From positions 11,034 to 75,033 of the IMG/VR virus record IMGVR_UViG_3300037107_000081: a stretch of DNA of 64,000 nt, one strand, 5' to 3'. Positions within the stretch are counted from its first letter, which is position 1; each line of letters begins with the position of its first letter. The stretch is from a virus. Shown in pieces: positions 1 through 64,000 of the stretch. The notes under the pieces were generated by a model. The model was given only the letters and a program-made list of their open reading frames with translations. It did not search any database and was not told the DNA's origin. The position numbers and the translations under genes were made by a program.

Positions 1-5
1 ACTTA

Positions 6-1166
6 ATGTCACAGGTAAGTTCAAATGCTAAATCAACTAAAGATAATATCAATAAAATCAAGACTGAAATTCGTAATCATAATGTAAAGATCGTTCCTCC
101 CGAAGTTAATACATCGCAATTATCCTGGAAGATTATTGATGATAAGACATTGATAACCGGGTTGGATTCATTGAAATATATGGGCAAGGATGCAATTCCG
201 GAGTTAATTTCAAAGCGTCCATTCACAAGTTTTCAGGATTTAATCTACCGAACAGATGCTTCCAAGGTTCGTTCGCCAAGTATTCAGGCAATGGCAGCCT
301 CAGGTAGTTTGGATTCGTTTGGTATGGATCGAAAATTAATGTTCCTATATGCATCAGATTATAGGGCAAAGCTTCGTTCTCATATGGATAAATTGGATAA
401 GATTTGGGCTAAGGCTGGGAATGAAGATGTAGCGATATCACCTGAGCGTGTGCAAAAACATTTATCTGAGTTCAATTATCCATTTCCAGAAGAAGCGCCA
501 TGGACAATTCAGGAGTTATTTGCTCTAGAAGAATTTTACATGGGTGAGGGTATTAGTGGGGATACTTTCGATCGGTATCCTGGATTCTTTGATAGGAAGA
601 AGACGGTTCCATTTACAGCCATGCAACAAATGTTTCCATGGCATCTTGAGTATGAGGATGATGAGCGGGCGAATAGAAAGGCTAATACACATTTTCTAGC
701 CAATTTAAAAATAAGGCCAATGGAAGCTGTGATAACTGGATTATTTGTTTTTACAGTTAAGAAGGAAGATTCTAAGATATTTGGCAAAGAGATGGCTAGA
801 TTATCAATTAAGGATCCATGGGGTGATGAATCTACTTTGCTATGTTTTCCTGAGGCATGGGAAGGGATGAAGGAGCGGGTTGCTGAATTAAAGAAGAATA
901 TTGAGATTGGGTTAGCTATTAGGTTTTTGGGACAATTTCAATGGGAGAATGAGCATAGTACAAGTTTTATATTGAGTGATATATTAGATTGTAAGGCTCC
1001 ACCAAGTCTACCTGAGGATCGCAAGTCTAAGAAGGTAAAGATGCCCCGGTCCAAGAAGATTAAGAAGGAGGAGGCTGATTTGATGACAGGTGAGGAGCTT
1101 TGCGAAGAATTGGAAAGTGAGTTGTTGGATGAAGGGATGGCTACGGTTGATGATGAGGAAGAATAA
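6..1166 (+). CDS. dnaE: DNA polymerase III alpha subunit, C-terminal part (HhH + OB fold); probably truncated by the window start
   Basis: VKIVPPEVNTS..GLDSLKYMG..RPFTSFQD..SGSLDSFG, E..YMG.GIS and MARLSIKDPWG..CFPEAW match the DnaE C-terminal motifs; the frame is open to the window edge (TTA at 3-5). Confidence 0.85.
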   Translation: MSQVSSNAKSTKDNINKIKTEIRNHNVKIVPPEVNTSQLSWKIIDDKTLITGLDSLKYMGKDAIPELISKRPFTSFQDLIYRTDASKVRSPSIQAMAASGSLDSFGMDRKLMFLYASDYRAKLRSHMDKLDKIWAKAGNEDVAISPERVQKHLSEFNYPFPEEAPWTIQELFALEEFYMGEGISGDTFDRYPGFFDRKKTVPFTAMQQMFPWHLEYEDDERANRKANTHFLANLKIRPMEAVITGLFVFTVKKEDSKIFGKEMARLSIKDPWGDESTLLCFPEAWEGMKERVAELKKNIEIGLAIRFLGQFQWENEHSTSFILSDILDCKAPPSLPEDRKSKKVKMPRSKKIKKEEADLMTGEELCEELESELLDEGMATVDDEEE

Positions 1167-1176
1167 TTTGATGATG

Positions 1177-1212
1177 ATACGTTGATTGTTTATTATTGAT
1201 TTTACCAGAGAG
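1177..1212 (-). promoter_or_regulatory. Bipartite motif copy CTCTGGTAAAA-N18-CGTAT
   Basis: Reverse complement reads CTCTCTGGTAAAATCAATAATAAACAATCAACGTAT; 1169-1226 is imperfectly repeated at 1307-1363. Confidence 0.6.
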
Positions 1213-1223
1213 TAGGAATTTAT

Positions 1224-1310
1224 ATGCAAATAGAAACTGTAGAATTTGATAATTTAGATTTATTATTTGAAGATATGATTAAATTTAAAGAAACCAATAA
1301 TGTTTGTTGA
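1224..1310 (+). CDS. Putative 28-aa peptide MQIETVEFDNLDLLFEDMIKFKETNNVC
   Basis: ATG after AGGA; sits between the two repeat copies; not in the ORF track. Confidence 0.3.
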   Translation: MQIETVEFDNLDLLFEDMIKFKETNNVC

Positions 1311-1312
1311 TG

Positions 1313-1347
1313 ATACATTGTTTTGATTGATTATTTTTACTAGAGAG
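1313..1347 (-). promoter_or_regulatory. Bipartite motif copy CTCTAGTAAAA-N17-TGTAT
   Basis: One mismatch to the consensus; followed on + by GGAG RBS and ATG 1361. Confidence 0.55.
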
Positions 1348-1360
1348 TTAGGAGTTTATT

Positions 1361-1726
1361 ATGGAAAAAAGAATATTGTGGGATGAATATAATTCTAATA
1401 CTCAATACCCAATGTACAAATGTGATGATATAAAAGCGCGCGTAAGAGTTTTTAATGGTAAAGAATTTGTTTGGTTAGATTGTTTTGAGAGTAATGGTAT
1501 AATTCGTGGTTCTTGGATTACAAAACAATTCACACATAAAGAAGCAAATTTACAGATTAAAAAATGTTTATCTGAATTTGATTGTGTTGTATGTTGGAAA
1601 ATTGGGTTTTTATTTAGTGAGCTTGGAGATGAATATAAAAATAAGCATGTAATGTTATCTATAATTGGTATAGATAAGTTATTAAAAAACAATATTTCAA
1701 ATGCTCCTGAGTGGTATATAAAATAA
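1361..1726 (+). CDS. Hypothetical protein
   Basis: 121-aa ORF with AGGAG RBS. Confidence 0.6.
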   Translation: MEKRILWDEYNSNTQYPMYKCDDIKARVRVFNGKEFVWLDCFESNGIIRGSWITKQFTHKEANLQIKKCLSEFDCVVCWKIGFLFSELGDEYKNKHVMLSIIGIDKLLKNNISNAPEWYIK

Positions 1727-1736
1727 TAGGATAATT

Positions 1737-2492
1737 ATGAGATGTATTAGTTGTGGTGTTGATGTTCCGCCTATTTGGGTTAAGGCAATTGAGTTAAATT
1801 CTTGTCCGTCGTGTGGTTCTGCTATAATGAATGAAGCCACCCAAGATCTATTGAAAGAGTTGTCTGATGCATTAACTCGCATGCCTAATAATCCTCAGGG
1901 AGTAGCTGGTTGGCTTTTGTCTAATTATCGTTTTCAGAAGATGGGTGATGCTGTTCCTGTTGAGAAATTTCATAATAAGGGTAGTGCTGTGGGTAGTGTG
2001 CCTGGTGAAATTAATGATAGCCAGTTAAAGATTGCGCCTAGAGTCAATGATTTTGTAAAGCGCAATGATGCCGAGAAATATGTAGCAAGGACCCAAGAGC
2101 TTGCTGAGAAGGCTAAGGGTTTAAAGAATAAGCAGATGGCGGAGTTTGCTTCTTTAATTAATGGGGTAAAGGATCCGTATGAAGATCCTGATCTGGTTGA
2201 GACGGTTGCTGATGCGTCTTCTGATGTTGAGGATCAAATGACATATGCATTATTAAAGTCTCAGGGAATTGATCCATTTGCTGAGTCTGGTAGTAATAAT
2301 GCTCCTACAGGTCCAATGAATGTAAGCCAGATAATTGATCAAGAAATTAAAGGGGCTAGTAAGATAAGTGAGTATGAACAGATAATGATGCAGAGTGATA
2401 GGGGTAGGGAGCAATTGCAAAATGAGCTGCACAAGAAGATTAAGGCTCAGGATGCGATAAATGGGGTTGGCAAGGGTGTGTTTAGGAGATGA
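1737..2492 (+). CDS. Zn-ribbon hypothetical protein
   Basis: CISC...CPSC at the N-terminus; C-terminal GxGxFRR motif. Confidence 0.7.
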   Translation: MRCISCGVDVPPIWVKAIELNSCPSCGSAIMNEATQDLLKELSDALTRMPNNPQGVAGWLLSNYRFQKMGDAVPVEKFHNKGSAVGSVPGEINDSQLKIAPRVNDFVKRNDAEKYVARTQELAEKAKGLKNKQMAEFASLINGVKDPYEDPDLVETVADASSDVEDQMTYALLKSQGIDPFAESGSNNAPTGPMNVSQIIDQEIKGASKISEYEQIMMQSDRGREQLQNELHKKIKAQDAINGVGKGVFRR

Positions 2493-2496
2493 TAGT

Positions 2497-3249
2497 ATGG
2501 TAGATGATATTAATTATTTTATTGGAAAGGTTAAGAATATTGTAGAGAAGTATGATTCTGAAGATATTAGGAACCATATTACTGATGAGGATTTTGATAC
2601 ATTTTCAATTTCTATTATTAATTTATTGGATCTTATTAAAAGGGCAAGGGTAGAAAAGACATTAAATGATGAAAAATATCCAATATCTAATAAAGATTCG
2701 TATAACCTTACATTTGATGAGTTAAAGGCTAGAAATGAAATAAAACTAGATAAGTTCATTAAAGACAATAATAAATCAAAGAGCCAATACGAAGAGCCAA
2801 CTGAAGAAGAAATTGATAAGATGAGGGAAGATGGAATTTATTATGTTAAATCAGGTTCAATATCCGATGAACCTTTCTTTTTAACTACTAATTTGAAAGA
2901 TATTATTGATTTTTGTATAACTGATAAGGTCAATTATTCACATGAAGAGCGGTTATCTAAAAGTGAAGGTGGTAGAGAGTATTTAGCATTGTGTAGGCAG
3001 AAGAAAGATAAGGGTAAGGCTGCTCTTTTAGCTGGTGAAGGCGGGTGTTTTAGTAGGGGTGTGCCTAGTCGTGTAAGTGAAAAATCAAAAGCAATAAGAA
3101 GGCATTTTGAGGAAGAGTCTGAGCGTAGGTGTAATGATCCTAATGTATTATCTAAATATATGGATGATGATACTAAATCTAAAATGAAAGATGCGCTTGA
3201 TGAAATAAAAAAGTTTAGTAGTGAATTTATTAAAGATCAAAAAGAATAA
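2497..3249 (+). CDS. Hypothetical protein sharing a ~35-aa motif with the 1737 ORF
   Basis: Likely start ATG 2497 after AGGAG; SEGGREYL..KK.K...GEGGCFSR. Confidence 0.65.
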   Translation: MVDDINYFIGKVKNIVEKYDSEDIRNHITDEDFDTFSISIINLLDLIKRARVEKTLNDEKYPISNKDSYNLTFDELKARNEIKLDKFIKDNNKSKSQYEEPTEEEIDKMREDGIYYVKSGSISDEPFFLTTNLKDIIDFCITDKVNYSHEERLSKSEGGREYLALCRQKKDKGKAALLAGEGGCFSRGVPSRVSEKSKAIRRHFEEESERRCNDPNVLSKYMDDDTKSKMKDALDEIKKFSSEFIKDQKE

Positions 3250-3250
3250 T

Positions 3251-3353
3251 ATACATTTCGGTCACTTTATTGATTTTACCAGAAAGATATTTGTATTTTC
3301 CGTCCCAAATAAATAAACTCTCTGGTAAAAATATAAAAACTAATAAATGTAAC
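3251..3353. promoter_or_regulatory. Back-to-back pair of the bipartite motif
   Basis: Minus copy: CTGGTAAAA 3282-3274, N18, TGTAT. Plus copy: CTGGTAAAA 3322-3330, N17, TGTAAC. Confidence 0.65.
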
Positions 3354-3365
3354 AAAAGGATTAAT

Positions 3366-3584
3366 ATGATTATCAGAAAAGATTTAGAAATTGCTGAATT
3401 AATAAAGCTAGGAGAAAAAGGAATTACTCAGGATGAACTTGAAGATGTTGTTTCTGAATATAAAGAAGAGCGTGAAAGGGTTGATGTAAGAAAATCATTT
3501 GAGGCTATGAAGGAAGAATATAAAAAAGAGAAATCCAAGAATAATTTTGAAGAGGGTGCTGGTGGTTTTAGGAGGACAAAATGA
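3366..3584 (+). CDS. Hypothetical protein, third member of the GGFRR motif group
   Basis: ATG 3366 after AAGGA; ends FEEGAGGFRRTK. Confidence 0.55.
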   Translation: MIIRKDLEIAELIKLGEKGITQDELEDVVSEYKEERERVDVRKSFEAMKEEYKKEKSKNNFEEGAGGFRRTK

Positions 3585-3856
3585 ATTTGGAAGATGAAGA
3601 AAAATCTAATAAAGAATTTAGTAAGTTTCTTTATTCTAATGGTGATGAAATTGTTGAGACTAATAATCATCTTTTATATTTTGATGTAGATAACCCAAAC
3701 TATGGAAATATTAGTTTTAATACACCCAAATATGGAGAGGTTATTAAGGTGTGTAATAATGGTGATATTTTTATTAAGGGTCGATTAGTTACCAACGATA
3801 TGGAAGTTGTTGATGGCATTAAAGAATTTTTCTTTATGGCAAGAGCGGAAAAATAA
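3581..3856 (+). CDS. Hypothetical protein
   Basis: ATGA overlap, GGAGG RBS. Confidence 0.6.
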   Translation: MNLEDEEKSNKEFSKFLYSNGDEIVETNNHLLYFDVDNPNYGNISFNTPKYGEVIKVCNNGDIFIKGRLVTNDMEVVDGIKEFFFMARAEK

Positions 3857-4035
3857 TGGATGAAGAAAGAGATTCATGTGGCCGTCCAGTAGAATGGATT
3901 AAAGAACAAACTCTAAGGTATATGAATAGGCGTGGATGTCGAGAAGATTATGCCAGATCTGTTGTAGAGGCACAGTATGATTGTGATGTGGAAATTTTTA
4001 GAGACATAGACGCACAAATAGCAAAAGATAAATAA
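3856..4035 (+). CDS. Hypothetical 59-aa protein (MDEERDSCGRPVEW...)
   Basis: Fills the gap exactly, with TAATG overlap upstream and abutting ATG 4036; below the ORF-track cutoff. Confidence 0.55.
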   Translation: MDEERDSCGRPVEWIKEQTLRYMNRRGCREDYARSVVEAQYDCDVEIFRDIDAQIAKDK

Positions 4036-4446
4036 ATGGCCAAAGAATTAACCCAAATAAGAATCATAGACAATAAGAAAGTCCGCCTTACTAATGACGA
4101 ATTTTCTTTTTATGAGGAAATTTGCAAGGCTTATGACCGCCCAAACTTCAAAGGAAAAGATTTGTTCCAGGATCATTTTGAAGTAAATGATGACGGTATT
4201 ATTATATTTGTTAAGCCTCCATACAAGAAATATTCATCAATGGAAGTCTTTACTTTCTTGGTTAGCCTAATGGTAAATCAACAACTAAGGATTTCTCAAG
4301 ATCAAGTTGCTGCATTTATAACCGAAGGAAAAGCTAAATTTAAAGAACAACTTGATGAAATTAATGTACTAAAAGAAGATATTAGTTCCTTAAAAGTTGA
4401 GGTCGAGCAGCAGAAGGTGTCACCCATAAAAGCAGATGACAACTGA
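4036..4446 (+). CDS. Hypothetical protein with C-terminal coiled coil
   Basis: 136-aa ORF in a tight operon. Confidence 0.65.
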   Translation: MAKELTQIRIIDNKKVRLTNDEFSFYEEICKAYDRPNFKGKDLFQDHFEVNDDGIIIFVKPPYKKYSSMEVFTFLVSLMVNQQLRISQDQVAAFITEGKAKFKEQLDEINVLKEDISSLKVEVEQQKVSPIKADDN

Positions 4447-4873
4447 TACTGATGTAAATGATCTCATAACTGGATTTGAAGAAAAATATCACAAGGTTCT
4501 ATTAAAGCTAGATTCCTTGTCTCGCGGCACATTCGATGAGGATGATGCTACTGCAATGGCTGCTTTGTGTTTAATTGCTCAAGCTGCCTTACTATCTGAT
4601 TTAGCTGCTTTTGATTTGCGGTCAAGATCCTTAAAGCGTGACATTGATTTTGCTAAAGCTACCGCATACGCAAAGCTGAGGAAAGATCCAATTGTTGATG
4701 GTAAAAAAGTTACAGAGAGCGCATTATCTCAACTAATTATAATTGATCCAGATGTAAAGCGTATTTCTGATGAGCAAAATATAGCTGAGCGAGATTATAA
4801 GAATTTGTCAAATATTCAATCATTGCTCAAAGAAGCTCATCTTACATTTAGATCTATAAAGAAACCGGTATAA
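4436..4873 (+). CDS. UvsY-like recombination mediator (putative)
   Basis: Helical protein with KKVTESALSQLIIIDPDV pattern, directly upstream of recA. Confidence 0.45.
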   Translation: MTTDTDVNDLITGFEEKYHKVLLKLDSLSRGTFDEDDATAMAALCLIAQAALLSDLAAFDLRSRSLKRDIDFAKATAYAKLRKDPIVDGKKVTESALSQLIIIDPDVKRISDEQNIAERDYKNLSNIQSLLKEAHLTFRSIKKPV

Positions 4874-4884
4874 TAAAAGGAAAA

Positions 4885-5874
4885 ATGGCTGCGAAAAAGA
4901 TAAATACTGACGAAAAACCAACAATGGGATCAAAGCTTAATATTAATGATCTTGTTGCTAAGGCTAAGGGGCGTTTTGATAAGAAGAAGTCACCACTTAC
5001 TACACGCATGAAGACTGGTGATATGATTGTTTTATCAACAGATCCTAGTGATTACATAACATCATCAGACCTAAATAAGTTTTGGAAGCCTTTGACTGGT
5101 CTTCTTGGTCTTGCTTATGGGCGTATTTTTCAAATTGCAGGCAGACCAGATTCAGGAAAAAGCACAGCCGCAATGTTATTTATGAAGGCTGCCCAAGAAC
5201 AGGGAGCTTTGGTTGTACTCTGGGATGCCGAGGGTAAGTTTGATTCAGTACGCTACAAGGATAGGATTGGTGGTGATCCTTCTCAGATTGTAGTGGCACC
5301 AAGCAGAAATATTCTAGAGGGTGTTCAACAGGTGGTTGCTTATGTAAAGGCAGCTAAAGAAATGGATCCTGATTGTAAGATCTTGATTAATTGGGATTCT
5401 GTTGGAGCATCAATTAACTCTGCCGAAGATGAAGAGAATGATGATTATAGCAAGCAACCAGGCGTTACAGCAAAGGAAGTTTCTTGGGCAATCAGACGAT
5501 TCAATCAGCTAATTGAGAAGTTCCGTGATGAAGATGGAAATTATACAATAGCTATTCTTTGTATCAATCAGGTTTATGCAAAGATTGGTTTCATGCAATC
5601 TGGTTATCAACAAAAGGGCGGGGCAGAACTGGAATATCTTAGTTCCCTTATTCTAGAAATGTCGAGGAAGAAAACGCTCACCCGTACTAAGAATAAGCAA
5701 AAGGTAAAATACGGAATTGTAACATCTGCAAAGGTAAAGAAGAATCATTTGTTTGGTGGTGAAGATTGTATTGCCGAGCTTGATCTTTGTGTTTCTGCAT
5801 CTGGAATTGATTTGATGGAAGAAGTAAAGAGTAAGATACCAGATGTAGATGATTTGAACGAGGATGATGAATAA
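4885..5874 (+). CDS. recA: RecA/UvsX-like recombinase
   Basis: Walker A GRPDSGKST, DAEGKFD, WDSVGA, INQV, GGAEL.Y.SS, KVKKNH. Confidence 0.9.
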   Translation: MAAKKINTDEKPTMGSKLNINDLVAKAKGRFDKKKSPLTTRMKTGDMIVLSTDPSDYITSSDLNKFWKPLTGLLGLAYGRIFQIAGRPDSGKSTAAMLFMKAAQEQGALVVLWDAEGKFDSVRYKDRIGGDPSQIVVAPSRNILEGVQQVVAYVKAAKEMDPDCKILINWDSVGASINSAEDEENDDYSKQPGVTAKEVSWAIRRFNQLIEKFRDEDGNYTIAILCINQVYAKIGFMQSGYQQKGGAELEYLSSLILEMSRKKTLTRTKNKQKVKYGIVTSAKVKKNHLFGGEDCIAELDLCVSASGIDLMEEVKSKIPDVDDLNEDDE

Positions 5875-6578
5875 TGTTAAGAATAATTAGATTAGGAAAC
5901 TCAATATCTAATTTATATGATGTTGATACTGATTGTGAATTTGAACCAGGAATGATTGCACAACATTATAAAAGAGGAGATAAATCTGTTTGTGGTGTTA
6001 GTGATGGTAGTTTGCCATTTGGAATTATTGATGATTTTAGGAAAAATAATTTTATAACCACAGAATCTAATGAACATGTTGTTGCTGACGCATCTGTTGT
6101 TGATGTAAAAGATGGTAAATTAATAACTCCTGTAGATATTAAATTTCAGCTTAAGCAATCAGATATTATCGCATCTACTTTTGAGGTTGTTACAAAACCT
6201 ATAAATGTAAGCCTTATTCAAAAAACTGGTGTTGTTATATTTCCAGCAGGAACACAATTAAATTTTGATGCTAATAAAGATGGTTTTATTGATTCTATAT
6301 CAATGTATGTTAGATATTTTTATAAAAAACAAATTCCTAATTATTATACTTCTGTAACAAATGGCAAGATAACTGTTTGGTCTTCTAACCATGGTATGTT
6401 TGAAACAGATCAGTTCGAGACAAATGTAGATTATGAATTACACAAACATATTAATCTTTTTGTGTCGAGTAATGGAAAGCTTACTTCGTTTCAATTACAC
6501 AGTTCCCAGCAACCTTTTGGAAAAATAATATATCCACCAACAAATAATAGACCAATCTTAACTTTTCTTATGTTTTAG
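5874..6578 (+). CDS. Paralog of the putative capsid decoration protein at 39840
   Basis: Aligns over its length with 39840..40535 (EFEPGMIAQ, VCGVSDG, GIIDDF, FPAGT.LNFD...DG..DSI). Confidence 0.65.
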   Translation: MLRIIRLGNSISNLYDVDTDCEFEPGMIAQHYKRGDKSVCGVSDGSLPFGIIDDFRKNNFITTESNEHVVADASVVDVKDGKLITPVDIKFQLKQSDIIASTFEVVTKPINVSLIQKTGVVIFPAGTQLNFDANKDGFIDSISMYVRYFYKKQIPNYYTSVTNGKITVWSSNHGMFETDQFETNVDYELHKHINLFVSSNGKLTSFQLHSSQQPFGKIIYPPTNNRPILTFLMF

Positions 6579-6597
6579 CTTAAAATACCGAGGATTA

Positions 6598-6906
6598 ATG
6601 ACATCTTTTAATGCACAACCAGTAGATAGATCTGCTATTAAACCGATATATATTATAGTGGCAGAAGACCCGTCCGAACCCGAAGGAATTGCTTATTATA
6701 AGTCGCAAGATTTAAATGAAAACTCAGCATTTCTAGAGATAAGAATTGGTTACCTGCTAAATAAAACACAAGCGGTAAAACTAGTTAAAGATCCTCATGC
6801 ATCAATAAATGGCAAAACGGAACCAAAAGCAATTAATCGCAAAATTCCGTGGAGCAGAATAATTCGCATAGATCACATAACGTACAACAAAAAATCGCAA
6901 GATTAA
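6598..6906 (+). CDS. Hypothetical protein
   Basis: 102-aa ORF, GAGG RBS. Confidence 0.6.
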   Translation: MTSFNAQPVDRSAIKPIYIIVAEDPSEPEGIAYYKSQDLNENSAFLEIRIGYLLNKTQAVKLVKDPHASINGKTEPKAINRKIPWSRIIRIDHITYNKKSQD

Positions 6907-6943
6907 TTATCCATATTAAAATATGGACTTGAGTAAGTAGGAA

Positions 6944-7129
6944 ATGCCAATTTCGAAAGAACAAGTTAAACAAGAGATTAGAGTGCCCAAGATCATTGGA
7001 CGCAAGCGTAAGTCTGCGTCCAAGGGTCGTTTGAAGGAAACTGAACTAACTAACCGTGGCAGGTTGAACAATATGCAGGATGCTTCTCAGGGGCGAGAGT
7101 TTATGCTAATATTAAACCACTTGAAGTAG
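6944..7129 (+). CDS. Small basic hypothetical protein
   Basis: 61-aa ORF, AGGA upstream. Confidence 0.4.
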   Translation: MPISKEQVKQEIRVPKIIGRKRKSASKGRLKETELTNRGRLNNMQDASQGREFMLILNHLK

Positions 7130-7228
7130 ATATACTATATATGATTAAGTGGAGGTTTTTGATTAGTCTAAATTCTTAACATTTATAAATTTCTTATTAA
7201 ATCTTAACTTATTAAATGTAAATTAAAA

Positions 7229-7288
7229 GTAAACCAAAACTGTAAACCAATCAAGGTAAACAAAATAACAAATAAGGTAAACAAAATG
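7229..7288 (+). repeat. GTAAAC(C/A)AA x4 in the SSB leader
   Basis: Copies at 7229, 7242, 7256 and 7277; the last runs into the ATG. Confidence 0.6.
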
Positions 7289-8068
7289 ACTGAAAATACA
7301 AACGTAAATACAAGCAAGCCGTCCGTAGGAATTCGACCATGGGGCACTCCACAAAAACAACAACGCAGATTCGATGATGAAGATCTTCCGCGTTTGAATT
7401 ATATGAAGTTGCTACCAGGACTTAATACTGTAAGAGCTGTTTCTGATATGGGTGTTTATTATCAAGCACGCGTTAAGCTTCCAAACAGTAAGAGTTCATT
7501 CGGTGATCGTATTCGCACATCATATCCAACGTATGATGACTGTCCAATAATTGAGTTCTTTGGTATGGAAGGTAAAGAGCGCTACTATGTTGTAGTTATC
7601 GACCGTGCAGATCCTACTGAACTAAAGCTATTGGATATGGGTCAGTTGGTTCAGGAACAAATTGATAATAATCTTGAGGTTATTAATTCAATGCGTAAGA
7701 GTGGAGATAAAGTTAACCCACGTGACTTTGATATTTCCATTAAGTTTAATCCAAAGAGCAAGAAGCCAGCAGGTTATCACAGTGTTGTTTGTGGACAGGT
7801 AGATCCGATGTCAGCAGAAGATCTAAAGCTTATTTCTGATATTGGTGGTGAGGAAGTGATTATTAAGATCATTAATCGTCAGCTTATTTGCCCGAAGCGT
7901 GAGACTGTTATCAAGAACCTAAAGAAGCTTGGTTGGGATGGTAGTGTTGTGCCCAAGGAAGAGAAAAAGGCCAAAGGAGCAAAGTTGGAAGAGGCTACGG
8001 AAGACGATTATAGTTTTCAAGCGCCTTCTACCAGTGAAACAGAAACGGACGAAGCAGTTAACGCCTGA
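7286..8068 (+). CDS. Single-stranded DNA-binding protein (T4 gp32-like)
   Basis: YMKL.PG.N.VR, CP, RYYVVVIDR..LKLL, P..FDI.I pattern and acidic C-terminal tail. Confidence 0.7.
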   Translation: MTENTNVNTSKPSVGIRPWGTPQKQQRRFDDEDLPRLNYMKLLPGLNTVRAVSDMGVYYQARVKLPNSKSSFGDRIRTSYPTYDDCPIIEFFGMEGKERYYVVVIDRADPTELKLLDMGQLVQEQIDNNLEVINSMRKSGDKVNPRDFDISIKFNPKSKKPAGYHSVVCGQVDPMSAEDLKLISDIGGEEVIIKIINRQLICPKRETVIKNLKKLGWDGSVVPKEEKKAKGAKLEEATEDDYSFQAPSTSETETDEAVNA

Positions 8069-8151
8069 TCTTGTTTTCGACTTACTTAGTAGTGAAGAAG
8101 AATATTAACTTGGCTTAACTTATTGTTACTGTCCATAGGCGTTCGTGAATT

Positions 8152-8190
8152 GGGAAAGGATGATTCTTCAATGGGTCCTCCTTTTCTTTT
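8152..8190 (+). terminator. Probable intrinsic terminator
   Basis: GGGAAAGGA...TCCTTTTC imperfect stem followed by a T run. Confidence 0.45.
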
Positions 8191-8205
8191 GATATATACA
8201 CTTAC

Positions 8206-8817
8206 ATGAAAAGAGTAATTGGGCTTGACGCATCGACCTCAGTAATAGGGATTGGAATTATTGATTATGATGGTTATAATACAATCCTAGTCCATTGTGA
8301 ATATTATAAACCAGACAAAACTAATGGTATTTTGGAAATGTTGCGTCAGGCAAGAGATTATATATTAAGTATAGCTATAAAATATAATATTGATGAGTTT
8401 GTTATTGAAGATTATATTAGATTTATGAAGGGTAGTTCTTCGGCGGCTACTACAATTCCTCTTGCAATATTAAATATGACTCTTAGATTAGCTATTCTTG
8501 ATAATTTAAATATTAATCCTGAATGTCTTAATGTTTTAAAAATTCGTCACACACTAAAATTATCCAAACAATTACCAGCCAAAGAGGATATGCCGGATCT
8601 TGTAGCTCATCATTTAAATATTGATTATCCATGGTTATATAAAATAAACAAGCGCACAAAACAACAAGTAATTATGGAAGAATCTCGGGATGTGGCTGAT
8701 GCAATTTCTGTCGCACTAGCTTATATAAAACTTCAACAAAAACCACCAAAGAAATCCAAACCGGTAAAAATAAAATCCAAAACAAATGTAAAATCAAAAT
8801 CTTCTGGTAAAAAATAA
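8206..8817 (+). CDS. RuvC-like Holliday junction resolvase
   Basis: IGLDASTS..G.G, VIED and DVADAISVA acidic catalytic motifs. Confidence 0.8.
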   Translation: MKRVIGLDASTSVIGIGIIDYDGYNTILVHCEYYKPDKTNGILEMLRQARDYILSIAIKYNIDEFVIEDYIRFMKGSSSAATTIPLAILNMTLRLAILDNLNINPECLNVLKIRHTLKLSKQLPAKEDMPDLVAHHLNIDYPWLYKINKRTKQQVIMEESRDVADAISVALAYIKLQQKPPKKSKPVKIKSKTNVKSKSSGKK

Positions 8818-9797
8818 TGAATACGCACGAAGCTTGTCAATTATTAGGAATACCCGTAAATTCCCCAATGGAAGATGCTAAGGCCGCATTTAAAAAACTA
8901 GCAATACAATATCACCCAGATCGAAATAAAGATCCAGGCGCAGAGGATAAGTTTAAGGAAATTAATACAGCTTTCCAGTTCCTTGAGAAATATGGAACCA
9001 ATCCTCAAAACAATATTAATACGGGAGGTTTTGGTTTTAATATTGATTTCGGTGACCTTAATCAACGTATGGCCCAGATGTTTCACCAGAATTTTGTCAT
9101 TAATCATCCAGGCCCTCCAATTGTAATAACCATATCAATTCCTTTCGAGATGTCTGTCCTTGGTGGAAATAAAGAAATTACATATAATAGATTAGTGAAA
9201 TGTGCCAATTGTATAGATGGAAAAACTAAAGTGCCTTGTAAGAAATGTAATGGTACAGGTAAACGAAAATATGGCGGTGATTTTAATGGGGGATTCAAAC
9301 CAGCTGATGATAGAGAACTTCCCTGTAATGGATGTACAGCTACCGGATCCACTACCTATGGAATATGTAAAGCCTGTAATGGATCATCTAAAACACAAAC
9401 TTCAGAGACATTTTCAATCCAAATCCCACCAGGTGTTCAAAATGGTAACAACTTAATAATGAATGGTAGAGGAAATTATCGGATTATGGATTTGTATGAT
9501 GCACTTGTTATTGTTATAAACGTTGAAAAAGACCCTGATTTTATCCTTGTTGGAAATGATGTTATATCTAATGTTGAGCTTAGTTTGTTGGAAGCCCTCA
9601 AAGGAACAAAGAAAAGCTTAAGAACTATAAAAGGTGAGAAAACATTACAATTCAATCCAAAGATAAAAAACGGTGATAAAATAAAGGTATCAGGATTCGG
9701 AGTACCACCAAACGGCCATCATGTATACGAAATTACTGTAAACTATCCAGAAGATGTGTCAGAATTAATTAATGTACTGGAAAAAGATATTATATAA
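8817..9797 (+). CDS. dnaJ: DnaJ chaperone
   Basis: J-domain HPD, CxxCxGxG-type repeats, C-terminal SLLEALKG domain. Confidence 0.92.
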   Translation: MNTHEACQLLGIPVNSPMEDAKAAFKKLAIQYHPDRNKDPGAEDKFKEINTAFQFLEKYGTNPQNNINTGGFGFNIDFGDLNQRMAQMFHQNFVINHPGPPIVITISIPFEMSVLGGNKEITYNRLVKCANCIDGKTKVPCKKCNGTGKRKYGGDFNGGFKPADDRELPCNGCTATGSTTYGICKACNGSSKTQTSETFSIQIPPGVQNGNNLIMNGRGNYRIMDLYDALVIVINVEKDPDFILVGNDVISNVELSLLEALKGTKKSLRTIKGEKTLQFNPKIKNGDKIKVSGFGVPPNGHHVYEITVNYPEDVSELINVLEKDII

Positions 9798-9800
9798 ATT

Positions 9801-9836
9801 CTCTGGTAAAAATAAAGTAAATGACCAAAATGTAAC
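9801..9836 (+). promoter_or_regulatory. Bipartite motif copy CTCTGGTAAAA-N19-TGTAAC
   Basis: Intergenic, upstream of ATG 9864; spacer contains ATGACCAAA. Confidence 0.6.
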
Positions 9837-9863
9837 AAATGGATAATATTATAAAGGAAAACA

Positions 9864-10220
9864 ATGGATTATAGATCATTCTGCGACAACAAAGACTGCC
9901 ATAAAGAAATGAGACCGGTAGTTGATAAGGAAACTTTAATTGCTTATTGTACCGAATGTGGAAAGCAAGTTAACAACATTTCTCCATTCATGCGCCGACA
10001 AATGATGTCCTTCGATCAAATAAGGCGTAATGAAAAAAAGAAATTACCATGGGCTATAAAATGTAACGGCGAGAAGTGTAAGAAGGAAGGCCCACCTGAA
10101 TTGAAGGAAGGTAAGTTGGTGTGCTCATTCTGTGGAAAAGAATTAGATCATGTCGCTAAGCCTTTTGCCGAAATGATTAAAGTTAACCTTACTGCACAGA
10201 ATAGGGCCGATGGAAAGTGA
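9864..10220 (+). CDS. Double Zn-ribbon protein
   Basis: CDNKDC/CTEC and CNGEKC/CSFC; GTGA overlap with the primase gene. Confidence 0.7.
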   Translation: MDYRSFCDNKDCHKEMRPVVDKETLIAYCTECGKQVNNISPFMRRQMMSFDQIRRNEKKKLPWAIKCNGEKCKKEGPPELKEGKLVCSFCGKELDHVAKPFAEMIKVNLTAQNRADGK

Positions 10221-11017
10221 CCGCCATTGCTCAACATAAATCAAAACAAAAAATATTGAATAAAGTTGTCTTGGCGTGTAGGCACTTACTTACATCAGAA
10301 CAAGCTAAGAAGGCCAGGATTTGTCTTAATTCCAGGCTTTCTAAGGAACATCAGCAGGCTTGGCAATTCGGATACTTCCCAACCGATGATCATTTAAGTG
10401 ATTTGACAGATTTGGTTGATAAAAAAGATCTTGAACAACTAAATATATATTATCCAAAGTATATTTCAGGTGGTCAGATGGCGCATGGTCATTTTAGTGA
10501 ACATAATTTATTAATGCCTTTTTATAATGTACATGGGGAAATAGTAAGCTTAGTAGGAAGATGTTTATTATCTGAGGAAGAAAGACAAGAAGCTAAGCTG
10601 AATAAATATAAGTATAGCGCCGGTTGTAAAAAAGATCTGTTTGTCTATGGATTAAATAAGGCTAAACAATCAATTATAGAGAAAAATTGTGTGATTGTAA
10701 CGGAAGGCCAGTTTGACGCGATCTCATTGAATATAATGGGGATTGAGAATGTAGTGGCGTTGGGGTGGGCAAACATTTCTAGATATCAAATGTTTCAGCT
10801 TCATAGGTATACTAATAATATTATACTGATGCTTGATAATGATGAGGCTGGTCAAAAGGGTAAGGTTAAGATAAAAGAGAAATATAAAGATGTGTGTAAT
10901 ATTAAATTATTAAGTCCTCCGAAAGGATTTAAAGATATAGATGAGTTTTTTAGGAGCTCGAAAGATATTGATATGGTTAATCGTGTTATATGTATGTTAA
11001 ATGGCTTCGCGTATTAA
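10217..11017 (+). CDS. dnaG: DNA primase catalytic core (TOPRIM) lacking the N-terminal Zn-binding domain
   Basis: PF....G.IV...GR, KY, YGL..AK, TEGQFD, LDNDEAG, KDIDE. Confidence 0.88.
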   Translation: MTAIAQHKSKQKILNKVVLACRHLLTSEQAKKARICLNSRLSKEHQQAWQFGYFPTDDHLSDLTDLVDKKDLEQLNIYYPKYISGGQMAHGHFSEHNLLMPFYNVHGEIVSLVGRCLLSEEERQEAKLNKYKYSAGCKKDLFVYGLNKAKQSIIEKNCVIVTEGQFDAISLNIMGIENVVALGWANISRYQMFQLHRYTNNIILMLDNDEAGQKGKVKIKEKYKDVCNIKLLSPPKGFKDIDEFFRSSKDIDMVNRVICMLNGFAY

Positions 11018-11038
11018 TGGCTTCTTCTAAGGAAATGA

Positions 11039-11515
11039 ATGGGTAAAAAAAATAATAGATCGAATGGGTATCAACATCTTTTTGCAGAACAAAGTTATCC
11101 GATTGAGATTTTGTCGGAATTTAGCGAGAGTCAAGGATTAGTTGAGAATTACAATCCAGATGATAAAGAAGAATTGTTGATATTAAAAGAAAGGCTTATT
11201 GAAGAATTTTGGAGAATTGCTAAGGAAAATTTAACCAAAAGACAATTAGAAGTAATTACACTGATGTCGAAGAATTACACCCAGATCGAGATCGCGAAAA
11301 TTTTGCGCGTGAACCAATCTTCGATCACGAAGAGCCTGAACGGAAATTCAGATTATCGCGGTACTGTAAAAGGAGATGGAGACAAGAAATCAAGATCTAC
11401 AAAGATCAGGGTGTACGGAGGCATCCGCCGTAAAATGAAAAAGATTGCTGACAAAGATCCTAGAGTGATTGAAATCCTTGAACAAATGGCTGATATTCAT
11501 TCACAATATTCTTAG
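11039..11515 (+). CDS. Sigma-70 region 4-like HTH protein (phage sigma/regulator)
   Basis: LTKRQLEVI.L....YTQIEIAKIL.VNQSSI. Confidence 0.7.
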   Translation: MGKKNNRSNGYQHLFAEQSYPIEILSEFSESQGLVENYNPDDKEELLILKERLIEEFWRIAKENLTKRQLEVITLMSKNYTQIEIAKILRVNQSSITKSLNGNSDYRGTVKGDGDKKSRSTKIRVYGGIRRKMKKIADKDPRVIEILEQMADIHSQYS

Positions 11516-11829
11516 ATTATTCCTTGTTCAGCCAGTATTTGTTGAATATGGTTTCTGATCTCTTCTTCTGTTTGATTATAATAAGTACAAATAAGAAGAC
11601 AATTATTTTCTTTGCATAATCTATATTTATCTGCATCTTTATATAATTGATAGAAAAAATCTTTTATTCCATTACGATGAAAACTATTGTAAATATAACA
11701 GTGTTGTGGACCTTGATGTTCTAGTATTATATTTAATTCTTCGCAGTAACAGTCGGCTTCATATGGGTATTTTGTTTTTTCATTAAATTTAAAAAAGAAT
11801 TCTTCACTAAAAATTTGTTGATAGATTGA
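11512..11829 (-). pseudogene. Start-less remnant of a Vsr/DUF559-like PD-(D/E)XK endonuclease
   Basis: Open minus frame reads YEADCYCEELNIILEHQGPQHC...FH...F..Q..KD..K..LCKENNCLLICTYY; stops immediately upstream and no start codon. Confidence 0.7.
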
Positions 11830-11995
11830 TTATTACTTTTAACGAATCTTTGAATAAATACAAAGATAATTTGTCAGAGACGGAATTAGAGGATATAATT
11901 CAGCAATCACTAATGGAATTTTGGATAAGCGCTAGTACTGTTGGTTTCAGAAAAACAAAAAGAAAAATTAAGTGAAATACCTTTTATAGATATGA

Positions 11996-12334
11996 TTATG
12001 TCATTTGGTGAGGTGAATTAATAGCCAATGTCTTAAACCTCATCAGCTGTCTTTTAATATCCAGCTCCAGCATTTGTATATTATCACCTTTTGCTTCGGC
12101 TATCTTTAATTTATTTTCTATCCACCATTTTTCAGGAAATCCGCACAGATCCACATAAACAATATAGTTAAACTTATTATTTCGCGTTTTCTTAGCTGAT
12201 ATTGTAATAAGAATATCTCCAATGACTCCCTCCCAATTGAGGTTGCCATTGCCCGAAGTTGTTCTTTCTTCGAGTGGTATTCCAATAAAAGTCTGCATGA
12301 GAAGATGCAAGATTATTCTAATGATTATTGCCAT
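11996..12334 (-). CDS. Hypothetical protein
   Basis: 112-aa ORF in an otherwise empty gap. Confidence 0.45.
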   Translation of the reverse strand: MAIIIRIILHLLMQTFIGIPLEERTTSGNGNLNWEGVIGDILITISAKKTRNNKFNYIVYVDLCGFPEKWWIENKLKIAEAKGDNIQMLELDIKRQLMRFKTLAINSPHQMT

Positions 12335-12430
12335 GATATATTTGTAGGGTAATAATATAGCAATATCTTGTGGGTATATTTTCGCATTGATTTAGCGAAT
12401 TTGCCCAACGCCGTTATTATTGGAGAACCC

Positions 12431-12937
12431 ATGGATGATAAGTTTGCAGTTGATTTTGATAACCTAACCCAAAAATTACTACCCAAGCGCGCTTATCGTT
12501 TGTCAGATGTAGCCGATCGTGTTGAAAAGGTTGGTTTTGATTTGGTTCGTTTCCGAGATAATGAGGATACAGAACAATTATGGCAGGTACAAAAGAATCC
12601 TGATGGTGATGAAGTAATTGTTGCTCTTTACAATGATAACGGTGAAGAAATAAAGGCTGAGTCAAGCATCAAGAAGAATTGGGAAGCAATACCTGACAAG
12701 AAGGCAGTTCATGTTTTTTACAAAGGTGAGGCATTGCTTTCATTGTCTAGTCAGGATCTTGGGGTTCCTGCCGACGAGTTTAATATTGTTCGCAGATGGT
12801 TGCCAAGAAAGCTTGAGACTGACCAAAACTTCCAGAGAATATTACTCAGCAAGGTAGCTAATGATGGTCGAAAGCTAATTGCTCAGAGATTTCCAGAACT
12901 CACAAAGGTTGCCAATATTTCAACTGAGACGGTATAA
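12431..12937 (+). CDS. Hypothetical head-module protein
   Basis: Likely ATG 12431 after GGAG; first gene of the long plus-strand structural operon. Confidence 0.65.
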   Translation: MDDKFAVDFDNLTQKLLPKRAYRLSDVADRVEKVGFDLVRFRDNEDTEQLWQVQKNPDGDEVIVALYNDNGEEIKAESSIKKNWEAIPDKKAVHVFYKGEALLSLSSQDLGVPADEFNIVRRWLPRKLETDQNFQRILLSKVANDGRKLIAQRFPELTKVANISTETV

Positions 12938-12946
12938 CGAGGAATT

Positions 12947-14482
12947 ATGTTGAATTTACAAGAACTTTCATCTTTAATAAAAAAAGCCGCAGATACAATT
13001 GAGGCTAATGAAAAATTTCCCGTTGCTATTTTGGCAGCAAAAGCAAGGCGAGAGGCAAGTGCAAGGCCAACAGATACTCATCTAATAAATGCGTCGCAGG
13101 TTCTTACTAAAATAGCATCTTCTGACAAAATGTTTATTAGTAAGAGTGAACTTGCTAATATAGTCGAACGTTTTGGAGCAACCCACTCTAAGCTATCTTC
13201 GGTTTTTTCTGAGGAACTTGGCAAGCGTGCAGAACCAAAGCCGCAGACGTTCGCTCGAGAAGCTAATGAGGGCATTTCTCTGGACCGTGACTATCAAAGA
13301 TTTTCGGATCCGGTTCTAGCTAATGCATTGAGTGGTGCTTTTGATGCCAAGCCTGTTGAGAAGATTTATTCGCCGGCTGATGCACAGAGAGCTCATCGTG
13401 CGGCTTATGCTCAATTGCTTAGTATTGGTGTTGTTCCTAAGGAAGTTGTTACATTCGCTGGTCGTAAGGATATAATTATCTGCCAGGCTAATTACGAAAC
13501 ACAAATGGGTCAAGCTAATGTATTGATTCCGGTTGAGTTGATTGAGGGTAGAGCCGTTCTTCCATCAATGTTTTTTAGTCTAAATGGTTTTGAAGATTTG
13601 GAAAAGACCGCTTATCTAGACCACATTAAGGCAGTGGTAGGTAAAGGGTTTAGAGTTGATGGTTCTAAGCTTCTTGATGTTCTTGAGCAGGTGAAGCGTG
13701 GCAGTTCAACTCTGTGCAATGATGTAGAATTGGCTGCAATAAAGGTAGCCTCAGAGCAAAACTCGCCGGCCATGCTAGATCAAAACGGTATTTATTATAC
13801 AGAAGTTCTTGATACAAAGGCTGATGTTGAGCTTCCAAAGATGGCCGAGACTAAGGAGAGTAAGTTTGCCGAGACACTAAGCTCTGCAAACGGAATTGCT
13901 AACTTCATTCATAGTGATCGTGTTGTAGAAGCAGGCCGGTCCATGCTCAGTAGGAAATTTGCTGAGATTGGTTACAAGAGTGTTCAGATTAAGGTAGCCG
14001 AAGTTGAGAAGGATAAGATTTTTTATGCTGTGGCTATTGGAACTGGTACTGGATTTAAGGTTCCGATTGAAGTAACTGGAACAAACGTATTCCCTCCAAA
14101 GATTATATTTGCTGATGGCATTGTTACAGCTTTTAGTAAGGAAGCAATAACAGAGGCAGTTAAGGCTGGTATTGGGGGTAACAAACAAGCATTATCGATT
14201 GCTAGTAACTGTTCTGGAATGAAACCAACTGAACTTCTTGATATTGTAAAGAAGGCTGTTCATGATGGTAATTATGCTAGGGCCGAAGATGCAATAAATG
14301 TTTTAGGTGAGATCGATCCAAGCGCACAGAAGGTTGCTATTGCGCACATGATGTTGAATATTTCTGAGTCTGGTAAAGATCCTAGTGGTGATATTTCCGA
14401 GATGCAGAAATTAGCAAACAAGCCAGTACAAGACACTCCGATGTTTATGAGTTATAAGATTTTCTTTCCGGAAGGAGCTTAA
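12947..14482 (+). CDS. Putative virion/head-associated protein
   Basis: 511 aa, GAGG RBS, several K-x-A motifs (KKAA, KIAS, KRAE, KVAS). Confidence 0.65.
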   Translation: MLNLQELSSLIKKAADTIEANEKFPVAILAAKARREASARPTDTHLINASQVLTKIASSDKMFISKSELANIVERFGATHSKLSSVFSEELGKRAEPKPQTFAREANEGISLDRDYQRFSDPVLANALSGAFDAKPVEKIYSPADAQRAHRAAYAQLLSIGVVPKEVVTFAGRKDIIICQANYETQMGQANVLIPVELIEGRAVLPSMFFSLNGFEDLEKTAYLDHIKAVVGKGFRVDGSKLLDVLEQVKRGSSTLCNDVELAAIKVASEQNSPAMLDQNGIYYTEVLDTKADVELPKMAETKESKFAETLSSANGIANFIHSDRVVEAGRSMLSRKFAEIGYKSVQIKVAEVEKDKIFYAVAIGTGTGFKVPIEVTGTNVFPPKIIFADGIVTAFSKEAITEAVKAGIGGNKQALSIASNCSGMKPTELLDIVKKAVHDGNYARAEDAINVLGEIDPSAQKVAIAHMMLNISESGKDPSGDISEMQKLANKPVQDTPMFMSYKIFFPEGA

Positions 14483-14484
14483 TC

Positions 14485-17400
14485 ATGCCAGTTTCAATGG
14501 ACCTAAGACTTCTAGCCAAAAAGCTGGAAAAAAGCAGTGATGATGTTTTGGTCAATGCTTCCTTAAAAAGCCCTAAGGAATTCGAAAGAGTTTCAATGGC
14601 CGTTGCTGCTGCATCTACTTTGCTAGAAGAAGTTGCAAATGACATGGATAATCAAGCTTCTTTTAGTATTACAGAACAACAGCTCGATGAATTGGCCGCT
14701 CTCGCAAGTTCGTTTGATGAGAGCAATGATCCACTATTGAGAAAACAAGCTTCTGTTATTGATGAGTTATTACTTAGCATTGCGGCTCCAAAAAATGCCA
14801 TTGCTGCTGCTAATAAAGCTACTGCCGACGAGATTAAGAGATTGCGTGAACAGCATAGCAAGGGTCGTCGTGAAGAAGCTTATGATGCGCCAAGGGAAGC
14901 TCTGCACAAGATGGAAAATGCAGCTGGCCAAGCCAAAGCAGTTGAGCAGCAGGTAAAGCGATTTGTGCCTATGGAAGCTCCTTTGCAAACTCGTTATCCC
15001 CCGGATCGTCCTGGTGGGCAGATGACTCGCATTACTGACCATGTTTATCAGGATATAGTTACTGGAATTATCTATGACTATAAAGCCGGATACAAGACTC
15101 AGAAGGGCAATGAGGTTCCTGGTGGATCTGTTGAGAATCAAACTCGTGAACTGGGTGATTCTCGTAACCAAGGCACATCTATGTTTGAGAGTCGTCAGTC
15201 TTTGATGGGGCGCTATGCCGAGGACAATTCTGATCTAAAAAAAAATTCAGCAATAGATAAAATTGCAATAGCGCTGAAATCTATTCGTGATTTTGCGCCT
15301 AAATTATTAAATGCTGCTATTGATAATGCTCGGGATGATGGTCTTTCAACATCTCAGATTGCCGATATTCTTGCTTCAGATATTTCCAGCAAAAGGGGAT
15401 TAGAAGCCATAGCTCAATATGAAGGAGACGATGAATATCAAGTAAACCCTTTAGCCGATGAACTTGATGACATTTCTGAAGAGGAGAGGGATTATCAAGG
15501 GGCTAGGAGATTATTTAAAGCAATTTCAGATTCAGGTTGGAAAAATAGTCCAGCTTTAATTGCTCATCATATCGCAGCGTTATCAGAACACGGTGCATCT
15601 CCATTGACAATAGACTTGCTTCAAAGAGAATTTTTATTTGGAGAATCATTAGATGAACCAAATGATGATGGTCCAATAACTGTACGACCACATGCTGAAA
15701 TAGAAAGCGCACCAACTGTATTCTCACCATTAAGTGCTTCATCAAAACAAAGCTTAATGGCTCTTGCATTGAGTGCGATCCAAGAATTAGCACCGCATCT
15801 TCTAAAATCGGCTGTTGCAAAATCAAAAGAATTATTAACTGATCAACAAATAAAATCAGTTTTATCATCTAATTTTGTTAACAAGTTCGATAAACAAGCT
15901 GATGAAATAAAGATTGCTGAATCTCTGTTCCCGCATTTAAAAGATTTGGGCTGGAATGATTTAATAGAACAGCACACAAAAGTAATGTCGGCTCTAGGAA
16001 TCAGCCAAGATAAAATACAAAAACTCTCTGGTAAAAAAACTAATAGAATTAATGTATTATCAAATATTTTAAAATCAGCTGGTGTAAGAGAGATTGAATT
16101 TACAGATGAGCTGCCAGATTTAGAATTAGATAAAGAACCAGAGTTTGTTAATGTATTAGATCCAAATGCTGAGGAAGAAGAGGTTCCTACTGAGCTACCA
16201 AGAGATACTATTCCATCTCCACCTCCAGCAAATAAACCAACATTACCGCCATGGAATCCAAAGGTAAAAGAGCATGTGTTGACAGAAAGGGATAAAGAAA
16301 GGCAAGTTAAACCATTTACAGAAAAGCACAATGATATATTAAAGGGTGTTGTTAGTTCTTTATCTTTACCTTGGGGTGAATATATAAGCAAGCACCCAGA
16401 AACAAAACTAAGCTCTGAAAAAGTTAGACAATTAGAAACAGAAATTGGAAATCTTGTTCAGGCAGCTAAGACAGGAAGAGGTAATGATACTCCTGGTTTT
16501 GAAAAAATATTTGGAAGCTTTAAGTTCAAGGGCGAAACAATGCCTGTTGCTGTAGATAAACTTCCTAAAGATGTTAAAGATGCCATGAAAGATATGTTTA
16601 TGGCAAAGGAAACTACTGAATCTGTTGCTAAATATCTTATGAAGCTTATTAGGGCTGGCGCAGATTTTGAGATTATTCCGCTCAAAGAATTGCAAAAGGC
16701 TCGTGTAGCAATGCTTGGGCCGCAAAATAAAAGACAAGCTGAAGAATTAAGACAGAAAGTTTTTGGTGGAATTTTAAGAAAAGCAACTAATTATATCCTG
16801 GCTGGTAAAAATCTTCCTGCGATGTTTGATTCTCAAGAAGGCGATAACGAAATTACAGCGCTTAAGTTTACAAAAATGCTTGAGGATATTGTGGGTGAAG
16901 TAACTACAACTAGAAGGAAGAAGGGGTTGGTTGCTGAGTTGCCAGAGGATAAGATTTCTTTATTTAGTGATCCTCAAGAATATATACAGATGTTTAGGGA
17001 AGCTCAAGAAAAGTTTCCAACAATATCTCAAAAATCAATGGCTGATAAACTTCACAATGCAGAAATGAGAAAGCAGCAGAGCCAATATATGGAAGAGAAG
17101 GGGTATATTTCTCCGGATGAAAAATTAATTGGTGGTGCTAGTGCTCGTTTCATGTTGCCCTGGCAGTTGGAGGGTGATTATGGTGGAGAGTGGACCGAAG
17201 ATTTCCAGGGTATGAAGAATCTTTTCGAAAACCCAAAGGAATATGAGCATAAATATATTGAGGCCAAACACAAGTTTCCATATAAGAGACAAGAAGTTCC
17301 CAAGGAAGTTTATCAGATTAGGGCTGCAGAACCAGAAAATGTAGCAAATATTCCGAGAGAAATTAAGGATAAGATATTTAATTTGATGAATTCAGGAATA

Positions 17401-17841
17401 ACAAATGATGAGCTTATTGAAACCATGAAACAGGATAATGTTAGTCCAGAAACCGTTACAAAATACAAAGACTTCCTAAAGAACAGTGGTGGCGGAATTC
17501 GTGGATTGGTTAGTAGAATGGCTAATGCTAAGAATGGTCCAGTAGATATATCAAAAGTAAAAGCTATGATTAAGAAGAGATGGCCTAATGCTGATGCTTC
17601 TGATGATATTATAGATCATTTGTATTCTATTGAGTTGGCTAATGCTAAAGATAAGGAAAAGAAAGATTCTGAAATTGATAGGTGGATGGCTGAGCAGGGT
17701 TTCTTCCCGCCCAATCAACCGGCTACAATTGGTGGTAGGTCATTCGCTAAAATCCTAAGTGGAAATGGGTTTTTCAATCCTCTTGGAGCTGATCCGATTA
17801 ATGCTCGCAAAAAGGAAGACATTAAACATGGGCGAGCGTAA
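14485..17841 (+). CDS. Large putative internal head protein
   Basis: 1118 aa; KQAS, RYAE, KQAD, KSAG motifs; A9 tract at 15237-15245. Confidence 0.65.
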   Translation: MPVSMDLRLLAKKLEKSSDDVLVNASLKSPKEFERVSMAVAAASTLLEEVANDMDNQASFSITEQQLDELAALASSFDESNDPLLRKQASVIDELLLSIAAPKNAIAAANKATADEIKRLREQHSKGRREEAYDAPREALHKMENAAGQAKAVEQQVKRFVPMEAPLQTRYPPDRPGGQMTRITDHVYQDIVTGIIYDYKAGYKTQKGNEVPGGSVENQTRELGDSRNQGTSMFESRQSLMGRYAEDNSDLKKNSAIDKIAIALKSIRDFAPKLLNAAIDNARDDGLSTSQIADILASDISSKRGLEAIAQYEGDDEYQVNPLADELDDISEEERDYQGARRLFKAISDSGWKNSPALIAHHIAALSEHGASPLTIDLLQREFLFGESLDEPNDDGPITVRPHAEIESAPTVFSPLSASSKQSLMALALSAIQELAPHLLKSAVAKSKELLTDQQIKSVLSSNFVNKFDKQADEIKIAESLFPHLKDLGWNDLIEQHTKVMSALGISQDKIQKLSGKKTNRINVLSNILKSAGVREIEFTDELPDLELDKEPEFVNVLDPNAEEEEVPTELPRDTIPSPPPANKPTLPPWNPKVKEHVLTERDKERQVKPFTEKHNDILKGVVSSLSLPWGEYISKHPETKLSSEKVRQLETEIGNLVQAAKTGRGNDTPGFEKIFGSFKFKGETMPVAVDKLPKDVKDAMKDMFMAKETTESVAKYLMKLIRAGADFEIIPLKELQKARVAMLGPQNKRQAEELRQKVFGGILRKATNYILAGKNLPAMFDSQEGDNEITALKFTKMLEDIVGEVTTTRRKKGLVAELPEDKISLFSDPQEYIQMFREAQEKFPTISQKSMADKLHNAEMRKQQSQYMEEKGYISPDEKLIGGASARFMLPWQLEGDYGGEWTEDFQGMKNLFENPKEYEHKYIEAKHKFPYKRQEVPKEVYQIRAAEPENVANIPREIKDKIFNLMNSGITNDELIETMKQDNVSPETVTKYKDFLKNSGGGIRGLVSRMANAKNGPVDISKVKAMIKKRWPNADASDDIIDHLYSIELANAKDKEKKDSEIDRWMAEQGFFPPNQPATIGGRSFAKILSGNGFFNPLGADPINARKKEDIKHGRA

Positions 17842-17849
17842 GGAATGAA

Positions 17850-18647
17850 ATGCCAGCTGATTTTACAAAGATTATTGATCATCCCGAGAAGCAAAATATA
17901 ATCTCGAAGCTTGTTAGCGGTGAGAATTCTAAAGTTGTATCTAATTACCTAAAAGATAAATATTCAAAAGCCGATGAAGCACACCTAAGAATTCCGGCAA
18001 CAACTCTACAGGAATTTTTGGATACGTATGCCGATCATCATGGGTTTGTAAAAAAGATAATTCAGAGGGATGCTGATAGTAAAATAGATAGGAAGATTGC
18101 AGAATCACTAATGGATACGCGTGCTTGGAGGGAGCGTGTTCAAGATGGTGTTGATAAGCAATTAAATTATATAGAGAAGCTTGATCATTTAACAACTATT
18201 ATGGAGGCTCGCGCTGAACAATTATTTGATTTGATTCAGAGTGATCCGGAAAATAGTAAAGTTGACTATATTTTTACTAAGTACGCAGAAATATTAATGC
18301 AGATAATTGAAAAGGCTGACAAAATTCGTAATGATAAACCAGATGTGCGTGTTGAGCATACCTATACTTTACAGATGGTAGAACAGCAATCATTTGCATT
18401 TCAGGAAACAATTCGTGAGTTTCTTCCGCGTCTTGGTCCAGATCAGGTTTCTATATTTTTTGATTTGTTAAATGAGAATCTATCCAAGATGAAGCCTAAA
18501 GAAATAGGGCCAGCTCCAGTTACAACAAGAGATATTGAAAAAGAAAGACAATCACTGGATAAGTTGGATGCTAATGTTCAGGAATTTGATCAGAAATTTT
18601 TAGAAGAATATAAAGATGAAGAGGAGGATGAAGATGAGTCTGAATAA
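17850..18647 (+). CDS. Hypothetical protein, possible terminase small subunit
   Basis: N-terminal HPEKQNII.KL.SGE.S..VS.YL HTH-like segment plus helical body, in the head module. Confidence 0.4.
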   Translation: MPADFTKIIDHPEKQNIISKLVSGENSKVVSNYLKDKYSKADEAHLRIPATTLQEFLDTYADHHGFVKKIIQRDADSKIDRKIAESLMDTRAWRERVQDGVDKQLNYIEKLDHLTTIMEARAEQLFDLIQSDPENSKVDYIFTKYAEILMQIIEKADKIRNDKPDVRVEHTYTLQMVEQQSFAFQETIREFLPRLGPDQVSIFFDLLNENLSKMKPKEIGPAPVTTRDIEKERQSLDKLDANVQEFDQKFLEEYKDEEEDEDESE

Positions 18648-20577
18648 ACATTTTCAAAATCAGCTAGATTCTTCTAATTGTGAATTTTTACCAGAGGATA
18701 TAAAAAATAATGTACTCTCTGATTTTCACACAATGTCACAGCTTGATATAGATAACAATGCTGATCAGAACCAATTCTTTATGGTGAGAAATCATGTGCA
18801 AGAGATTGTTAATTTAGTATTCAATAGAAAATTAAATGACAACACATCTAGGGCAATTGCTGCGGAAGTTTTCAGGAATAGGGAAAATGCACCTATTGGA
18901 ACGCTTTTGGAGTTAATACAAGCCACTGAACTCGCATTAAAGAAGATGATACCTGATTACATTAGACCCAAGATTGCCTATCCTCAACCAATGGCAATTG
19001 AGGAGCGTCCTGAATATGATATTGGTCGTTGGGTAATGGCTACACGAGAGATATATAATTTGATGAATAAAGGATATTCTCAAGATCAGGCTGAAAAAAA
19101 TATAACTGGCAATTGGGAAGTAAGGGAAAAAATGGATTATGAACAATGGTTAAAATTCTATAAGGACAAAACTCCGGAGAAATATCCCAAACTCGCAGCA
19201 GAAGATCATGGCGAAAATTTATTCTTGGCCAATCTTCCTCTTGGTGTTGGGGCTTTGCGTGCTCGTACCAATAACAGCGGAAAGTTCCCTAATCCTATCT
19301 CAAGCGATCAATATAATTCAAAGGTGTCTCCTGGGTTGACGCAGAATTTACCAGAATCAGATGTAGCTTCTGCTCGTGATAAAATTGAAGGCCAGCGCAA
19401 GAAGCTTATTAGTCGTTTGAATTCTGCTGAAAAAATGTTGGCTTCGCTTGATGGTCAATTATTTGCTGGAGATGATCAAGAATTAATGTTGAAACTTCTT
19501 CAGGATTTGAAACGAAGAATTCAAATAGCCAATAAACTTACGGCAAAATCATCATTGTTTGAAGATTATATTTATCGTACAGCAAATTTCTTGAAGGTTA
19601 AAGGTAAGGATGATGCTGCTAATTTCTTTTATAAGATAGCACAATTTGGTGAAGGGCCTGCTGATGGAGGGCTTGATCTTGGTGAGTCTGAGGTTCCTGG
19701 AGAAGAAGCTGCACCACAAGCAGTATCAGACGATGGTAATAAACAAGAGACTTATGAATGTTTGAAGGAGTTTTTCGCCAACTTGAAAGAGGGAATTGAT
19801 GATGAAAATTCTCCTGAAGAAAAAAAGCCTGAGGAGTTAAAGCCAAATCCAACTGCTTTAAATATTCCACCACCAGCTGTTCCTGCACCTCCTGCCAAAG
19901 CCACAGCATCAATTGAAGATAATATCAAGCTTGGTATGGGTTACTGGCACAAGAATGCACAGATGGCTCCAGCAGCACCAGCGCCAAAACAATTACGCAC
20001 AGCACCACCCAAGCGTCCTAATAATGAACTTGAGGCTGTAGAGGGTGTTGTGCCGGAAGATAATACCGAAGATGTAATTGATGCGGCTCTCAAGAATGTT
20101 TCAATTAATGATGTTATTAGCCGATTGGAAATGCTTGTTTCAATTTATAATAAGAGAGAAATTGCTCGTCAGTTAGCCATTCTTGATATTATGATGGATC
20201 GCATTGGTTTATCTTCATTCTTCCCAGCTTTAGGTGAGGCAATGAGTAAGGCTCTTGAATCTAATCAGTACATTGGAAGTCGTCTTGAAGGTGTGTTGAC
20301 TAAGCTAAAAGGATCTCTTGAGGTTGCTGGTGCCTCTGAATGGATGGAAGTAAAGCAACAGAACAATCCAGAGACAGCAAATATTAGGCGCAATCTTCAA
20401 GAAAAAGAAGATGAAGAGAAAAGGCGCAAGGAAATGAGGAAGCAACAAGATATAGCAAAGATGGAGGGTGGTGCAGCGGGTCCTGATGTGGGTCCGGCAG
20501 CAGTTCCAGTTGGAGAATCGGTTGATTTGCAGAGACCAGCTAAAGTCGAAAGGGCACCAAGAATAGATGTGCGCTAA
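18634..20577 (+). CDS. Putative virion/head-associated protein
   Basis: Likely ATG 18634; KIAY, KLAA, KIAQ, KNAQ motifs followed by Pro/Glu-rich linkers. Confidence 0.65.
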   Translation: MSLNKHFQNQLDSSNCEFLPEDIKNNVLSDFHTMSQLDIDNNADQNQFFMVRNHVQEIVNLVFNRKLNDNTSRAIAAEVFRNRENAPIGTLLELIQATELALKKMIPDYIRPKIAYPQPMAIEERPEYDIGRWVMATREIYNLMNKGYSQDQAEKNITGNWEVREKMDYEQWLKFYKDKTPEKYPKLAAEDHGENLFLANLPLGVGALRARTNNSGKFPNPISSDQYNSKVSPGLTQNLPESDVASARDKIEGQRKKLISRLNSAEKMLASLDGQLFAGDDQELMLKLLQDLKRRIQIANKLTAKSSLFEDYIYRTANFLKVKGKDDAANFFYKIAQFGEGPADGGLDLGESEVPGEEAAPQAVSDDGNKQETYECLKEFFANLKEGIDDENSPEEKKPEELKPNPTALNIPPPAVPAPPAKATASIEDNIKLGMGYWHKNAQMAPAAPAPKQLRTAPPKRPNNELEAVEGVVPEDNTEDVIDAALKNVSINDVISRLEMLVSIYNKREIARQLAILDIMMDRIGLSSFFPALGEAMSKALESNQYIGSRLEGVLTKLKGSLEVAGASEWMEVKQQNNPETANIRRNLQEKEDEEKRRKEMRKQQDIAKMEGGAAGPDVGPAAVPVGESVDLQRPAKVERAPRIDVR

Positions 20578-20586
20578 GAGGATAAA

Positions 20587-21327
20587 ATGGCTGGACTTAG
20601 GGATACTCTACTGGAAATAAAACGCCTAGCAAAAGATAATGGTTTGTCTGAGCCATATATCGTAGGCGGTCTTCCACGTGATAAAATCCTTAATCGTTCT
20701 CGTAAAATAGAAGATGTAGACTTAACTTCTGGTGATGAGTCTATTCATAAATTGGCAGAAATTACAGCTAATAATTTCAAAGTTGTACCAATGAGATTTC
20801 CAGATGGTCATTATCAAGTTTATATTGATGGCGTTAAGTATGATTTCTCTTCAAACTATAACTCACCAGATGCTAAATATTTTTTGGAAAAGGTTGGTAT
20901 TAAAAACCCTACCAATATGCAATTAGAATTATTTAGTCGTGATTTTACTTGCAATACACTTATTTTATCATTGGCACTAAGAAAGATTATAGATCCAATT
21001 GGTTTGGCATTGGATGATATTAGGAAAAAGATTATCAAGACTCCGCTTCCGCCAAGAATAACTTTGAGGGATGATACCAAGCGAGTGATTCGTGCAATTT
21101 ATTTGGCAGCTAAGCTTGGATTTTCTGTAGAAGAAGATATTATTGTATGGGCTCAGAATCATCATGAGAAAATTAATTCTGAGGTATCTGTGGGATTTGC
21201 AAAGAGAAAACTTGCTGATGCTACTCGTGCTGATATAAAAAAGACTACTGAATTACTTAATGCTATGGGTCTTTGGAATGTGGTGGGGATTCCTAGGATA
21301 TTAATAGAGCAAAGGAGTGTGTTGTGA
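20587..21327 (+). CDS. CCA-adding enzyme/poly(A) polymerase-family nucleotidyltransferase (head and neck only)
   Basis: YIVGGLPRD, DVDL, RDFTCN, IIDP.G...DD, DDTKRVIRA motifs. Confidence 0.85.
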   Translation: MAGLRDTLLEIKRLAKDNGLSEPYIVGGLPRDKILNRSRKIEDVDLTSGDESIHKLAEITANNFKVVPMRFPDGHYQVYIDGVKYDFSSNYNSPDAKYFLEKVGIKNPTNMQLELFSRDFTCNTLILSLALRKIIDPIGLALDDIRKKIIKTPLPPRITLRDDTKRVIRAIYLAAKLGFSVEEDIIVWAQNHHEKINSEVSVGFAKRKLADATRADIKKTTELLNAMGLWNVVGIPRILIEQRSVL

Positions 21328-21818
21328 AATTGCGTCTAAAAATAGCTGAGGTTCGCAAAAATAATGAAGATCCTTGTCCATTTGGGTTGCCGATTCCTTT
21401 TGGATGTAAATATGCGGGTAAGAATGTAGAAAATATGGCTCCTTTTAATGTAATGGGTAAAGAAGCAAGCGAAGATGAAAAGGAAATGTTGGCCGCTGCT
21501 AATACTAAATTGTTGGCTTGGAATTTGTTGAGAAGTTCTGAGAAGCCTGAGCAGTGTCCTTATGTTGGTCATATATTAGAACACAATGATGCAGTTGAGT
21601 GTAATCATGACGATACAGCACCAGGACAGGGACCAGCTCAAGCATTAACGGCCGCTCCTTTTTATTCTAAGATGTTTAATGGAGTAATTACAGGATTGAG
21701 TACTTACCCCAGCGGATACCTTGCGGATTACAATGTTAGCAGAAATATGTACTTTGGAAGTTATTCTTTAAGTGGGAATTTTATAGGTTTTTCTTATACT
21801 AAACTAGGCAATGTATAG
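21324..21818 (+). CDS. Cys-containing hypothetical protein
   Basis: CPFGLPIPFGC..AG, CPY, C; GTGA overlap. Confidence 0.65.
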   Translation: MKLRLKIAEVRKNNEDPCPFGLPIPFGCKYAGKNVENMAPFNVMGKEASEDEKEMLAAANTKLLAWNLLRSSEKPEQCPYVGHILEHNDAVECNHDDTAPGQGPAQALTAAPFYSKMFNGVITGLSTYPSGYLADYNVSRNMYFGSYSLSGNFIGFSYTKLGNV

Positions 21819-22062
21819 GTTTTACTTTAACATAATCATATCTAATTGATTGATCTGTGTTTGATATTTTATACATTTTACCAGTATGTGAAGTAGGATC
21901 TTTGGTAACCTCAGAATGAATTAAGTATCCAAATTTTTCAGCGTATTTGTATGCCGCCTGCAGAGAGTTGATTGCCTTAACATTAAATTCATTATACCAC
22001 TCTGCTTTTTGTGGGTCAGTGTTTTTTGGATCGAAACTCGAAGATATTGAATACATTTTCAT
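21799..22062 (-). CDS. Hypothetical protein
   Basis: 87 aa, AGGAG RBS on the minus strand. Confidence 0.55.
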   Translation of the reverse strand: MKMYSISSSFDPKNTDPQKAEWYNEFNVKAINSLQAAYKYAEKFGYLIHSEVTKDPTSHTGKMYKISNTDQSIRYDYVKVKPIHCLV

Positions 22063-22111
22063 AATTGCTCCTAAAAATAGGTAGTTGTTAAGTTTGTGTT
22101 ATATAAGTAAT

Positions 22112-22372
22112 ATGAAGAATTGTTTTAAGGTAGATTTTTATTCACGCGATATTGATCATGGATGGGATTATCAAATTGAAGGTGAGGATCTGAAAAATAT
22201 AAATGATTTGCGTTCAGAAATTAAAAACCTTATATCACGTGCTTATTATGATGATATTGAAGAGCGATTATATTATTTACGAATGATTGAGTGGAATATT
22301 ATAAACATGCATCTTTGGAGTGGTTTTGCTGGAGAATCACAAGCGCCCGAAAGTCCCCTTCTTCTTTTTTGA
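22112..22372 (+). CDS. Hypothetical protein
   Basis: Likely ATG 22112. Confidence 0.45.
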   Translation: MKNCFKVDFYSRDIDHGWDYQIEGEDLKNINDLRSEIKNLISRAYYDDIEERLYYLRMIEWNIINMHLWSGFAGESQAPESPLLLF

Positions 22373-22409
22373 TTTATTGTATCCATCTAAAATAATACTT
22401 TCCATAAAT

Positions 22410-22478
22410 CACCACCTATATCAACCAAATTTCTATATATCACCACCTATATCAACCAAATTTCTATATATCAACCAA
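22410..22478. repeat. 31-bp perfect tandem repeat (2 copies plus partial)
   Basis: CACCACCTATATCAACCAAATTTCTATATAT at 22410-22440 and 22441-22471. Confidence 0.9.
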
Positions 22479-22490
22479 GTCAACTAATTT

Positions 22491-22544
22491 CTTCTGGTAA
22501 AAAATAATAAATGACCAAAATGTATAATAAGCAACTGATATATA
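22491..22544 (+). promoter_or_regulatory. Bipartite motif (CTGGTAAAA-N18-TGTATAAT) followed by TGATATATA
   Basis: 22494-22502, 22521-22528 and 22536-22544, upstream of ATG 22593. Confidence 0.6.
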
Positions 22545-22592
22545 TCCTAGTGTGCCGGCCTCTCAAAACAGCAACCGGTACTAGGAGAAAAT

Positions 22593-23006
22593 ATGAAAAA
22601 TAAAATAGAAACAGTTGATTTTTTAAAAGACATTATTGATTCCGCTAGTAAGCAAGATATTAAAACAATGTATGAGTATTTAAACGATAAATTTGAATCA
22701 GTACAAAAATTAAAAATGATTGTTGAATTAAATGATGAAAAAATCAACCTATATAAAGAACAAGAAGCTTTACCTACTACACAGGATATTATTAAGCAAT
22801 TGATTTGTTGTTTGCAATTTCAAATCAGAGTTCAAGAGTTGTGTTCACTTTACCCTCTAGACTCAACTAATAATAATTATTCTCAGTATGTTTCTAAAGC
22901 AAGAGAAACTGCGGGATATATAGGAACAGCAATATCAGCACTTTCTCGTATTAATTTAGATTTAGGGTTCAACGAGGATTCTACACCATTAATTTTCAAA
23001 CAATAA
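22593..23006 (+). CDS. Hypothetical protein
   Basis: 137 aa, AGGAG RBS, followed by a terminator. Confidence 0.6.
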   Translation: MKNKIETVDFLKDIIDSASKQDIKTMYEYLNDKFESVQKLKMIVELNDEKINLYKEQEALPTTQDIIKQLICCLQFQIRVQELCSLYPLDSTNNNYSQYVSKARETAGYIGTAISALSRINLDLGFNEDSTPLIFKQ

Positions 23007-23007
23007 T

Positions 23008-23036
23008 AAAGCCTCATGAATTATTGTGGGGCTTTT
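23008..23036 (+). terminator. Intrinsic terminator
   Basis: AAAGCCTCAT-loop-GTGGGGCTTTT. Confidence 0.65.
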
Positions 23037-23096
23037 CTATTTAAACCCGTAATAACCCAATATACCAATAATCCAGAATAATACAGAGGTTCTAAA

Positions 23097-23927
23097 ATGG
23101 TAGAAAAACGCGCACAACAATTGGGAGAGTTCATTGCTCCATTAATGGGCAGTGGGGATTTTCCGCCTCTTGAAGTTGAAGACACCATAGAGGTTTCAGA
23201 AGATCCAGATAAGGATATTTTCTTCATTGATAAGGTTCCTGGTGCTCCCGATGCCCAAGAAATTATGGTCAAGGAAGATGATGGGGATAAGGACATTGAA
23301 GTAGAAGCCGATCCACAAGATAACGATCCGTGGCATTGGACCCATTCAACATTTATTCCTTGGGTATCTAAAATGATTGATAACTGTCCAAAGCATTCAG
23401 GATATGATGTTTCTGGTCTTGAAAAGTGTATTGGTTATTTTGGAGCCATACTAAGAGAATTTCCAAAAGCATTGCGTACAGACTTTAAGAACGAGATCGA
23501 TATTGATAAAGCAGAAAAAGCTCGTGAACAAATCATAAAAGCAATAGAACGTTTAGAAGATCGTCTTGAGCGTGTTAGTGCTGATAAATATGGTAAGAAA
23601 AAGAAGAGTTGGGCTGTCGAAGCTGGTCTAATCAAGGAAGCTGGAACAACAAATATTACAGGTATTACAATTACTGTTCCATTGTTAATTTCTACAATTG
23701 CTCGTGTGTGTATCAATGGTATGGTTTCGGCCGGTCATGATATGGAAGATATGTTTAAGCGTCAGGCAGAGGAATATTCGCTTGATAAAAGAGAACAGGC
23801 TGAATTATCGCAATTGCTAAGCGATATGGGTTATAGCATGATTCGTGATCGTGGATATCCTGCTGGCACTTCTGTTAAAACTTGGAAGAATGATAATTTT
23901 GATTTCAGTGCACAATATAATGATTAA
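23097..23927 (+). CDS. Putative head-associated protein
   Basis: 276 aa; EKRAQ and IKEAG motifs. Confidence 0.65.
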   Translation: MVEKRAQQLGEFIAPLMGSGDFPPLEVEDTIEVSEDPDKDIFFIDKVPGAPDAQEIMVKEDDGDKDIEVEADPQDNDPWHWTHSTFIPWVSKMIDNCPKHSGYDVSGLEKCIGYFGAILREFPKALRTDFKNEIDIDKAEKAREQIIKAIERLEDRLERVSADKYGKKKKSWAVEAGLIKEAGTTNITGITITVPLLISTIARVCINGMVSAGHDMEDMFKRQAEEYSLDKREQAELSQLLSDMGYSMIRDRGYPAGTSVKTWKNDNFDFSAQYND

Positions 23928-23936
23928 AGAGATTAT

Positions 23937-24827
23937 ATGAGAAACAATCCTGCTTTTTATAGAACTGACGAAATAAGTCGCGAACCAACCAAATGTCCTG
24001 ATTGGCTAGATCTTCTTGCTACTAAATTTGCTATTGATGAAGAAAGAAAAGGAGAGGTAGCAAAGACAGCCGTTGAAGTTGCTCGTGAACGTCAGCAACA
24101 CCAGCCATCGATATACGAGATGATGAGCGCAATTGTTAGCAACCAGAAGCCAAAATATAGTTCGGTTGAGGAAGCAGTTAAAGATTATCAGCGTCAGACC
24201 GGTTTAGAAGCATATTTAAAGCGTGAGGCTGGCTTTAATCTTGGTGAGCTTGCTAGTCAAATCATTGCTGCTGCTGAATATGAATTGAGTGGTGAAGATG
24301 AGTCTGATGCTAGGGGTGTGTGCCATAAGTGTGGTTGTACTCATGCCGAATGCGAATGCGATAAGGATGATGCTGAAGATGGTGGTTTCTTTAGAAGGAA
24401 TCTTGATTATGGGTGTGCTTCTGACAGCGATGACTCAAGGGATGCTACGGAAGAGGAATTAGAGGCATTTCCTGATAAAAAAAAAACACTGATTGCGCAG
24501 GGTGAGAAGCCAGAAATATTGGAAAATAATCCAGCAATTGAGCATTTTATAATTAACATGATCGAAACAAATCATGGTATTCAAATTCCGGCGCTGCTTC
24601 ATTCTTTGATGGAGACATTCAATCGTGATGGTGTTAATCAGGATATTTTTTCTGATAGATCGTTGCTAGATTGGATTAATAATATTTTGATTGAAAAGGG
24701 TGTTAAGGGTGAGTCTACTCCTTCGCATCTTGGACGTGGTGTTGGTACCCATGTCGATTACTCAGGCGAAAAAGATTCTAATAGAGACCCATTTACACTA
24801 TTAGAACCGGATAAAAGTTCGCTGTAA
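23937..24827 (+). CDS. Putative head-associated protein
   Basis: 296 aa; KTAV, CHKCGC..CEC segment, A10 tract at 24477-24486. Confidence 0.65.
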   Translation: MRNNPAFYRTDEISREPTKCPDWLDLLATKFAIDEERKGEVAKTAVEVARERQQHQPSIYEMMSAIVSNQKPKYSSVEEAVKDYQRQTGLEAYLKREAGFNLGELASQIIAAAEYELSGEDESDARGVCHKCGCTHAECECDKDDAEDGGFFRRNLDYGCASDSDDSRDATEEELEAFPDKKKTLIAQGEKPEILENNPAIEHFIINMIETNHGIQIPALLHSLMETFNRDGVNQDIFSDRSLLDWINNILIEKGVKGESTPSHLGRGVGTHVDYSGEKDSNRDPFTLLEPDKSSL

Positions 24828-24837
24828 TTAGGAAAGG

Positions 24838-26706
24838 ATGAAAGCTGCAGAGGTAGGTTTTTCGGGTTTATTTAATCAATTTCGTGACAATATACAACGC
24901 ATTGATCCGGTATATTTTTGTTCAAGATATTTAGCTATAGATGGTAAGCCGTTACAATTAGAGGGAACTGGATATAAACCATTCTCTGATATTTATAGAT
25001 ACATAGCTCTTAAAGCAATTGAGCCAAACGCAAAGCCAATTGTATTAGTAAAAGGACGGCAAGTAGGGGCAACGGTAATGGCTGCTGCTCTTGAATGTTA
25101 TTTTAGTGCGTGTGGATCTTTTGGTGTAAATGAACGACCACCAGCACGTATGATGCATTTATTTCCTACGTTATCACTAGCTGCAGCATATACAAAAGAC
25201 AAGCTGGATCCAATGATTAGTAGTGCGTTGCCGGTTCCAGGACTTATGAAGAGTAATGGTCTTTTGAAATCTTATATGGAGGCTAGGTTAGACGCAAGCA
25301 GCCCGACTAACAATAACATGCATTTCAAAAAATTCATGTTTGGAAATCAGATTTGGATTGAATCTACTGGTTTAGATGGCGACAGAATTCGTGGTCGTAC
25401 GTGCGATATTAATTTTTTCGACGAGGTTCAGGATATGTCGGACACTGCAATTGGTGCAGCGACTAAAATCTTAGCACAGTCACGCTATGGAGCACCAGGC
25501 GAAGGTGTTCAGGTTTACTACGGAACCCCTAAAACAAAAGGCGGCTCTTACTGGAATATGTGGCAAAACTCATCGCAAAATTACTTTCATTTGCGTTGTG
25601 AAAAATGTGGCAAGTATTTTCCATTGTATCATCCCAGCATAAATTGGGAAGAAGTGTGGGTTTATGGTTTAACTGTTAAGTGCACAGAATGCAGTCATGA
25701 ACAAGATAAACTTGAAGCTCAGGAACGTGGTAAATGGATCCCGCTTAATGAGCCAGATAAATGCGATTTTGTTGGTTATCACATAAATCAATTATACATT
25801 CCACATTTCACCAGAGAGACAATAGAAAAAGCCAAGCCGGAACGAAGCCCAATTAATACTGAGCGCGTTTATATGAATGAAGTTCTTGGTGAGTTTTATG
25901 ATGGAGAAGGTGGAACAATTACCGCTCAAGAGATTCGGGATAAATGTATTGATAAAGGTCGTAAAATGCCCAAGTTTATTTATCCAGAACAGAATAAGAG
26001 AGTTTATGCAGGATTCGACTGGGGACAAAGAGGAGCGCTTGAACAAATAGCCGGAAGAGGAAGAAAAGGCTCTTATAGTTGTGCGGTTATACTTACGGTT
26101 TCTGATAATTTATTTAATGTGGAATTTGCTACTAGATTACTCAGACCAGATCCAGAAACTAAAATGGGTACTGTTGAGGAGATGTTTAGGCGCTACAATA
26201 TGGCATTATCTGTTGGTGATATTGGTGATGCTTATGATTTAACTCATAAATTGCAAAGGGTTTATGACGAGAAGTTTTTGGCATCGCGTTCTTCTCATAA
26301 AGTTAATGGCCATATAAAATATTCCAATGATGAATGGCCAAAAACAATTGTATTCGAGAAGGATTATTATATTTCAGAGGTATTGGGATTGCTTAAAGAG
26401 GGTAGAATTAAATTTCCTGGTGGTAGTTATGACCGTATTGAATGGATGATTGAGCATTGTGCAAGTATGGATATTAAGGTTACCAGGGATAAATCAGGCG
26501 AACCATTAAAGAAATATGTAAAAGGATCTGGGGCAAACGACGGGTTAATGGCCTTGTTGAATGCTTATTTGGCCTGGAAATTCGATGTAACTCAAGGTTT
26601 TACGATTGCTAATCCACAACACATGAAATATGACTTGGCCACAAAAGGTAGTCAGGTTCAGGCGGTTCTTGGCTTTGTTCCTAGAATGTTTGGAGGCCGC
26701 GGATAG
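24838..26706 (+). CDS. terL: Terminase large subunit (lambda GpA-like)
   Basis: KGRQVGAT, DRIRG, FFDEVQD (Walker B), GTP, CEKC/CTEC, GYHINQL, EVLGEFY, GFDWG nuclease motif. Confidence 0.88.
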   Translation: MKAAEVGFSGLFNQFRDNIQRIDPVYFCSRYLAIDGKPLQLEGTGYKPFSDIYRYIALKAIEPNAKPIVLVKGRQVGATVMAAALECYFSACGSFGVNERPPARMMHLFPTLSLAAAYTKDKLDPMISSALPVPGLMKSNGLLKSYMEARLDASSPTNNNMHFKKFMFGNQIWIESTGLDGDRIRGRTCDINFFDEVQDMSDTAIGAATKILAQSRYGAPGEGVQVYYGTPKTKGGSYWNMWQNSSQNYFHLRCEKCGKYFPLYHPSINWEEVWVYGLTVKCTECSHEQDKLEAQERGKWIPLNEPDKCDFVGYHINQLYIPHFTRETIEKAKPERSPINTERVYMNEVLGEFYDGEGGTITAQEIRDKCIDKGRKMPKFIYPEQNKRVYAGFDWGQRGALEQIAGRGRKGSYSCAVILTVSDNLFNVEFATRLLRPDPETKMGTVEEMFRRYNMALSVGDIGDAYDLTHKLQRVYDEKFLASRSSHKVNGHIKYSNDEWPKTIVFEKDYYISEVLGLLKEGRIKFPGGSYDRIEWMIEHCASMDIKVTRDKSGEPLKKYVKGSGANDGLMALLNAYLAWKFDVTQGFTIANPQHMKYDLATKGSQVQAVLGFVPRMFGGRG

Positions 26707-26707
26707 C

Positions 26708-26765
26708 TGATATATAAACAAATAGATTCTCTGGTAAAAATAATAAAAACCAAAGAGTGTATAAT
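26708..26765 (+). promoter_or_regulatory. TGATATATA plus bipartite motif (CTGGTAAAA-N18-TGTATAAT) upstream of the portal gene
   Basis: 26708-26716, 26731-26739 and 26758-26765. Confidence 0.6.
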
Positions 26766-26791
26766 ATTCTGCAATATAAATGTAGGTTTTA

Positions 26792-28702
26792 ATGATCGAT
26801 ATTAATAATGAAAGAACCAGGGCACAGGAACTAATTGAAAAAAACCGTAAATTAGTATCTAGAGCGGCAACCATAATGTCAAATAATATGGCATTGTCTG
26901 GTATTCCTGAAATTTCTAATCGAATGGCGCGTGGGGTTAGTGAGGAGCGCCGAGAATTGATGGAAATGCAACTTGAGGCTGGTGAATTCAGGGAGCAAGG
27001 ATCTGGTTTTTCAGGAGCATCTAGAGACCGTTCAGTTAAGAAATCACAAACAGAATTAGGCCTTGTAGCTCATAATGGAAAAAACCTATACAAGATGGCA
27101 GCTGATGGAGGTGTTATCTCTGGTAGCGGTGGCGGATGGCGAGGTAGTAATGATTCAGTTAGACAGGTTCCGGAAGTTTATTCTCCTTTATGGCTTAATT
27201 CAAATTTAAACTTACCAAGAGATCGTCCAACAATTAATGCTTGGAGTCGTAGTTTTTTTGCATTAAATCCCATTGTTCATAATGCAATAACACTACATTC
27301 AACATATCCAATTGCAAAACTAAATATCAAATCAAAGAATCCTAAGGTTGAGAAGTTTTTTTCTCAGATGTCAGAAGAAATAGATTTGATGAATATTGCC
27401 GTACTAGCCGCTCAGGAATATTGGATTCTTGGAGAGGCTTTTATTTATGGCGAATTAGATGAGAGCAAGGGTAGTTGGAGTCGGTTGATGATTCTAAACC
27501 CTGATTATGTTAATGTTCAGAGAAGTGTAATTGCAGCAGAACCAATTATTAGTTTGCGCCCTGATGAAAACCTTAGACGTGTAGTAATGGGTAATCAACC
27601 ATCGGATCTGCAACAACGCAAACAACTTGATCCGTCTATTATTGAGCATGTTCGTCGTAATGAGAATATTCCACTAAATAACTTCTATGTTCATCATATG
27701 GCTCGTAGAATTTCGCCTTATGAGATTCGTGGAACGGGCTTGATTGTAAGTTGTTTTAGAGCCTTGATGTTATGGGACAAAATTCGCGAATCAAAGTTTG
27801 CACAAGCCGACAACATGGTTAATCCGCTGACACTTGTAAAGATTGGTGATGCAGATTTTCGCCCAGGCCCACAAGATCTTGAAAATTGGCGACATGTGTT
27901 CGAGGCGGGACAGTATGATCGCGATTTCAAAATTTTTACACATAATGCTGTAACGGTTGAGCGTATTGGTTATGGCCAAGGTATTTATGATACTTCAGCT
28001 GACATAACACAATTAATTAAAGAAATTTATATTGGTTTGATGGTGCCGTCTGTAATTATGGATGGCAGTGATACGACTTATGCGACTGGTTCTGTAGCAT
28101 TGGATGTTTTGCGTCAGAGATATATGCAATTCCGCCAGATGATGACTACTTGGTTGAAGAGAAAGATTTTTGCTCCAATTGCTCAGATTCAAGATTTTTA
28201 TGAATATGTAGATGGTGAAAAAACTTTGATTGTTCCTGAAATTGACTGGAACCATATGTCTTTGTTTGATATGGATAGTTACATTCAAAACATGGTTAAT
28301 CTTTCTCAGGGTCAAGGTGAAACTCCAAAGCGCGTTTCATTGCAGACTTTATATAGAAGCTTGGGTCTTGAATATGAGGAAGAGCAGAGAAAGATTCGTT
28401 ATGAAGATATTCAAGATGCAATTAGGACCAGAGAGCTTGCTGCTATGGCTAAGTATGATCTTCATGAATTGAAATCTCTTAATCCGGGTGATGAAATTGA
28501 GGAGCCTTCTGATACACCGGTTCCAGGAGAAAGCCCGTATATAACCCCACAAGGTGATGAGTCAGAAGGTGGAATGGGTGGTGGAATAGGACCAGGAGCA
28601 CCAAGCGGACCATCAATGCCAGGATCACCACCTCCATCTCCAATTGGCGGAGGCGGACCAAAACCGGCAGCTCCAAAGCCAGCAAGCCCACCTTCACCAT
28701 AA
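26792..28702 (+). CDS. Portal protein
   Basis: Follows TerL; NPIVHNAI..H...P, EYWILGEAF, LNPDYV, H.AR..SPY..RG...I, IY.GL.VP; Pro/Gly-rich tail. Confidence 0.8.
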   Translation: MIDINNERTRAQELIEKNRKLVSRAATIMSNNMALSGIPEISNRMARGVSEERRELMEMQLEAGEFREQGSGFSGASRDRSVKKSQTELGLVAHNGKNLYKMAADGGVISGSGGGWRGSNDSVRQVPEVYSPLWLNSNLNLPRDRPTINAWSRSFFALNPIVHNAITLHSTYPIAKLNIKSKNPKVEKFFSQMSEEIDLMNIAVLAAQEYWILGEAFIYGELDESKGSWSRLMILNPDYVNVQRSVIAAEPIISLRPDENLRRVVMGNQPSDLQQRKQLDPSIIEHVRRNENIPLNNFYVHHMARRISPYEIRGTGLIVSCFRALMLWDKIRESKFAQADNMVNPLTLVKIGDADFRPGPQDLENWRHVFEAGQYDRDFKIFTHNAVTVERIGYGQGIYDTSADITQLIKEIYIGLMVPSVIMDGSDTTYATGSVALDVLRQRYMQFRQMMTTWLKRKIFAPIAQIQDFYEYVDGEKTLIVPEIDWNHMSLFDMDSYIQNMVNLSQGQGETPKRVSLQTLYRSLGLEYEEEQRKIRYEDIQDAIRTRELAAMAKYDLHELKSLNPGDEIEEPSDTPVPGESPYITPQGDESEGGMGGGIGPGAPSGPSMPGSPPPSPIGGGGPKPAAPKPASPPSP

Positions 28703-28743
28703 TTAAGCCCAGCGCATATTCTGGCTTTTAACTGGAGTGGTTT

Positions 28744-29943
28744 ATGGAAAAGGAAGCGCAAAGAAGATCTGTTACTAAATCTATTGGAAGGGCCATAAAT
28801 CCAGCAGAATGGTTCAGAAATATGTCTGGCGAATACAGGGAAGTATCTCAGTTAATTGATGAGATTGATAAAGATATGCGCGATAAGGCTTTGCAAAATG
28901 ATCCTGGTATGCGTGAAGCTATACATGAAGCTCGTATGGCTATGAAGAATCGCGAGTTTCCTAAGACTTTTTATTATGCTTGGCAATTAATAAAAGCAGT
29001 TGAAGGGATTTTTACTAAAGATATTCATAAGTTAGAAAGATTAAGTAAAAGAATTATTAATGAATTTTATGCAGAATCTTTAACGCCAAGCCAATTAAGA
29101 GAACTTCATAGAAATTTTGGTCAGGGTAGTAAAGAAATTAAAGTTCCAAAAAATTCTAATCTTGAAGTTTTATTATATGCAGCAGCGGCACCTGAATTGA
29201 TTAGTGAGGGTGCTAATCCGGTTCAATGGTTGCAGGAAAACATACCATCATACAGACAATTAAAGGGCGATTTACTTGATAGAATTTTTCGCAATAGAAT
29301 GGGTAAACAAAAAGAAGCTGCTCGTTTAGCTTTATCGGTTGCAGAGAAAGCATATAAATCAATAAAAGAAGTATTTTCAAAGCTTGATTCTGCGCGTAGA
29401 GATTTTTCAACTTATATTAGTATTGCTCAAAAATATCAAGAAAGATTTGAAGCACTAAAAGAAGAGCTTTCGGTTATTTATCAAGAACATTTTTCAGACT
29501 TGGTTCCTTCTAATAAACCTGAAAAGAAAGAACAAAAAACTGAGCAATCCAGAAAATGTTGGAATTGTGGAGCTAATGCTGTTGCTGGTGCTCCTTGTTC
29601 TGAATGTGGCGCTGAAGAAATGAGATCTGCAGAAGCGCCACCAGCGGTACCAGTTGTTGAAAGTCCACAGCCAGCCGGTACTAAAAATCCAAATCCTGGT
29701 CCATTGGTTGATAATGTTACAGTTCCAAATATTACAAACAAAGAAGAGGAAGAAAAAACAAAGGCAGCTGAACTTATTGTTGAGTTGGTAAGTAAGGCTA
29801 GAAATGCGTTAGAGCAGAGCGACAGGGGTTTAGCAGCGGCACTTTTGGCTAAGGCTTCGGAAATTTGTGATGATTATGGGAACGAGGAAGAGAGTATTGT
29901 TTTATTGAAGGCGGCCTCTGATTTAATGCCAATTGGAGAATAA
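28744..29943 (+). CDS. Putative head-associated protein
   Basis: Starts MEKEAQ; CWNC..CSEC ribbon. Confidence 0.62.
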   Translation: MEKEAQRRSVTKSIGRAINPAEWFRNMSGEYREVSQLIDEIDKDMRDKALQNDPGMREAIHEARMAMKNREFPKTFYYAWQLIKAVEGIFTKDIHKLERLSKRIINEFYAESLTPSQLRELHRNFGQGSKEIKVPKNSNLEVLLYAAAAPELISEGANPVQWLQENIPSYRQLKGDLLDRIFRNRMGKQKEAARLALSVAEKAYKSIKEVFSKLDSARRDFSTYISIAQKYQERFEALKEELSVIYQEHFSDLVPSNKPEKKEQKTEQSRKCWNCGANAVAGAPCSECGAEEMRSAEAPPAVPVVESPQPAGTKNPNPGPLVDNVTVPNITNKEEEEKTKAAELIVELVSKARNALEQSDRGLAAALLAKASEICDDYGNEEESIVLLKAASDLMPIGE

Positions 29944-31337
29944 TGAACAGAGAGGATCTTCAACTATTGCGATATGCAGCTTTAGAGCTTCAGGCTGATA
30001 GTACAGATCTGGTTAAAGTAGCCGGTATAATTCAGCGTATTAAGAATTGGTGGAAGGCTAAATTTAATCCTGACTTTGCCCAACAACAAGAACAGGTTGA
30101 GCAGGCTTATGATGAAATGAAAGGGCCACTTGGAGAGTTAATTGGTCAGTTAAAACAATTGGATAAATCATTTCAAGGCCAAGATGTTGATTCTATTGCT
30201 AGGCTTGTTGGTGAAGTTCCGGCAATAATTTCTAAGGTTACAAAAGATATGGGTAATCTAAAGCAAAAGATGTTAGATGCCAATAAAGCTGTTCCTGAAA
30301 GTTATGTAAATGAAAAAGGCGAAGAGATTGCGTCTGGAGATTTAAGTAGAGTAATGAAGGGGTTTCATAAAGATCCTAGGGTGCTTGGTGGTTCTTGGGA
30401 TTTGTTACCAGAAGAATTTAGAAATGAGATACCGATTGCGCAAGTTATTGATAAGCCGTTGTCAAGTTTTTCTTGGTACAAACAATATAGTCCAGAGATT
30501 AGAATAAATACCAATGTATATAATAAAACCAAAGATGCCTTAATTAATAATTTATCAAGATTATTCGATAAGACTGGAAGGTTTAGTGGTCAAGAATTAA
30601 TTAGTAAGATTGATTCTGGTTTTGATAAATTTATGGACAATTTGCAAGACGCTATTTTTAATAAAGGAATTATTCATAAAGTTAATTTTTCAAGACCATC
30701 TGAATCTGTCAAGAATAGAATAAATAATCAAATGAAGTTAGAAGTTATTATTCCTGATATACCATTTCCTTTTGGTGATTCAGAAATATTAATTCATACC
30801 AATATTGTTGCGCTTACTGATTTGGGTACTGGAACTGTTGCTAATCCAAGAAAAGTATTATCATTATATTTTGTAGAAAATCCGACATTATCTCTTTCTA
30901 GAAGGGAAATATTAAATGATCAAGAAATACATAATGCTGGAATAATTACAAATATAATTAAACGAGCCATACTTAAAAAATCATTACCAACAACGCATGC
31001 AATTGTAAAAGTAAATGGGCAAACATTCCATCATAAAACACAATTTTCCAGGATTTTATCAAGTGCATTAAGGCAGGAAATTGATGCGGATTGTTCGGTA
31101 AGAAATGATGGTGATGATATAGAGGTTCAGGTGGCTGTGTGTGGAAGTAAGACAGCTTCATTAATGGCTATTTATGGCATATCTACGTATTTAGCTGATG
31201 AGTTCTTAAATACCACAAAGATAGGTGTGGGTGTAGATGTTGTGCCTGGGATATCTAATCTTGATGTAATTGAATCTGGAGTGTTTGATCAGAGTTTTAG
31301 GAAGGTTGCTTTTGATTGCTGGAGAAACAATGAGTAA
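29943..31337 (+). CDS. Putative head-associated protein
   Basis: RYAA, KVAG, KRAI, KVAF motifs; TAATG coupling. Confidence 0.62.
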   Translation: MNREDLQLLRYAALELQADSTDLVKVAGIIQRIKNWWKAKFNPDFAQQQEQVEQAYDEMKGPLGELIGQLKQLDKSFQGQDVDSIARLVGEVPAIISKVTKDMGNLKQKMLDANKAVPESYVNEKGEEIASGDLSRVMKGFHKDPRVLGGSWDLLPEEFRNEIPIAQVIDKPLSSFSWYKQYSPEIRINTNVYNKTKDALINNLSRLFDKTGRFSGQELISKIDSGFDKFMDNLQDAIFNKGIIHKVNFSRPSESVKNRINNQMKLEVIIPDIPFPFGDSEILIHTNIVALTDLGTGTVANPRKVLSLYFVENPTLSLSRREILNDQEIHNAGIITNIIKRAILKKSLPTTHAIVKVNGQTFHHKTQFSRILSSALRQEIDADCSVRNDGDDIEVQVAVCGSKTASLMAIYGISTYLADEFLNTTKIGVGVDVVPGISNLDVIESGVFDQSFRKVAFDCWRNNE

Positions 31338-31716
31338 TGTTGAAATTGATGTTATTAATAATGAAGTTATCAACGCTGATTCTGATGATTTTGAGCATAT
31401 AGATTCTCTTGCCGAAGCAATTGGTCATTTTTATAAAGGAAAAATGATTCAGGTATATTGGTCTGATAATGGTGGGTCTACACATTATTCTGATTATGAT
31501 GTTTCTAATAATGTGTATATTGAGGGTAAGGTTCTTTGGGGAAGGGGTGAGGTATTTGCTTTAGAGTGTGAAGTGGATACGCCAGCAAAAAAGTTTAAGA
31601 CGGTTGTTATATTTAATTCATATAATGTTTATTTTGTAACTCCTCTTGATGGTGTTGATGTTATGACACTATTCAAAGGAAGAATGAAGCATATAAAAAG
31701 CAAAGGTTTACCGTGA
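31330..31716 (+). CDS. Hypothetical protein (Sm/SH3-like beta pattern)
   Basis: ATG 31330 after GGAG. Confidence 0.6.
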   Translation: MSNVEIDVINNEVINADSDDFEHIDSLAEAIGHFYKGKMIQVYWSDNGGSTHYSDYDVSNNVYIEGKVLWGRGEVFALECEVDTPAKKFKTVVIFNSYNVYFVTPLDGVDVMTLFKGRMKHIKSKGLP

Positions 31717-32021
31717 GCATAGAAAGTGAATTAGCATCTATTTGTAAAGATATTAGGTTACTTGGTGATAATAAGTTAACCAATGATGCTATTTGTGCTT
31801 ACGCTGCCCTAACTGATACTGAAAATCCACGACCAGACCTATCATATTCGTATATTATTAGGAAGTTGCGTAAAGGTGATGATGATAGACGTTTGAAATT
31901 CCAAAAAGCTTTTAAGAAGGCGTTTGATAGTGCTTTATATGAAGATGTTGAAGATCCAGACGCTGTTGCTTTGATGGTTGCAATGAAGGCTATTGATTTC
32001 AAGGATGAGAATGCCAGCTAG
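31713..32021 (+). CDS. Hypothetical protein
   Basis: GTGA overlap, 102 aa. Confidence 0.6.
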   Translation: MSIESELASICKDIRLLGDNKLTNDAICAYAALTDTENPRPDLSYSYIIRKLRKGDDDRRLKFQKAFKKAFDSALYEDVEDPDAVALMVAMKAIDFKDENAS

Positions 32022-33057
32022 ATTTGCCAAAGTAACCAAAGATTTATTTAGGGGTGGTTGTCCATCGCTTAAAGATAATGATATTGAATCTTTAAAGCGT
32101 ATGGGAATAAATAAAATTGTAAGTCTTGATGAAGAGTGTGGTGAGCGTATAAAAGAAAAGTGTAATGAGCTGGGTATTCATCAAATTATATGGGGATTGG
32201 GTGCAGGCAATGATCCTAAAGTTGCTGCATTAAAAAAGAGAATTGTTCCAACGCTTACTCATGGTGGCCCAACGTATGTTCATTGCTTACATGGAAAAGA
32301 TCGTACAGGAATGACAGTGGCTATGTATCGTGTTTATTCTGGATGGTCTGTTGATAAAGCATTAAAAGAAGCAGCACAATTCGGAATGGGAACTCACCTA
32401 CCACCAGATGTTGCTAAAACTTATTATGATGCTGTAAAAGAATTCGCAAAAGATCTGGAGGAAGATAAAAGTAATGCGTTAGATGCTGTTTCTTTAACTA
32501 GGATGACTAATTCATTTGGCCCAGAAAACCCCGCTGTTGATGATATGACAATTTCCAGACCGGTTAATTTTAATCTTCCACCAGGCACAGATATTGAATT
32601 TAGTCAGCTTAGTAGAATTGCTTCAGCTAAAATTTATATTAAGTGCAATTCAGGAGATTTATTAAAACCAGGATCTTTTTGGTGGGGCTCAAAAGAATTG
32701 GCAAACAAAAATCCTATAAATTCTTCTGGTAAATTATTTTCGGCCAATTTAATATCATCATCTAAATTTGAAAAGTTCGACGGGAAGGTAAATAAAAATC
32801 TAATAAACAATGTATTAACAAGAGATATTGATGTAGCTATTCTTCGTGATAATCAATATTTAATTATATGCCCAAGCTCTTTAATAGATATTCAAGAAGA
32901 AAATGATGATATAAATGATTTGGTAGAAGTAGGAATGAGAGATAATTCTACCGATTATACGTATGCTTATCCTGGAAGTGGAAGTGGTTTAGGTGGAATG
33001 CCAGATGGAGCAGCAGGTTTTGTACAATTACCGTTTTCAGGAATAGGTCAGGTTTAG
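32011..33057 (+). CDS. Tyr/dual-specificity (Cys-based) phosphatase with C-terminal extension
   Basis: LFRGG.P, L...GI..IVSL and the P-loop HCLHGKDRTG. Confidence 0.85.
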   Translation: MPARFAKVTKDLFRGGCPSLKDNDIESLKRMGINKIVSLDEECGERIKEKCNELGIHQIIWGLGAGNDPKVAALKKRIVPTLTHGGPTYVHCLHGKDRTGMTVAMYRVYSGWSVDKALKEAAQFGMGTHLPPDVAKTYYDAVKEFAKDLEEDKSNALDAVSLTRMTNSFGPENPAVDDMTISRPVNFNLPPGTDIEFSQLSRIASAKIYIKCNSGDLLKPGSFWWGSKELANKNPINSSGKLFSANLISSSKFEKFDGKVNKNLINNVLTRDIDVAILRDNQYLIICPSSLIDIQEENDDINDLVEVGMRDNSTDYTYAYPGSGSGLGGMPDGAAGFVQLPFSGIGQV

Positions 33058-33086
33058 CTAATAATTCGATATAATATATAACAACA

Positions 33087-33713
33087 ATGGAAAAAAAAGC
33101 ATATTCTATCCAAATGCATTTTAATGTTCCTGATTCTGAAAAAAGAATTGCGGAAAAGGCTGAGGAATATTTTCAACAGTTAGTTGCACATTTAGATGAT
33201 ATAAAAGGTTATTTAGATTTAATATATACTCCATTTCAAAAGCACCAGAATATTGATATGGATATGATTGTAGAATATAGAAAAACTTTCCGTGAATATC
33301 GTGATCAGGTCAAGGCAAAATCAGATAAGGTAACAAAAAGAGCATATCAGTGTGTTGCCTTAATGAATGAATTTAGCACAGATACGGCCACAGAAGAGAT
33401 TATGAACTCTTTTATTGGGTCGGTTAGGGAATTAGAGAAATATACCGATACATTTATGTCAATATTCTCGAATCTTAATAGTCCAGAGTTTAGGGACCAT
33501 TTGATTTTAACAATTGATTCGATGAAGAAACAAATGAACCAAATCGAGCAATTAATAAAAGATCGAATTTTAGAACATATAGATAGTAATATTTTGGCAA
33601 AGAATTGGGCGAAGGATCATTGTGATGACGGTAAGCCCATAGAAGAAAGAGTACCGCTAGTAATGCAGCTCTTCAAAGAAAGACAAGAAGCATTGCAAGG
33701 TACAAAGAGTTAA
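33087..33713 (+). CDS. Helical head-associated hypothetical protein
   Basis: Starts MEKKAY. Confidence 0.62.
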   Translation: MEKKAYSIQMHFNVPDSEKRIAEKAEEYFQQLVAHLDDIKGYLDLIYTPFQKHQNIDMDMIVEYRKTFREYRDQVKAKSDKVTKRAYQCVALMNEFSTDTATEEIMNSFIGSVRELEKYTDTFMSIFSNLNSPEFRDHLILTIDSMKKQMNQIEQLIKDRILEHIDSNILAKNWAKDHCDDGKPIEERVPLVMQLFKERQEALQGTKS

Positions 33714-33720
33714 GGGTTAT

Positions 33721-33879
33721 ATGTTAATCAAAACTGGTGATGCAGAAATTATTGGTGTCATTGATTCGAAGTCGGAAGATATCGAAAGCAAGAATAGCGA
33801 AGTTGTAGCGTCAACACTCTTAGATATGGCCAAGAAACGTATTTCTGAATCGGATCAAGATAAAGGCTTGGAGAACTAA
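33721..33879 (+). CDS. 52-aa protein MLIKTGDAEIIGVID...
   Basis: Fills the gap; TAATG overlap with the protease gene; not in the ORF track. Confidence 0.55.
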   Translation: MLIKTGDAEIIGVIDSKSEDIESKNSEVVASTLLDMAKKRISESDQDKGLEN

Positions 33880-36800
33880 TGTTGATAAAACTCGGCGAGT
33901 CTGTTTGTATTAGACCTGAAGATATACGACCAGTTGAAAAATTGGTTAGTGATTCTGATTTAGATATTGAAAACAGAATGTATAGATTTGCTCAGGAACT
34001 TAAAGTTATTGCTCCTAAAGCAAAAGACTTTCTATATTTTACTGCCGTTATGATGCATGCTGCTGAGGCTGCCTGTGTTAATGATGATGGATCTCCAAAG
34101 AAAACAGCATCGGGTGAGGTTGTTTCTGCTACATGGGAAAAGGTTGGAGAGGGCGTCAAGTGGGTTTGTAATGATCCAAATATCAAATGTTACCGTAACA
34201 ATAATAGAGATATTTTTCCAGAATATGAATTAAAGTTAGCGTATAAGAAATGGATAGGTCGTCCGTTATGCCTCGATCATCAATCACAGTCGGTTGATAA
34301 GATTCGAGGCGTTATTGTTGATACTGTATATGATGATCGTAGAAAGAGGTTAATTGCTCTCTGTGCCCTTGATTCAAAAAATTATAGTGATTTAGCCGAT
34401 AAGGTTACTAGTGGTGTTGCTAATAACGTATCGATGGGAACCGGGGTTGGCAGGGCTGTGTGTTCAGAATGCCAACGAGCCGCTAGAACCGAAAAAGACT
34501 TTTGCCAGCACATGAAGAATAAGAGTTGTTATGGCGAAATTAACTTGGAACTGTCTCCGTTAGAACTTTCTTTAGTAGTTGCCGGAGCCGATCCAAAAGC
34601 CAAAGTTAAGCATATTATTGCCAGTGATATTGCTAAAGCTGCGGAATTACTTTCTGATTATTTGCATGTTAAAGAAGCGGTATCTAGGCAAGATCTAACA
34701 TCTATACAGGAAGACCTAAAGAGCCTAATGGGTAAGATTGAAGCTATGGCTCATGATAGCGATAAGAAAGACGAGAGTGATGCGGTTGGTCCGACTCGCT
34801 CTAGATGGTCGATGGATGAAGTCAGTAATGAACCATCGACTCAGTTTAATGTTCCTGAGGCATTCCCAACTTACGCCTCAGAGCTACAAATGGCAATTTT
34901 GGGAGCTCAAACAAAACTGGCAAGCTTGCAGGACAATATACTTAGACTATCTAATAATAGTAACGAGGAATCAATCATGACTACAAAAGAAGCATATTTT
35001 CAAGGTACAGAGGAACCAAAACCAGGACAGAAGCAATACGCTGTGGATCCGTTGAATGAGAAAGCCAGACTATTGGACAAGAATCTACATGGCCCAGCTC
35101 CATTTCCAAACACTGGATCTGTAGATGGTATGTATCCTGGTGATGATAAAACCAAGAAAGATTTGCAGCGCCTAGCGGATGAGCATGAGCGTGCAATGTT
35201 CCGTGAAGCTGCTTTGAAGAAGGCCAAGGAACAATTGAAGCAAGGATATTTCCAGGGAACGGAAGAGCCAACTCCTGGTAAGCCACAATATACAAAAGAT
35301 CCGCTTAATGAGAAGGATCGTTTATTGGATAAGACCATGGTTGGCGAAAAACCGTTCCCAGGAGTAGGCAAGGTTGATGGTCTTTATGGTGACGATCTTG
35401 CTGAAAAAGAAAAGCTTTCACGAGCATCTTTGAAGGCTAGATTTGAGAAGGTTGCTCTTCCAGATGGTCGTATTAATAAAGGCGCTTCTAATTGGGTTGT
35501 TCTAGCTAATGGAAAACCAATTCTTCAAGCTTCTGTTGCTCAGATCACTCGTGGTAATGAAGAGCATTTGTATGATGCGATTGCTACCGAGCGTTTTGGT
35601 AGGTCACTATTAAATCGTATTCAGACTGAAGGTTTTGAAGCTACTGCTAATGATTTACTCAAGACTGCACAAGCTCCAGCCGCTCCTCCTCCAGCCCCAG
35701 AAGCTGCGCCAGCCGGTGATATGCCCCCACTTGAGCCACCAAAGGATGTTGCTAGTGAGGGTGGAGAACCAGGTGAAATTGTAGATGATATTCAGTCGCT
35801 TGTTGATGAAATGGAAGGCAAGATTAGTGATCTTAAGGATAAGGTTAGCGGACCTGTTTCTGAGGACGCTGAAGGTCTTGGTGATGTTCCTCCGGCAGGT
35901 GATGAGGAATTCGCGGTTCCAGCTGGTGGTGCTCCTGCTCCTAAGAGCGCATCACAGCTTCAATCAATGCGTAAACGTGTAAATGTGATGTTGCAGGATG
36001 GTATTGATGAGACAATTACTTCTTTATCTAAGCATGTAAATGAACTAAAGACTGCGCAAAAAGTTTATAAAGAATCATATGCATCAATGACTGAAGAGCA
36101 ACGTGATTATATTAACGATCTAACAATTTCGGCCGTGAAAGATGCTAAGGCTCAACTTAATGATACCAATAGGTTGATGGAAGCTGTTGTTAAGTATGCT
36201 ACAGGAACAGCTGGTGTTGAAAAGCGCGCACATGAAGAGGGTCTCAATACCGATGAACTTCTTGATGAAATTGAAGGTGGAAAGGGTGGTGATGACACTT
36301 ATCTAGACAATGCTGCATTTGAAGATGAGTCACCAGAAGCCACACCAGAAACCGGAAAAATGAAAGATTTCTTGTCTGAACTTGGAATTGATTCTGAGAA
36401 GGATAATGATGCTGATATGGATGGAACATTAGCTAATGGTACCCCTATTAGTATTAACGATAAGGGAGAGGCATTACTTGGAAAGAGTACAGGAGGAGCA
36501 AAATTGGAATTATCAACTAAACAAGCGCGTGCTGAGGTACGTGTGAAGCTTGCCGAAAAGGGCTTGCTTGGGTTCAACGAATTGTCTAATGATGCTCATC
36601 CAGGTGGCAGTGTAGATGCTGTTTCTGCCGGTAATTTGGATGTAAAACCAAGTGTTCCGGGGTCTGCATTCCATGTGGCCAAGGATATTAAAGACGCAAT
36701 GACCGAATTGGCAAATATGCCTCCTCGTGTTCGTAAGCAGGCTGAGGTTATTAATGAGCTTGTTTCTTCGGGTAAGATGAGTGCTGAGTCTGTTGATGGT

Positions 36801-37241
36801 CTTGTGGCTCATGGTATTGATCCTGATGCAGTCAAGTATTGGAAGGAATTGTATGGTCAGGGTGATTCGCAGTCGAAGGAATTCGCAACAGAATTAACCA
36901 AGGAACATGCCAACGCCAAGAAAGCTGAGGAAATGGAACAATACAAGGGTAAGCTAAAGAGAGCTTATCAGGTTGCACAGCAAATGATTGTTAAGGGAAT
37001 GATTAGTGAAAACCAATTAGATTCCCAGGTTGAAGATATTATGAATTGGAATGATGCTGGTTTTGAAAGCATCAAGAATATTCTATCAAGACAAGCTTCA
37101 ATCAGTAAGCAAGCATCCTTACCGGTTGTTGGTCTTTTGGACTCAGGCTCGGTAATTCTTCCAGCGGCACAAAGCGCAACACAAGAAAGTATAAATATCA
37201 AAGGTTTGTTTGATAATCACTTTGCGTCGAGGAAATTCTAA
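33879..37241 (+). CDS. Prohead protease / scaffold polyprotein
   Basis: RNNNRDIF..EL, W.G.P..LDH, RGVIVD, VSMG, CSEC..FCQH, ELSLV..GADP.A in the N-terminal ~250 aa; long coiled-coil/acidic remainder. Confidence 0.78.
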   Translation: MLIKLGESVCIRPEDIRPVEKLVSDSDLDIENRMYRFAQELKVIAPKAKDFLYFTAVMMHAAEAACVNDDGSPKKTASGEVVSATWEKVGEGVKWVCNDPNIKCYRNNNRDIFPEYELKLAYKKWIGRPLCLDHQSQSVDKIRGVIVDTVYDDRRKRLIALCALDSKNYSDLADKVTSGVANNVSMGTGVGRAVCSECQRAARTEKDFCQHMKNKSCYGEINLELSPLELSLVVAGADPKAKVKHIIASDIAKAAELLSDYLHVKEAVSRQDLTSIQEDLKSLMGKIEAMAHDSDKKDESDAVGPTRSRWSMDEVSNEPSTQFNVPEAFPTYASELQMAILGAQTKLASLQDNILRLSNNSNEESIMTTKEAYFQGTEEPKPGQKQYAVDPLNEKARLLDKNLHGPAPFPNTGSVDGMYPGDDKTKKDLQRLADEHERAMFREAALKKAKEQLKQGYFQGTEEPTPGKPQYTKDPLNEKDRLLDKTMVGEKPFPGVGKVDGLYGDDLAEKEKLSRASLKARFEKVALPDGRINKGASNWVVLANGKPILQASVAQITRGNEEHLYDAIATERFGRSLLNRIQTEGFEATANDLLKTAQAPAAPPPAPEAAPAGDMPPLEPPKDVASEGGEPGEIVDDIQSLVDEMEGKISDLKDKVSGPVSEDAEGLGDVPPAGDEEFAVPAGGAPAPKSASQLQSMRKRVNVMLQDGIDETITSLSKHVNELKTAQKVYKESYASMTEEQRDYINDLTISAVKDAKAQLNDTNRLMEAVVKYATGTAGVEKRAHEEGLNTDELLDEIEGGKGGDDTYLDNAAFEDESPEATPETGKMKDFLSELGIDSEKDNDADMDGTLANGTPISINDKGEALLGKSTGGAKLELSTKQARAEVRVKLAEKGLLGFNELSNDAHPGGSVDAVSAGNLDVKPSVPGSAFHVAKDIKDAMTELANMPPRVRKQAEVINELVSSGKMSAESVDGLVAHGIDPDAVKYWKELYGQGDSQSKEFATELTKEHANAKKAEEMEQYKGKLKRAYQVAQQMIVKGMISENQLDSQVEDIMNWNDAGFESIKNILSRQASISKQASLPVVGLLDSGSVILPAAQSATQESINIKGLFDNHFASRKF
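34995..35410 (+). repeat. Two ~52-aa internal repeats YFQGTEEP.PG..QY..DPLNEK.RLLDK...G..PFP..G.VDG.Y
   Basis: Copies start at 34995 and 35247. Confidence 0.85.
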
Positions 37242-37252
37242 TATTCTGGGCC

Positions 37253-37277
37253 GGGCGGGGTTATAAATGCTCCGCCC
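37253..37277 (+). other. GC-rich intergenic hairpin without a U tail
   Basis: GGGCGGGG-loop-CTCCGCCC. Confidence 0.5.
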
Positions 37278-37295
37278 ATCCATAAGAGGTAAAAT

Positions 37296-38219
37296 ATGTC
37301 TACTAATAAATATGATATTGCTTCAGCTATGAATGGGATAATAAGCGACCCAGTTAATCAATCAATTTTCTCAAGGCCACAACCCCTTACCAAGACAGCT
37401 GCAAAGAAAGATGATACCGCTGATAAGGCTAAGGCTGAAAAAGAAAAAGCTAAGGAAAAGGCTGCTAAAGAGAAGGAAAAGGAAAGGGCTGCTAAGGAAA
37501 AAGCCAAAGAACAGGCTGCTAAAGCTAAGGCCAAGAAAAAGGCTTCAACTAAATATGAAGCTTGCGTTATTGGTTTGTGCAAAATTTCTGAAATGCTAGA
37601 TGAGGCTGGTTTGTCAAAGTCGTCTTCATATGCATTGCTAGCACTTAACGATTTGATTAGTACTGCCGCAAAGAAGAAGGAAGAAAAAGAGGAAAAGGCT
37701 AAGGGAAAGAAAGATGAAAAGGGCAAGGGCAAGAAAGAAGAGCCCAAGGACGAAAAAGCTAAGGGCAAGAAAGCACCTCCGTTTATGAAGAAGGATGAAA
37801 AAGGCGACAAGGATAAGAAGGTAAAGAAGGCAGATTATGGTGTTAAGCATGAGCTAACTCCAGGTTATGTAAATCCTTGGAATGACAAATCAACCAAGTC
37901 TTTTCCTGGCGATCCTATGAATTTTTCGCTTGCTCCTGAAAAACCAGCTGCGGCTCTAAAATCAATTACACACACTGATTCTGCATTTCGTCCAGGTGAC
38001 CCGCTAAATCAAAATGGTGATTATGTTGCTAGCGCAGATGATTGTGAATACGCTGACGATGAAGAAGTAAGTAATTGTGATGATTTTGATACTTTGTCAA
38101 ATCAGATCGATCCTGATTCTTTGTGGGAAACCGAAGTTACAGCTGATGAAGAGAAGACTTCTTTGCAGAAACTTGCTGAGGAATTGGAGGCAACCAAGAG
38201 TTTTTTAGCCGCAAAGTAA
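37296..38219 (+). CDS. Lys/Glu/Ala-rich putative internal head (DNA-condensing-like) protein; zero-frame product
   Basis: KAKAEKEKAKEKAAKE repeats; KTAA, STAA, KLAE motifs. Confidence 0.7.
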   Translation: MSTNKYDIASAMNGIISDPVNQSIFSRPQPLTKTAAKKDDTADKAKAEKEKAKEKAAKEKEKERAAKEKAKEQAAKAKAKKKASTKYEACVIGLCKISEMLDEAGLSKSSSYALLALNDLISTAAKKKEEKEEKAKGKKDEKGKGKKEEPKDEKAKGKKAPPFMKKDEKGDKDKKVKKADYGVKHELTPGYVNPWNDKSTKSFPGDPMNFSLAPEKPAAALKSITHTDSAFRPGDPLNQNGDYVASADDCEYADDEEVSNCDDFDTLSNQIDPDSLWETEVTADEEKTSLQKLAEELEATKSFLAAK

Positions 38220-38698
38220 TAGCCGGTAAAAAAGATCCTAAGGCCAAAGTTAGGAATAGACCGGATCCAATTTTCAGTAGTAAACATTCTAAAGTAAAAG
38301 ATGATAAAGATCACTTTCCGATTGATACTATTGAATGCGGCAGAAACGCTCTTGCTCAATGTGAAAAATATGACTCGGCCCCTACGTGGTGGAAAGGATC
38401 CTTAAAAGAACTTCAAAATTCCGTATCAAGGGCTGTACATAATGAGTATCCAAGTATTAAGAGTGAAAATAAAAAGAAATCTAGTCACGAGGTATTATTA
38501 GAGGTTTTAGGTAGTAGTAAAAAAAGACCGGTTCCATTCTGGGATATAGGAAAAATGACAGATCCAATGCTTGATGAATGGGAAGCTATTTTACAAGGAC
38601 AAAAGGAATTCAGAGACAATCCATTATACGATATTTTCTTAAAAGACATTGCTACTGAAAAAAGAAATAGACAAATGGATTTAAAGCGAGCAGTATGA
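38207..38698 (+). CDS. Start-less -1 frame ORF, predicted frameshift extension of the 37296 gene
   Basis: 163 sense codons (SRKVIAGKKDPKAKVRNR...DHFPI...GRNALA...PTWWKGS...YPSI); stop overlaps the next ATG (ATGA 38695-38698). Confidence 0.75.
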   Translation, partial: SRKVIAGKKDPKAKVRNRPDPIFSSKHSKVKDDKDHFPIDTIECGRNALAQCEKYDSAPTWWKGSLKELQNSVSRAVHNEYPSIKSENKKKSSHEVLLEVLGSSKKRPVPFWDIGKMTDPMLDEWEAILQGQKEFRDNPLYDIFLKDIATEKRNRQMDLKRAV

Positions 38699-38910
38699 AA
38701 AATTTTACTACAGATATTGAAAATAATATGGCCTTTTTTATGGGAGGAGATCTTAAGAAATCTCTAAACAAAGATGAGGCCATATGCTCGTTGAATAAAG
38801 CACGAAATCTTCTTCAGAATGCCGGATTGGAAACTCTTTGTGTTGCCATTGATGCGATTGTTAAAAAGGCAGAGTTTATTGACGAAAGTAACATCGAGGT
38901 AACCATATGA
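38695..38910 (+). CDS. Small hypothetical head-module protein
   Basis: 71 aa, ATGA couplings at both ends. Confidence 0.6.
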   Translation: MKNFTTDIENNMAFFMGGDLKKSLNKDEAICSLNKARNLLQNAGLETLCVAIDAIVKKAEFIDESNIEVTI

Positions 38911-39248
38911 TTTTCAAGCAGGGATCTTGTGAGGAAGAGCTTTTTGAGGGTATGCAAAATGCTCAACAAGAAGCAATTGTAGCTGAAGATCAACAGTATG
39001 AGCGTTTAATTTTGGCAGCAATGGAAGAATTAAATGCTGCGGCTGAATGTTTCGAAAAAGCCGGAAGAACAGCGAGGGCAGCAGAAGTTACTACCGTTAT
39101 GATTGCTTTGGCTGACTCAAAAAAGAAAACAAAACCTTCTGGTAAAAAAAGTGAAATGATAAAAATGTTTAAAAATTTCGGATTCACCCCAAAAGACCTG
39201 GGATATGCTTCTGATGAGGATGCTGAAAACGAAAAAGAGTGTGAGTAA
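38907..39248 (+). CDS. Small hypothetical head-module protein
   Basis: 113 aa, GAGG RBS; L..AAE.FEKAG pattern shared with the 37296 and 38695 ORFs. Confidence 0.62.
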   Translation: MIFKQGSCEEELFEGMQNAQQEAIVAEDQQYERLILAAMEELNAAAECFEKAGRTARAAEVTTVMIALADSKKKTKPSGKKSEMIKMFKNFGFTPKDLGYASDEDAENEKECE

Positions 39249-39274
39249 TTAAATCTATAAATTGGAGGAATAAA

Positions 39275-39745
39275 ATGACAAGTAGACAACAAATCGCAAG
39301 ACAGGCCGCAAAAGCAGCTGCTCTGTCCACATATAATGCAATTCTAAATGCGCCAACACATAAGGTTGCTGGTACAAATTTTAGATCTGCACCATCTTGG
39401 AAGGATATCGCAAAAATTGCAGGGGCTAGCTCTTACGATGCCGTTGCTAAACTTGCTCAGGTTATGCAGATGCCGACCTCTCAAGTTGTTCCGCTCGACT
39501 TTCATAGCATTTCTGATGTTATGCAGCGAGTATCACCTGATTTTTACAAGTGGATTGTTGATGGGGCAACTACCGAAGTTGTTCCTTATGATGCCAAGGG
39601 TTTTGCTGCATATGTAAAGACTCCGGGTGGTAATAAGGAAACTTGGGCTACCCCAGAAACTTGGCCGGAAGTTGTTAGGGCAATTACCTCTAATGTAGCT
39701 CCACAAAGCCAGGAAGGGTTGAAAACATACCTGCTATCCCTGTAA
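39275..39745 (+). CDS. Putative internal head protein
   Basis: GGAGG RBS; RQAA, KVAG, KIAG, KLAQ motifs. Confidence 0.65.
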   Translation: MTSRQQIARQAAKAAALSTYNAILNAPTHKVAGTNFRSAPSWKDIAKIAGASSYDAVAKLAQVMQMPTSQVVPLDFHSISDVMQRVSPDFYKWIVDGATTEVVPYDAKGFAAYVKTPGGNKETWATPETWPEVVRAITSNVAPQSQEGLKTYLLSL

Positions 39746-39780
39746 TTAATTAAATATTGTTAGATTAACTTAGTTAGCTT

Positions 39781-39815
39781 AAGCCCAGTTATGCAAATAG
39801 CTGGGCTTTTTCTTT
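39781..39815 (+). terminator. Intrinsic terminator
   Basis: AAGCCCAGTTAT-GCAA-ATAGCTGGGCTT followed by a T run. Confidence 0.8.
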
Positions 39816-39839
39816 GATATATATAGAAATAGGAGAAAT

Positions 39840-40535
39840 ATGACATTAAGACTTGTTCAGGTAGGAAATGCACTACCAGTATCATACCCAGTTGATCCCT
39901 CAGCAGAATTTGAACCCGGTATGATTGCTCAGCTTTATTTGCGTGGTAATAATATTGTTTGTGGTGTTAGTGATGGAAGAGCACCGTTGGGTATTATAGA
40001 TGATTTTAAAACAAGAGCTTTTACAGCCCCTTCTATTGATGAAACTGTTATAGCAGCAGCTCCGGCAATTGATGATGGTAGTGGTCATCTTATTACTCCA
40101 ATAGATGTAAATATTAATCTTATAAATCCAAATGTTATTCCGGCTAGTTTTATTACGTCGCCTGTTGATGTAGCCCTTAATGCTCGAAATGGTATGATTA
40201 CTTTTCCAGCAGGAACACCATTGAATTTTGATTTGGATGGTGATGGTATTCCAGATTCAATTAGAACAATTTGCAGTTATATTTATCAGGTCCCAAACAT
40301 TTCTGGTGATGATTCTACTGCAGGAAGTGGACATATTACTGTTTGGTTTATGAGAGGAATATATCAGTGTGATAGCTACGAGACAAACCAACGTTATCCA
40401 CTTAATGCTATATTATTTGTATCAGAGAATGGAAAATTAACAACTTCTCAGCCAAATGATGACTATCCAGGTGTTGCAATGGTAACTGGGCCACCCAGCG
40501 CTTCAATGTCCAGTTTAGAATTTGAATGGCTTTAA
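39840..40535 (+). CDS. Putative capsid decoration/cement-like protein
   Basis: FEPGMIAQ..PLGIIDD..G.ITVW..G.Y.CD.YE..Y.L...LFVS.NGKLT; DLDGDGIPD Ca-binding-like loop. Confidence 0.55.
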   Translation: MTLRLVQVGNALPVSYPVDPSAEFEPGMIAQLYLRGNNIVCGVSDGRAPLGIIDDFKTRAFTAPSIDETVIAAAPAIDDGSGHLITPIDVNINLINPNVIPASFITSPVDVALNARNGMITFPAGTPLNFDLDGDGIPDSIRTICSYIYQVPNISGDDSTAGSGHITVWFMRGIYQCDSYETNQRYPLNAILFVSENGKLTTSQPNDDYPGVAMVTGPPSASMSSLEFEWL

Positions 40536-40542
40536 AATTATT

Positions 40543-40920
40543 ATGAAAACTATATATAAAACATGTAGTGGATGTAGAGAAACAAAAATACCCAATGATT
40601 TTTATAAAAACTCAAAACAGTTTCATGTTAGTAAAAATTTAGAAAAGGAGATACTTAAGAGGCTACCATATACAGCTGATGAATTAAGGTTGCATATAGA
40701 ATCATTATGGGAGCCGTGGATGAATTGGGATAATTATGGTAAGTTTGATAAAAATAAAAAGACTTGGCAAATTGATCATATAATTCCACAAAGCAAGTTG
40801 CCATTTGATTTTCTTGATCATAAAAATTTCCTCAAACTATGGGCGCTTGAAAATCTACAACCGCTTGAAACCATTGCCAATATCAAGAAAGGTAATAAAA
40901 TAATACCCAAAGCAGCCTAA
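40543..40920 (+). CDS. HNH-family (endonuclease VII-like) homing endonuclease, possibly internally deleted
   Basis: CSGC; WMNWDNYG; WQIDHIIP; NLQPL....N..K.N. Confidence 0.7.
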   Translation: MKTIYKTCSGCRETKIPNDFYKNSKQFHVSKNLEKEILKRLPYTADELRLHIESLWEPWMNWDNYGKFDKNKKTWQIDHIIPQSKLPFDFLDHKNFLKLWALENLQPLETIANIKKGNKIIPKAA

Positions 40921-41322
40921 ATGTTCAAAATCGTCGAATCAATAACAACGAAACCAATAAAGTTTCCAGTAAAACCAGGAGTTAAGCTTGTTCCTGGTCA
41001 AGTAATAAGTCTTGTTGATTATGGTGATGATTTAGTAGTTGATAAATGTGATGGATATGCTCCTTTTGGTTTATTAGGTAATCGTTGTATTGGTGGAAAT
41101 ATTGTTAATTTTAAAAAGAGAGCCAATACGTTTCCACAAAGAATGATTGCTGATTTAAATGTATTTGATAGAGATAATGAAATAAATGTTGGAAACTCAT
41201 TATATTGCAACAAAGATGGTGTTTTGAGTAGTAAAAAACCATTCGAAAATTCATATGCTTTGGCTAAGGTAATTACTCCTGCAGATAAAAATAGGAAGCA
41301 TATGCAGATTTTGTGGCTGTAA
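40921..41322 (+). CDS. Short paralog of the decoration-like protein
   Basis: PG......CDG.APFGLLG...G.SLY.N.DG.L...P....A.V.TP...M.ILWL parallels 39840. Confidence 0.55.
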   Translation: MFKIVESITTKPIKFPVKPGVKLVPGQVISLVDYGDDLVVDKCDGYAPFGLLGNRCIGGNIVNFKKRANTFPQRMIADLNVFDRDNEINVGNSLYCNKDGVLSSKKPFENSYALAKVITPADKNRKHMQILWL

Positions 41323-41385
41323 TAATAATGCATATCTTAGTATACTATTAGGCCTAAACCCAGCTGTATTATATAAGGTGTTGTA

Positions 41386-41709
41386 ATGAACGATGAAGTT
41401 TGGAAGGATTTTTTCGCAGATAACCAGACTAAAAGAGTTTTGGATAGCTCAGAGGTGTGGAGGAATTATTCTCAGGCTGAGCTAGTACGTGAGCAGCTTA
41501 GAGAGGTTAATGCTGCAAACAAAACAATTGATAACGAAAATCAGTTGATGGCTACTTTGGATGAGTTTCGCCAGAAGATTGCTGAAAACCCTGCTCTCAA
41601 GGCAGAATTAAAAAAAGCATCTGATATTTTGGAACAACATCCTGAATTAAAAGAAAAGGTAGACCAAAATTTTATAAATGGTTTAGAGTTGCTTGACCTT
41701 GGGGACTAA
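41386..41709 (+). CDS. Hypothetical protein
   Basis: 107 aa; DSSEVWR resembles YSSEVYR in the next gene. Confidence 0.62.
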   Translation: MNDEVWKDFFADNQTKRVLDSSEVWRNYSQAELVREQLREVNAANKTIDNENQLMATLDEFRQKIAENPALKAELKKASDILEQHPELKEKVDQNFINGLELLDLGD

Positions 41710-41711
41710 TT

Positions 41712-43382
41712 ATGATTTTTGCAAAATATACAGATAACATATATTCGTCTGAAGTTTATCGTGAACTTGAGCGTCAGGCTGTTAAGAAAGGTTTTTTCAA
41801 GCCAACCGAAACTGAATTAGTAAAGTTAGCGGCGGATGAAGTTAATAAGGTTGAAAAAATTAATCAAGAAGTAGATGTAACTCCTTCTAACGATTTTATT
41901 CAGGATGTGGCTTGTTTGGCCTATGCAATGAGGCGCAAGGGATTTGTTACGTTGGCAGAAGATCTTGAAGAGAAGTTGGTTATTTATAAGAAGGCCGAGA
42001 ATGAGCTTTATAATGTTAATATGGAAAAGACGAAAGATTTTATTGATTTCGCTCACAGAGATGGTGATGTCAATCTTATCGATGGGTCAGGTGAGTTGGG
42101 AACTATAGAAACACAACAGGGAATGGCTGATAAGATTTTAGCTGTTGTTAATAAGAATCCTACGGGAAAGTATCCAACTAATAAAATTGCTGAGTTTGCT
42201 GCTGAAATTATGAAGAAAGCACAAGAACAAAACGCTTCTGAGATGCCGGCTGAAAACCAAAGTACTTATCAACCTGATTCGTCTGCTCCAAAAAATATAA
42301 AAGAATCATTAACAAGGGCCGCAGTTGTTTTGAACGATGTTGAGAGTGTTAAAAATAATCAACCAATACCTGTTAGTTCTTTTTCATTTAATGATCAAAT
42401 AGAAAAAAAAAATGAAGTTCAGAACGCTTATATATATTTTGCTCGTTTAGCTGGCGTAAATGTAAATCAAAGAAATATTCAGGCGTGGTTTATATTAAAG
42501 GGAACGGCGGGTGATAAAGGAGTTTTAACTGATGGTGACGTTCCGGTTATTAGTGCGGCCAATCTTCAATCAGCATATAAAAACGCATATTCATCAAGTT
42601 TTACCCCTTCTGCTGCTAATGGTATCTTGCAAAGTATAGCCGCTGCACTTGGTGTTGGTCCTACTTTTGCTTCTAAATATATTAATGAAACTAGTAAATA
42701 TGATCTTTTTGCTGGTGGCTTAAATATGGCTCCAAATTGGGATAATGTTAACGCTGCTTGTAAAGAGTTGGCAGATCAAGCAAGTAAATTATATATAAGT
42801 GTTTGGGGCGTAAATAATGATACTATAACCAAAGCAACAGCGATATTACAAAGTATGCCAGATAATTTATATAAAAAGATTAATACTATTGATACAAAAC
42901 AAAATTTTCAAAACAATGTAAACAAAGCTTTATCTGATCTAATTAATATTTCAAAAACCATCAGCTTAGCAAGAAATGATTTTACAAAACAACCGACTTA
43001 TAATTATATGAAAGCGATTGTTAATGATATAGATCAAATAGTTACATGGGCTGATGGAATTGTAAAACACATTTCTGATAGTTATAAGACTGTGGCAACT
43101 CCAGAACAACGAAAACCATTTGATATTGATACTCGTGAATTAGATAAAGCATACAATTATTGGTTAATTCAAGCGCAAAGTGAAGATGAGGCAACTAAAA
43201 ATAAAGCCACACATATCGCTGATAGAATACAACAATTAAAAGGAATTTTAGATCAGGGACAGGGTAAGATTTGGCTTGAAGTAAAGGACGATCTTGAGGC
43301 GAATGGTATTAGTGCTCCAACTAAAGAAGCTCTTCAAAATAGCATAAATACAATTGCCAACTCTGCAAAAGGTGGGAGATAA
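41712..43382 (+). CDS. Putative internal/ejected virion protein
   Basis: 556 aa; KLAA, KKAE, KKAQ; N-terminal region resembles 46205 (I..AH......E.Q......A.K.P.G). Confidence 0.62.
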   Translation: MIFAKYTDNIYSSEVYRELERQAVKKGFFKPTETELVKLAADEVNKVEKINQEVDVTPSNDFIQDVACLAYAMRRKGFVTLAEDLEEKLVIYKKAENELYNVNMEKTKDFIDFAHRDGDVNLIDGSGELGTIETQQGMADKILAVVNKNPTGKYPTNKIAEFAAEIMKKAQEQNASEMPAENQSTYQPDSSAPKNIKESLTRAAVVLNDVESVKNNQPIPVSSFSFNDQIEKKNEVQNAYIYFARLAGVNVNQRNIQAWFILKGTAGDKGVLTDGDVPVISAANLQSAYKNAYSSSFTPSAANGILQSIAAALGVGPTFASKYINETSKYDLFAGGLNMAPNWDNVNAACKELADQASKLYISVWGVNNDTITKATAILQSMPDNLYKKINTIDTKQNFQNNVNKALSDLINISKTISLARNDFTKQPTYNYMKAIVNDIDQIVTWADGIVKHISDSYKTVATPEQRKPFDIDTRELDKAYNYWLIQAQSEDEATKNKATHIADRIQQLKGILDQGQGKIWLEVKDDLEANGISAPTKEALQNSINTIANSAKGGR

Positions 43383-43383
43383 A

Positions 43384-45114
43384 ATGATATCTAAGATTGC
43401 TGGACAAGACGCTGCAGCATGGGTCGGATTGACTGGTGGAAAAGGCCCAACTACTGCCCCATCTCATTCTGGTGGTGCAGGTCGTGGTGGTGCAGCTGCT
43501 CAACCAACAACCGAAAATAAACCTGTATCTGATGCTGTTCGTACAATGCAGGGTCTTATGGGAGACTTGCGAAATCAATTACAAGATACAAACAAAGCAC
43601 AAACAGCTCTTGCTCAAATAAATGCAAAAGGACAAAGCGGAATTAAAGATGTTGCAGAATTGGCTGCCGCCGCTCAAGCATTTGGAACAACTTCGGCAGG
43701 TGCAAGATCTTCAACAGATGGTGTCTGGGGCCCGCAAACTAGAAATTCTTTAATAAATATAAAGAATTTTGTTGAAAAAGCAAACATTCCAGGAACAATT
43801 ATTCAAGAAGGAACTGGACCAAGCCCATATAAAGCAACGAAAGAGGACGACCTTCTTCAACTAGCTAATGCAAATATTAATAACTTAGTGCGCTTATTTC
43901 AAACAGTTGGGCTTTCTTCAACGGTAGCGACACAAAAGGGTAGTTTTATTCAGGTAGATTCGGTTGGTCCAGAATTAGATCCTTCGGGTTTTTCTGATGA
44001 TCCATGGCCAACAACATGGGGAAAAAACCCAGTCATGTCTACCGATATACATGATTTCTACAAATTCTTTAACTTTATACAGAATCTACATTTGGTTGGT
44101 GAGTTGTGTAAACCATTAGATGAGCGTGGTAAAGAAGAAACTAATAATCGTAATGATAGAAACAGAAGAGCTGATGATCAATTGTCTGCTATTGAGAAGT
44201 TGGCAAAAGAAATATTAGAATCAACAATTATTAGATTGGGTCAAGAAGGACAACAGGTTGGTGAGTTTGATCGTGCAAAGGGTCAACCAGCTGTAGAAAC
44301 AACACCAACGCCAGAACCAAAAGCTCAAGATGATAAGTGGCATTGTTTTTATTCTATAGACGAAATTATAGATTGGTTTGTTAGAAGGGCTAATGCTATT
44401 TTTGCTCAGCTATATCCGTTATATCGTTCATCAGGAGAAAATCCAAGACCAGATAAGAAAGGCACAGTTGTTACAGAAAATGATATGCAGCTTGCTAATG
44501 ATTATAAAAAGAGCATGGATACAATTCGTGCTCAATGGTATGGAATTAGAAACGATGTAATAAATGCGCTAAAAGAACAGGATAAGCAAGATCATCCTGT
44601 TGTTACTCTTGGTACTATTATTGGTGTTGCAAGTGGTAATGCTGGTGGATCTGGTGGTGCTGGTCGTGGTGAAAGAGCTAGTGGTACTGGTGGTAGTGGT
44701 TACACTTTAAGTGGTGAAGAAGAGCAGGCTAAAAAAGCACCTATAGCAGATTTTATGAAACTTAGGGTTCTAGCAAGAGGTTTGCGCACTAAGGCCGTTG
44801 ATGAGCTTGAAGTATTAAGTGATGATGGACTTCCAAACGTAGATTTAAATGATTGGTTAAATGGTAATTGGCAAAATCTAGCTGAAGACGTTAAGGGAGA
44901 TACACCAGCTCAAAAACTTAATGGTTTTAGAAATTGGGCATTAGCAGTTAAAAACGTTATAACAGATATATTTCGTAACTGGAATAACCGAGATCAAGAT
45001 CATGATGATTCAGTTACCAAACAACAAACACATCTATGGCAGCGATGGTTAGATGCTATTGATAGTCAAATTGGTACTGCTGGTAGAATGTTACAAAGAA
45101 CAACGGGAAGATAA
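43384..45114 (+). CDS. Putative internal/ejected protein with a peptidoglycan-binding-like motif
   Basis: V.TMQ...DGVWGPQTRNSL; starts MISKIAG. Confidence 0.6.
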   Translation: MISKIAGQDAAAWVGLTGGKGPTTAPSHSGGAGRGGAAAQPTTENKPVSDAVRTMQGLMGDLRNQLQDTNKAQTALAQINAKGQSGIKDVAELAAAAQAFGTTSAGARSSTDGVWGPQTRNSLINIKNFVEKANIPGTIIQEGTGPSPYKATKEDDLLQLANANINNLVRLFQTVGLSSTVATQKGSFIQVDSVGPELDPSGFSDDPWPTTWGKNPVMSTDIHDFYKFFNFIQNLHLVGELCKPLDERGKEETNNRNDRNRRADDQLSAIEKLAKEILESTIIRLGQEGQQVGEFDRAKGQPAVETTPTPEPKAQDDKWHCFYSIDEIIDWFVRRANAIFAQLYPLYRSSGENPRPDKKGTVVTENDMQLANDYKKSMDTIRAQWYGIRNDVINALKEQDKQDHPVVTLGTIIGVASGNAGGSGGAGRGERASGTGGSGYTLSGEEEQAKKAPIADFMKLRVLARGLRTKAVDELEVLSDDGLPNVDLNDWLNGNWQNLAEDVKGDTPAQKLNGFRNWALAVKNVITDIFRNWNNRDQDHDDSVTKQQTHLWQRWLDAIDSQIGTAGRMLQRTTGR

Positions 45115-46205
45115 TGGCTGGTGAGATCCAATATGTTTCCGATACTATATTACTTGAAAAAACATTTCGGGTTCTCTCGGAATTTAATGATGGCAATATA
45201 AATAAATATGCCTTTGATATGGGTTCGCTTTTGAGTGGTATTGGTGAAAACATACATTCATTCATTGGTAGCCAAATTCATGATAAAGCTTCAGGTGGAA
45301 TTACCAGAACGATTATAGATTTACTTGCCCCAGCTGTATTTTTTGGGCTTAATCCTGTTCTTGGTTTTGTAGTTGCTTTTGCTCAGGAAGCTTTTGGTTT
45401 TGATATGTATTCTGTGTATCAAAAGATTCATGATGCCATTATACCTGATGTTGAAGCTGAAAAACCAATAAGTGCTGATAAAATAAATAATATTGCAAAA
45501 TCAGCAATTCCAAATACAGACGAAGAAGAAACAGATGAACAACATGCAGATGATCTTTTATATCCATTGAGGGCTTTAGAAGAAAATGGACAATTAACAA
45601 AAGAAGCGTTGGGTCGTCGTTCTTTCTACAGTTCAAAAGATACAAGATTTAAGCCCTTGCAATCACTGCTTGAAGTTATTGGTAAAAGAAAGGGAATGTC
45701 TTTTATTACCGGAATTATAGCTTGGTTTTTGAAGACTATATTATTATCTGCTGGTTTGTTAATTGTTGGTGGTGTTGCTGCAAAAGCTCTTGGTTTTGGG
45801 GTTAAACAACAAAACACTACGACTACACAACCTGAACAAACAAACACACAACAGCCGCAACAAAACACACAACAACCAACACAAATGTCTATTCCGGCTC
45901 CTTCTGGTGCTGGTGCTTACGTATATAAAAATAAACCTAATGATATATGGGTTGAGAATTTAAATGGAAGACAGCCTTATGAAATGATTTTACAATGGGC
46001 TCTTGGGTCATATCCTAGCCTTTACCAATATGACAACATTATATTGAATACTCCGTCTTTTTGGAATGCAGTTCGTAGCGTTACCGAAAATTGGAGACCT
46101 GGACAATCTGATATAGCAATCCCAGATCCATACAAAAAACGGGATGATGTTGTAAGTCTGTTCATAAATGACGTTTTTAGAAATATTAATCAAGGGAGTG
46201 CATAA
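45114..46205 (+). CDS. Putative internal/ejected protein with transmembrane segments
   Basis: LLAPAVFFGLNPVLGFVVAFA and IIAWFLKTILLSAGLLIVGGVAA; KYAF and KEAL motifs. Confidence 0.62.
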   Translation: MAGEIQYVSDTILLEKTFRVLSEFNDGNINKYAFDMGSLLSGIGENIHSFIGSQIHDKASGGITRTIIDLLAPAVFFGLNPVLGFVVAFAQEAFGFDMYSVYQKIHDAIIPDVEAEKPISADKINNIAKSAIPNTDEEETDEQHADDLLYPLRALEENGQLTKEALGRRSFYSSKDTRFKPLQSLLEVIGKRKGMSFITGIIAWFLKTILLSAGLLIVGGVAAKALGFGVKQQNTTTTQPEQTNTQQPQQNTQQPTQMSIPAPSGAGAYVYKNKPNDIWVENLNGRQPYEMILQWALGSYPSLYQYDNIILNTPSFWNAVRSVTENWRPGQSDIAIPDPYKKRDDVVSLFINDVFRNINQGSA

Positions 46206-47440
46206 TGAATCAAGATATTTGGGATGAATTTGAAAAAATAGCAGTTGCACAAGGATTAATTGCATTGTCCGAAGATGATTATTCTAAACCGTTGCCTAAG
46301 CGTTATGATTCGTTGTCTGATGATGCGATCCGTTTGCTTTATAACATTGAACCGGAACCAGAAAAAGACAAGACTATTATAGAAGTAGCACACCCAGAAA
46401 CCTTTACTGTTGGTACTGCTTATGATGCCATGAACTCGGTTGTTGAAAATGAACACCAACACCAAGATATGATGGCCTATATTGCGTTGAAAGTTCCAAA
46501 CGGCCACCTCACACAAAGACGTTATGTTGCTGCAAAACAAGAACTGTTAAACTCATTAATACGATCAGCTTTCACTCTCGATAATAAAGATGAAGAAGGC
46601 CTGATGGTTCTTGCTGATTCTTGCGCAAAAAGATTGGATGAACGAAGTGAACAAATTACTAAAGAGGGTATTGCCCCTTTAGCAGTTGCCGGGGTTGCTA
46701 GTGCTGCTGCATTACTCGGCATTGCTTACTATTTTATATGGGGAGCTCCAACAGCACAAAATGTATACACCAATGCACAAAGGGTTTTAGATGCTCTTGA
46801 ACCATTATCAGATCAACCATACGCAGATCCTATCAAAAAAGATATGACCACTGTAATGAGTATGGCCGAACAACTGCATGCAATGAGAACACAACTTGCA
46901 ACCGTTCATTCTGTTGATGATGTCGTTAATGCCGCACAACAAGCTTCTGAAAATGCAAAAATAGAAGAGGCAAAAACCAAGAGAGATGCTTACGTTGCTC
47001 AGTTAAGGAAAATTTATGCAGCTCTTCCGGAATGGGTTAGAGCAATTAGGTCGGCTCACGTAAATCAAACAAGCACCAATGATTTCTTCGCTAAACTACA
47101 GGAAATTGGCAGCATCTTTACAGAGGGCGGTGCTGATGAAAAATTGGTCCATGAATTAATTGGTAAGTCTGATTGGTTCGCAAAGATAAAACAATACATT
47201 CCGGGTACACAAGATCATTATGCACCAGGCCAAGACAATTCAAAAGAAGCTGTGCATGGCGGCCTAAAAGAAGCAATCGAAAATGAAATATCGGTTATGA
47301 AACAATCTTTTAATAAAGCCCAAGAACAAGTACCAGAAATTCAAAACTCATTGGATATCGCCGCACAAAAAACCAAACCATCTACCCCAGACGATGCAAA
47401 AAATATGTTGGTCAAAGATACAGTCGATAATTTTACATAA
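46205..47440 (+). CDS. Putative internal/ejected protein with a transmembrane segment
   Basis: TKEG directly followed by IAPLAVAGVASAAALLGIAYYFIWG. Confidence 0.62.
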   Translation: MNQDIWDEFEKIAVAQGLIALSEDDYSKPLPKRYDSLSDDAIRLLYNIEPEPEKDKTIIEVAHPETFTVGTAYDAMNSVVENEHQHQDMMAYIALKVPNGHLTQRRYVAAKQELLNSLIRSAFTLDNKDEEGLMVLADSCAKRLDERSEQITKEGIAPLAVAGVASAAALLGIAYYFIWGAPTAQNVYTNAQRVLDALEPLSDQPYADPIKKDMTTVMSMAEQLHAMRTQLATVHSVDDVVNAAQQASENAKIEEAKTKRDAYVAQLRKIYAALPEWVRAIRSAHVNQTSTNDFFAKLQEIGSIFTEGGADEKLVHELIGKSDWFAKIKQYIPGTQDHYAPGQDNSKEAVHGGLKEAIENEISVMKQSFNKAQEQVPEIQNSLDIAAQKTKPSTPDDAKNMLVKDTVDNFT

Positions 47441-47444
47441 TCTC

Positions 47445-47479
47445 CTCTGGTAAAAATAATAATAATCAATGAATGTACC
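47445..47479 (+). promoter_or_regulatory. Bipartite motif copy CTCTGGTAAAA-N18-TGTAC
   Basis: 47447-47455 and 47474-47478, overlapping the start of the 47469 ORF. Confidence 0.55.
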
Positions 47480-47972
47480 AAATGAAATAATAGCCTGGAA
47501 AAAGTACCTAACTACTAAGGCGCTTTATTCAGGACCTATTAATAAAGATAATAACCTTGAATTCAAATCAGCTATCAAAAACCTAGAATCACTCTTAACC
47601 AAACATTCCCCATCTATAAAAGGTATGATCTGGAAAAATAATACCGTAAATAAAAATGTTTCTATCGTCGATGTAAATAATGCCCTAAACCTATTGTCTA
47701 AATTCGCCCAAGCCGATCTAGATGCTTTAGGTCCCCCAGATGCAGATCAACGAGGTACCATAATTAATCAAATGTTTTTAAGCCAGGATATGAAAAATTC
47801 AGACAATTGGAGCGAATCAAATAACCAAAATCAAGGCCGCGAAGGCTCAACTATCCCAAAAAATCTAAATCCCTCTGGTAAAAAAATAACTCAAGAAATA
47901 CCGCAAAAACACCAAAATATTGACGATAGAATGAAGGCACTAACTGATTTATTAGAAAATGTGAAAAAATAA
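47469..47972 (+). CDS. Hypothetical protein (degenerate PG-binding-like N-terminus)
   Basis: I.AWKKYL...LYSGPIN; KFAQ motif. Confidence 0.55.
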   Translation: MNVPNEIIAWKKYLTTKALYSGPINKDNNLEFKSAIKNLESLLTKHSPSIKGMIWKNNTVNKNVSIVDVNNALNLLSKFAQADLDALGPPDADQRGTIINQMFLSQDMKNSDNWSESNNQNQGREGSTIPKNLNPSGKKITQEIPQKHQNIDDRMKALTDLLENVKK

Positions 47973-48102
47973 TTTAATAAACTACTACTACTAATGTATT
48001 TAATTTGTAAGGTGTCTTGATTACCTAAATATCAAGGGAAAGTAAGACCAAGATGTAAGACAATAAAAGCACTAAATAAATAAGTGCAATAGGATATAAT
48101 AT

Positions 48103-48810
48103 ATGGCATTAGAACTTGTACAGCCTGGCATTCAACCGCTAGGTCAATTTGATGGCGCGGATGCTATCTATCTAACTGTAAAAGGTGGAGAAGTTGCAAC
48201 AATCAAAGCCGCAGTAGCTACCTCCGCTACCGACGAAGCCGCAGCAGATGTTTTCAATGATGGCTATGTGCTTGCTTCCGGCGTAAAACAACGTCCAGTC
48301 GCAACAACCGTCCTCGCAAACGGTAACCGTCCCCTTATGTTGGTGGATGACGGTATCTTTGGTTACGGAACTTTGTTTGGTTCAGTGATCGGTGGAATTG
48401 CTGGTCAGATTGCTTACGGCGTCAACCAGGCATCTGCTACTCAACTAGGCCCACACACTGCAGCAGGATCGGGTAAGCTTACTCTGTGGGATAAGTCAGG
48501 TACATATGCTGTGACATTGGATGCGGTTCATACAGACGTGACTGCTGGTTTGGTTCCTACTAACCCAACATTGACGATTGGTGCTGCTCTTTATGCAACA
48601 ACTAAAGGCCTCTTAACTCCAACTAGCGGAAATGCCTTCGAAGCAATTCGTCTTGGCTCTTTCCTTAACTTCGAAGCTTATAAGGGCGGAAGCTTGGTTA
48701 CGACTCCGGTCAGCCTTGTCTCTGCTTCTAAGAGCCCAGTTGGCGTTGGTCAGCCTCAGACTAGTGCAATGGCCCGTGCGTTGATTTACTTCGCTCCTCC
48801 AACCACATAA
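48103..48810 (+). CDS. Capsid decoration/minor capsid protein
   Basis: Immediately upstream of the MCP gene; AAGSGKLTLW...G.Y...G..LY....G.LT shared with the 39840 family. Confidence 0.65.
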   Translation: MALELVQPGIQPLGQFDGADAIYLTVKGGEVATIKAAVATSATDEAAADVFNDGYVLASGVKQRPVATTVLANGNRPLMLVDDGIFGYGTLFGSVIGGIAGQIAYGVNQASATQLGPHTAAGSGKLTLWDKSGTYAVTLDAVHTDVTAGLVPTNPTLTIGAALYATTKGLLTPTSGNAFEAIRLGSFLNFEAYKGGSLVTTPVSLVSASKSPVGVGQPQTSAMARALIYFAPPTT

Positions 48811-48824
48811 TCGTGAATATAGAT

Positions 48825-48850
48825 TCTGGAGATGCTTTCGTGTCTCCAGA
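48825..48850 (+). other. Stable hairpin between the decoration and MCP genes
   Basis: TCTGGAGATGC-TTTC-GTGTCTCCAGA. Confidence 0.65.
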
Positions 48851-48908
48851 TTCACTAGCTGTTGATGGATTTTGGCAGCTTATAAACAGTAAACCTTAGG
48901 AGATATTT

Positions 48909-49919
48909 ATGTCTTTATTTGATACCCATGGTGGTATGAATGCTTCGTCTGTAAGAGACGCATTGAATACGTTAGTTAAATACGCAGCGATCATAGAAGA
49001 AGGTCAGCCCTCGAATATGGCGCTATCAGGTCAACCAAGCCTGAATGATGAGAAACGAGATGAGCTTATCGCCAGAGCAATTATGACCCAGGAAGGGAAG
49101 CTTGCTCTTGCTCAGGCTATGGCAAACCCAATTCGTAGAAACCTTGATTATCAGGGAATTGCACGTCGTCTGTTGGTCGTAGATCCACTTCCACAAGGAG
49201 TAGATCCGAAGTATGAGCGTGATATCGATGTCGCAGCTACCGTTATTTCCAGCAATGGTACCGGTGGTGAAAGCCGCGTGTTCGGTGATCGTATCGTAAT
49301 TCCTACCTTCGAACTTTACTCGAACCCAACCGTTCGCATTTCAGAAGTTCGTCGTCGTAGATTCAACGTGATTGATCGTGCGGTCCAGAAGGCACGTCAA
49401 GAAATAATGGCCCAGGAAGATGCCAACATTTTCGCAGCCATTGATGCAGCTTCAACTGTTGAGAATGCCGCTCAGGATATTACTGATGGTGGAATGCTTA
49501 AGAGAGACTTGGTCGATATTAAGGTCCAGATTGATCGTTGGGACCTGGTAACGACAAAGTATTTCATGAATATCAATGAGTTTACTGATATTCTTAACTG
49601 GGCATCCGGCGGTGGCCAGGGCGCAGGTGGTGGAGAAATTGATCCAGTTACACAGCGCGAAATTCTCCAGACCGGTCTCTATGCTCACATTTGGGGCGCG
49701 GACATTATGGTGTCAAAGATTGTTCCACCAGGAACCGTTTATGGAGCGGCCGATCCAGAGTTTGTAGGTGTTTTGCCCATAAGACAAGACATCGAGGTAA
49801 TTCCGGCCGATGAGCCGAAGCAACTCAAATTGGGTTGGGTTGTGAGTGAAGAAATCGGCATTGGTATCGTGAATCCACGAGCCGTTGCTGTATCGCGCAA
49901 GTCAACGATTGTTCAATAA
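48909..49919 (+). CDS. Major capsid protein (HK97 fold)
   Basis: LAQAMANPIRRNLDYQGIARRLLVVDPLPQG, FEL.SNP.V, QEDANIF, IWGADI..SK.VP.G, GWV..E.IG....NPRAV; strong RBS and downstream terminator. Confidence 0.85.
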   Translation: MSLFDTHGGMNASSVRDALNTLVKYAAIIEEGQPSNMALSGQPSLNDEKRDELIARAIMTQEGKLALAQAMANPIRRNLDYQGIARRLLVVDPLPQGVDPKYERDIDVAATVISSNGTGGESRVFGDRIVIPTFELYSNPTVRISEVRRRRFNVIDRAVQKARQEIMAQEDANIFAAIDAASTVENAAQDITDGGMLKRDLVDIKVQIDRWDLVTTKYFMNINEFTDILNWASGGGQGAGGGEIDPVTQREILQTGLYAHIWGADIMVSKIVPPGTVYGAADPEFVGVLPIRQDIEVIPADEPKQLKLGWVVSEEIGIGIVNPRAVAVSRKSTIVQ

Positions 49920-49944
49920 TAGCTAAAAAACAGCTAGTTTTGAT

Positions 49945-49976
49945 AAAGGTCAGGTATTCGGTTACCTGGCCTTTTT
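49945..49976 (+). terminator. Intrinsic terminator
   Basis: AAAGGTCAGGTA-loop-TACCTGGCCTTTTT. Confidence 0.8.
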
Positions 49977-50098
49977 CATTTAAACATAATTTTCGATATA
50001 TTATTTCATAATTAAAGTTTTTGTCGAGAACCTGCTACTGAACCGATATATTAATTAGTACATGCAATGAGCCTGTACATTAATATTAGGAGTTAGTT

Positions 50099-52027
50099 GT
50101 GAATAATAAAATAATAGAGTTATATGAATCTGGAAAATCAAGTTATGAGGTTAGCAAATTAACTGGTGTTTCTGCTACTCAAGTGCGTCGAATATTAAAT
50201 AAATATTCTGTAAAAATGAAAGATAATAAGACGCCAGATAAAATTGAAGATCAAATAATTGAGAGATATACAAACGGAGAATCATCAGAAAAAATATCTG
50301 CTGATCTTGGGATTAATGGAACAACCGTTTGTAGAATATTAAAAAGACGTGGTATTGATCTTAGGTCTCCAAGTCAAAGGCATCGTATATTACCATTATT
50401 TGAAGATTACCTTGATAATATGGATACTGAGGAAAAAGCATATTTTCTTGGGTTTATGTATGCTGATGGAAATGTTAGCTCTTCAATGGGAGCCTTTTCG
50501 TTAACTTTACATAATAAAGATATAGAAATATTACAAAGGTTTTCTAATTTGTTTTATGGTGAAGATAGAACTGTTTCAAGAAAAGAGCCATATGTTACAT
50601 TATCTATTTATAGTCTTCATATGAAAGAAAAACTTATTAGTTATGGTTGTATGCCAAATAAAACATTTAAAACAAAGATGCCTACGTTTTTGCGACAAGA
50701 TTTAGTTAGGCATTTTATTCGTGGTTTATATGATGGTGATGGTTGTATTTCTACGTCAAGTAATATGATTAGGGTAATATTAACTGGAAGCTTAACATTT
50801 CTTGAAGAAGTTAAAGATGCTATATTGTCTTATAAACCAAGTATACAACCCATTATAAGATTAACCAAACATAAAACAAATGTTGCAGATATGGTTATGG
50901 GAAAACAAGCTGATTGTGTTGATTTTCTTAATTGGATTTATCAAGATGCAACAATATATCTTAGTAGAAAGTATATATCATATCATAGCGTTTTGGAATT
51001 GTGTAAGCCTCCAAAAAATTACGGATCAACAAATATAGTATCATATAATGGACAAAAACTAACTAGTGAGTTTGTATCATCTATACCTGTTGCTGAACGT
51101 GAAAATATAGCACAATATTTACTAAGTTATTTTAGACGTCAAGGTTTTCCATATCAAACATTTTATAAAGTAGAAATGGAAGAAGATTTTAATAAGCTAT
51201 GTAATCTTGAAATTAAAATAGAAAGTGAAATAAAAACACTACCAGAATGTGGACTTAAAGCATTCAAACATTTTTGCCCACATTTTCATGAAGTTAAAAA
51301 TAATAAAATGTTAAGTATGGTTGAAGTATTTAATGATGATGGTTTGTTAATGGATGTGATTAGAAATCGTTTAGGAATTACTTATAAAGAAACGTTTAAT
51401 ATTACGGGAAATATGATTAGGCAGGGCATTAGAAATTCTAGAAGTGGTTTTGCAGCCAGTCTATTTAAACCATCTTTAGCTAAGGGTGTATATGATAAAT
51501 TTGTACCTGATAATGGTGTTGTATTAGATATATCTGCTGGGTTTGGGCAAAGAATGTTAGGGGCAATGGCTAGTAAAAAGGTTAGTAAATATATTGGTAT
51601 TGATCCTTGGGATAAGCAAATAGAGGCACTTTCTAAAATAAAAGAATTCTTTAATTCTGATAAGGTAGAGTTGCACTGTGCTGGTTCTGAGAATTTTTAT
51701 TTGCCAGAAAACTCTATTGATTTTTGTTTTTCATCACCACCATTCTTTGATAAGGAAATTTATACCGGTGATGTAAATCAAGCATGTCATAATCGTAGTT
51801 TTTCTGAATTTATTGAGGATTGGTGGGTTCCAACTGCTACCATGGTATATAAATCATTAAAGCCAAATTCATTATTTGTATTAAATATGAATTTATCAAT
51901 GGCTAAAATAATGATTGAAAGAGTAGAAAAGTTATTTAAGGAAATTGATCAGTTTTATATTTCTTATTTAAGGAATTATATTTCTTCAGAAGGTAAAGAT
52001 ACTTTTTTTGTTTTGAAGAAGATTTAA
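50099..52027 (+). CDS. HTH + LAGLIDADG homing-endonuclease domain fused to an amino-DNA methyltransferase
   Basis: Two HTHs; YFLGFMYADG and FIRGLYDGDG; then FKPS.AK, DISAGFGQR (motif I), YIGIDP, FSSPPFF..E.Y (motif IV). Confidence 0.8.
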   Translation: MNNKIIELYESGKSSYEVSKLTGVSATQVRRILNKYSVKMKDNKTPDKIEDQIIERYTNGESSEKISADLGINGTTVCRILKRRGIDLRSPSQRHRILPLFEDYLDNMDTEEKAYFLGFMYADGNVSSSMGAFSLTLHNKDIEILQRFSNLFYGEDRTVSRKEPYVTLSIYSLHMKEKLISYGCMPNKTFKTKMPTFLRQDLVRHFIRGLYDGDGCISTSSNMIRVILTGSLTFLEEVKDAILSYKPSIQPIIRLTKHKTNVADMVMGKQADCVDFLNWIYQDATIYLSRKYISYHSVLELCKPPKNYGSTNIVSYNGQKLTSEFVSSIPVAERENIAQYLLSYFRRQGFPYQTFYKVEMEEDFNKLCNLEIKIESEIKTLPECGLKAFKHFCPHFHEVKNNKMLSMVEVFNDDGLLMDVIRNRLGITYKETFNITGNMIRQGIRNSRSGFAASLFKPSLAKGVYDKFVPDNGVVLDISAGFGQRMLGAMASKKVSKYIGIDPWDKQIEALSKIKEFFNSDKVELHCAGSENFYLPENSIDFCFSSPPFFDKEIYTGDVNQACHNRSFSEFIEDWWVPTATMVYKSLKPNSLFVLNMNLSMAKIMIERVEKLFKEIDQFYISYLRNYISSEGKDTFFVLKKI

Positions 52028-52049
52028 TAAAATAATCCTCCAAACAAAT

Positions 52050-52075
52050 AGCCTGGCTTAACCGCCGGGCTTTTT
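52050..52075 (+). terminator. Intrinsic terminator
   Basis: AGCCTGGC-loop-GCCGGGCTTTTT. Confidence 0.75.
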
Positions 52076-52105
52076 CATTTAAAATTGCTTGATATATACT
52101 TATGC

Positions 52106-53359
52106 ATGAAGTTTAGATTCCATATTTTAGGACACCCGCATACCGCAGTAAATGATGATTATTGTGGTTGTGCCTATACGCAAAAGCACAAAAAATTTAT
52201 TAAAATGATGGCTTCCCGCGGCCACGAAATAATCCTTTATGCTAACGAAGGGTCTATAGTTCCTCCTGGTGTGGAATTCGTACAAATATTTACTGAAGCT
52301 GAGCGGGCGTCATGGTTTGGTACTCATGATAGGCAAAAGCAATACGATCTTCAATGGGATGGCAACGTTGATTATTGGCGGCTGTTTAATGAACGGGCGG
52401 CACCTGAGGTATTAAAACGTGCTCGTAAGGGTGATTTTATACTCACATTATCTGGTGAAAATTGCAATACGTATGTAGGCGATCAATTCCCTGGGTCATA
52501 TGGAGGGATAGCATCGAAGGTAATGTATGTAGAGTATGGAATTGGGTATTATGGAACTGTTTCAAGGTATCGTGTGTACGAGAGCAACACACATCGGGAG
52601 TGGCAAAAAGGTGCTGTTGATTGTAAGGGTGAAGATAATCTTGATGCTGTTATTTACAATTATTTTGATCTTGACGAATTTAAGATGCCCGCTATACGAG
52701 ATTCGCGAATACCCACTGATCCTTATTATTTATTTATAGGGCGATTGAATACAGATAAAGGATATAATATTGCAATTGATGTTACTAGGGATATAGGGGC
52801 TAAGCTTATAATAGCGGGGCAGGGTAATATAGGTGAGGTTCCTTCTCATGTAACATTGTGGGGGCATGCAACTATCAAGGAGCGGGCTGAATTAATGGGT
52901 AATGCGATAGCTACATTTACGCCCACTCATTATAGGGAGCCATTTGGGGGTACGGCTACAGAGACACAGTTAAGTGGAGGAGAGCGTGGTGGTACTCCGG
53001 CAATTTCGACAGACCACGGGGCATTTTGTGAGACAGTTGAACGAAGGTGGAGATGCGCAAGCCATAGGGAATTTTGTATGGCTGCATTGGCTGCTCAGAA
53101 ATTAAGTTTAGAGGAAAGGCTAGCAATTAAAAAGCGTGCTGAATCATTATTTTCATTGGAAGCAATAGCACCACAGTACGAGCGATATTTTTTCAGATTA
53201 ATGACATTGTGGAAAGCTGGTTGGTATGAGATGAGTGATCCGGATGATTATGATACATTCGAAGATTTTATGGAAGGCAAGAAGACAGTAAGGGGAGTTA
53301 TTGGATCATCTCTACCAATGATTACGCCTGCTGGTTTGAATGGACCTGGTGAACCTTAA
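52106..53359 (+). CDS. Glycosyltransferase, GT-B/GT4-like
   Basis: GHE..LY, LFIGRL..DKG, AGQG, EPFGG...E, GTPAISTD.GAF.ETV. Confidence 0.85.
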   Translation: MKFRFHILGHPHTAVNDDYCGCAYTQKHKKFIKMMASRGHEIILYANEGSIVPPGVEFVQIFTEAERASWFGTHDRQKQYDLQWDGNVDYWRLFNERAAPEVLKRARKGDFILTLSGENCNTYVGDQFPGSYGGIASKVMYVEYGIGYYGTVSRYRVYESNTHREWQKGAVDCKGEDNLDAVIYNYFDLDEFKMPAIRDSRIPTDPYYLFIGRLNTDKGYNIAIDVTRDIGAKLIIAGQGNIGEVPSHVTLWGHATIKERAELMGNAIATFTPTHYREPFGGTATETQLSGGERGGTPAISTDHGAFCETVERRWRCASHREFCMAALAAQKLSLEERLAIKKRAESLFSLEAIAPQYERYFFRLMTLWKAGWYEMSDPDDYDTFEDFMEGKKTVRGVIGSSLPMITPAGLNGPGEP

Positions 53360-53380
53360 GTTTTACTTGATCCGTTTGAA

Positions 53381-53532
53381 TATACATTGATTGTTTATTA
53401 ATATTTTTACCAGAAGAATATATTTATTTTTGGCGGTAATGACCAAGATGTATTTACCAGAAGAGATGTTTGTTGGGCGGCTAAATATATAAAAATTCTC
53501 TGGTAAAAACAATAAGATGACCAAAGTGTATT
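53381..53532. promoter_or_regulatory. Back-to-back pair of the bipartite motif plus partial copies
   Basis: Minus copy: CTGGTAAAA 53413-53405, N18, TGTATA. Plus copy: 53500-53508, N18, TGTATT. Partial GACCAAGATGTAT/TTTACCAG at about 53441-53460. Confidence 0.65.
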
Positions 53533-53621
53533 AAGGTTGTTATCGAAAAAAGATTTTGTTTATTTTGGGCGGATAAACAATAGATATGGATAATTAAGCA
53601 TCTATCCAGGAGTAGAGCTTA

Positions 53622-54533
53622 ATGGATTCATTTTTTATTCGCGAAAGCCTGCATTTCCCTGATTTGGCTTCAATGGGTGCAATAAAAGCCGTTAATCCTG
53701 GTTTTATTGCATGGGCTGATGGTTTTGGGAGATATACAGCAGTACCAGCGGGAACCTTTGGAATTCCTGATGGGCTTCATGTTGTTGCGGGTCAGAATGG
53801 AGTTCAATGGGCGGATGAATCAAAGTTTGCGGCAGTTGGAGGATCTGTTCCTTTACTTTCTCCTGAACAAGTAATTATTGGTTCTGGTGGTGGTAATGTT
53901 GCTAGACAATTAACTTTTGATGATATTGCTCCTGCTTTTGGTATTACAGCGTTTACATTATCCGGAACAAATGTCGCTCCGGTTGTTGAAGTTGGAGCTA
54001 CGTTAAGTTCAATTTCAGCAAGCGCAGCATATACAAGCATACCAGGATCAGGAAATATAACAGATACAACTTCTGGTGTGTGGACATTTAATAGCCCATT
54101 CTTTTCTGGAACACGTGCAGGAACCGTTCACAAAACTGCGTTGAATGATTCTTGGACGGCTACGCTGAATGTTACTGGGGCTACTAATAAAACAAGTACA
54201 TATATAGTTAGTTGGCAGGCTAGAATTTATCATGGGCCTTCGGTAGCTGGTGTTTATAGTGCAGCATTTATTACAGCATTAGCAAATAATAATTTACAAG
54301 CATTTAGAGCTACAACATTTACAGATAACGCTGGTGTAAATCAATTATTATTCTATGCATTTCCTACAGCTTATGGAACACCTAGTTTTAATATAGGTGG
54401 TTTTACATATCCAGGAACTAAGCTGGGCTCTGCTATTCCTGTTACAAATGCAAATTCTGTAGTTATAAATTATGATCTTTGGGTTCCGGTTCTTACTACT
54501 GGATTGGGCCTAACAACAGTGACGGTGAGTTAA
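53622..54533 (+). CDS. Putative fibre/virion surface protein
   Basis: Beta/Thr-rich; paralog of 58477 ([24 protein letters not shown]). Confidence 0.65.
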
Positions 54534-57500
54534 TGCCTACTATTGCCGATAAGTTACTTCGCCAAAATAATGCGGCTTTTCCTATTTCTGACAGGAAGGA
54601 TATTGTTGGTGCGCCTCAGATGGTTGCTACTGCTGCTAATCTTACTGACGGAACTATTCCTGCGTACATTAGAGAACAAGGAATGCAGGCTACTTGTTTA
54701 GATACAGGTATTATTCATGTGTTGGGTGCTGATTTAGAAACATGGGGTGTAATAACTGGAACTGTAGGTGCAACCGGAGCAAGTGGAGCGACTGGTGCGG
54801 TTGGTGTGACTGGTGCAAGTGGTGCGGCAGGTGCAAGTGGTGTTACTGGGGCGACTGGTGCAACAGGTCCAATTGGTTTGGTGGGTGCAACAGGTCCTAG
54901 AGCAGCAACAGGAGCAACAGGACCGCAAGGTGATATTGGAGCAACCGGAGCTAGTGGTGTAGGAGCAACTGGAGCAAGTGGTTCTCAAGGTGGTATTGGT
55001 ATAACAGGTGCAACTGGTCCAAGTGGTGTTGCAGGATCGCCTGGTGGAGCAACCGGAGCAACTGGAGCATCTGGCCCTGCAGGATCACCTGGTGGAGCTA
55101 CTGGGCCTACTGGTGCAATTGGAGCAACGGGAGCTGATGGATATCAAGGGGCAACCGGAGCAACGGGATTTGGGGTTACAGGTGTTACAGGTGCGACAGG
55201 TGCAAGTGGTGTTGCTGGTTTTCCTGGATTACAAGGGGCAACTGGGGCGAGTGGTGCGTCTGGTGTTGCTGGAGTTGTTGGTGCGACTGGTGCAAGTGGT
55301 GTTGTTGGTATAACAGGATCAACTGGAGCAACCGGTAATATAGGATCAACAGGGGCAACTGGCGTTGGTATAACTGGTGCGACTGGGGCTATTGGTGCAA
55401 CCGGAGCTACTGGTGTTGTTGGTGCTACTGGTGTTGGTGCGACTGGTGCTACTGGTGCTGGGGCAACTGGTGCTACTGGACCTATTGGAACTCCTGGTGC
55501 AAGCGGATCAATTGGTTTACAAGGACCGACTGGAGCAACTGGTATTCAGGGGGCTACTGGTTCTAGTGGAGCAACGGGGGCGACCGGATTTGGGGCTACT
55601 GGTGCAACTGGAGTTGTTGGATCGGTTGGTGCTACTGGTGCTAGTGGTGTAGGATCAACTGGAGCTACTGGTGCTGGAGTAACTGGTGCTACTGGTGCTT
55701 TGGGAGCAACTGGCGCTACTGGACCTCAAGGCGATCCTGGTGGAGCAACCGGGGCGACCGGAGCATCTGGACCTGCTGGATCACCTGGTGGAGCTACTGG
55801 ACCTACTGGAGCGACAGGTGCTAGTGGTCCAAGTGTATTTAGTCCTCATCGTGCAATTTATGTTGATGGATATGCGCCAGGTGGTGGAAATGGAAGTATA
55901 AGTACTCCATTTAATACAATAGCTGCTGCTGTTGCGGTATCTTCTACTGATACGGTTTTTGTTATTTCTGATGGTTATTATACCGAAAATGTTACTCTTA
56001 TACAAAACCAGTCTATTATTGCAAGAACAAAAACTGACAGTCAAAATACATATGATACTGGTTGGGCTTGTTGGCCAATTGTAATTAATGGAAATATATC
56101 AATAACAATTACTGCAACTAATCAGCTTGTTGCAATTAATGATGTAGCCGCTTTAGATATTAATATTAATTGTATACCAGACACACAACAACATTGTTCG
56201 ATACAATTAAATGGTTGTTGGGTACGTGATATTACTAGCACTAATAAAGTTAATGTTAGAGTTAATGGTAACGGTGCTTTAACTGGTAACTCAAATTCGA
56301 ATGTAAGAGGTTTTCTTGGTGGTGGTGTTGATCTTGAAATGTATGGATCATATTGGGGTTATGAGATAGATGGAACTTACGTTAAATATACATCTTCATT
56401 GTATGCTTTTCAAGCTTTATCGTCTTATATTTTAGCTAGTAGTATTCCAAGCCACATATTGTGTAATGTTTCTAATTTTTCTTCAGTTATTGACACAACC
56501 ATATTTGGCAATGCTGTAATTAATTTTACTGCATCAAATAAATCATTTTATATGTATGGTGTGTCGTGGTGTACTGGCAATATAAATGTTACTGGTACAA
56601 ATTGTTTTTTGGGTATTGCACCAAGCACAACAAGTACATTAGTAGACGGCGCACTTAATATGGTAGTTGCTACTGGTGGTGCTTATAATGGTACGTTTAA
56701 TACTTTGGGTTTCTTTAATAAAACCAGTAACCCAATTGCACAACCAGTAGTAACAGGATCTACGGCTAATGGATCTGCTGTTACCAATTTATTATCTGCA
56801 TTAAATAATCTTGGACTTATTGCAAATAGTACAGACGGATATGCTACGGGTGTTACCAATTTAGCTTCGCTTGGATCATTGAGTGGGGCTGTGGTTGGCG
56901 CCGCTGCTTATGTAGATACTCAGAAGGTATTATATTTTGCGGTACCAACAGGAAAGGGAGATGTAACAGGAATTGGAGTTGATTGGAAGAGAGATGTTGG
57001 TACTAGCTCGCCTACTTGGTTGACGCAGAATACTTGGTATGTTTCATCTTCTGGAAATGATGAGAATGATGGTTATACGTCTATTACACCAATAAAAACC
57101 ACAAATGAAATTAGAAGGCGATGGGGTGGTGGTAGAGCAAAACTTAGTAATTCTGTAACCATTTATCAATTAACATCATTAACTGATCCGATGGTTTTTG
57201 ATGTTGAATTTACATTACCAAGGCTTACGTTATCGATTATTGCAACACCAACATCTTCAACAACGGATACAATTGCTAGTTGGATACCGTTAACTCATGG
57301 TGTATATCCTGGAACCCCAGCTGCTCCGTCAATTTTAACATTAACAACAAATAATACATCTACAATGTCTGGAACTCGTTTGCGTTTTCCTACTGGGACA
57401 ACTGATGCTTATTCTTCTTTTGGAACCTCAAATCCAACATGGGGTGGGAGTGGTGCTAAAACATGTAGTTGTACTGTGCCAAGAAGCGCAAGTGGTGCTT

Positions 57501-58480
57501 CTGGGGTTTTGGCTCCTTCTTTATATGTTCCAATTGCTGGTCATCAGGTTTTTATAGAAACTTTACCAACCATACCATCTTTATGTATTAATATAATCGG
57601 TGATAGTTTGGGTAGTGATTTATCTAACATTACACAATCTTTATACTTAAATGGTCTTCATGTAACTGATGTAGCATCTATTGAAACACACGGAAGTTTA
57701 TGGACAGCTGTTGGGTGTGAATTTGATCAGGATATAGATTTTAGAAATAGTCAAAATGCTTTAGGTGGAACCGTTGCTTGTAGAATGGCAGCTATTGCAA
57801 CAACATCAATTTCACATTACAGTCCTTATGTTAGTTCACCAGCTACTCACGCATTAGAGTTACAATTATCACCTGGCGGAAGAACTTATTGGTGGGATAT
57901 TTTAAGTGAAGGAAGTAAGCTTGAAATTTTCGCTGGTCAATATTTTGTAGTTGATTCTATACAAGTGTTTGGTGCTACAACAAATGGTTTATATTTAGCT
58001 AATAATGCTTCATTAAATATACAAACAGGATTGAGTGCGGCTGGTGGATTATCAGGAAGTGGAAATACAGAAGCTGGGATGCGTATTTATACAGGAGCAA
58101 AATTAACTTATGATGCAAATGTTATATTAAACTTACGAGGGGCCGGATCAGCGCCAGATGTTATTGTTAGAACCAATGTTGCAACAAATTATAGCTGGGC
58201 ACAATTAGCTAACGGATATAATGATGGTGTTTGGGCTGGAACCACTACGCTTGTGGCTGGTACTAAAACAATTACGGTTCCATTTATTCCAAGTAATTCA
58301 ATTATTGGTTTTAATCGCAATACACCAGTTGGAATAATTGGAGATATTTCTGTGCCATCTGGAAGTAGAACAACGACTCAATTTGTTATAAATTCAGATT
58401 CTAGTGGTGATACGTCTACAATAGATTGGTCTGTAACACCGCTAAACAGATTTGATATATTTATTGGAGCTCAGATATGA
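54533..58480 (+). CDS. Collagen-like fibre protein
   Basis: Likely ATG 54533 (TAATG overlap); long G-A-T/G-A-S triplet tract; IYVDG..GNGS..PF.TI and [11 protein letters not shown] motifs. Confidence 0.78.
54758..55830 (+). repeat. Gly-X-Y collagen-like repeat (mainly GAT/GAS/GVT)
   Basis: About 350 aa of GXY triplets with occasional GV/GI/GF interruptions. Confidence 0.9.
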
Positions 58481-59412
58481 CAATACATGCATTAGGACCT
58501 TATCTTCAGAATCTTTATGCAGATATTCAGTCTGATATGACTGGCTTTGCTTATGCTTCTGTCGGATATCGTTGTCATGTTGGCTCTGATGGTTATGATT
58601 ATGTAGCAGTACCAAGCGGAAGCGGAACACCATCAGGAATAACATATTTAACTGGAACTGGGGTTGATTGGTCTCAAACAGGTGGAACTGGAACTAGTGG
58701 TGGTAGTGGTGTGTTACCTACGCTTGGTAATGAACAGGTTATAATTGGTTCTGGTAGTGGAAATGTTCTTAGACAGCTTACTCAAGACGATATTCTTCCA
58801 GGATTTGCTATTACAGGTTTTTCATTAGCTGGAACAAATTATGCGGCTGTCGTTGAGGTTGGAACTACTATTTCATCCATTTCGGCTACTGCTACATATC
58901 AAAGTGGACCAGCAATAGTTCCAACAGGCATTACTGATACAACTTCTGGAGTATGGACGTTTTTGACTCCTTTCGCTAGTGGTACAAGAGCAGGTAGTGT
59001 ACAAAAGACGGCTAACAATGATACTTGGGTTGCTACGCTTAGTGCTACTGGTCCTAGTGGTGTAGTTAAGACGGCTGGTGTAACTGTAACTTGGTCCCCG
59101 AAAATTTATCATGGCCCATCTACCGTACCAGGCGGAGGTTATAACGCGGCATTTATTACGGGGTTAGCAACATCTGTATTATTACCATCTAGGGCTTGTA
59201 GTTTCACTGATGTAATGGGTGTAAATCAATACGATTATTTTGCATTACCATCCTCATATGGAACACCGATATTTACATTTGGGGTTCTTTCGGGTGGTTT
59301 TAGTTTGGTTGCAAGTTCTGTTTCTGTGACCTCTAATGGGGTAACAATGAATTATGATTTATGGAAGAGTAATCAGCCTAATCTTGGAAGTACTCTCTGG
59401 ACGGTGACTTAA
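58477..59412 (+). CDS. Putative fibre/virion surface protein
   Basis: Paralog of 53622; N-terminal module shared with 63547. Confidence 0.65.
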
Positions 59413-59413
59413 G

Positions 59414-62400
59414 ATGACGCATGTTGAAGTAGTCGATACCTTAGTTCAAAAAAATAACGGAATTTTTCCTGTTGTTTTTGGAATCACTGTAGCAAATTTA
59501 ACTAGTCTTGCAGCTCTTCCGGGATATACATCTGGTAGTATTGTTCGTGTTACTACTGTTGGACGATCTTATTTATCAGTGCCTTCTGGAACATCAAAGG
59601 TAGATGGTTATGCTTATGTAACTGGTATTAATTGCGATTGGCAAACTATTCAAGGAAGCTCTGATGGTTATTGGTTAACCCAGGCAACTTGGTATATTGA
59701 TCCAGTTGCTGGGAATGACGAAAACACAGGGGTAAGTGGTCACCCTATAAAAACATGGGCAGAGTTTAGTCGTCGATGTAATGGTCCAGACATCTTTTTA
59801 CCTCAATCAGTTACTATCATATATATTAATGATGCGCCTAATGAACATATAATAGGAAGGATATACTTTTCAACACCTGAACAAACCTTTATTATTAATG
59901 GGAGTCCTGTATTAATCTCTGATACGATTGCCTCCATATCTCAGCTCACTCACGGTACTTACGGGAGCGTGGCAGCTGCTCCAACTATTATTACGCTCAC
60001 AACGAACACAACAGCATCCTTGGTCAACAAAGTTATGAAGGCTATTGTTGGAGGAAATACAATATATTCTTATACCGGAACTAGCAATCCTGCATGGGGA
60101 GGAACCGGGACCAAAAGTTTCTCATGCACTGTTCCTTATTATGAAGCTAGTAACTTATATTTCTTGACAGCAACATTGGCTCCATCACAAGCGGTTCAGT
60201 TTTTAACCCCTACCAAGATAGCTGAAATCAACTTGGAAATACATGGAATTGCTGATTTAGCGATAACAGCAACTAAGATATTTCAAATAAATTTAATTGA
60301 AACTACTGGATCTTATCGTGTCAAATGTCCCACTGGTCCAAGTCTCATGCTTGGATGTATAATTGATCAAGCATCTTTAATAGAACAACAGGATGAGTCT
60401 TTGTCTTATGCTGTGTCGTGCAGATTTAAAAGACTTGATGATATTCATGCAGTCGAAAGTTATGGATGTTTTTACCTCAATGAATTTGGAAACGGTGGGC
60501 ATATATCTTGGGATACTGACTATTTCGACACACTTATAGAGGGCGGGCGTTTTGATATAGATGCCGGAAGATTAAATATTTATGGCGGTCTTCAAATTTT
60601 CGGGTCATCAATAGGAGCAATGCAAATTTACCCAAATGGACAGCTTATAATCAATGACGGATTATCGGGAAATCACAATACTGGATTTGGCTGTAACATT
60701 TTCGCATCGGGTCAATTGTTAATTCGTGCAGGAGCAGTTATAAATTTAACTACATCTCTTGGGGAGATAACTTATCCTGATGCTGGTAATGCAACTAATA
60801 CTTGGGGGAATTTATATAACGGATCTTCCACCGTTCTAATTCAAGGGCTTCCTGCGCCTACAAATATTAATGGAACTTCTGTTACAAATTTAACGACTTT
60901 AGCTGCGTTACCTGGGTATTCAGCTGGTGCTACAGTAAGAGTTAATACTGTTGGTCGTCTTTACGAATCCGTTCCAGTAGGTACAACTTCTTGGACTGCT
61001 GGATCTAATATTACTGTCGGTACAGGTCCTAATTCTATTACCATTACACTTGATGGACTACGCGCATTAGTTCCAAATTACAATTCTGCTAATATTACCC
61101 CGCTGACTTATTCAGGCGGAGTATGGACTGCTGGATCTAATATTACTGTTGGTACAAACCCTAATTTAATCGCTATAACTCCTGATGGTTTACGAGCACT
61201 AGTAGCTAACAGAGGATCAGCCAATGTTACTCCTTTAACATATTCTGGAGGTGTGTGGACTGCAGGATCTAATATAACTGTTGGCACTACATCTCAATGG
61301 ATTGTCATAACTCCTGATGGTTTACGAGCTTTAGTTATTAATGAAGGGTCTAATAATGTTACTCCTTTAACATATTCTGGAGGTGTATGGACTGCCGGAT
61401 CTAATATAACTGTTGGCACCACTCCTAATACTGTTAGTATAACTCCTGACGGGTTAAGAGCATTAGTTCCAAATGTTAATTCAAATAATGTTACCCCATT
61501 AACTTATTTTGGAGGGGTATGGACTGCCGGATCCCCAATAACTGTTAGTGCTGGACCTAGTTGGGCAGCAATTACTCCAGATGGTTTACGTGCGTTAGTC
61601 AATTGTTCTGGTTCCAATACTGTTACACCATTCACTTATTCTGGAGGAGTATGGACTGCAGGATCTAATATAACTGTTGGCACCACTCCTAATTCTATTG
61701 CTATCACTCCTGATGGGCTTCGTGCGTTAGTTGTTAACTTTGGGTCAAATACAATCACTCCATTAACTTATTCAGGGAGTACTTGGACTGCAGGATCACC
61801 AATAACTGTTGGCACATCACCAGAATTGGTTTCTATTACACCCGATGGCCTGCGCGCTTTAGTTAACAACTTTGGGTCCAATATTGTAACTCCGTTAACT
61901 TACTCAGGTGGAATTTGGACTGCTGGATCCAATATTATAGTTGGGACCGGGCCTGAACAACTTGCTATCACTCCTGATGGACTTCATGCATTAATTCCGA
62001 ATAGTGGATCTGGCACTGTAACTCCACTAACTTTCCCAGATCCAGTTGTTTATTTACCAGGCACCGGAGTTGATTGGCAAACCTTACAAGGAACAAGTGA
62101 TACCAAGTGGTTAAGTCAAGCAACTTGGTATATTGATGGAACTGCTGGAAACGATGAAAATACTGGATATACTTCTGGAACACCGATAAAGACATTTAAA
62201 GAAATAACCAATAGATGGGGTGGTGTTAATGTTGATTTGGCACAATCTGTTGTTGTTTATTATCTAAATAATGCGCCAAATGAACATATAAAAATTAATA
62301 TTCATTTTATACAACCAGAGTTAACCTTTAGTATAAAATCAGTAAATAGTTCTAATATTGTTGCAGATACAATTTCTTCATTTAGTGCTTTTACTCATGG

Positions 62401-63538
62401 TACTTATGGATCTGTTGCGGCCAAACCATCTATTTTGTCATTTACAACTAATAATGGTTCAACTGCAGTTGGTAAGGTATTGAAATTTCCTAATGCTTCT
62501 GGTGGTCCTGCGTATGCTTTTGCTGGAACGGCTAATCCTGCTTGGGGAGGAGTTGGAGTTAAATCATTATCATTAACTGTTCCTTATCTTATTAATTTTT
62601 CAATTTTGTTTCCAGAAAGCTATACTCCAATAATTTCTGAGGTTGTAGATATTATAACCCCGTTTACTCTTGCTGAAATTGATATAAGAATAACCGGAGT
62701 GTCAAATTTAAACACAACCATAAAACCAACATTTTATTTAGAATGTTTTGAAATAACTGGTGCAACAAACATTGAAGTATATGATGGATTTGCATATGCT
62801 ATTGGTTGTATTTTTGATCAGGTTTTTATAGCAGATAATAGAAACTCAGATGTTCTTAATGTGGTGTCTAGCTATATGCATCAGGTTGAAACAACACTTA
62901 GCCCTGAGTTATGGGGTTGTTATGTAAAGAATGCTTTTAGTAATGGTGGTCATATTGGATTTAATCAATTTTGGAGTAATGTTCTTGTAGAGGGTGCAAG
63001 AGTAGAAATTGATTATGGGTTAATAAGAATGTTTGGATTACAGATTTTTGGATCTACAAATGGAGGTTTGTCATTATTAGAGGGAAGTATAGTAGCATTT
63101 CAAAGTGGATCTGGGTTGAGTGGAAATAATAACACTGGGTTTGGTCTTCGTATATATGGGAACAGTAGTTTATTATATAATCCATCTGTAACAATAAATC
63201 TTACAGGAACAGTACAAGATGTTTTAATAGCAAATTTATCATTAAATTTAACCTGGACACAAGCGCTTACATATAATGATGGGGCTTGGGATGGTTATAC
63301 AACATTAGTATCTGGTATTAAAGATGTTACGGTTCCTTATTGGAATCCTGCAATTCAATCGTTAATTGTTAATTGTAGGGATGAAATTGGAGATATGGGT
63401 TTATTATCAACTCCATTTGCCAACAGATCAACAACTGGTTTTAGAATAAACTCAACATCGGATACTGATAACTCTACTGTTGATTATCATATATCTTCTA
63501 TAGGATATGGCACGCACTTTCATAAGATAAATTATTAA
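59414..63538 (+). CDS. Fibre/receptor-binding protein with a duplicated module and an 8-repeat beta-propeller
   Basis: Two copies of VANLT.LAALPGY..WL.QATWYID..AGNDENTG; 8 x 44-aa YVTN-like repeats. Confidence 0.75.
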   Translation: MTHVEVVDTLVQKNNGIFPVVFGITVANLTSLAALPGYTSGSIVRVTTVGRSYLSVPSGTSKVDGYAYVTGINCDWQTIQGSSDGYWLTQATWYIDPVAGNDENTGVSGHPIKTWAEFSRRCNGPDIFLPQSVTIIYINDAPNEHIIGRIYFSTPEQTFIINGSPVLISDTIASISQLTHGTYGSVAAAPTIITLTTNTTASLVNKVMKAIVGGNTIYSYTGTSNPAWGGTGTKSFSCTVPYYEASNLYFLTATLAPSQAVQFLTPTKIAEINLEIHGIADLAITATKIFQINLIETTGSYRVKCPTGPSLMLGCIIDQASLIEQQDESLSYAVSCRFKRLDDIHAVESYGCFYLNEFGNGGHISWDTDYFDTLIEGGRFDIDAGRLNIYGGLQIFGSSIGAMQIYPNGQLIINDGLSGNHNTGFGCNIFASGQLLIRAGAVINLTTSLGEITYPDAGNATNTWGNLYNGSSTVLIQGLPAPTNINGTSVTNLTTLAALPGYSAGATVRVNTVGRLYESVPVGTTSWTAGSNITVGTGPNSITITLDGLRALVPNYNSANITPLTYSGGVWTAGSNITVGTNPNLIAITPDGLRALVANRGSANVTPLTYSGGVWTAGSNITVGTTSQWIVITPDGLRALVINEGSNNVTPLTYSGGVWTAGSNITVGTTPNTVSITPDGLRALVPNVNSNNVTPLTYFGGVWTAGSPITVSAGPSWAAITPDGLRALVNCSGSNTVTPFTYSGGVWTAGSNITVGTTPNSIAITPDGLRALVVNFGSNTITPLTYSGSTWTAGSPITVGTSPELVSITPDGLRALVNNFGSNIVTPLTYSGGIWTAGSNIIVGTGPEQLAITPDGLHALIPNSGSGTVTPLTFPDPVVYLPGTGVDWQTLQGTSDTKWLSQATWYIDGTAGNDENTGYTSGTPIKTFKEITNRWGGVNVDLAQSVVVYYLNNAPNEHIKINIHFIQPELTFSIKSVNSSNIVADTISSFSAFTHGTYGSVAAKPSILSFTTNNGSTAVGKVLKFPNASGGPAYAFAGTANPAWGGVGVKSLSLTVPYLINFSILFPESYTPIISEVVDIITPFTLAEIDIRITGVSNLNTTIKPTFYLECFEITGATNIEVYDGFAYAIGCIFDQVFIADNRNSDVLNVVSSYMHQVETTLSPELWGCYVKNAFSNGGHIGFNQFWSNVLVEGARVEIDYGLIRMFGLQIFGSTNGGLSLLEGSIVAFQSGSGLSGNNNTGFGLRIYGNSSLLYNPSVTINLTGTVQDVLIANLSLNLTWTQALTYNDGAWDGYTTLVSGIKDVTVPYWNPAIQSLIVNCRDEIGDMGLLSTPFANRSTTGFRINSTSDTDNSTVDYHISSIGYGTHFHKINY
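60992..62035 (+). repeat. Eight 132-bp repeats WTAGSNITVGT.P..I.ITPDGLRALV.N.GS..VTPLTYSGGV
   Basis: Period 132 nt (60992, 61124, ...). Confidence 0.9.
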
Positions 63539-63546
63539 AGGGTAAT

Positions 63547-64000
63547 ATGGCAATTCATAAATTAGGGCAAGTTCTACAAAATATATATGCTGATACCCAA
63601 TCTGATTTAACTTCTTTTGGTGGGGCAGATGTTGGTTATCGTGCATATGTAGCTTCCGATGGTTATCATTATGTAGCAGTGCCAACAGGAACAAGCACGC
63701 CATCTGGAACATTATATTTGACCGGAACTGGTGTAGATTGGCAACAACAGATTAGTGGAAGCAGCTCAAGCTCTAGTACAATCCAAGGTGTTACAGTTGC
63801 TAATTTAACGACCTTGGCTGCATTAACTGGGTACTCTGCTGGTGCTACAGTAAGAGTAAATACCGTTGGCCGTCTTTATGAATCGGTTCCAGTAGGTACA
63901 ACTTCTTGGACTGCTGGATCTAATATTACTGTCGGTACAGGTCCTACTCAAGTTACCATTACACCTGATGGGTTACGAGCATTGATTATTAGTTATGGAT
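63547..64000 (+). CDS. Fibre-family protein, truncated at the window end
   Basis: MAIHKLGQVLQNIYADTQSD...GVDWQQ...VANLTTLAAL...WTAGSNITVGTGP; open to the end; not in the ORF track. Confidence 0.75.
   Translation, partial: MAIHKLGQVLQNIYADTQSDLTSFGGADVGYRAYVASDGYHYVAVPTGTSTPSGTLYLTGTGVDWQQQISGSSSSSSTIQGVTVANLTTLAALTGYSAGATVRVNTVGRLYESVPVGTTSWTAGSNITVGTGPTQVTITPDGLRALIISYG

Follow-up and report, generated by a model that had tools for sequence, protein, structure and literature searches.

A dispersed two-box DNA element in an uncultured giant phage from peat, and its reading as a candidate factor-dependent promoter class

T4-type phages carry PeSL (promoter-early stem-loop) cassettes, short repeated promoter-bearing units that border variable genes, phage P1 carries dispersed asymmetric C1 operators, and the bacterial ECF-type promoters are exemplified by that of Bacillus subtilis SigW, TGAAAC-N16-CGTA. 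The stoperators of cluster A mycobacteriophages stand in one orientation relative to transcription (PMC9283540). At the middle promoters of T4, a MotA box is combined with a sigma-70 -10 element, and sigma is appropriated by MotA and AsiA (PMC2988021, PMC6755090); the MotA box, (a/t)(a/t)(a/t)TGCTTtA, is separated from the -10 by 12 +/- 1 bp (PMC2988021). The element described here shares features with each of these systems, and departs from each of them.

The DNA comes from an uncultured giant phage in peat, with a genome of roughly 400 kb, about 80% of which lies outside the contig. The window, meaning the whole 64,000-nucleotide stretch that was analysed, corresponds to bases 11034-75033 of a contig of 75,033 bases, and coordinates refer to the window unless the contig is named. 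The sole RNA run covered four bins out of 30 and left every motif site uncovered.

Composition and placement of the element

The element itself is real. An earlier note had described a bipartite motif in both orientations, and every coordinate it gave was recovered: the window contains nine exact matches to CTGGTAAAA-N16-19-TGTA (plus strand 3322, 9803, 16028, 22494, 26731, 47447 and 53500; minus strand 3282 and 53413), against 0.01 expected from 100 shuffles of the window. When a two-block weight matrix was run on the whole contig, scores were bimodal, with 15 copies at 37-48.5 and a runner-up at 26.6, against a maximum of at most 19.5 in 20 shuffled control genomes. Twelve copies lie inside the window (Table 1) and three just 5' of it, at contig 3316(-), 3360(+) and 7993(+), a density of about one per 5 kb. 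Spacers were N18 in eleven copies, N17 in two, and N16 and N19 in one each; both the enrichment over shuffles (15 copies against none) and the spacing constraint envisaged earlier are borne out. The variants at 1208(-, CGTA), 1343(-, CTAG, N17) and 39139(+, TGTT) also proved correct; the proposed site at 8761 (CCGG, N17) does have a TGTA at N17, but its matrix score is below 12, and hence it is not counted as a copy.

In full, the motif extends over about 50 bases as an A-rich tract, yTCT-CTGGTAAAA, N16-19 and AATGTATnAT, the 5' extension comprising some 13 A-rich bases followed by yTyT, and the 3' box being AA-TGTA-T-n-A-T. The word TGACC(A/G)AA occurs in four spacers, and ACCA in six.

Copies are mostly intergenic, as had been claimed: non-coding DNA makes up about 6.7% of the contig and holds 13 of the 15 (binomial P = 5e-14). 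The element is AT-rich, unstructured DNA, and sits 1-105 nt 5' of start codons. Ten copies follow the direction of the genes and five oppose it (binomial P = 0.15 for bias). Eight of the ten forward copies are within about 100 nt 5' of a start codon, while all five reverse copies, which have the best -10 boxes, are just 3' of stop codons. The divergent pairs seen at two window loci were confirmed, and contig 3316(-)/3360(+) forms a third; hence three reverse copies belong to back-to-back pairs, standing instead of hairpin terminators at block boundaries. Such terminators were found at none of the four gene ends preceding reverse copies, against their presence at eight other block ends. Blocks are bracketed forward-to-reverse, from contig 3360(+) to window 1208(-) and from 3322(+) to 53413(-), with another running from 53500(+) onward.

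Forward copies are also unusually evenly spaced, at about 6.3 kb (coefficient of variation 0.33, P = 0.0012), with consecutive intervals of 6362, 6481, 6225 and 6466 bp. Four successive intervals agreeing to within 5% have P = 5e-5 on a uniform null, for a statistic picked after viewing the data and with only five sites in phase. One in-gene copy falls exactly at the position demanded by this spacing. Both in-gene copies (16028 and 39139) were reworked in place within coding sequence with the frame kept, which points to selection for a DNA signal there, rather than simple insertion.

Table 1. Copies and partial copies of the element, and the regulator gene, in window coordinates
Feature	Position	Strand	Boxes and spacer	Setting
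Two-box copy	1174..1224	-	core 1200-1208, N18, CGTATCAT	11 nt past stop of DNA polymerase III alpha gene
Two-box copy	1310..1359	-	variant core CTAGTAAAA (1335-1343), N17, TGTATCAT	upstream end adjoins start codon at 1361
Two-box copy	3248..3298	-	core 3274-3282, N18, TGTATATT	left half of back-to-back pair; 2 nt past stop at 3249
Two-box copy	3306..3355	+	core 3322-3330, N17, TGTA 3348-3351	right half of back-to-back pair; 14 nt 5' of ATG at 3366
Upstream box alone	8800..8812	+	CTTCTGGTAAAA; no TGTA partner	spans stop/start junction 8815-8819
Two-box copy	9787..9838	+	core 9803-9811, N19, TGTA 9831-9834	5' of zinc-ribbon, DnaG-type primase and LuxR-type HTH genes
LuxR/GerE-type HTH regulator gene (earlier called sigma-like)	11039..11515	+		region-4-like only
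Two-box copy	16012..16060	+	core 16028-16036, N16; top matrix score	inside 1118-aa gene; codes for SGKKTNRINV within a variable linker; homology to relative picks up right after
Two-box copy	22478..22528	+	core 22494-22502, N18, TGTATAAT	31-bp tandem repeat before; GATATATA 12 nt after
Two-box copy	26715..26765	+	core 26731-26739, N18, TGTATAAT	between terminase and portal genes
Two-box copy	39123..39173	+	core 39139-39147, N18, TGTT	inside 113-aa gene; partly made from ancestral Lys-rich coding sequence; next start codon 105 nt on
Two-box copy	47431..47481	+	core 47447-47455, N18	next gene's ATG (47469) within spacer
Upstream box alone	47871..47883	+	CCTCTGGTAAAA; CGCA at TGTA position	in-gene; orthologous box in 392-kb relative
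Two-box copy	53379..53429	-	core 53405-53413, N18, TGTATATT	23 nt past stop of glycosyltransferase gene
Chimeric partial copy	53436..53465		forward 3' half ATGACCAAGATGTA joined to reverse 5' half TTTACCAGAAGAG	within 53413/53500 pair
Two-box copy	53484..53534	+	core 53500-53508, N18	right half of back-to-back pair; 91 nt 5' of tail-fibre block

A candidate factor-dependent promoter

The downstream box, TG followed by TATnAT, is by its sequence a sigma-70-type -10 hexamer. Following the TG, the 15 copies have T in 15, A in 14, T in 12, any base, A in 12 and T in nine, each above background, in agreement with TATAAT at all specified positions; the nine copies with T at -7 include all five reverse ones. 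Taking TATnAT as the -10 hexamer places the invariant upstream box at -44 to -33, outside the normal -35 slot. With the hexamer set at -12 to -7, that slot reads AAAAWA, with nothing TTGACA-like at 17 +/- 1 bp, the conserved CTGGTA sits 22 bp 5' of the hexamer, and a consensus sigma-70 promoter scanner called none of the motif sites. Canonical TTGTCA-17-TATAAT promoters are also present in the window, indicating a host sigma that recognises an ordinary -10.

The best explanation, to which we would give about an even chance, is that the element represents a phage-specific, factor-dependent promoter class for the host RNA polymerase. TG-TATnAT would serve as the -10 element. A normal -35 box is lacking; in its stead, the invariant box TCTCTGGTAAAA, 5' of which lies an A-rich UP-like tract, would be bound by a factor of the phage (an activator, or the region 4 of a phage sigma) that brings in the host polymerase, in the manner of the MotA box at T4 middle promoters. 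Forward copies, with their predicted start sites, would start or boost the exonuclease/polymerase, primase, portal, head gene and tail fibre blocks. The five reverse copies would be antisense or convergent promoters at block ends, the same promoter turned round to face the 3' end of the gene before it; as they stand where a terminator would be, they most likely close the block through convergent transcription or antisense RNA. The spacers of N16-N19, with their sharp mode at N18, match the range tolerated by sigma-type recognition. Hence the hexamer and the N18 +/- 1-2 spacers strengthen the promoter reading proposed in the earlier note, although not its sigma-like reader encoded at 11039.

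T4 middle promoters too are a phage-specific class, with dozens of copies that retain the -10 hexamer of the host (TAtaaT), frequently accompanied by a TG, and in which the -35 is replaced by an asymmetric phage-specific box for a monomer-type factor, possibly with UP-like A/T tracts 5' of it; the stringent host -10 element characteristic of the T4 type is present here. However, the box itself is CTGGTAAAA rather than the T4 sequence, it ends 20 bp from the hexamer (centre near -38) instead of 12 +/- 1 bp (centre -30), and T4 middle promoters do not occur in antisense position at the ends of genes. A search with PF09010 and PF09158 (AsiA/MotA) found no match in the contig (about 20% of the genome) or in three relatives (one 91% complete), control genomes also being unmatched. 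ECF promoters similarly have two boxes, an A-rich -35-like box starting TG and a short -10 (C/T)GTA(T), and one copy here has CGTA. Yet the ECF pattern of an AAC -35 and a CGT -10, 16-17 bp apart, contrasts with GGTAAAA and TGTA (CGTA once) at a distance of 18, or of 20 from the TAA that would align with the ECF AAC; the spacer is at least 2 nt longer, and a full TATnAT, not required by ECF sigmas, is present.

Several observations weigh against a promoter. Firstly, the TG directly adjoins the hexamer (TGTATAAT), at -14/-13, unlike the canonical extended -10, TGnTATAAT, with TG at -15/-14. Secondly, a transcript start 7 nt past the hexamer of the 3322 copy would leave the Shine-Dalgarno box (3355-3360) 5' of that start, and the 47447 spacer contains the next gene's start codon, meaning that for these two copies either the mRNAs are nearly leaderless or the genes served lie further on. 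Thirdly, transcription from five of the 15 would be antisense and would serve no gene. Fourthly, the even forward spacing is not predicted by the promoter model. Finally, in related phages the upstream box occurs without a -10 partner, in either orientation and in part within genes.

Relatives and alternative explanations

In close relatives, among them a phage of 392 kb, the upstream box (YTYTGGTAAAA) is over-represented on its own; one relative has 31 against two for a control word, and CTTTGGTAAAA was observed 19 times in relatives, eight of them intergenic, against 0.69 expected. The -10 partner is absent from these boxes, and the element is absent from the relatives' orthologous intergenic sites, hence the two-box form is lineage-specific, and the box must have some -10-independent function. 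Relatives whose terminase is 86-91% identical have no copy; the terminase/portal spacer is without the element in ten relatives, and about 45-50 nt shorter, while the orthologous spacer before the primase block is about 30 nt shorter. Four further copies were found in metagenome contigs (TGTA-TAAT twice, TGTA-TTAT and TGTA-TACT), and the 9803 spacer is N18 instead of N19 in other strains, three metagenome runs lacking one base at 9817/9818.

The lone boxes count towards an alternative that we consider unlikely, though worth weighing: that the element is a dispersed binding site of a phage DNA-binding protein and does not itself start transcription, but acts as a stoperator-like operator or roadblock or helps to organise the genome. 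Bound to the asymmetric TCTCTGGTAAAA, the protein would mark block boundaries, with forward copies at starts, reverse copies at ends, and regular internal sites; it might halt polymerase during elongation, serve to load a replication factor or a condensin-like one, or delimit loops. Both orientations, the bracketed blocks, the even forward spacing with its in-phase in-gene copy, and an SMC_N-like gene at contig 77-451 are all consistent with this. The earlier note had raised an orientation-independent binding, organising or recombination site, the first two of which draw some support from the boxes found both ways in relatives and the even spacing, but not the last. Stoperators and P1 C1 operators are likewise asymmetric sites of about 13 bp, present at least 20 times and genome-wide, for the most part in the short gaps at gene ends and starts, and the 12-nt box fits stoperators in number and placement. 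However, stoperators are single boxes in temperate phages with an immunity repressor, whereas here the box is coupled to a -10-like box at a fixed distance, a third of copies are reversed (10:5), despite the single orientation of stoperators (PMC9283540), and no lysogeny genes, including any integrase or repressor, were found in the 75 kb. Such a site also leaves the good TATnAT hexamer at sigma-type spacing unexplained, as well as the variation from 16 to 19, through which two binding domains in rigid linkage would be turned by as much as 100 degrees, and the spacing statistic was post hoc.

More improbable still is a small recombinogenic or mobile cassette, recently multiplied, that marks gene gain and loss and carries promoter activity along with it. 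Like PeSL, this would be a repeated promoter-bearing unit at variable-gene borders that may drive modular exchange. It would account for the absence of the element from relatives and their shorter spacers, for the identical 31-mer at contig 3316(-) and window 53413(-), and for about 70 nt common to contig 3316(-) and window 1208(-), with a looser likeness at 1343(-). Genes without a homologue in the relative (2461-3249 and 52085-53359) directly precede reverse copies, and short direct repeats surround the copies at 26731 (ATATAAA) and 9803 (ATATTATA(T)AAA). Yet these repeats are inconsistent in length, and flanks so rich in A and T should contain 7-mers of this sort by chance; the copies lack terminal inverted repeats and any linked transposase or recombinase, their spacers are mostly unlike one another, and those in genes replace or rework coding sequence in frame rather than being inserted into it. 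Unlike PeSL, the element has no stem-loop, and the metagenome runs showed no circular or exchanged forms, nor, across four runs, presence/absence polymorphism of any copy. The single "joint" in metagenome contigs, one side of which comprises 22 bases, is best explained by further motif copies elsewhere in the genome.

An RNA-level signal (in a 5'-UTR or 3'-UTR, a processing site or a terminator), with the pairs forming long AU-rich hairpins in read-through transcripts, is already disfavoured and highly improbable, as although TGGT...ACCA pairing is possible in six of 15 copies, the 26731 copy folds at -9.5 kcal/mol (z = -2.9) and three pairs would form a 9-bp CUGGUAAAA/UUUUACCAG stem, the other seven of eight folded copies are no better than shuffles (z -0.2 to +1.8), leaving no conserved stem-loop of the kind found in intrinsic terminators and N4-type hairpin promoters, covariation is lacking, as the CTAG variant at 1343 is not offset by a second change, pairs occur at only three loci, and no Rfam family matched in the window.

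Candidate readers

Searches of the relatives found no multisubunit or T7-type RNA polymerase of their own, the T7-type search being without a positive control. As in an ECF setting, three relatives encode a 219-aa ECF-size sigma factor (TIGR02937, 63.5 bits) with an r4_2-type region 4; it is not in the 75-kb fragment, and the relative encoding it is without the two-box motif. The 11039 protein is also unsupported as the reader of the motif, since its family is far wider than the motif, and a 61-66% identical orthologue occurs in a relative without the two-box form. Nor is it a sigma factor: region 2 is missing, and it has only a region-4-like helix-turn-helix of the LuxR/GerE type. On the sigma70-ECF model of 165 positions, the match is confined to positions 71-154 (residues 17-100 of the protein) and scores 21.8 bits, short of the cut-off of 42.9. 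The GerE/LuxR HTH is matched weakly, and the best solved relative is the C-terminal part of SigH (3mzy_A). The 366 members of its family share an invariant recognition helix, and sources give the name LuxR/CsgD-type regulators to members of the family.

Number and anatomy of the copies

The exact two-box pattern was matched nine times in the window against an expectation of 0.01, and a two-block weight matrix applied to the whole contig recovered 15 copies scoring 37-48.5, with everything else at 26.6 or below and shuffled sequences at 19.5 or below. The enrichment over shuffled sequence whose absence the earlier note would have taken as a refutation is present, and its placement of individual copies was right apart from that at 8761, which is unconvincing. 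The 6.7% of the DNA that is non-coding holds 13 of the 15 copies (P = 5e-14), and directly upstream of the window lie a third back-to-back pair and one further forward copy, meaning one on the plus strand, along the genes. Metagenome contigs that match only 9798/9800-9834, or that end at 3351, with unrelated flanks, show more copies elsewhere in the genome; in those carrying extra copies, similarity ends exactly at TGTA, which is followed by TAAT, TAAT, TTAT and TACT. Among the matches listed for viral contigs, the pattern TCTCTGGTAAAA-N16-19-TGTA gave single chance matches only; the more specific CTGGTAAAA-N7-11-TGACCRAARTGTA had no match in viral contigs and two unrelated, GC-rich chance matches in metagenome contigs, and a literature search for the word CTGGTAAAA returned unrelated papers only.

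The conserved unit spans approximately 50 nt, comprising an A-rich tract at -17 to -5 relative to the core, yTyT, the invariant CTGGTAAAA core, A-t-A, an A-rich spacer, and AA-TGTA-T-n-A-T. Across the 15 copies, the bases 3' of TG are T15 A14 T12 n A12 T9, giving TATnAT, which is the sigma-70 -10 consensus at each specified position. Setting this hexamer at -12 to -7 puts CTGGTAAAA at -41 to -33 and the A tract at approximately -58 to -46, leaving AAAAWA in the ordinary -35 slot; the TG directly adjoins the hexamer, one base nearer than in TGnTATAAT. The spacer is N18 in 11 copies, N17 in two, and N16 and N19 in one each, with the N19 copy being N18 in three other metagenome runs. Comparison by eye showed no fit to sigma-54 spacing, to boxes of the Bacteroidota type or to archaeal TATA/BRE signals.

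Arrangement along the genome

Forward copies lie 1-105 nt 5' of start codons, heading the exonuclease, polymerase, small-gene, primase/LuxR, orphan gene, portal and tail-fibre blocks or genes; two of the forward copies are in genes. The five reverse copies, on the minus strand, have the best -10 boxes, and are found 2-23 nt past stop codons or share a gap with another reverse copy; three stand back-to-back with a forward copy at a distance of 39-86 nt. Hairpin terminators are lacking at all gene ends that precede reverse copies, and a hairpin with a T-run is present at eight other block ends. The order along the contig is reverse/forward, forward, reverse, reverse, reverse/forward, six forward, and reverse/forward, hence a forward copy stands at the head of the long gene blocks and a reverse copy at their end. 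The ten forward copies between contig position 3360 and window position 53500 are separated by 4633, 6362, 6481, 6225, 6466, 4237, 12408, 8308 and 6053 bp, a spacing with a coefficient of variation of 0.33 (P = 0.0012, the statistic being chosen post hoc) that includes four consecutive intervals of 6225-6481 bp, within 4% of each other (P = 5e-5, also post hoc).

Several smaller features adjoin the copies. Immediately 5' of forward copy 22494 is a 31 bp tandem repeat (22399-22473; 2.4 units, 95% identical), rich in TATATC/GATATA words, and nearby, at 21799-22062, is a minus-strand gene of 87 aa with a good Shine-Dalgarno box. Between two reverse copies, at 1225-1314, is a 29-codon open frame with a Shine-Dalgarno-like AGTAGGA. 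On the plus strand, three reverse copies have AGTAGG or TTAGGAG at their 'upstream' ends, and one such end provides the gene at 1361 with its ribosome-binding site. Around the back-to-back pair 53413/53500, TTGG(G)CGGnTAA occurs three times within 53424-53580 (at 53424, 53472 and 53564), while the centres of the other two pairs contain the short GC-rich words CCGTCCC and GCCGGT.

Positions of genes and punctuation signals on the contig and in the window
Feature	Contig position	Window position	Strand	Remark
dNMP kinase	1210
PD-(D/E)XK exonuclease	3441
DNA polymerase III alpha	8558 (start)	1166 (end)
RecA-like protein		4885
Terminator-plus-GATATATA unit		8191-8198
DnaJ		8817
Split DnaG-type primase		9864, 10217
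Near-consensus sigma-70 promoter		11871-11899	+	TTGTCA-17-TATAAT, in the 852-nt stretch
Terminator-plus-GATATATA unit		22537-22544
Large terminase		24838
Terminator-plus-GATATATA unit		26709-26716
Portal		26792
Head protease fusion		33879
Terminator-plus-GATATATA unit		39816-39823
Glycosyltransferase		52085
Terminator-plus-GATATATA unit		52091-52098
Collagen-like tail fibres		54479, 59414

Relatives, origin and candidate readers

The contig of 75,033 bases has a CheckV completeness of 18%, approximately 80% of the genome is missing, and its long genes are all on the plus strand. It is a fragment of a jumbo phage, as its terminase-based relatives include contigs of 392, 219 and 216 kb, the largest of which (G001) is syntenic with it at a nucleotide identity of 66-84%. 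Near-identical DNA occurs in many peat metagenomes, with 90-99% of the stretch present in some peat runs, and a blastn search with 7.9 kb of the contig found no match in deposited phage genomes. The Shine-Dalgarno boxes, like the hairpin terminators, speak against a host among the Bacteroidota or archaea. G001 contains a CRISPR array (91,700-92,650, locus L024) of approximately 14 repeats of GTTTCAACTCACGCTCCTTCTCAGGAGCGATGTAAC with spacers of around 36 nt, as well as a solitary repeat at 63.7 kb, and a search for this repeat in genome contigs, as a route to the host, found no match.

The upstream box alone is a family trait. Firstly, YTYTGGTAAAA occurs 17 times in this contig, 31 times in G001, 12 in relative G002, four in relative G004 and three in the more distant G003, against 0, 2, 1, 0 and 2 occurrences, respectively, of the same word written backwards. 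Secondly, the commonest form of the box in G001, CTTTGGTAAAA, is present in 19 copies versus 0.69 expected, in both orientations and with unconserved downstream sequence, eight of the 19 being intergenic. Thirdly, the site at 47875, a box with no TGTA partner, has an orthologous box in G001. Among five relatives with terminases 82-86% identical, CTGGTAAAA-N15-20-TGTA was absent bar one chance match, and the element is missing from the relatives' spacers (approximately 36-40 nt) at the terminase/portal junction and 5' of the primase block. A dyad search, which does retrieve the motif from the present contig, found no equivalent two-box motif in G001, where the top words were the CRISPR repeat and tRNA arms. 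Both in-gene copies, 16028 and 39139, keep the reading frame: the former replaces a variable linker, with homology restarting immediately after it, and the latter is built partly from ancestral Lys codons. Since the box is found alone in relatives, the two-box form is absent from them and the in-gene copies keep frame, the two-box element seems to be a later development, confined to this lineage, of an older single box, with selection or conversion having set it in place. The in-gene boxes at 16027-16041, 39136-39150 and 47872-47886 are read in one common frame, as Ser-Gly-Lys-Lys, and the same DNA word in distant relatives often represents the codons of a Walker-A GSGKT motif, hence counts of in-gene boxes need care.

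No multisubunit RNA polymerase was found in the contig or three relatives, and searches for a T7-type polymerase and for AsiA and MotA domains, each run with no positive control, gave no match. Among the proteins of the relatives is a sigma-70-family member of ECF size (219 aa), encoded in a region that lies outside the 75-kb fragment. The protein at 11039, which the earlier note proposed as a sigma-like reader of the motif, has just a region-4-like LuxR/GerE HTH, and that link is unsupported. The family to which it belongs has 366 members on contigs of huge phages, shares the invariant recognition helix VNQSSITKS and is distributed much more widely than the box. The 26 boxes counted against 11 control words in 1.2 Mb around 80 orthologues, a bare enrichment in which part of the 26 are Walker-A (GSGKT) codons, lend the link no support.

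Possible roles and other signals

The best explanation, which we put at about an even chance, is that the element is a factor-dependent promoter class, with reverse copies as convergent or antisense promoters closing gene blocks. A host-type -10 would be used, a phage-specific box would take the place of the -35, and transcription from the reverse copies would effect the closure. The proposed working principle is that of T4 middle promoters, although differences in both the sequence of the box and its distance place the element outside that class (PMC2988021). Copies 3322 and 47447 are awkward, fitting poorly with a transcription start downstream of the hexamer: a Shine-Dalgarno box stands just 4-9 nt past the TGTA of the first, whose ATG at 3366 is confirmed by a relative's orthologue, and the ATG at 47469 lies inside the spacer of the second. 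Metatranscriptome contigs, all from the single run X19, span 5958-7089 and 15016-15174, covering no element site.

A binding site that does not initiate transcription, whether of the stoperator kind (PMC9283540) or organising, is a possible but doubtful alternative; relatives have the single box by itself, and the spacing of the forward copies is strangely even, with four consecutive intervals of 6225-6481 bp, albeit with post hoc statistics. A recombinogenic cassette is unlikely, though it would suit the sub-families with identical spacers and the variable genes adjoining reverse copies. The metagenome 'joint' from 1209 to 9791 was not taken for a deletion, as one side is 22 bases and another back-to-back pair, located elsewhere in the genome, would account for it. 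Flanking repeats were seen at two copies only, differed in length, and were not counted as evidence of target-site duplication. Distinctly improbable is an oriented genome-organising signal, not a promoter alone, in which a putative phage protein would read a 12-nt box common to the whole family, and polymerase binding would have become linked to that box in this lineage. Gene blocks would begin at forward sites and end at reverse ones, with internal forward sites kept approximately 6.3 kb apart, one even written into coding sequence, possibly so as to set domains of transcription-replication or of DNA loops in a phage chromosome of 400 kb; the convergent bracketing of blocks is reminiscent of loop-boundary sites. 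An RNA-level role is very hard to credit, seven of eight copies having folding z-scores of -0.2 to +1.8 (no fold); Rfam and tRNA scans were empty.

To our knowledge, almost nothing is known of gene timing in uncultured huge phages lacking their own RNA polymerase. This contig offers a clear case that lends itself to testing, and three classes of punctuation occur on it together: canonical sigma-70 promoters, terminator-plus-GATATATA units that relatives also have, and the lineage-specific two-box element. It also suggests how a promoter class may arise, through a box scattered family-wide gaining a -10 partner at a fixed distance in one lineage. If confirmed, reversed promoter copies standing at block ends instead of terminators, and the nearly regular intervals between forward copies, would be novelties of phage genome architecture; otherwise, the element is simply one more phage-specific promoter consensus.

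The second of these signals consists of a hairpin terminator and T-run followed by GATATATA shortly 5' of a start codon, and is kept at orthologous sites in G001. Exactly 7 nt lie between GATATATA and the ATG at 52091, at 8191 and at the orthologue of the latter, a distance suggestive of leaderless mRNAs made from a late-type promoter with a single box. At approximately 15 intergenic sites in G001 (such as 141154, 149492, 158658 and 208095), GGTCGAGAG lies 4-10 nt past TAnAAT-like hexamers, and has the look of a conserved start or leader of transcripts from another class of promoter; its single instance here, at contig base 3409, follows the forward copy at contig 3360. A stretch of 852 nt with no plus-strand gene has minus-strand frames at 11512-11829 and 11996-12334, and includes a 112-aa open reading frame and a 105-codon open frame with no start codon (...ILEHQGPQH...), both on the minus strand. 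The latter looks like the remnant of a homing endonuclease, and its DNA is 76% identical to G001:22828-23031, at an unrelated place.

Follow-up and report, generated by a model that had tools for sequence, protein, structure and literature searches.

How could a frame of 163 codons be translated when it lies behind a complete gene and offers no start codon for its first 116 codons? This is the question raised by one locus in the 64,000-nt stretch of viral DNA analysed here (the window; the parts of the locus lie on its + strand). A 0-frame ORF at 37296-38219, with a well-matching Shine-Dalgarno (SD) sequence, AGAGG, before its ATG, encodes a Lys/Glu-rich, acidic protein of 307 aa, the N module, which is presumably the major short product. 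Its 3′ end reads AGT TTT TTA GCC GCA AAG TAA TAG: the -1 shift is proposed to occur at the slippery heptamer T TTT TTA (38201-38207), which has X XXY YYZ phase, and the tandem 0-frame stops TAA TAG (38217-38222) come three codons past this heptamer. The -1 frame is closed on its 5′ side by a TGA (38177-38179), the 5′ limit of a possible shift window, and is open from 38180 to a second TGA (38696-38698) which overlaps the ATG of the next gene at 38695. The two frames overlap over 12 codons. After a shift, the -1 frame would contribute 163 codons and its TGA (38207-38698), which with the 304 codons upstream gives a predicted long product of 467 aa; the first ATG, GTG or TTG of this frame is an ATG at 38555, 116 codons past the heptamer. 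The extension comprises a D module of 75 aa (38234-38458), marked successively by DPKAKVRNR, KVKDDKDHFPI, RNALA, APxWWxGSL and YPSI, and a C-terminal tail, the T module (38480-38695), directly upstream of the conserved next gene. Two further elements surround the heptamer, an internal SD-like GGAGG (38186-38190) as candidate 5′ stimulator and a candidate 3′ stem-loop (38223-38264) formed by CCGGU/ACCGG around UCCUAA/UUAGGA. An earlier, sequence-only reading had described the open -1 frame with its stop on the next ATG and no early start, and the in-phase heptamer with GGAGG exactly 10 nt 5′ of it; all these features were found again when the locus was re-verified.

The -1 frame is very probably reached by programmed -1 ribosomal frameshifting at T TTT TTA, the gene then giving rise to a short isoform of 307 aa and a long one of 467 aa. 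The coexistence of the 307-aa product with a trans-frame isoform of about this size, as first proposed, now has strong comparative support from the heptamer, the frame offset, the selection acting on the extension and the existence of in-frame fusions. Ribosomes on the 307-aa gene would reach UUU in the P site and UUA in the A site at codons 303-304. Most of them would terminate at the tandem stops three codons on and release the 307-aa protein, and a fraction would move back by one base on U UUU UUA and go on reading the -1 frame, with a predicted junction ..K-S-F-L/F-S-R-K-V-I-A-G-K-K-D-P-K-A-K... In the 467-aa isoform, a DUF6582-like domain would follow the N module, with a short tail at the end. 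The isoform ratio would be set by the weak heptamer, probably with the help of the upstream GGAGG and possibly of the downstream stem. In E. coli, shifting on U UUU UUA amounts to 0.09% for the heptamer by itself and to 1.3% when a pseudoknot is present (PMC4066793 supplement), so that the long form is probably a minor species. The ribosomal nature of the event, the efficiency of the shift, the part played by the stimulators and a function inside the head are what we infer.

How often would such a heptamer be expected? In-phase X XXY YYZ motifs (Y = A/T) occupy 102 of the 19,518 codon positions of the window's ORFs (0.52%), which corresponds to a chance of ~6% for an overlap of 12 codons. The heptamer alone is therefore compatible with chance, and it is its conservation in relatives that makes it non-random. 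The genome is AT-rich and in-phase heptamers are common in it. Others lying near a stop (52003, 47398, 41667, 1684 and 3207) were rejected as candidates, their -1 products being just 3-10 codons long. No tRNA genes were found in the window and, at 27 per 1000, TTA is used more than any other Leu codon, which leaves no argument for a hungry codon. A search of Rfam over 37900-38800 (E <= 1) found no frameshift element, and no promoter or terminator consensus was detected on the + strand within the gene.

A metagenome scan for related loci gave six loci. Three relatives, L001, L002 and L006, display a layout identical to that of the window, with T TTT TTA in phase; L002 recurs as L027 (an IMG/VR and an NCBI WGS record) and L006 as L007 (two metagenomes). 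In these three, the 0-frame stop comes 1-3 codons past the heptamer, and the opening of the -1 frame lies 0-16 codons ahead of it. The frames overlap over 4-19 codons in the three relatives, and the particularly short overlaps of L001 (5 codons, TGA TTT TTT) and L006 (4 codons) pin the shift to the heptamer. An alternative shift site, A AAG in GCA AAG TAA, is ruled out by L002 and L006, in which the 0-frame stop stands directly behind TTA GCN; the heptamer is thus the sole shared site. From the heptamer to a conserved GAYCC the distance is 26, 23, 23 and 35 nt in the frameshift-type loci, 2 mod 3 in every case, against 24 nt in the in-frame loci L003 and L005. The codon preceding the heptamer specifies S, D, G or G and ends in T every time. 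Heptamer, phase and frame offset are thus all kept in L001, L002 and L006, the offset even across 3-nt indels. The four phages with a frameshift between N and D form one clade (support 82/82), within which the D-less L023 also falls. This single clade indicates one origin maintained over time rather than four.

The relatives also bear on whether the downstream ORF could simply be a gene of its own, read by ribosomes that re-initiate behind the TAA or that use a non-canonical start such as ATA at 38219. The stop indeed adjoins this candidate restart, bacterial ribosomes can re-initiate near stops, and in other phages the D domain is encoded alone, as a small protein that has an ATG of its own (L009, L012, L014, P0011, P0013). 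We nevertheless hold this explanation to be highly improbable, and the 116 codons devoid of ATG, GTG and TTG are the first reason. The ATA position is not conserved, being GTA in L002 and ACA in L001, and in L001 the -1 frame opens at TTT TTT, with no near-cognate start before the conserved KDPKAK. Nor is any start codon conserved in the -1 ORF: L001, L002 and L006 have their first GTG within the conserved domain, the window has no such GTG, and residues 5′ of the first GTG are conserved at the protein level. Moreover, N and D are fused in one frame in L003/L004/L031, L005/L013, L008, L016 and L018, and in L003, L005, L008, L016 and L018 the N-terminal part of the fusion is the ortholog of the 0-frame ORF. 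These fusions identify D as the C-terminal domain of the protein encoded by the 307-aa gene. Close homologs thus carry the downstream part either behind the same heptamer in the -1 frame or in-frame, not as a stand-alone gene with its own start, an outcome that favours the sequence-only reading, which such a gene would have refuted. Database entries of relatives contain calls of about 90 aa from an internal GTG (P0003-P0009, P0012); these truncated calls probably correspond to more frameshift-type loci.

Other members of the family vary the arrangement. The 0-frame ORF is also orthologous to the stand-alone genes of L022 and L023, which have neither D nor the heptamer and read TTT CTT and CTC TTG there instead. 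Among the in-frame fusions, L003 keeps T TTT TTA and L005 has T TTT TTT. Three further lineages have a -1 arrangement of their own. In L102, the heptamer is C CCA AAA, the overlap measures 6 codons and no start occurs over 55 codons; phage A2 reportedly uses this same heptamer. T TTT TTA is found at the D|T junction of L018 and at the N|T junction of L030, where the -1 ORF could be a separate gene, an ATG being present nine codons in.

Given such fusions, one might suppose that the locus is a disabled fusion gene, in which a 1-nt deletion has severed D and T and left the downstream frame as an untranslated remnant. Compared with the in-frame L003, the frameshift-type loci do resemble 1-nt deletions just past the heptamer, and L022 and L023 manage without D. 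A remnant is extremely unlikely, however, to have stayed open over 163 codons in the window and 103-109 in L001, L002 and L006, or to have kept its frame offset as it has. In the D domain, pS amounts to 0.52-0.89 and pN to 0.03-0.17, with synonymous sites near saturation, and dN/dS is 0.04-0.13 among those frameshift-type loci for which dS could be computed. The downstream domain is thus under strong purifying selection. A true loss of D is seen in L023, a member of the same clade, and it removed the ORF and the heptamer alike.

The frame arrangement depends on the number of T residues in a short run, which raises two further explanations. If the run had been misread or misassembled, the true genome would encode an in-frame fusion. 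Homopolymers are error-prone on some platforms and the length of a poly-A run differs between L003 and L031, but contigs of three other studies (X3, X5, X7) span 38201-38207 with 0 differences and 0 gaps, and the same arrangement occurs in the separate records of L001, L002=L027 and L006=L007. The T count proposed from the sequence therefore stands, the comparison being between contigs, in which rare variants would not show, and the chance of such an error is close to negligible. Transcriptional slippage would require no ribosomal shift at all: RNA polymerase would add a U in the T6 run, and the resulting U7 mRNA would encode the fusion. Some bacterial genes and IS elements use this mechanism (PMC5009743). 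The site is a homopolymer, and in the in-frame L005 the corresponding run is T7. L003 differs from L031 at the following module junction (A8 versus A9), evidence that runs are labile among these phages. The run in the window is, however, merely 6 nt long, and documented bacterial transcriptional-slippage runs have about 7-9 nt or more. Furthermore, all frameshift-type loci keep exactly six T residues and a following A, always in X XXY YYZ phase and never as a longer run in any phase, and the distant L102 reaches the same domain via C CCA AAA, without a long run. For these reasons transcriptional slippage seems very unlikely. The one RNA library with contigs on the stretch (run X10) covers 38363-38803, which is 3′ of the slip site. 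Programmed ribosomal frameshifting remains our preferred explanation and the one retained below.

Which elements would stimulate the shift? The event had been proposed to be SD-stimulated, and GGAGG at 10 nt is indeed strong in the window: its duplex with the anti-SD reaches -9.3 kcal/mol, within the top 1% of random window positions. An SD-like element is strong in L006 and L003 too but absent in L001 and L018, and this part of the proposal is therefore not carried by conservation. From its sequence and position, GGAGG is a plausible frameshift stimulator. On the 3′ side, the pairings suggested earlier are present where they had been placed, CCGGT (38223-27) with ACCGG (38260-64) and TCCTAA (38236-41) with TTAGGA (38250-55), and a weak outer helix, AAAGU/AUUUU, would begin 5 nt past the heptamer; but the fold as a whole is weak, with -13.3 kcal/mol, a z of -1.7 and 13 of 200 shuffled sequences equally stable. 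At the position of the window's candidate, L001, L002, L006, L003 and L005 display a stem of 8-9 bp, 7-8 nt past the heptamer. In the stem alignment, 85% of cells are paired versus 15-52% with the partner slid, and covariation comes down to one compensatory change, which is not significant (63/500 shuffles). Neither the SD-like element nor the 3′ stem is universal, and the conservation of stimulators is not convincing.

The sequence-only reading had considered a frameshift in a putative internal head protein unusual. Frameshifts in phage head genes do have precedents, in T7/T3 gene 10 and in phage A2 (PMC5009743). In T7/T3 10A/10B and in the major head and tail genes of Lactobacillus phage A2, the heptamer also lies a few codons before the stop (PMC5009743, PMC5221750), and a major short form is accompanied by a minor, C-terminally extended form with a common N-terminus. 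The present gene differs in that it encodes neither a major capsid protein (MCP) nor a tail protein, in using T TTT TTA, and in having a DUF6582-like extension rather than a capsid or Ig-like one. Similarly, the lambda-type tail assembly chaperone G/GT is a phage morphogenesis gene with a conserved -1 shift and a fixed ratio of two proteins (PMC5009743), whereas the present gene belongs to the head module, where it stands after the protease-like gene and before the MCP gene, and not to the tail tube/tape-measure interval. In phage G, gene 22/23 is annotated as a joined CDS for an endolysin, with a -1 shift at GTA AAA AAG TAG (A AAA AAG in phase); it too belongs to the head module, but its amidase/LysM product is not homologous.

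Two other systems illuminate the site itself. In dnaX (tau/gamma), the heptamer is preceded, at about 10 nt, by an internal SD that acts with a 3′ stem-loop, and across species the long form is either an in-frame or a frameshift product, the 0-frame stop lying directly past the shift site (PMC5009743). This echoes the present family, in which the window is frameshifted and L003 and L005 are in-frame, a -1 shift in the latter giving FFSR or FFSLKGRW followed by a stop; an internal SD, GGAGG with a 10-nt spacer, is also present in the window. The dnaX heptamer is, however, A AAA AAG read by tRNA-Lys instead of T TTT TTA, the protein is unrelated, and its efficiency in E. coli is about 50%, U UUU UUA being far weaker there. 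By analogy, the window site may work like dnaX, but without the identity of the dnaX cassette. HIV-1 gag-pol uses the identical U UUU UUA, and Leu or Phe is expected at the shift codon (PMC5009743). The likeness is limited to the slip sequence, since the ribosome is eukaryotic, the stimulator is different and there is no homology. Taken together, the locus appears to be a well-supported further example of a frameshift in a phage structural gene, here across a whole gene family.

What the extension would bring to the protein can be approached through its two modules. DUF6582 (PF20223) is, like the D module, a small phage-associated domain, of unknown function in Pfam. It is weakly matched by 9 of 37 D-module homologs (best E 6e-4), and the window's own D module does not match the DUF6582 model even at E 1, which makes it at best a distant DUF6582 relative. 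In the nearest ESM Atlas clusters, 17% of members carry DUF6582 (score 0.82), a lead only. Fusions of the D domain with Peptidase_S77 (P0130) and with Mu-like_Pro (P0150) occur in other proteins. Its AlphaFold2 model has a pLDDT of 79 (core about 90); this predicted structure gave no match in the PDB with Foldseek at E <= 0.001 and a best Z of 3.4 with VIA-align wide, and a profile search of PDB sequences returned 0 matches. From these searches, no fold or function is assignable to the D domain. The T module weakly resembles the frameshift-accessed tail of L018 (E 6e-4) and a small ORF following the D domain in L003/L031 (E 7e-4), and its place just before the conserved next gene is the same. 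PHROG and Pfam scans of both products (P0001, P0002) gave no match.

The genomic context points to the head. The 307-aa gene lies downstream of the terminase and portal genes, with the protease-like gene (33879-37241) on one side and the MCP gene (48909-49919) further on. The product had been described as a head protein; its position agrees with this, but no homology to a described scaffold or internal-protein family was found. We infer the head assignment from gene order and from the fusions of D domains to prohead proteases; the charged, low-complexity composition adds indirect support for a scaffolding or head-internal protein. The closest cultured relative of the phage is Bacillus phage G, with an MCP 54% identical. 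Homologs of the N and D modules were found neither in phage G nor in any INPHARED record: blastn with the region and tblastn with the N and D modules gave no match among 50,697 phage records, and accordingly no annotated cultured homolog exists.

These observations open a wider reading, which we regard as possible but rather doubtful: the heptamer could be a maintained isoform switch at the module boundaries of a head gene family of phage G-like jumbo phages. If so, L003 and L005, which combine an in-frame fusion with a heptamer and the same 3′ stem, would produce the long form by default and a truncated form through slippage; the opposite would hold for the window's clade, and one-base indels would swap the major isoform. 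L018, L030 and the poly-A run of L003/L031 would be cases in which this device recurs, at the D|T and N|T junctions. In that event the DUF6582-like domain would serve as a module for prohead-core targeting or cargo, the number of its copies per capsid being set by recoding efficiency.

At the level of the family, gene callers miss the long protein and the entries of relatives are truncated, so that a conserved protein of the head module is mis-annotated throughout the uncultured giant phages related to phage G. The loci constitute a natural series in which D is absent, fused in-frame or reached by a -1 shift, with two heptamers and three junctions. Such a series would be useful for studying the origin of frameshift sites and the evolution of isoform ratios, as well as the behaviour of U UUU UUA on bacterial ribosomes, which is weak according to the E. 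coli data. Finally, the association of the DUF6582-like domain with prohead proteases and scaffold-like proteins may provide a first functional lead for this domain.

The sequence-only reading had described an SD-stimulated programmed −1 frameshift, and rechecking on the window sequence bore out its description of the site in all details. The 307-aa ORF (37296-38219) ends in AGT TTT TTA GCC GCA AAG TAA TAG, where the heptamer T TTT TTA (38201-38207) lies in X XXY YYZ phase and is preceded by GGAGG at a spacing of 10 nt. The −1 frame, closed by the TGA at 38177, is then open until the TGA at 38696-38698, which overlaps the next ATG, and its first ATG, GTG or TTG comes only at 38555. The predicted product of a −1 slip has 304 + 163 = 467 aa. 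This anatomy alone would be unremarkable, since slippery heptamers occur in phase at 0.52% of codon positions in the window. TTTTTTA is present 8 times on the + strand vs 31 times on the − strand, and one other T TTT TTA is in phase on the coding strand (22619-22625), nine codons into the ORF 22593-23006. The sole ATG of the −1 ORF (38555), with AGGAAAA before it, falls on the MTD motif conserved in the T module (the C-terminal tail), and this 47-aa T peptide (38555-38698) could also be made on its own.

Using the −1 peptide and the N-terminal protein as queries, related loci were found on other jumbo-phage contigs, where orthologs of the gene display four states: the same layout, an in-frame fusion, absence of the domain, and separate −1 arrangements. 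The window layout recurs in L001, L002 (the same as L027, an independent NCBI record) and L006 (the same as L007, from two metagenomes). These loci read T TTT TTA GCN with a 0-frame stop within 1-3 codons, and the −1 frame carries on the conserved domain without a start codon. In L001 (TGA TTT TTT) the opening of the −1 frame coincides with the heptamer, giving an overlap of 5 codons, and in L006 the frame opens one codon 5′ of it, giving 4 codons; the heptamer is the sole place common to the same-layout loci where the shift is possible. In the window, L001, L002 and L006 the preceding codon encodes S, D, G or G, its third base being always T, and the conserved GAYCC follows the heptamer after 26, 23, 23 or 35 nt, values that all equal 2 mod 3 (in-frame relatives: 24 nt). 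Heptamer and frame offset are thus both conserved in these three loci, and from comparative sequence evidence we consider the site a real, conserved recoding site.

The upstream N module and the downstream D domain are fused in frame in L003/L004/L031, L005/L013, L008, L016 and L018. The downstream ORF is therefore the C-terminal domain of the same protein and not a separate gene: orthologs carry N and D either fused in frame or behind a −1 heptamer. Two in-frame relatives keep an in-phase heptamer with the same stem, T TTT TTA in L003 and T TTT TTT in L005, and there a −1 slip would lead to a stop after 4-8 codons (FFSR and FFSLKGRW). As in dnaX, where the frameshift product is the long or the short one depending on the species (PMC5009743), comparison of L003 and L005 with the window suggests that either configuration gives rise to the two isoforms. 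Between the D domain and a small T ORF, the near-identical phages L003 (3240-3290) and L031 (3310-3350) differ by A8 vs A9, which places this ORF in the +1 and −1 frame, respectively. L031 contains an in-phase A AAA AAA, its T frame opening at the TAA inside GA-TAA-AAA; the run is a candidate for poly-A slippage, a frameshift site or a sequencing difference.

Orthologs in L022 and L023 stop without the D domain and lack the heptamer, the equivalent place reading TTT CTT and CTC TTG. In a tree of two conserved downstream genes, the window, L001, L002, L006 and the domain-less L023 form one clade (support 82/82). The N|D frameshift would therefore be a single old event, maintained since and lost jointly with the heptamer in L023. 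Other −1 arrangements arose separately. The distant ortholog L102, with a 428-aa N module, reaches the domain via an in-phase C CCA AAA (overlap of 6 codons, 55 codons without start codon). L018, in which N and D are in frame, then displays AGT TTT TTA GTG TAA and a −1 tail of 93 codons without a start. The ambiguous case of L030 reads GAT TTT TTA GGA TAA, after which the −1 tail has an ATG nine codons in. Counting these three, the family would comprise up to four origins. Elsewhere, a stand-alone D-domain gene (L085, 1930-2330) has an apparent ATG (MSYMWEE) and an in-frame TGA before KNKDLNV...DHFPI, without other start; this stop could be recoded or read through, or the gene could be broken. 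The D domain of the GC-rich contigs L109-L111 (1845-2189) is missing the N-terminal KDPKAKVRN part and is in the +1 frame with respect to an upstream ORF of 181 aa; its one start candidate is non-ATG, and the arrangement may represent a further variant of recoding or fusion.

Among frameshift-type loci, the 75-codon D domain shows pS of 0.52-0.89 and pN of 0.03-0.17, with dN/dS of 0.04-0.13 where dS was computable; these low values argue that the hidden −1 frame is translated and under selection. To the extent that contigs can tell, a miscount in the T run is excluded: those of three other studies span 38201-38207 with 0 differences and 0 gaps, and the related loci derive from different samples. 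Re-initiation for the downstream ORF is disfavoured, as a start or near-cognate codon is conserved nowhere among the loci and conservation extends to residues 5′ of the first GTG. The main mechanistic rival, transcriptional slippage at the T run, is also disfavoured, the T6-then-A being constant and in phase and the L102 site being C CCA AAA. The best reading is ribosomal slippage, in which the ribosome would slip −1 in tandem on U UUU UUA to yield the extended form.

The stimulators proposed for this slippage are both plausible and go no further, because the SD-like element is patchy and covariation in the stem is not significant. The duplex of GGAGG with the anti-SD has −9.3 kcal/mol, which ranks it among the strongest 1% of window positions, and similar elements exist in L006 (−8.6) and L003 (−9.1), but anti-SD pairing energies reveal none in L001 (−0.2) and L018 (−0.6). 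Concerning the 3′ stem, 8-9 bp (GGCAGCUGG/CCGGCUGCC) begin 7-8 nt 3′ of the heptamer in L001, L002, L006, L003 and L005, but the window retains them only in part. In the stem alignment 85% of cells are paired vs 15-52% with the partner slid, with one compensatory change only; the stem is not formed in the heptamer-less in-frame relatives L008 and L016 or at the N|D junction of L018. In E. coli, U UUU UUA yields 0.094% frameshifting without stimulator (PMC4066793 supplement; see also PMC5009743) and 0.27% and 1.27% with IS911 and IS3 stimulators (PMC4066793 supplement). The long form is therefore probably a minor species, although these E. coli figures may not fit the host.

The 75-aa D module (38234-38458) is confidently predicted to contain two short strands and two helices; structure and profile searches detected no solved relative, and any kinship with DUF6582 would be distant at best. 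Its family counts 624 representatives at 50% identity, in which the domain is N-terminal, central or C-terminal and the proteins are 100-1300 aa long. Among its fusion partners, those with a recognisable domain are prohead proteases (Peptidase_S77 in P0130, Mu-like_Pro in P0150) and PG_binding_1 (P0132, P0151), in keeping with a role inside the head or as an ejected protein. The T tail (38480-38695) weakly resembles the frameshift-accessed L018 tail and the same-place small ORF of L003. From position and composition only, the N module is inferred to be an internal head protein or a scaffold-like one.

The window is part of a 75-kb virus record in IMG/VR (completeness estimate 18%), is AT-rich (GC 37%) and carries all long ORFs on the + strand. 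The head module comprises the large terminase (24838-26706), the portal (26792-28702), a 1120-aa protein (33879-37241) whose residues 107-215 match head-maturation-protease PHROGs, the frameshift gene, several small genes and the major head protein (MCP, 48909-49919). The MCP shares 54% identity with gp27 of Bacillus phage G (497 kb), and the 1120-aa protein matches phage G gp19 at its N-terminus; these matches identify the window phage, recovered mostly from peat metagenomes, as an uncultured relative of phage G. Between portal and protease-like gene, a 354-aa protein (31993-33057) contains a tyrosine/dual-specificity phosphatase domain (Y_phosphatase2, E 6.8e-10). The 54-nt gap separating the 1120-aa ORF from the frameshift gene contains a GC-rich hairpin (GGGCGGGG..CTCCGCCC, 37245-37285) without T tail, which could be an attenuator or processing site. 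Directly 3′ of the MCP gene, a 642-aa ORF (50099-52027) with endonuclease, HNH-like and methyltransferase PHROG matches looks like a mobile-element-like insertion within the structural module.

Extension of phage structural proteins by −1 frameshifts is established for T7/T3 gene 10, phage A2, SPP1 and lambda G/GT (PMC5009743, PMC5221750). Phage G, the closest cultured relative, also has an annotated A AAA AAG shift in its head module, but in genes 22/23 (L033, 12568-14237), which are not homologous to the frameshift gene: this joined CDS is annotated as an endolysin with amidase and LysM, and its joint reads GTA AAA AAG TAG, in which A AAA AAG is in phase, while the −1 ORF has 320 codons. New here are the gene family, a bacterial virus that uses U UUU UUA, and a well-sampled set of relatives in which the domain is fused, reached by a shift or absent.
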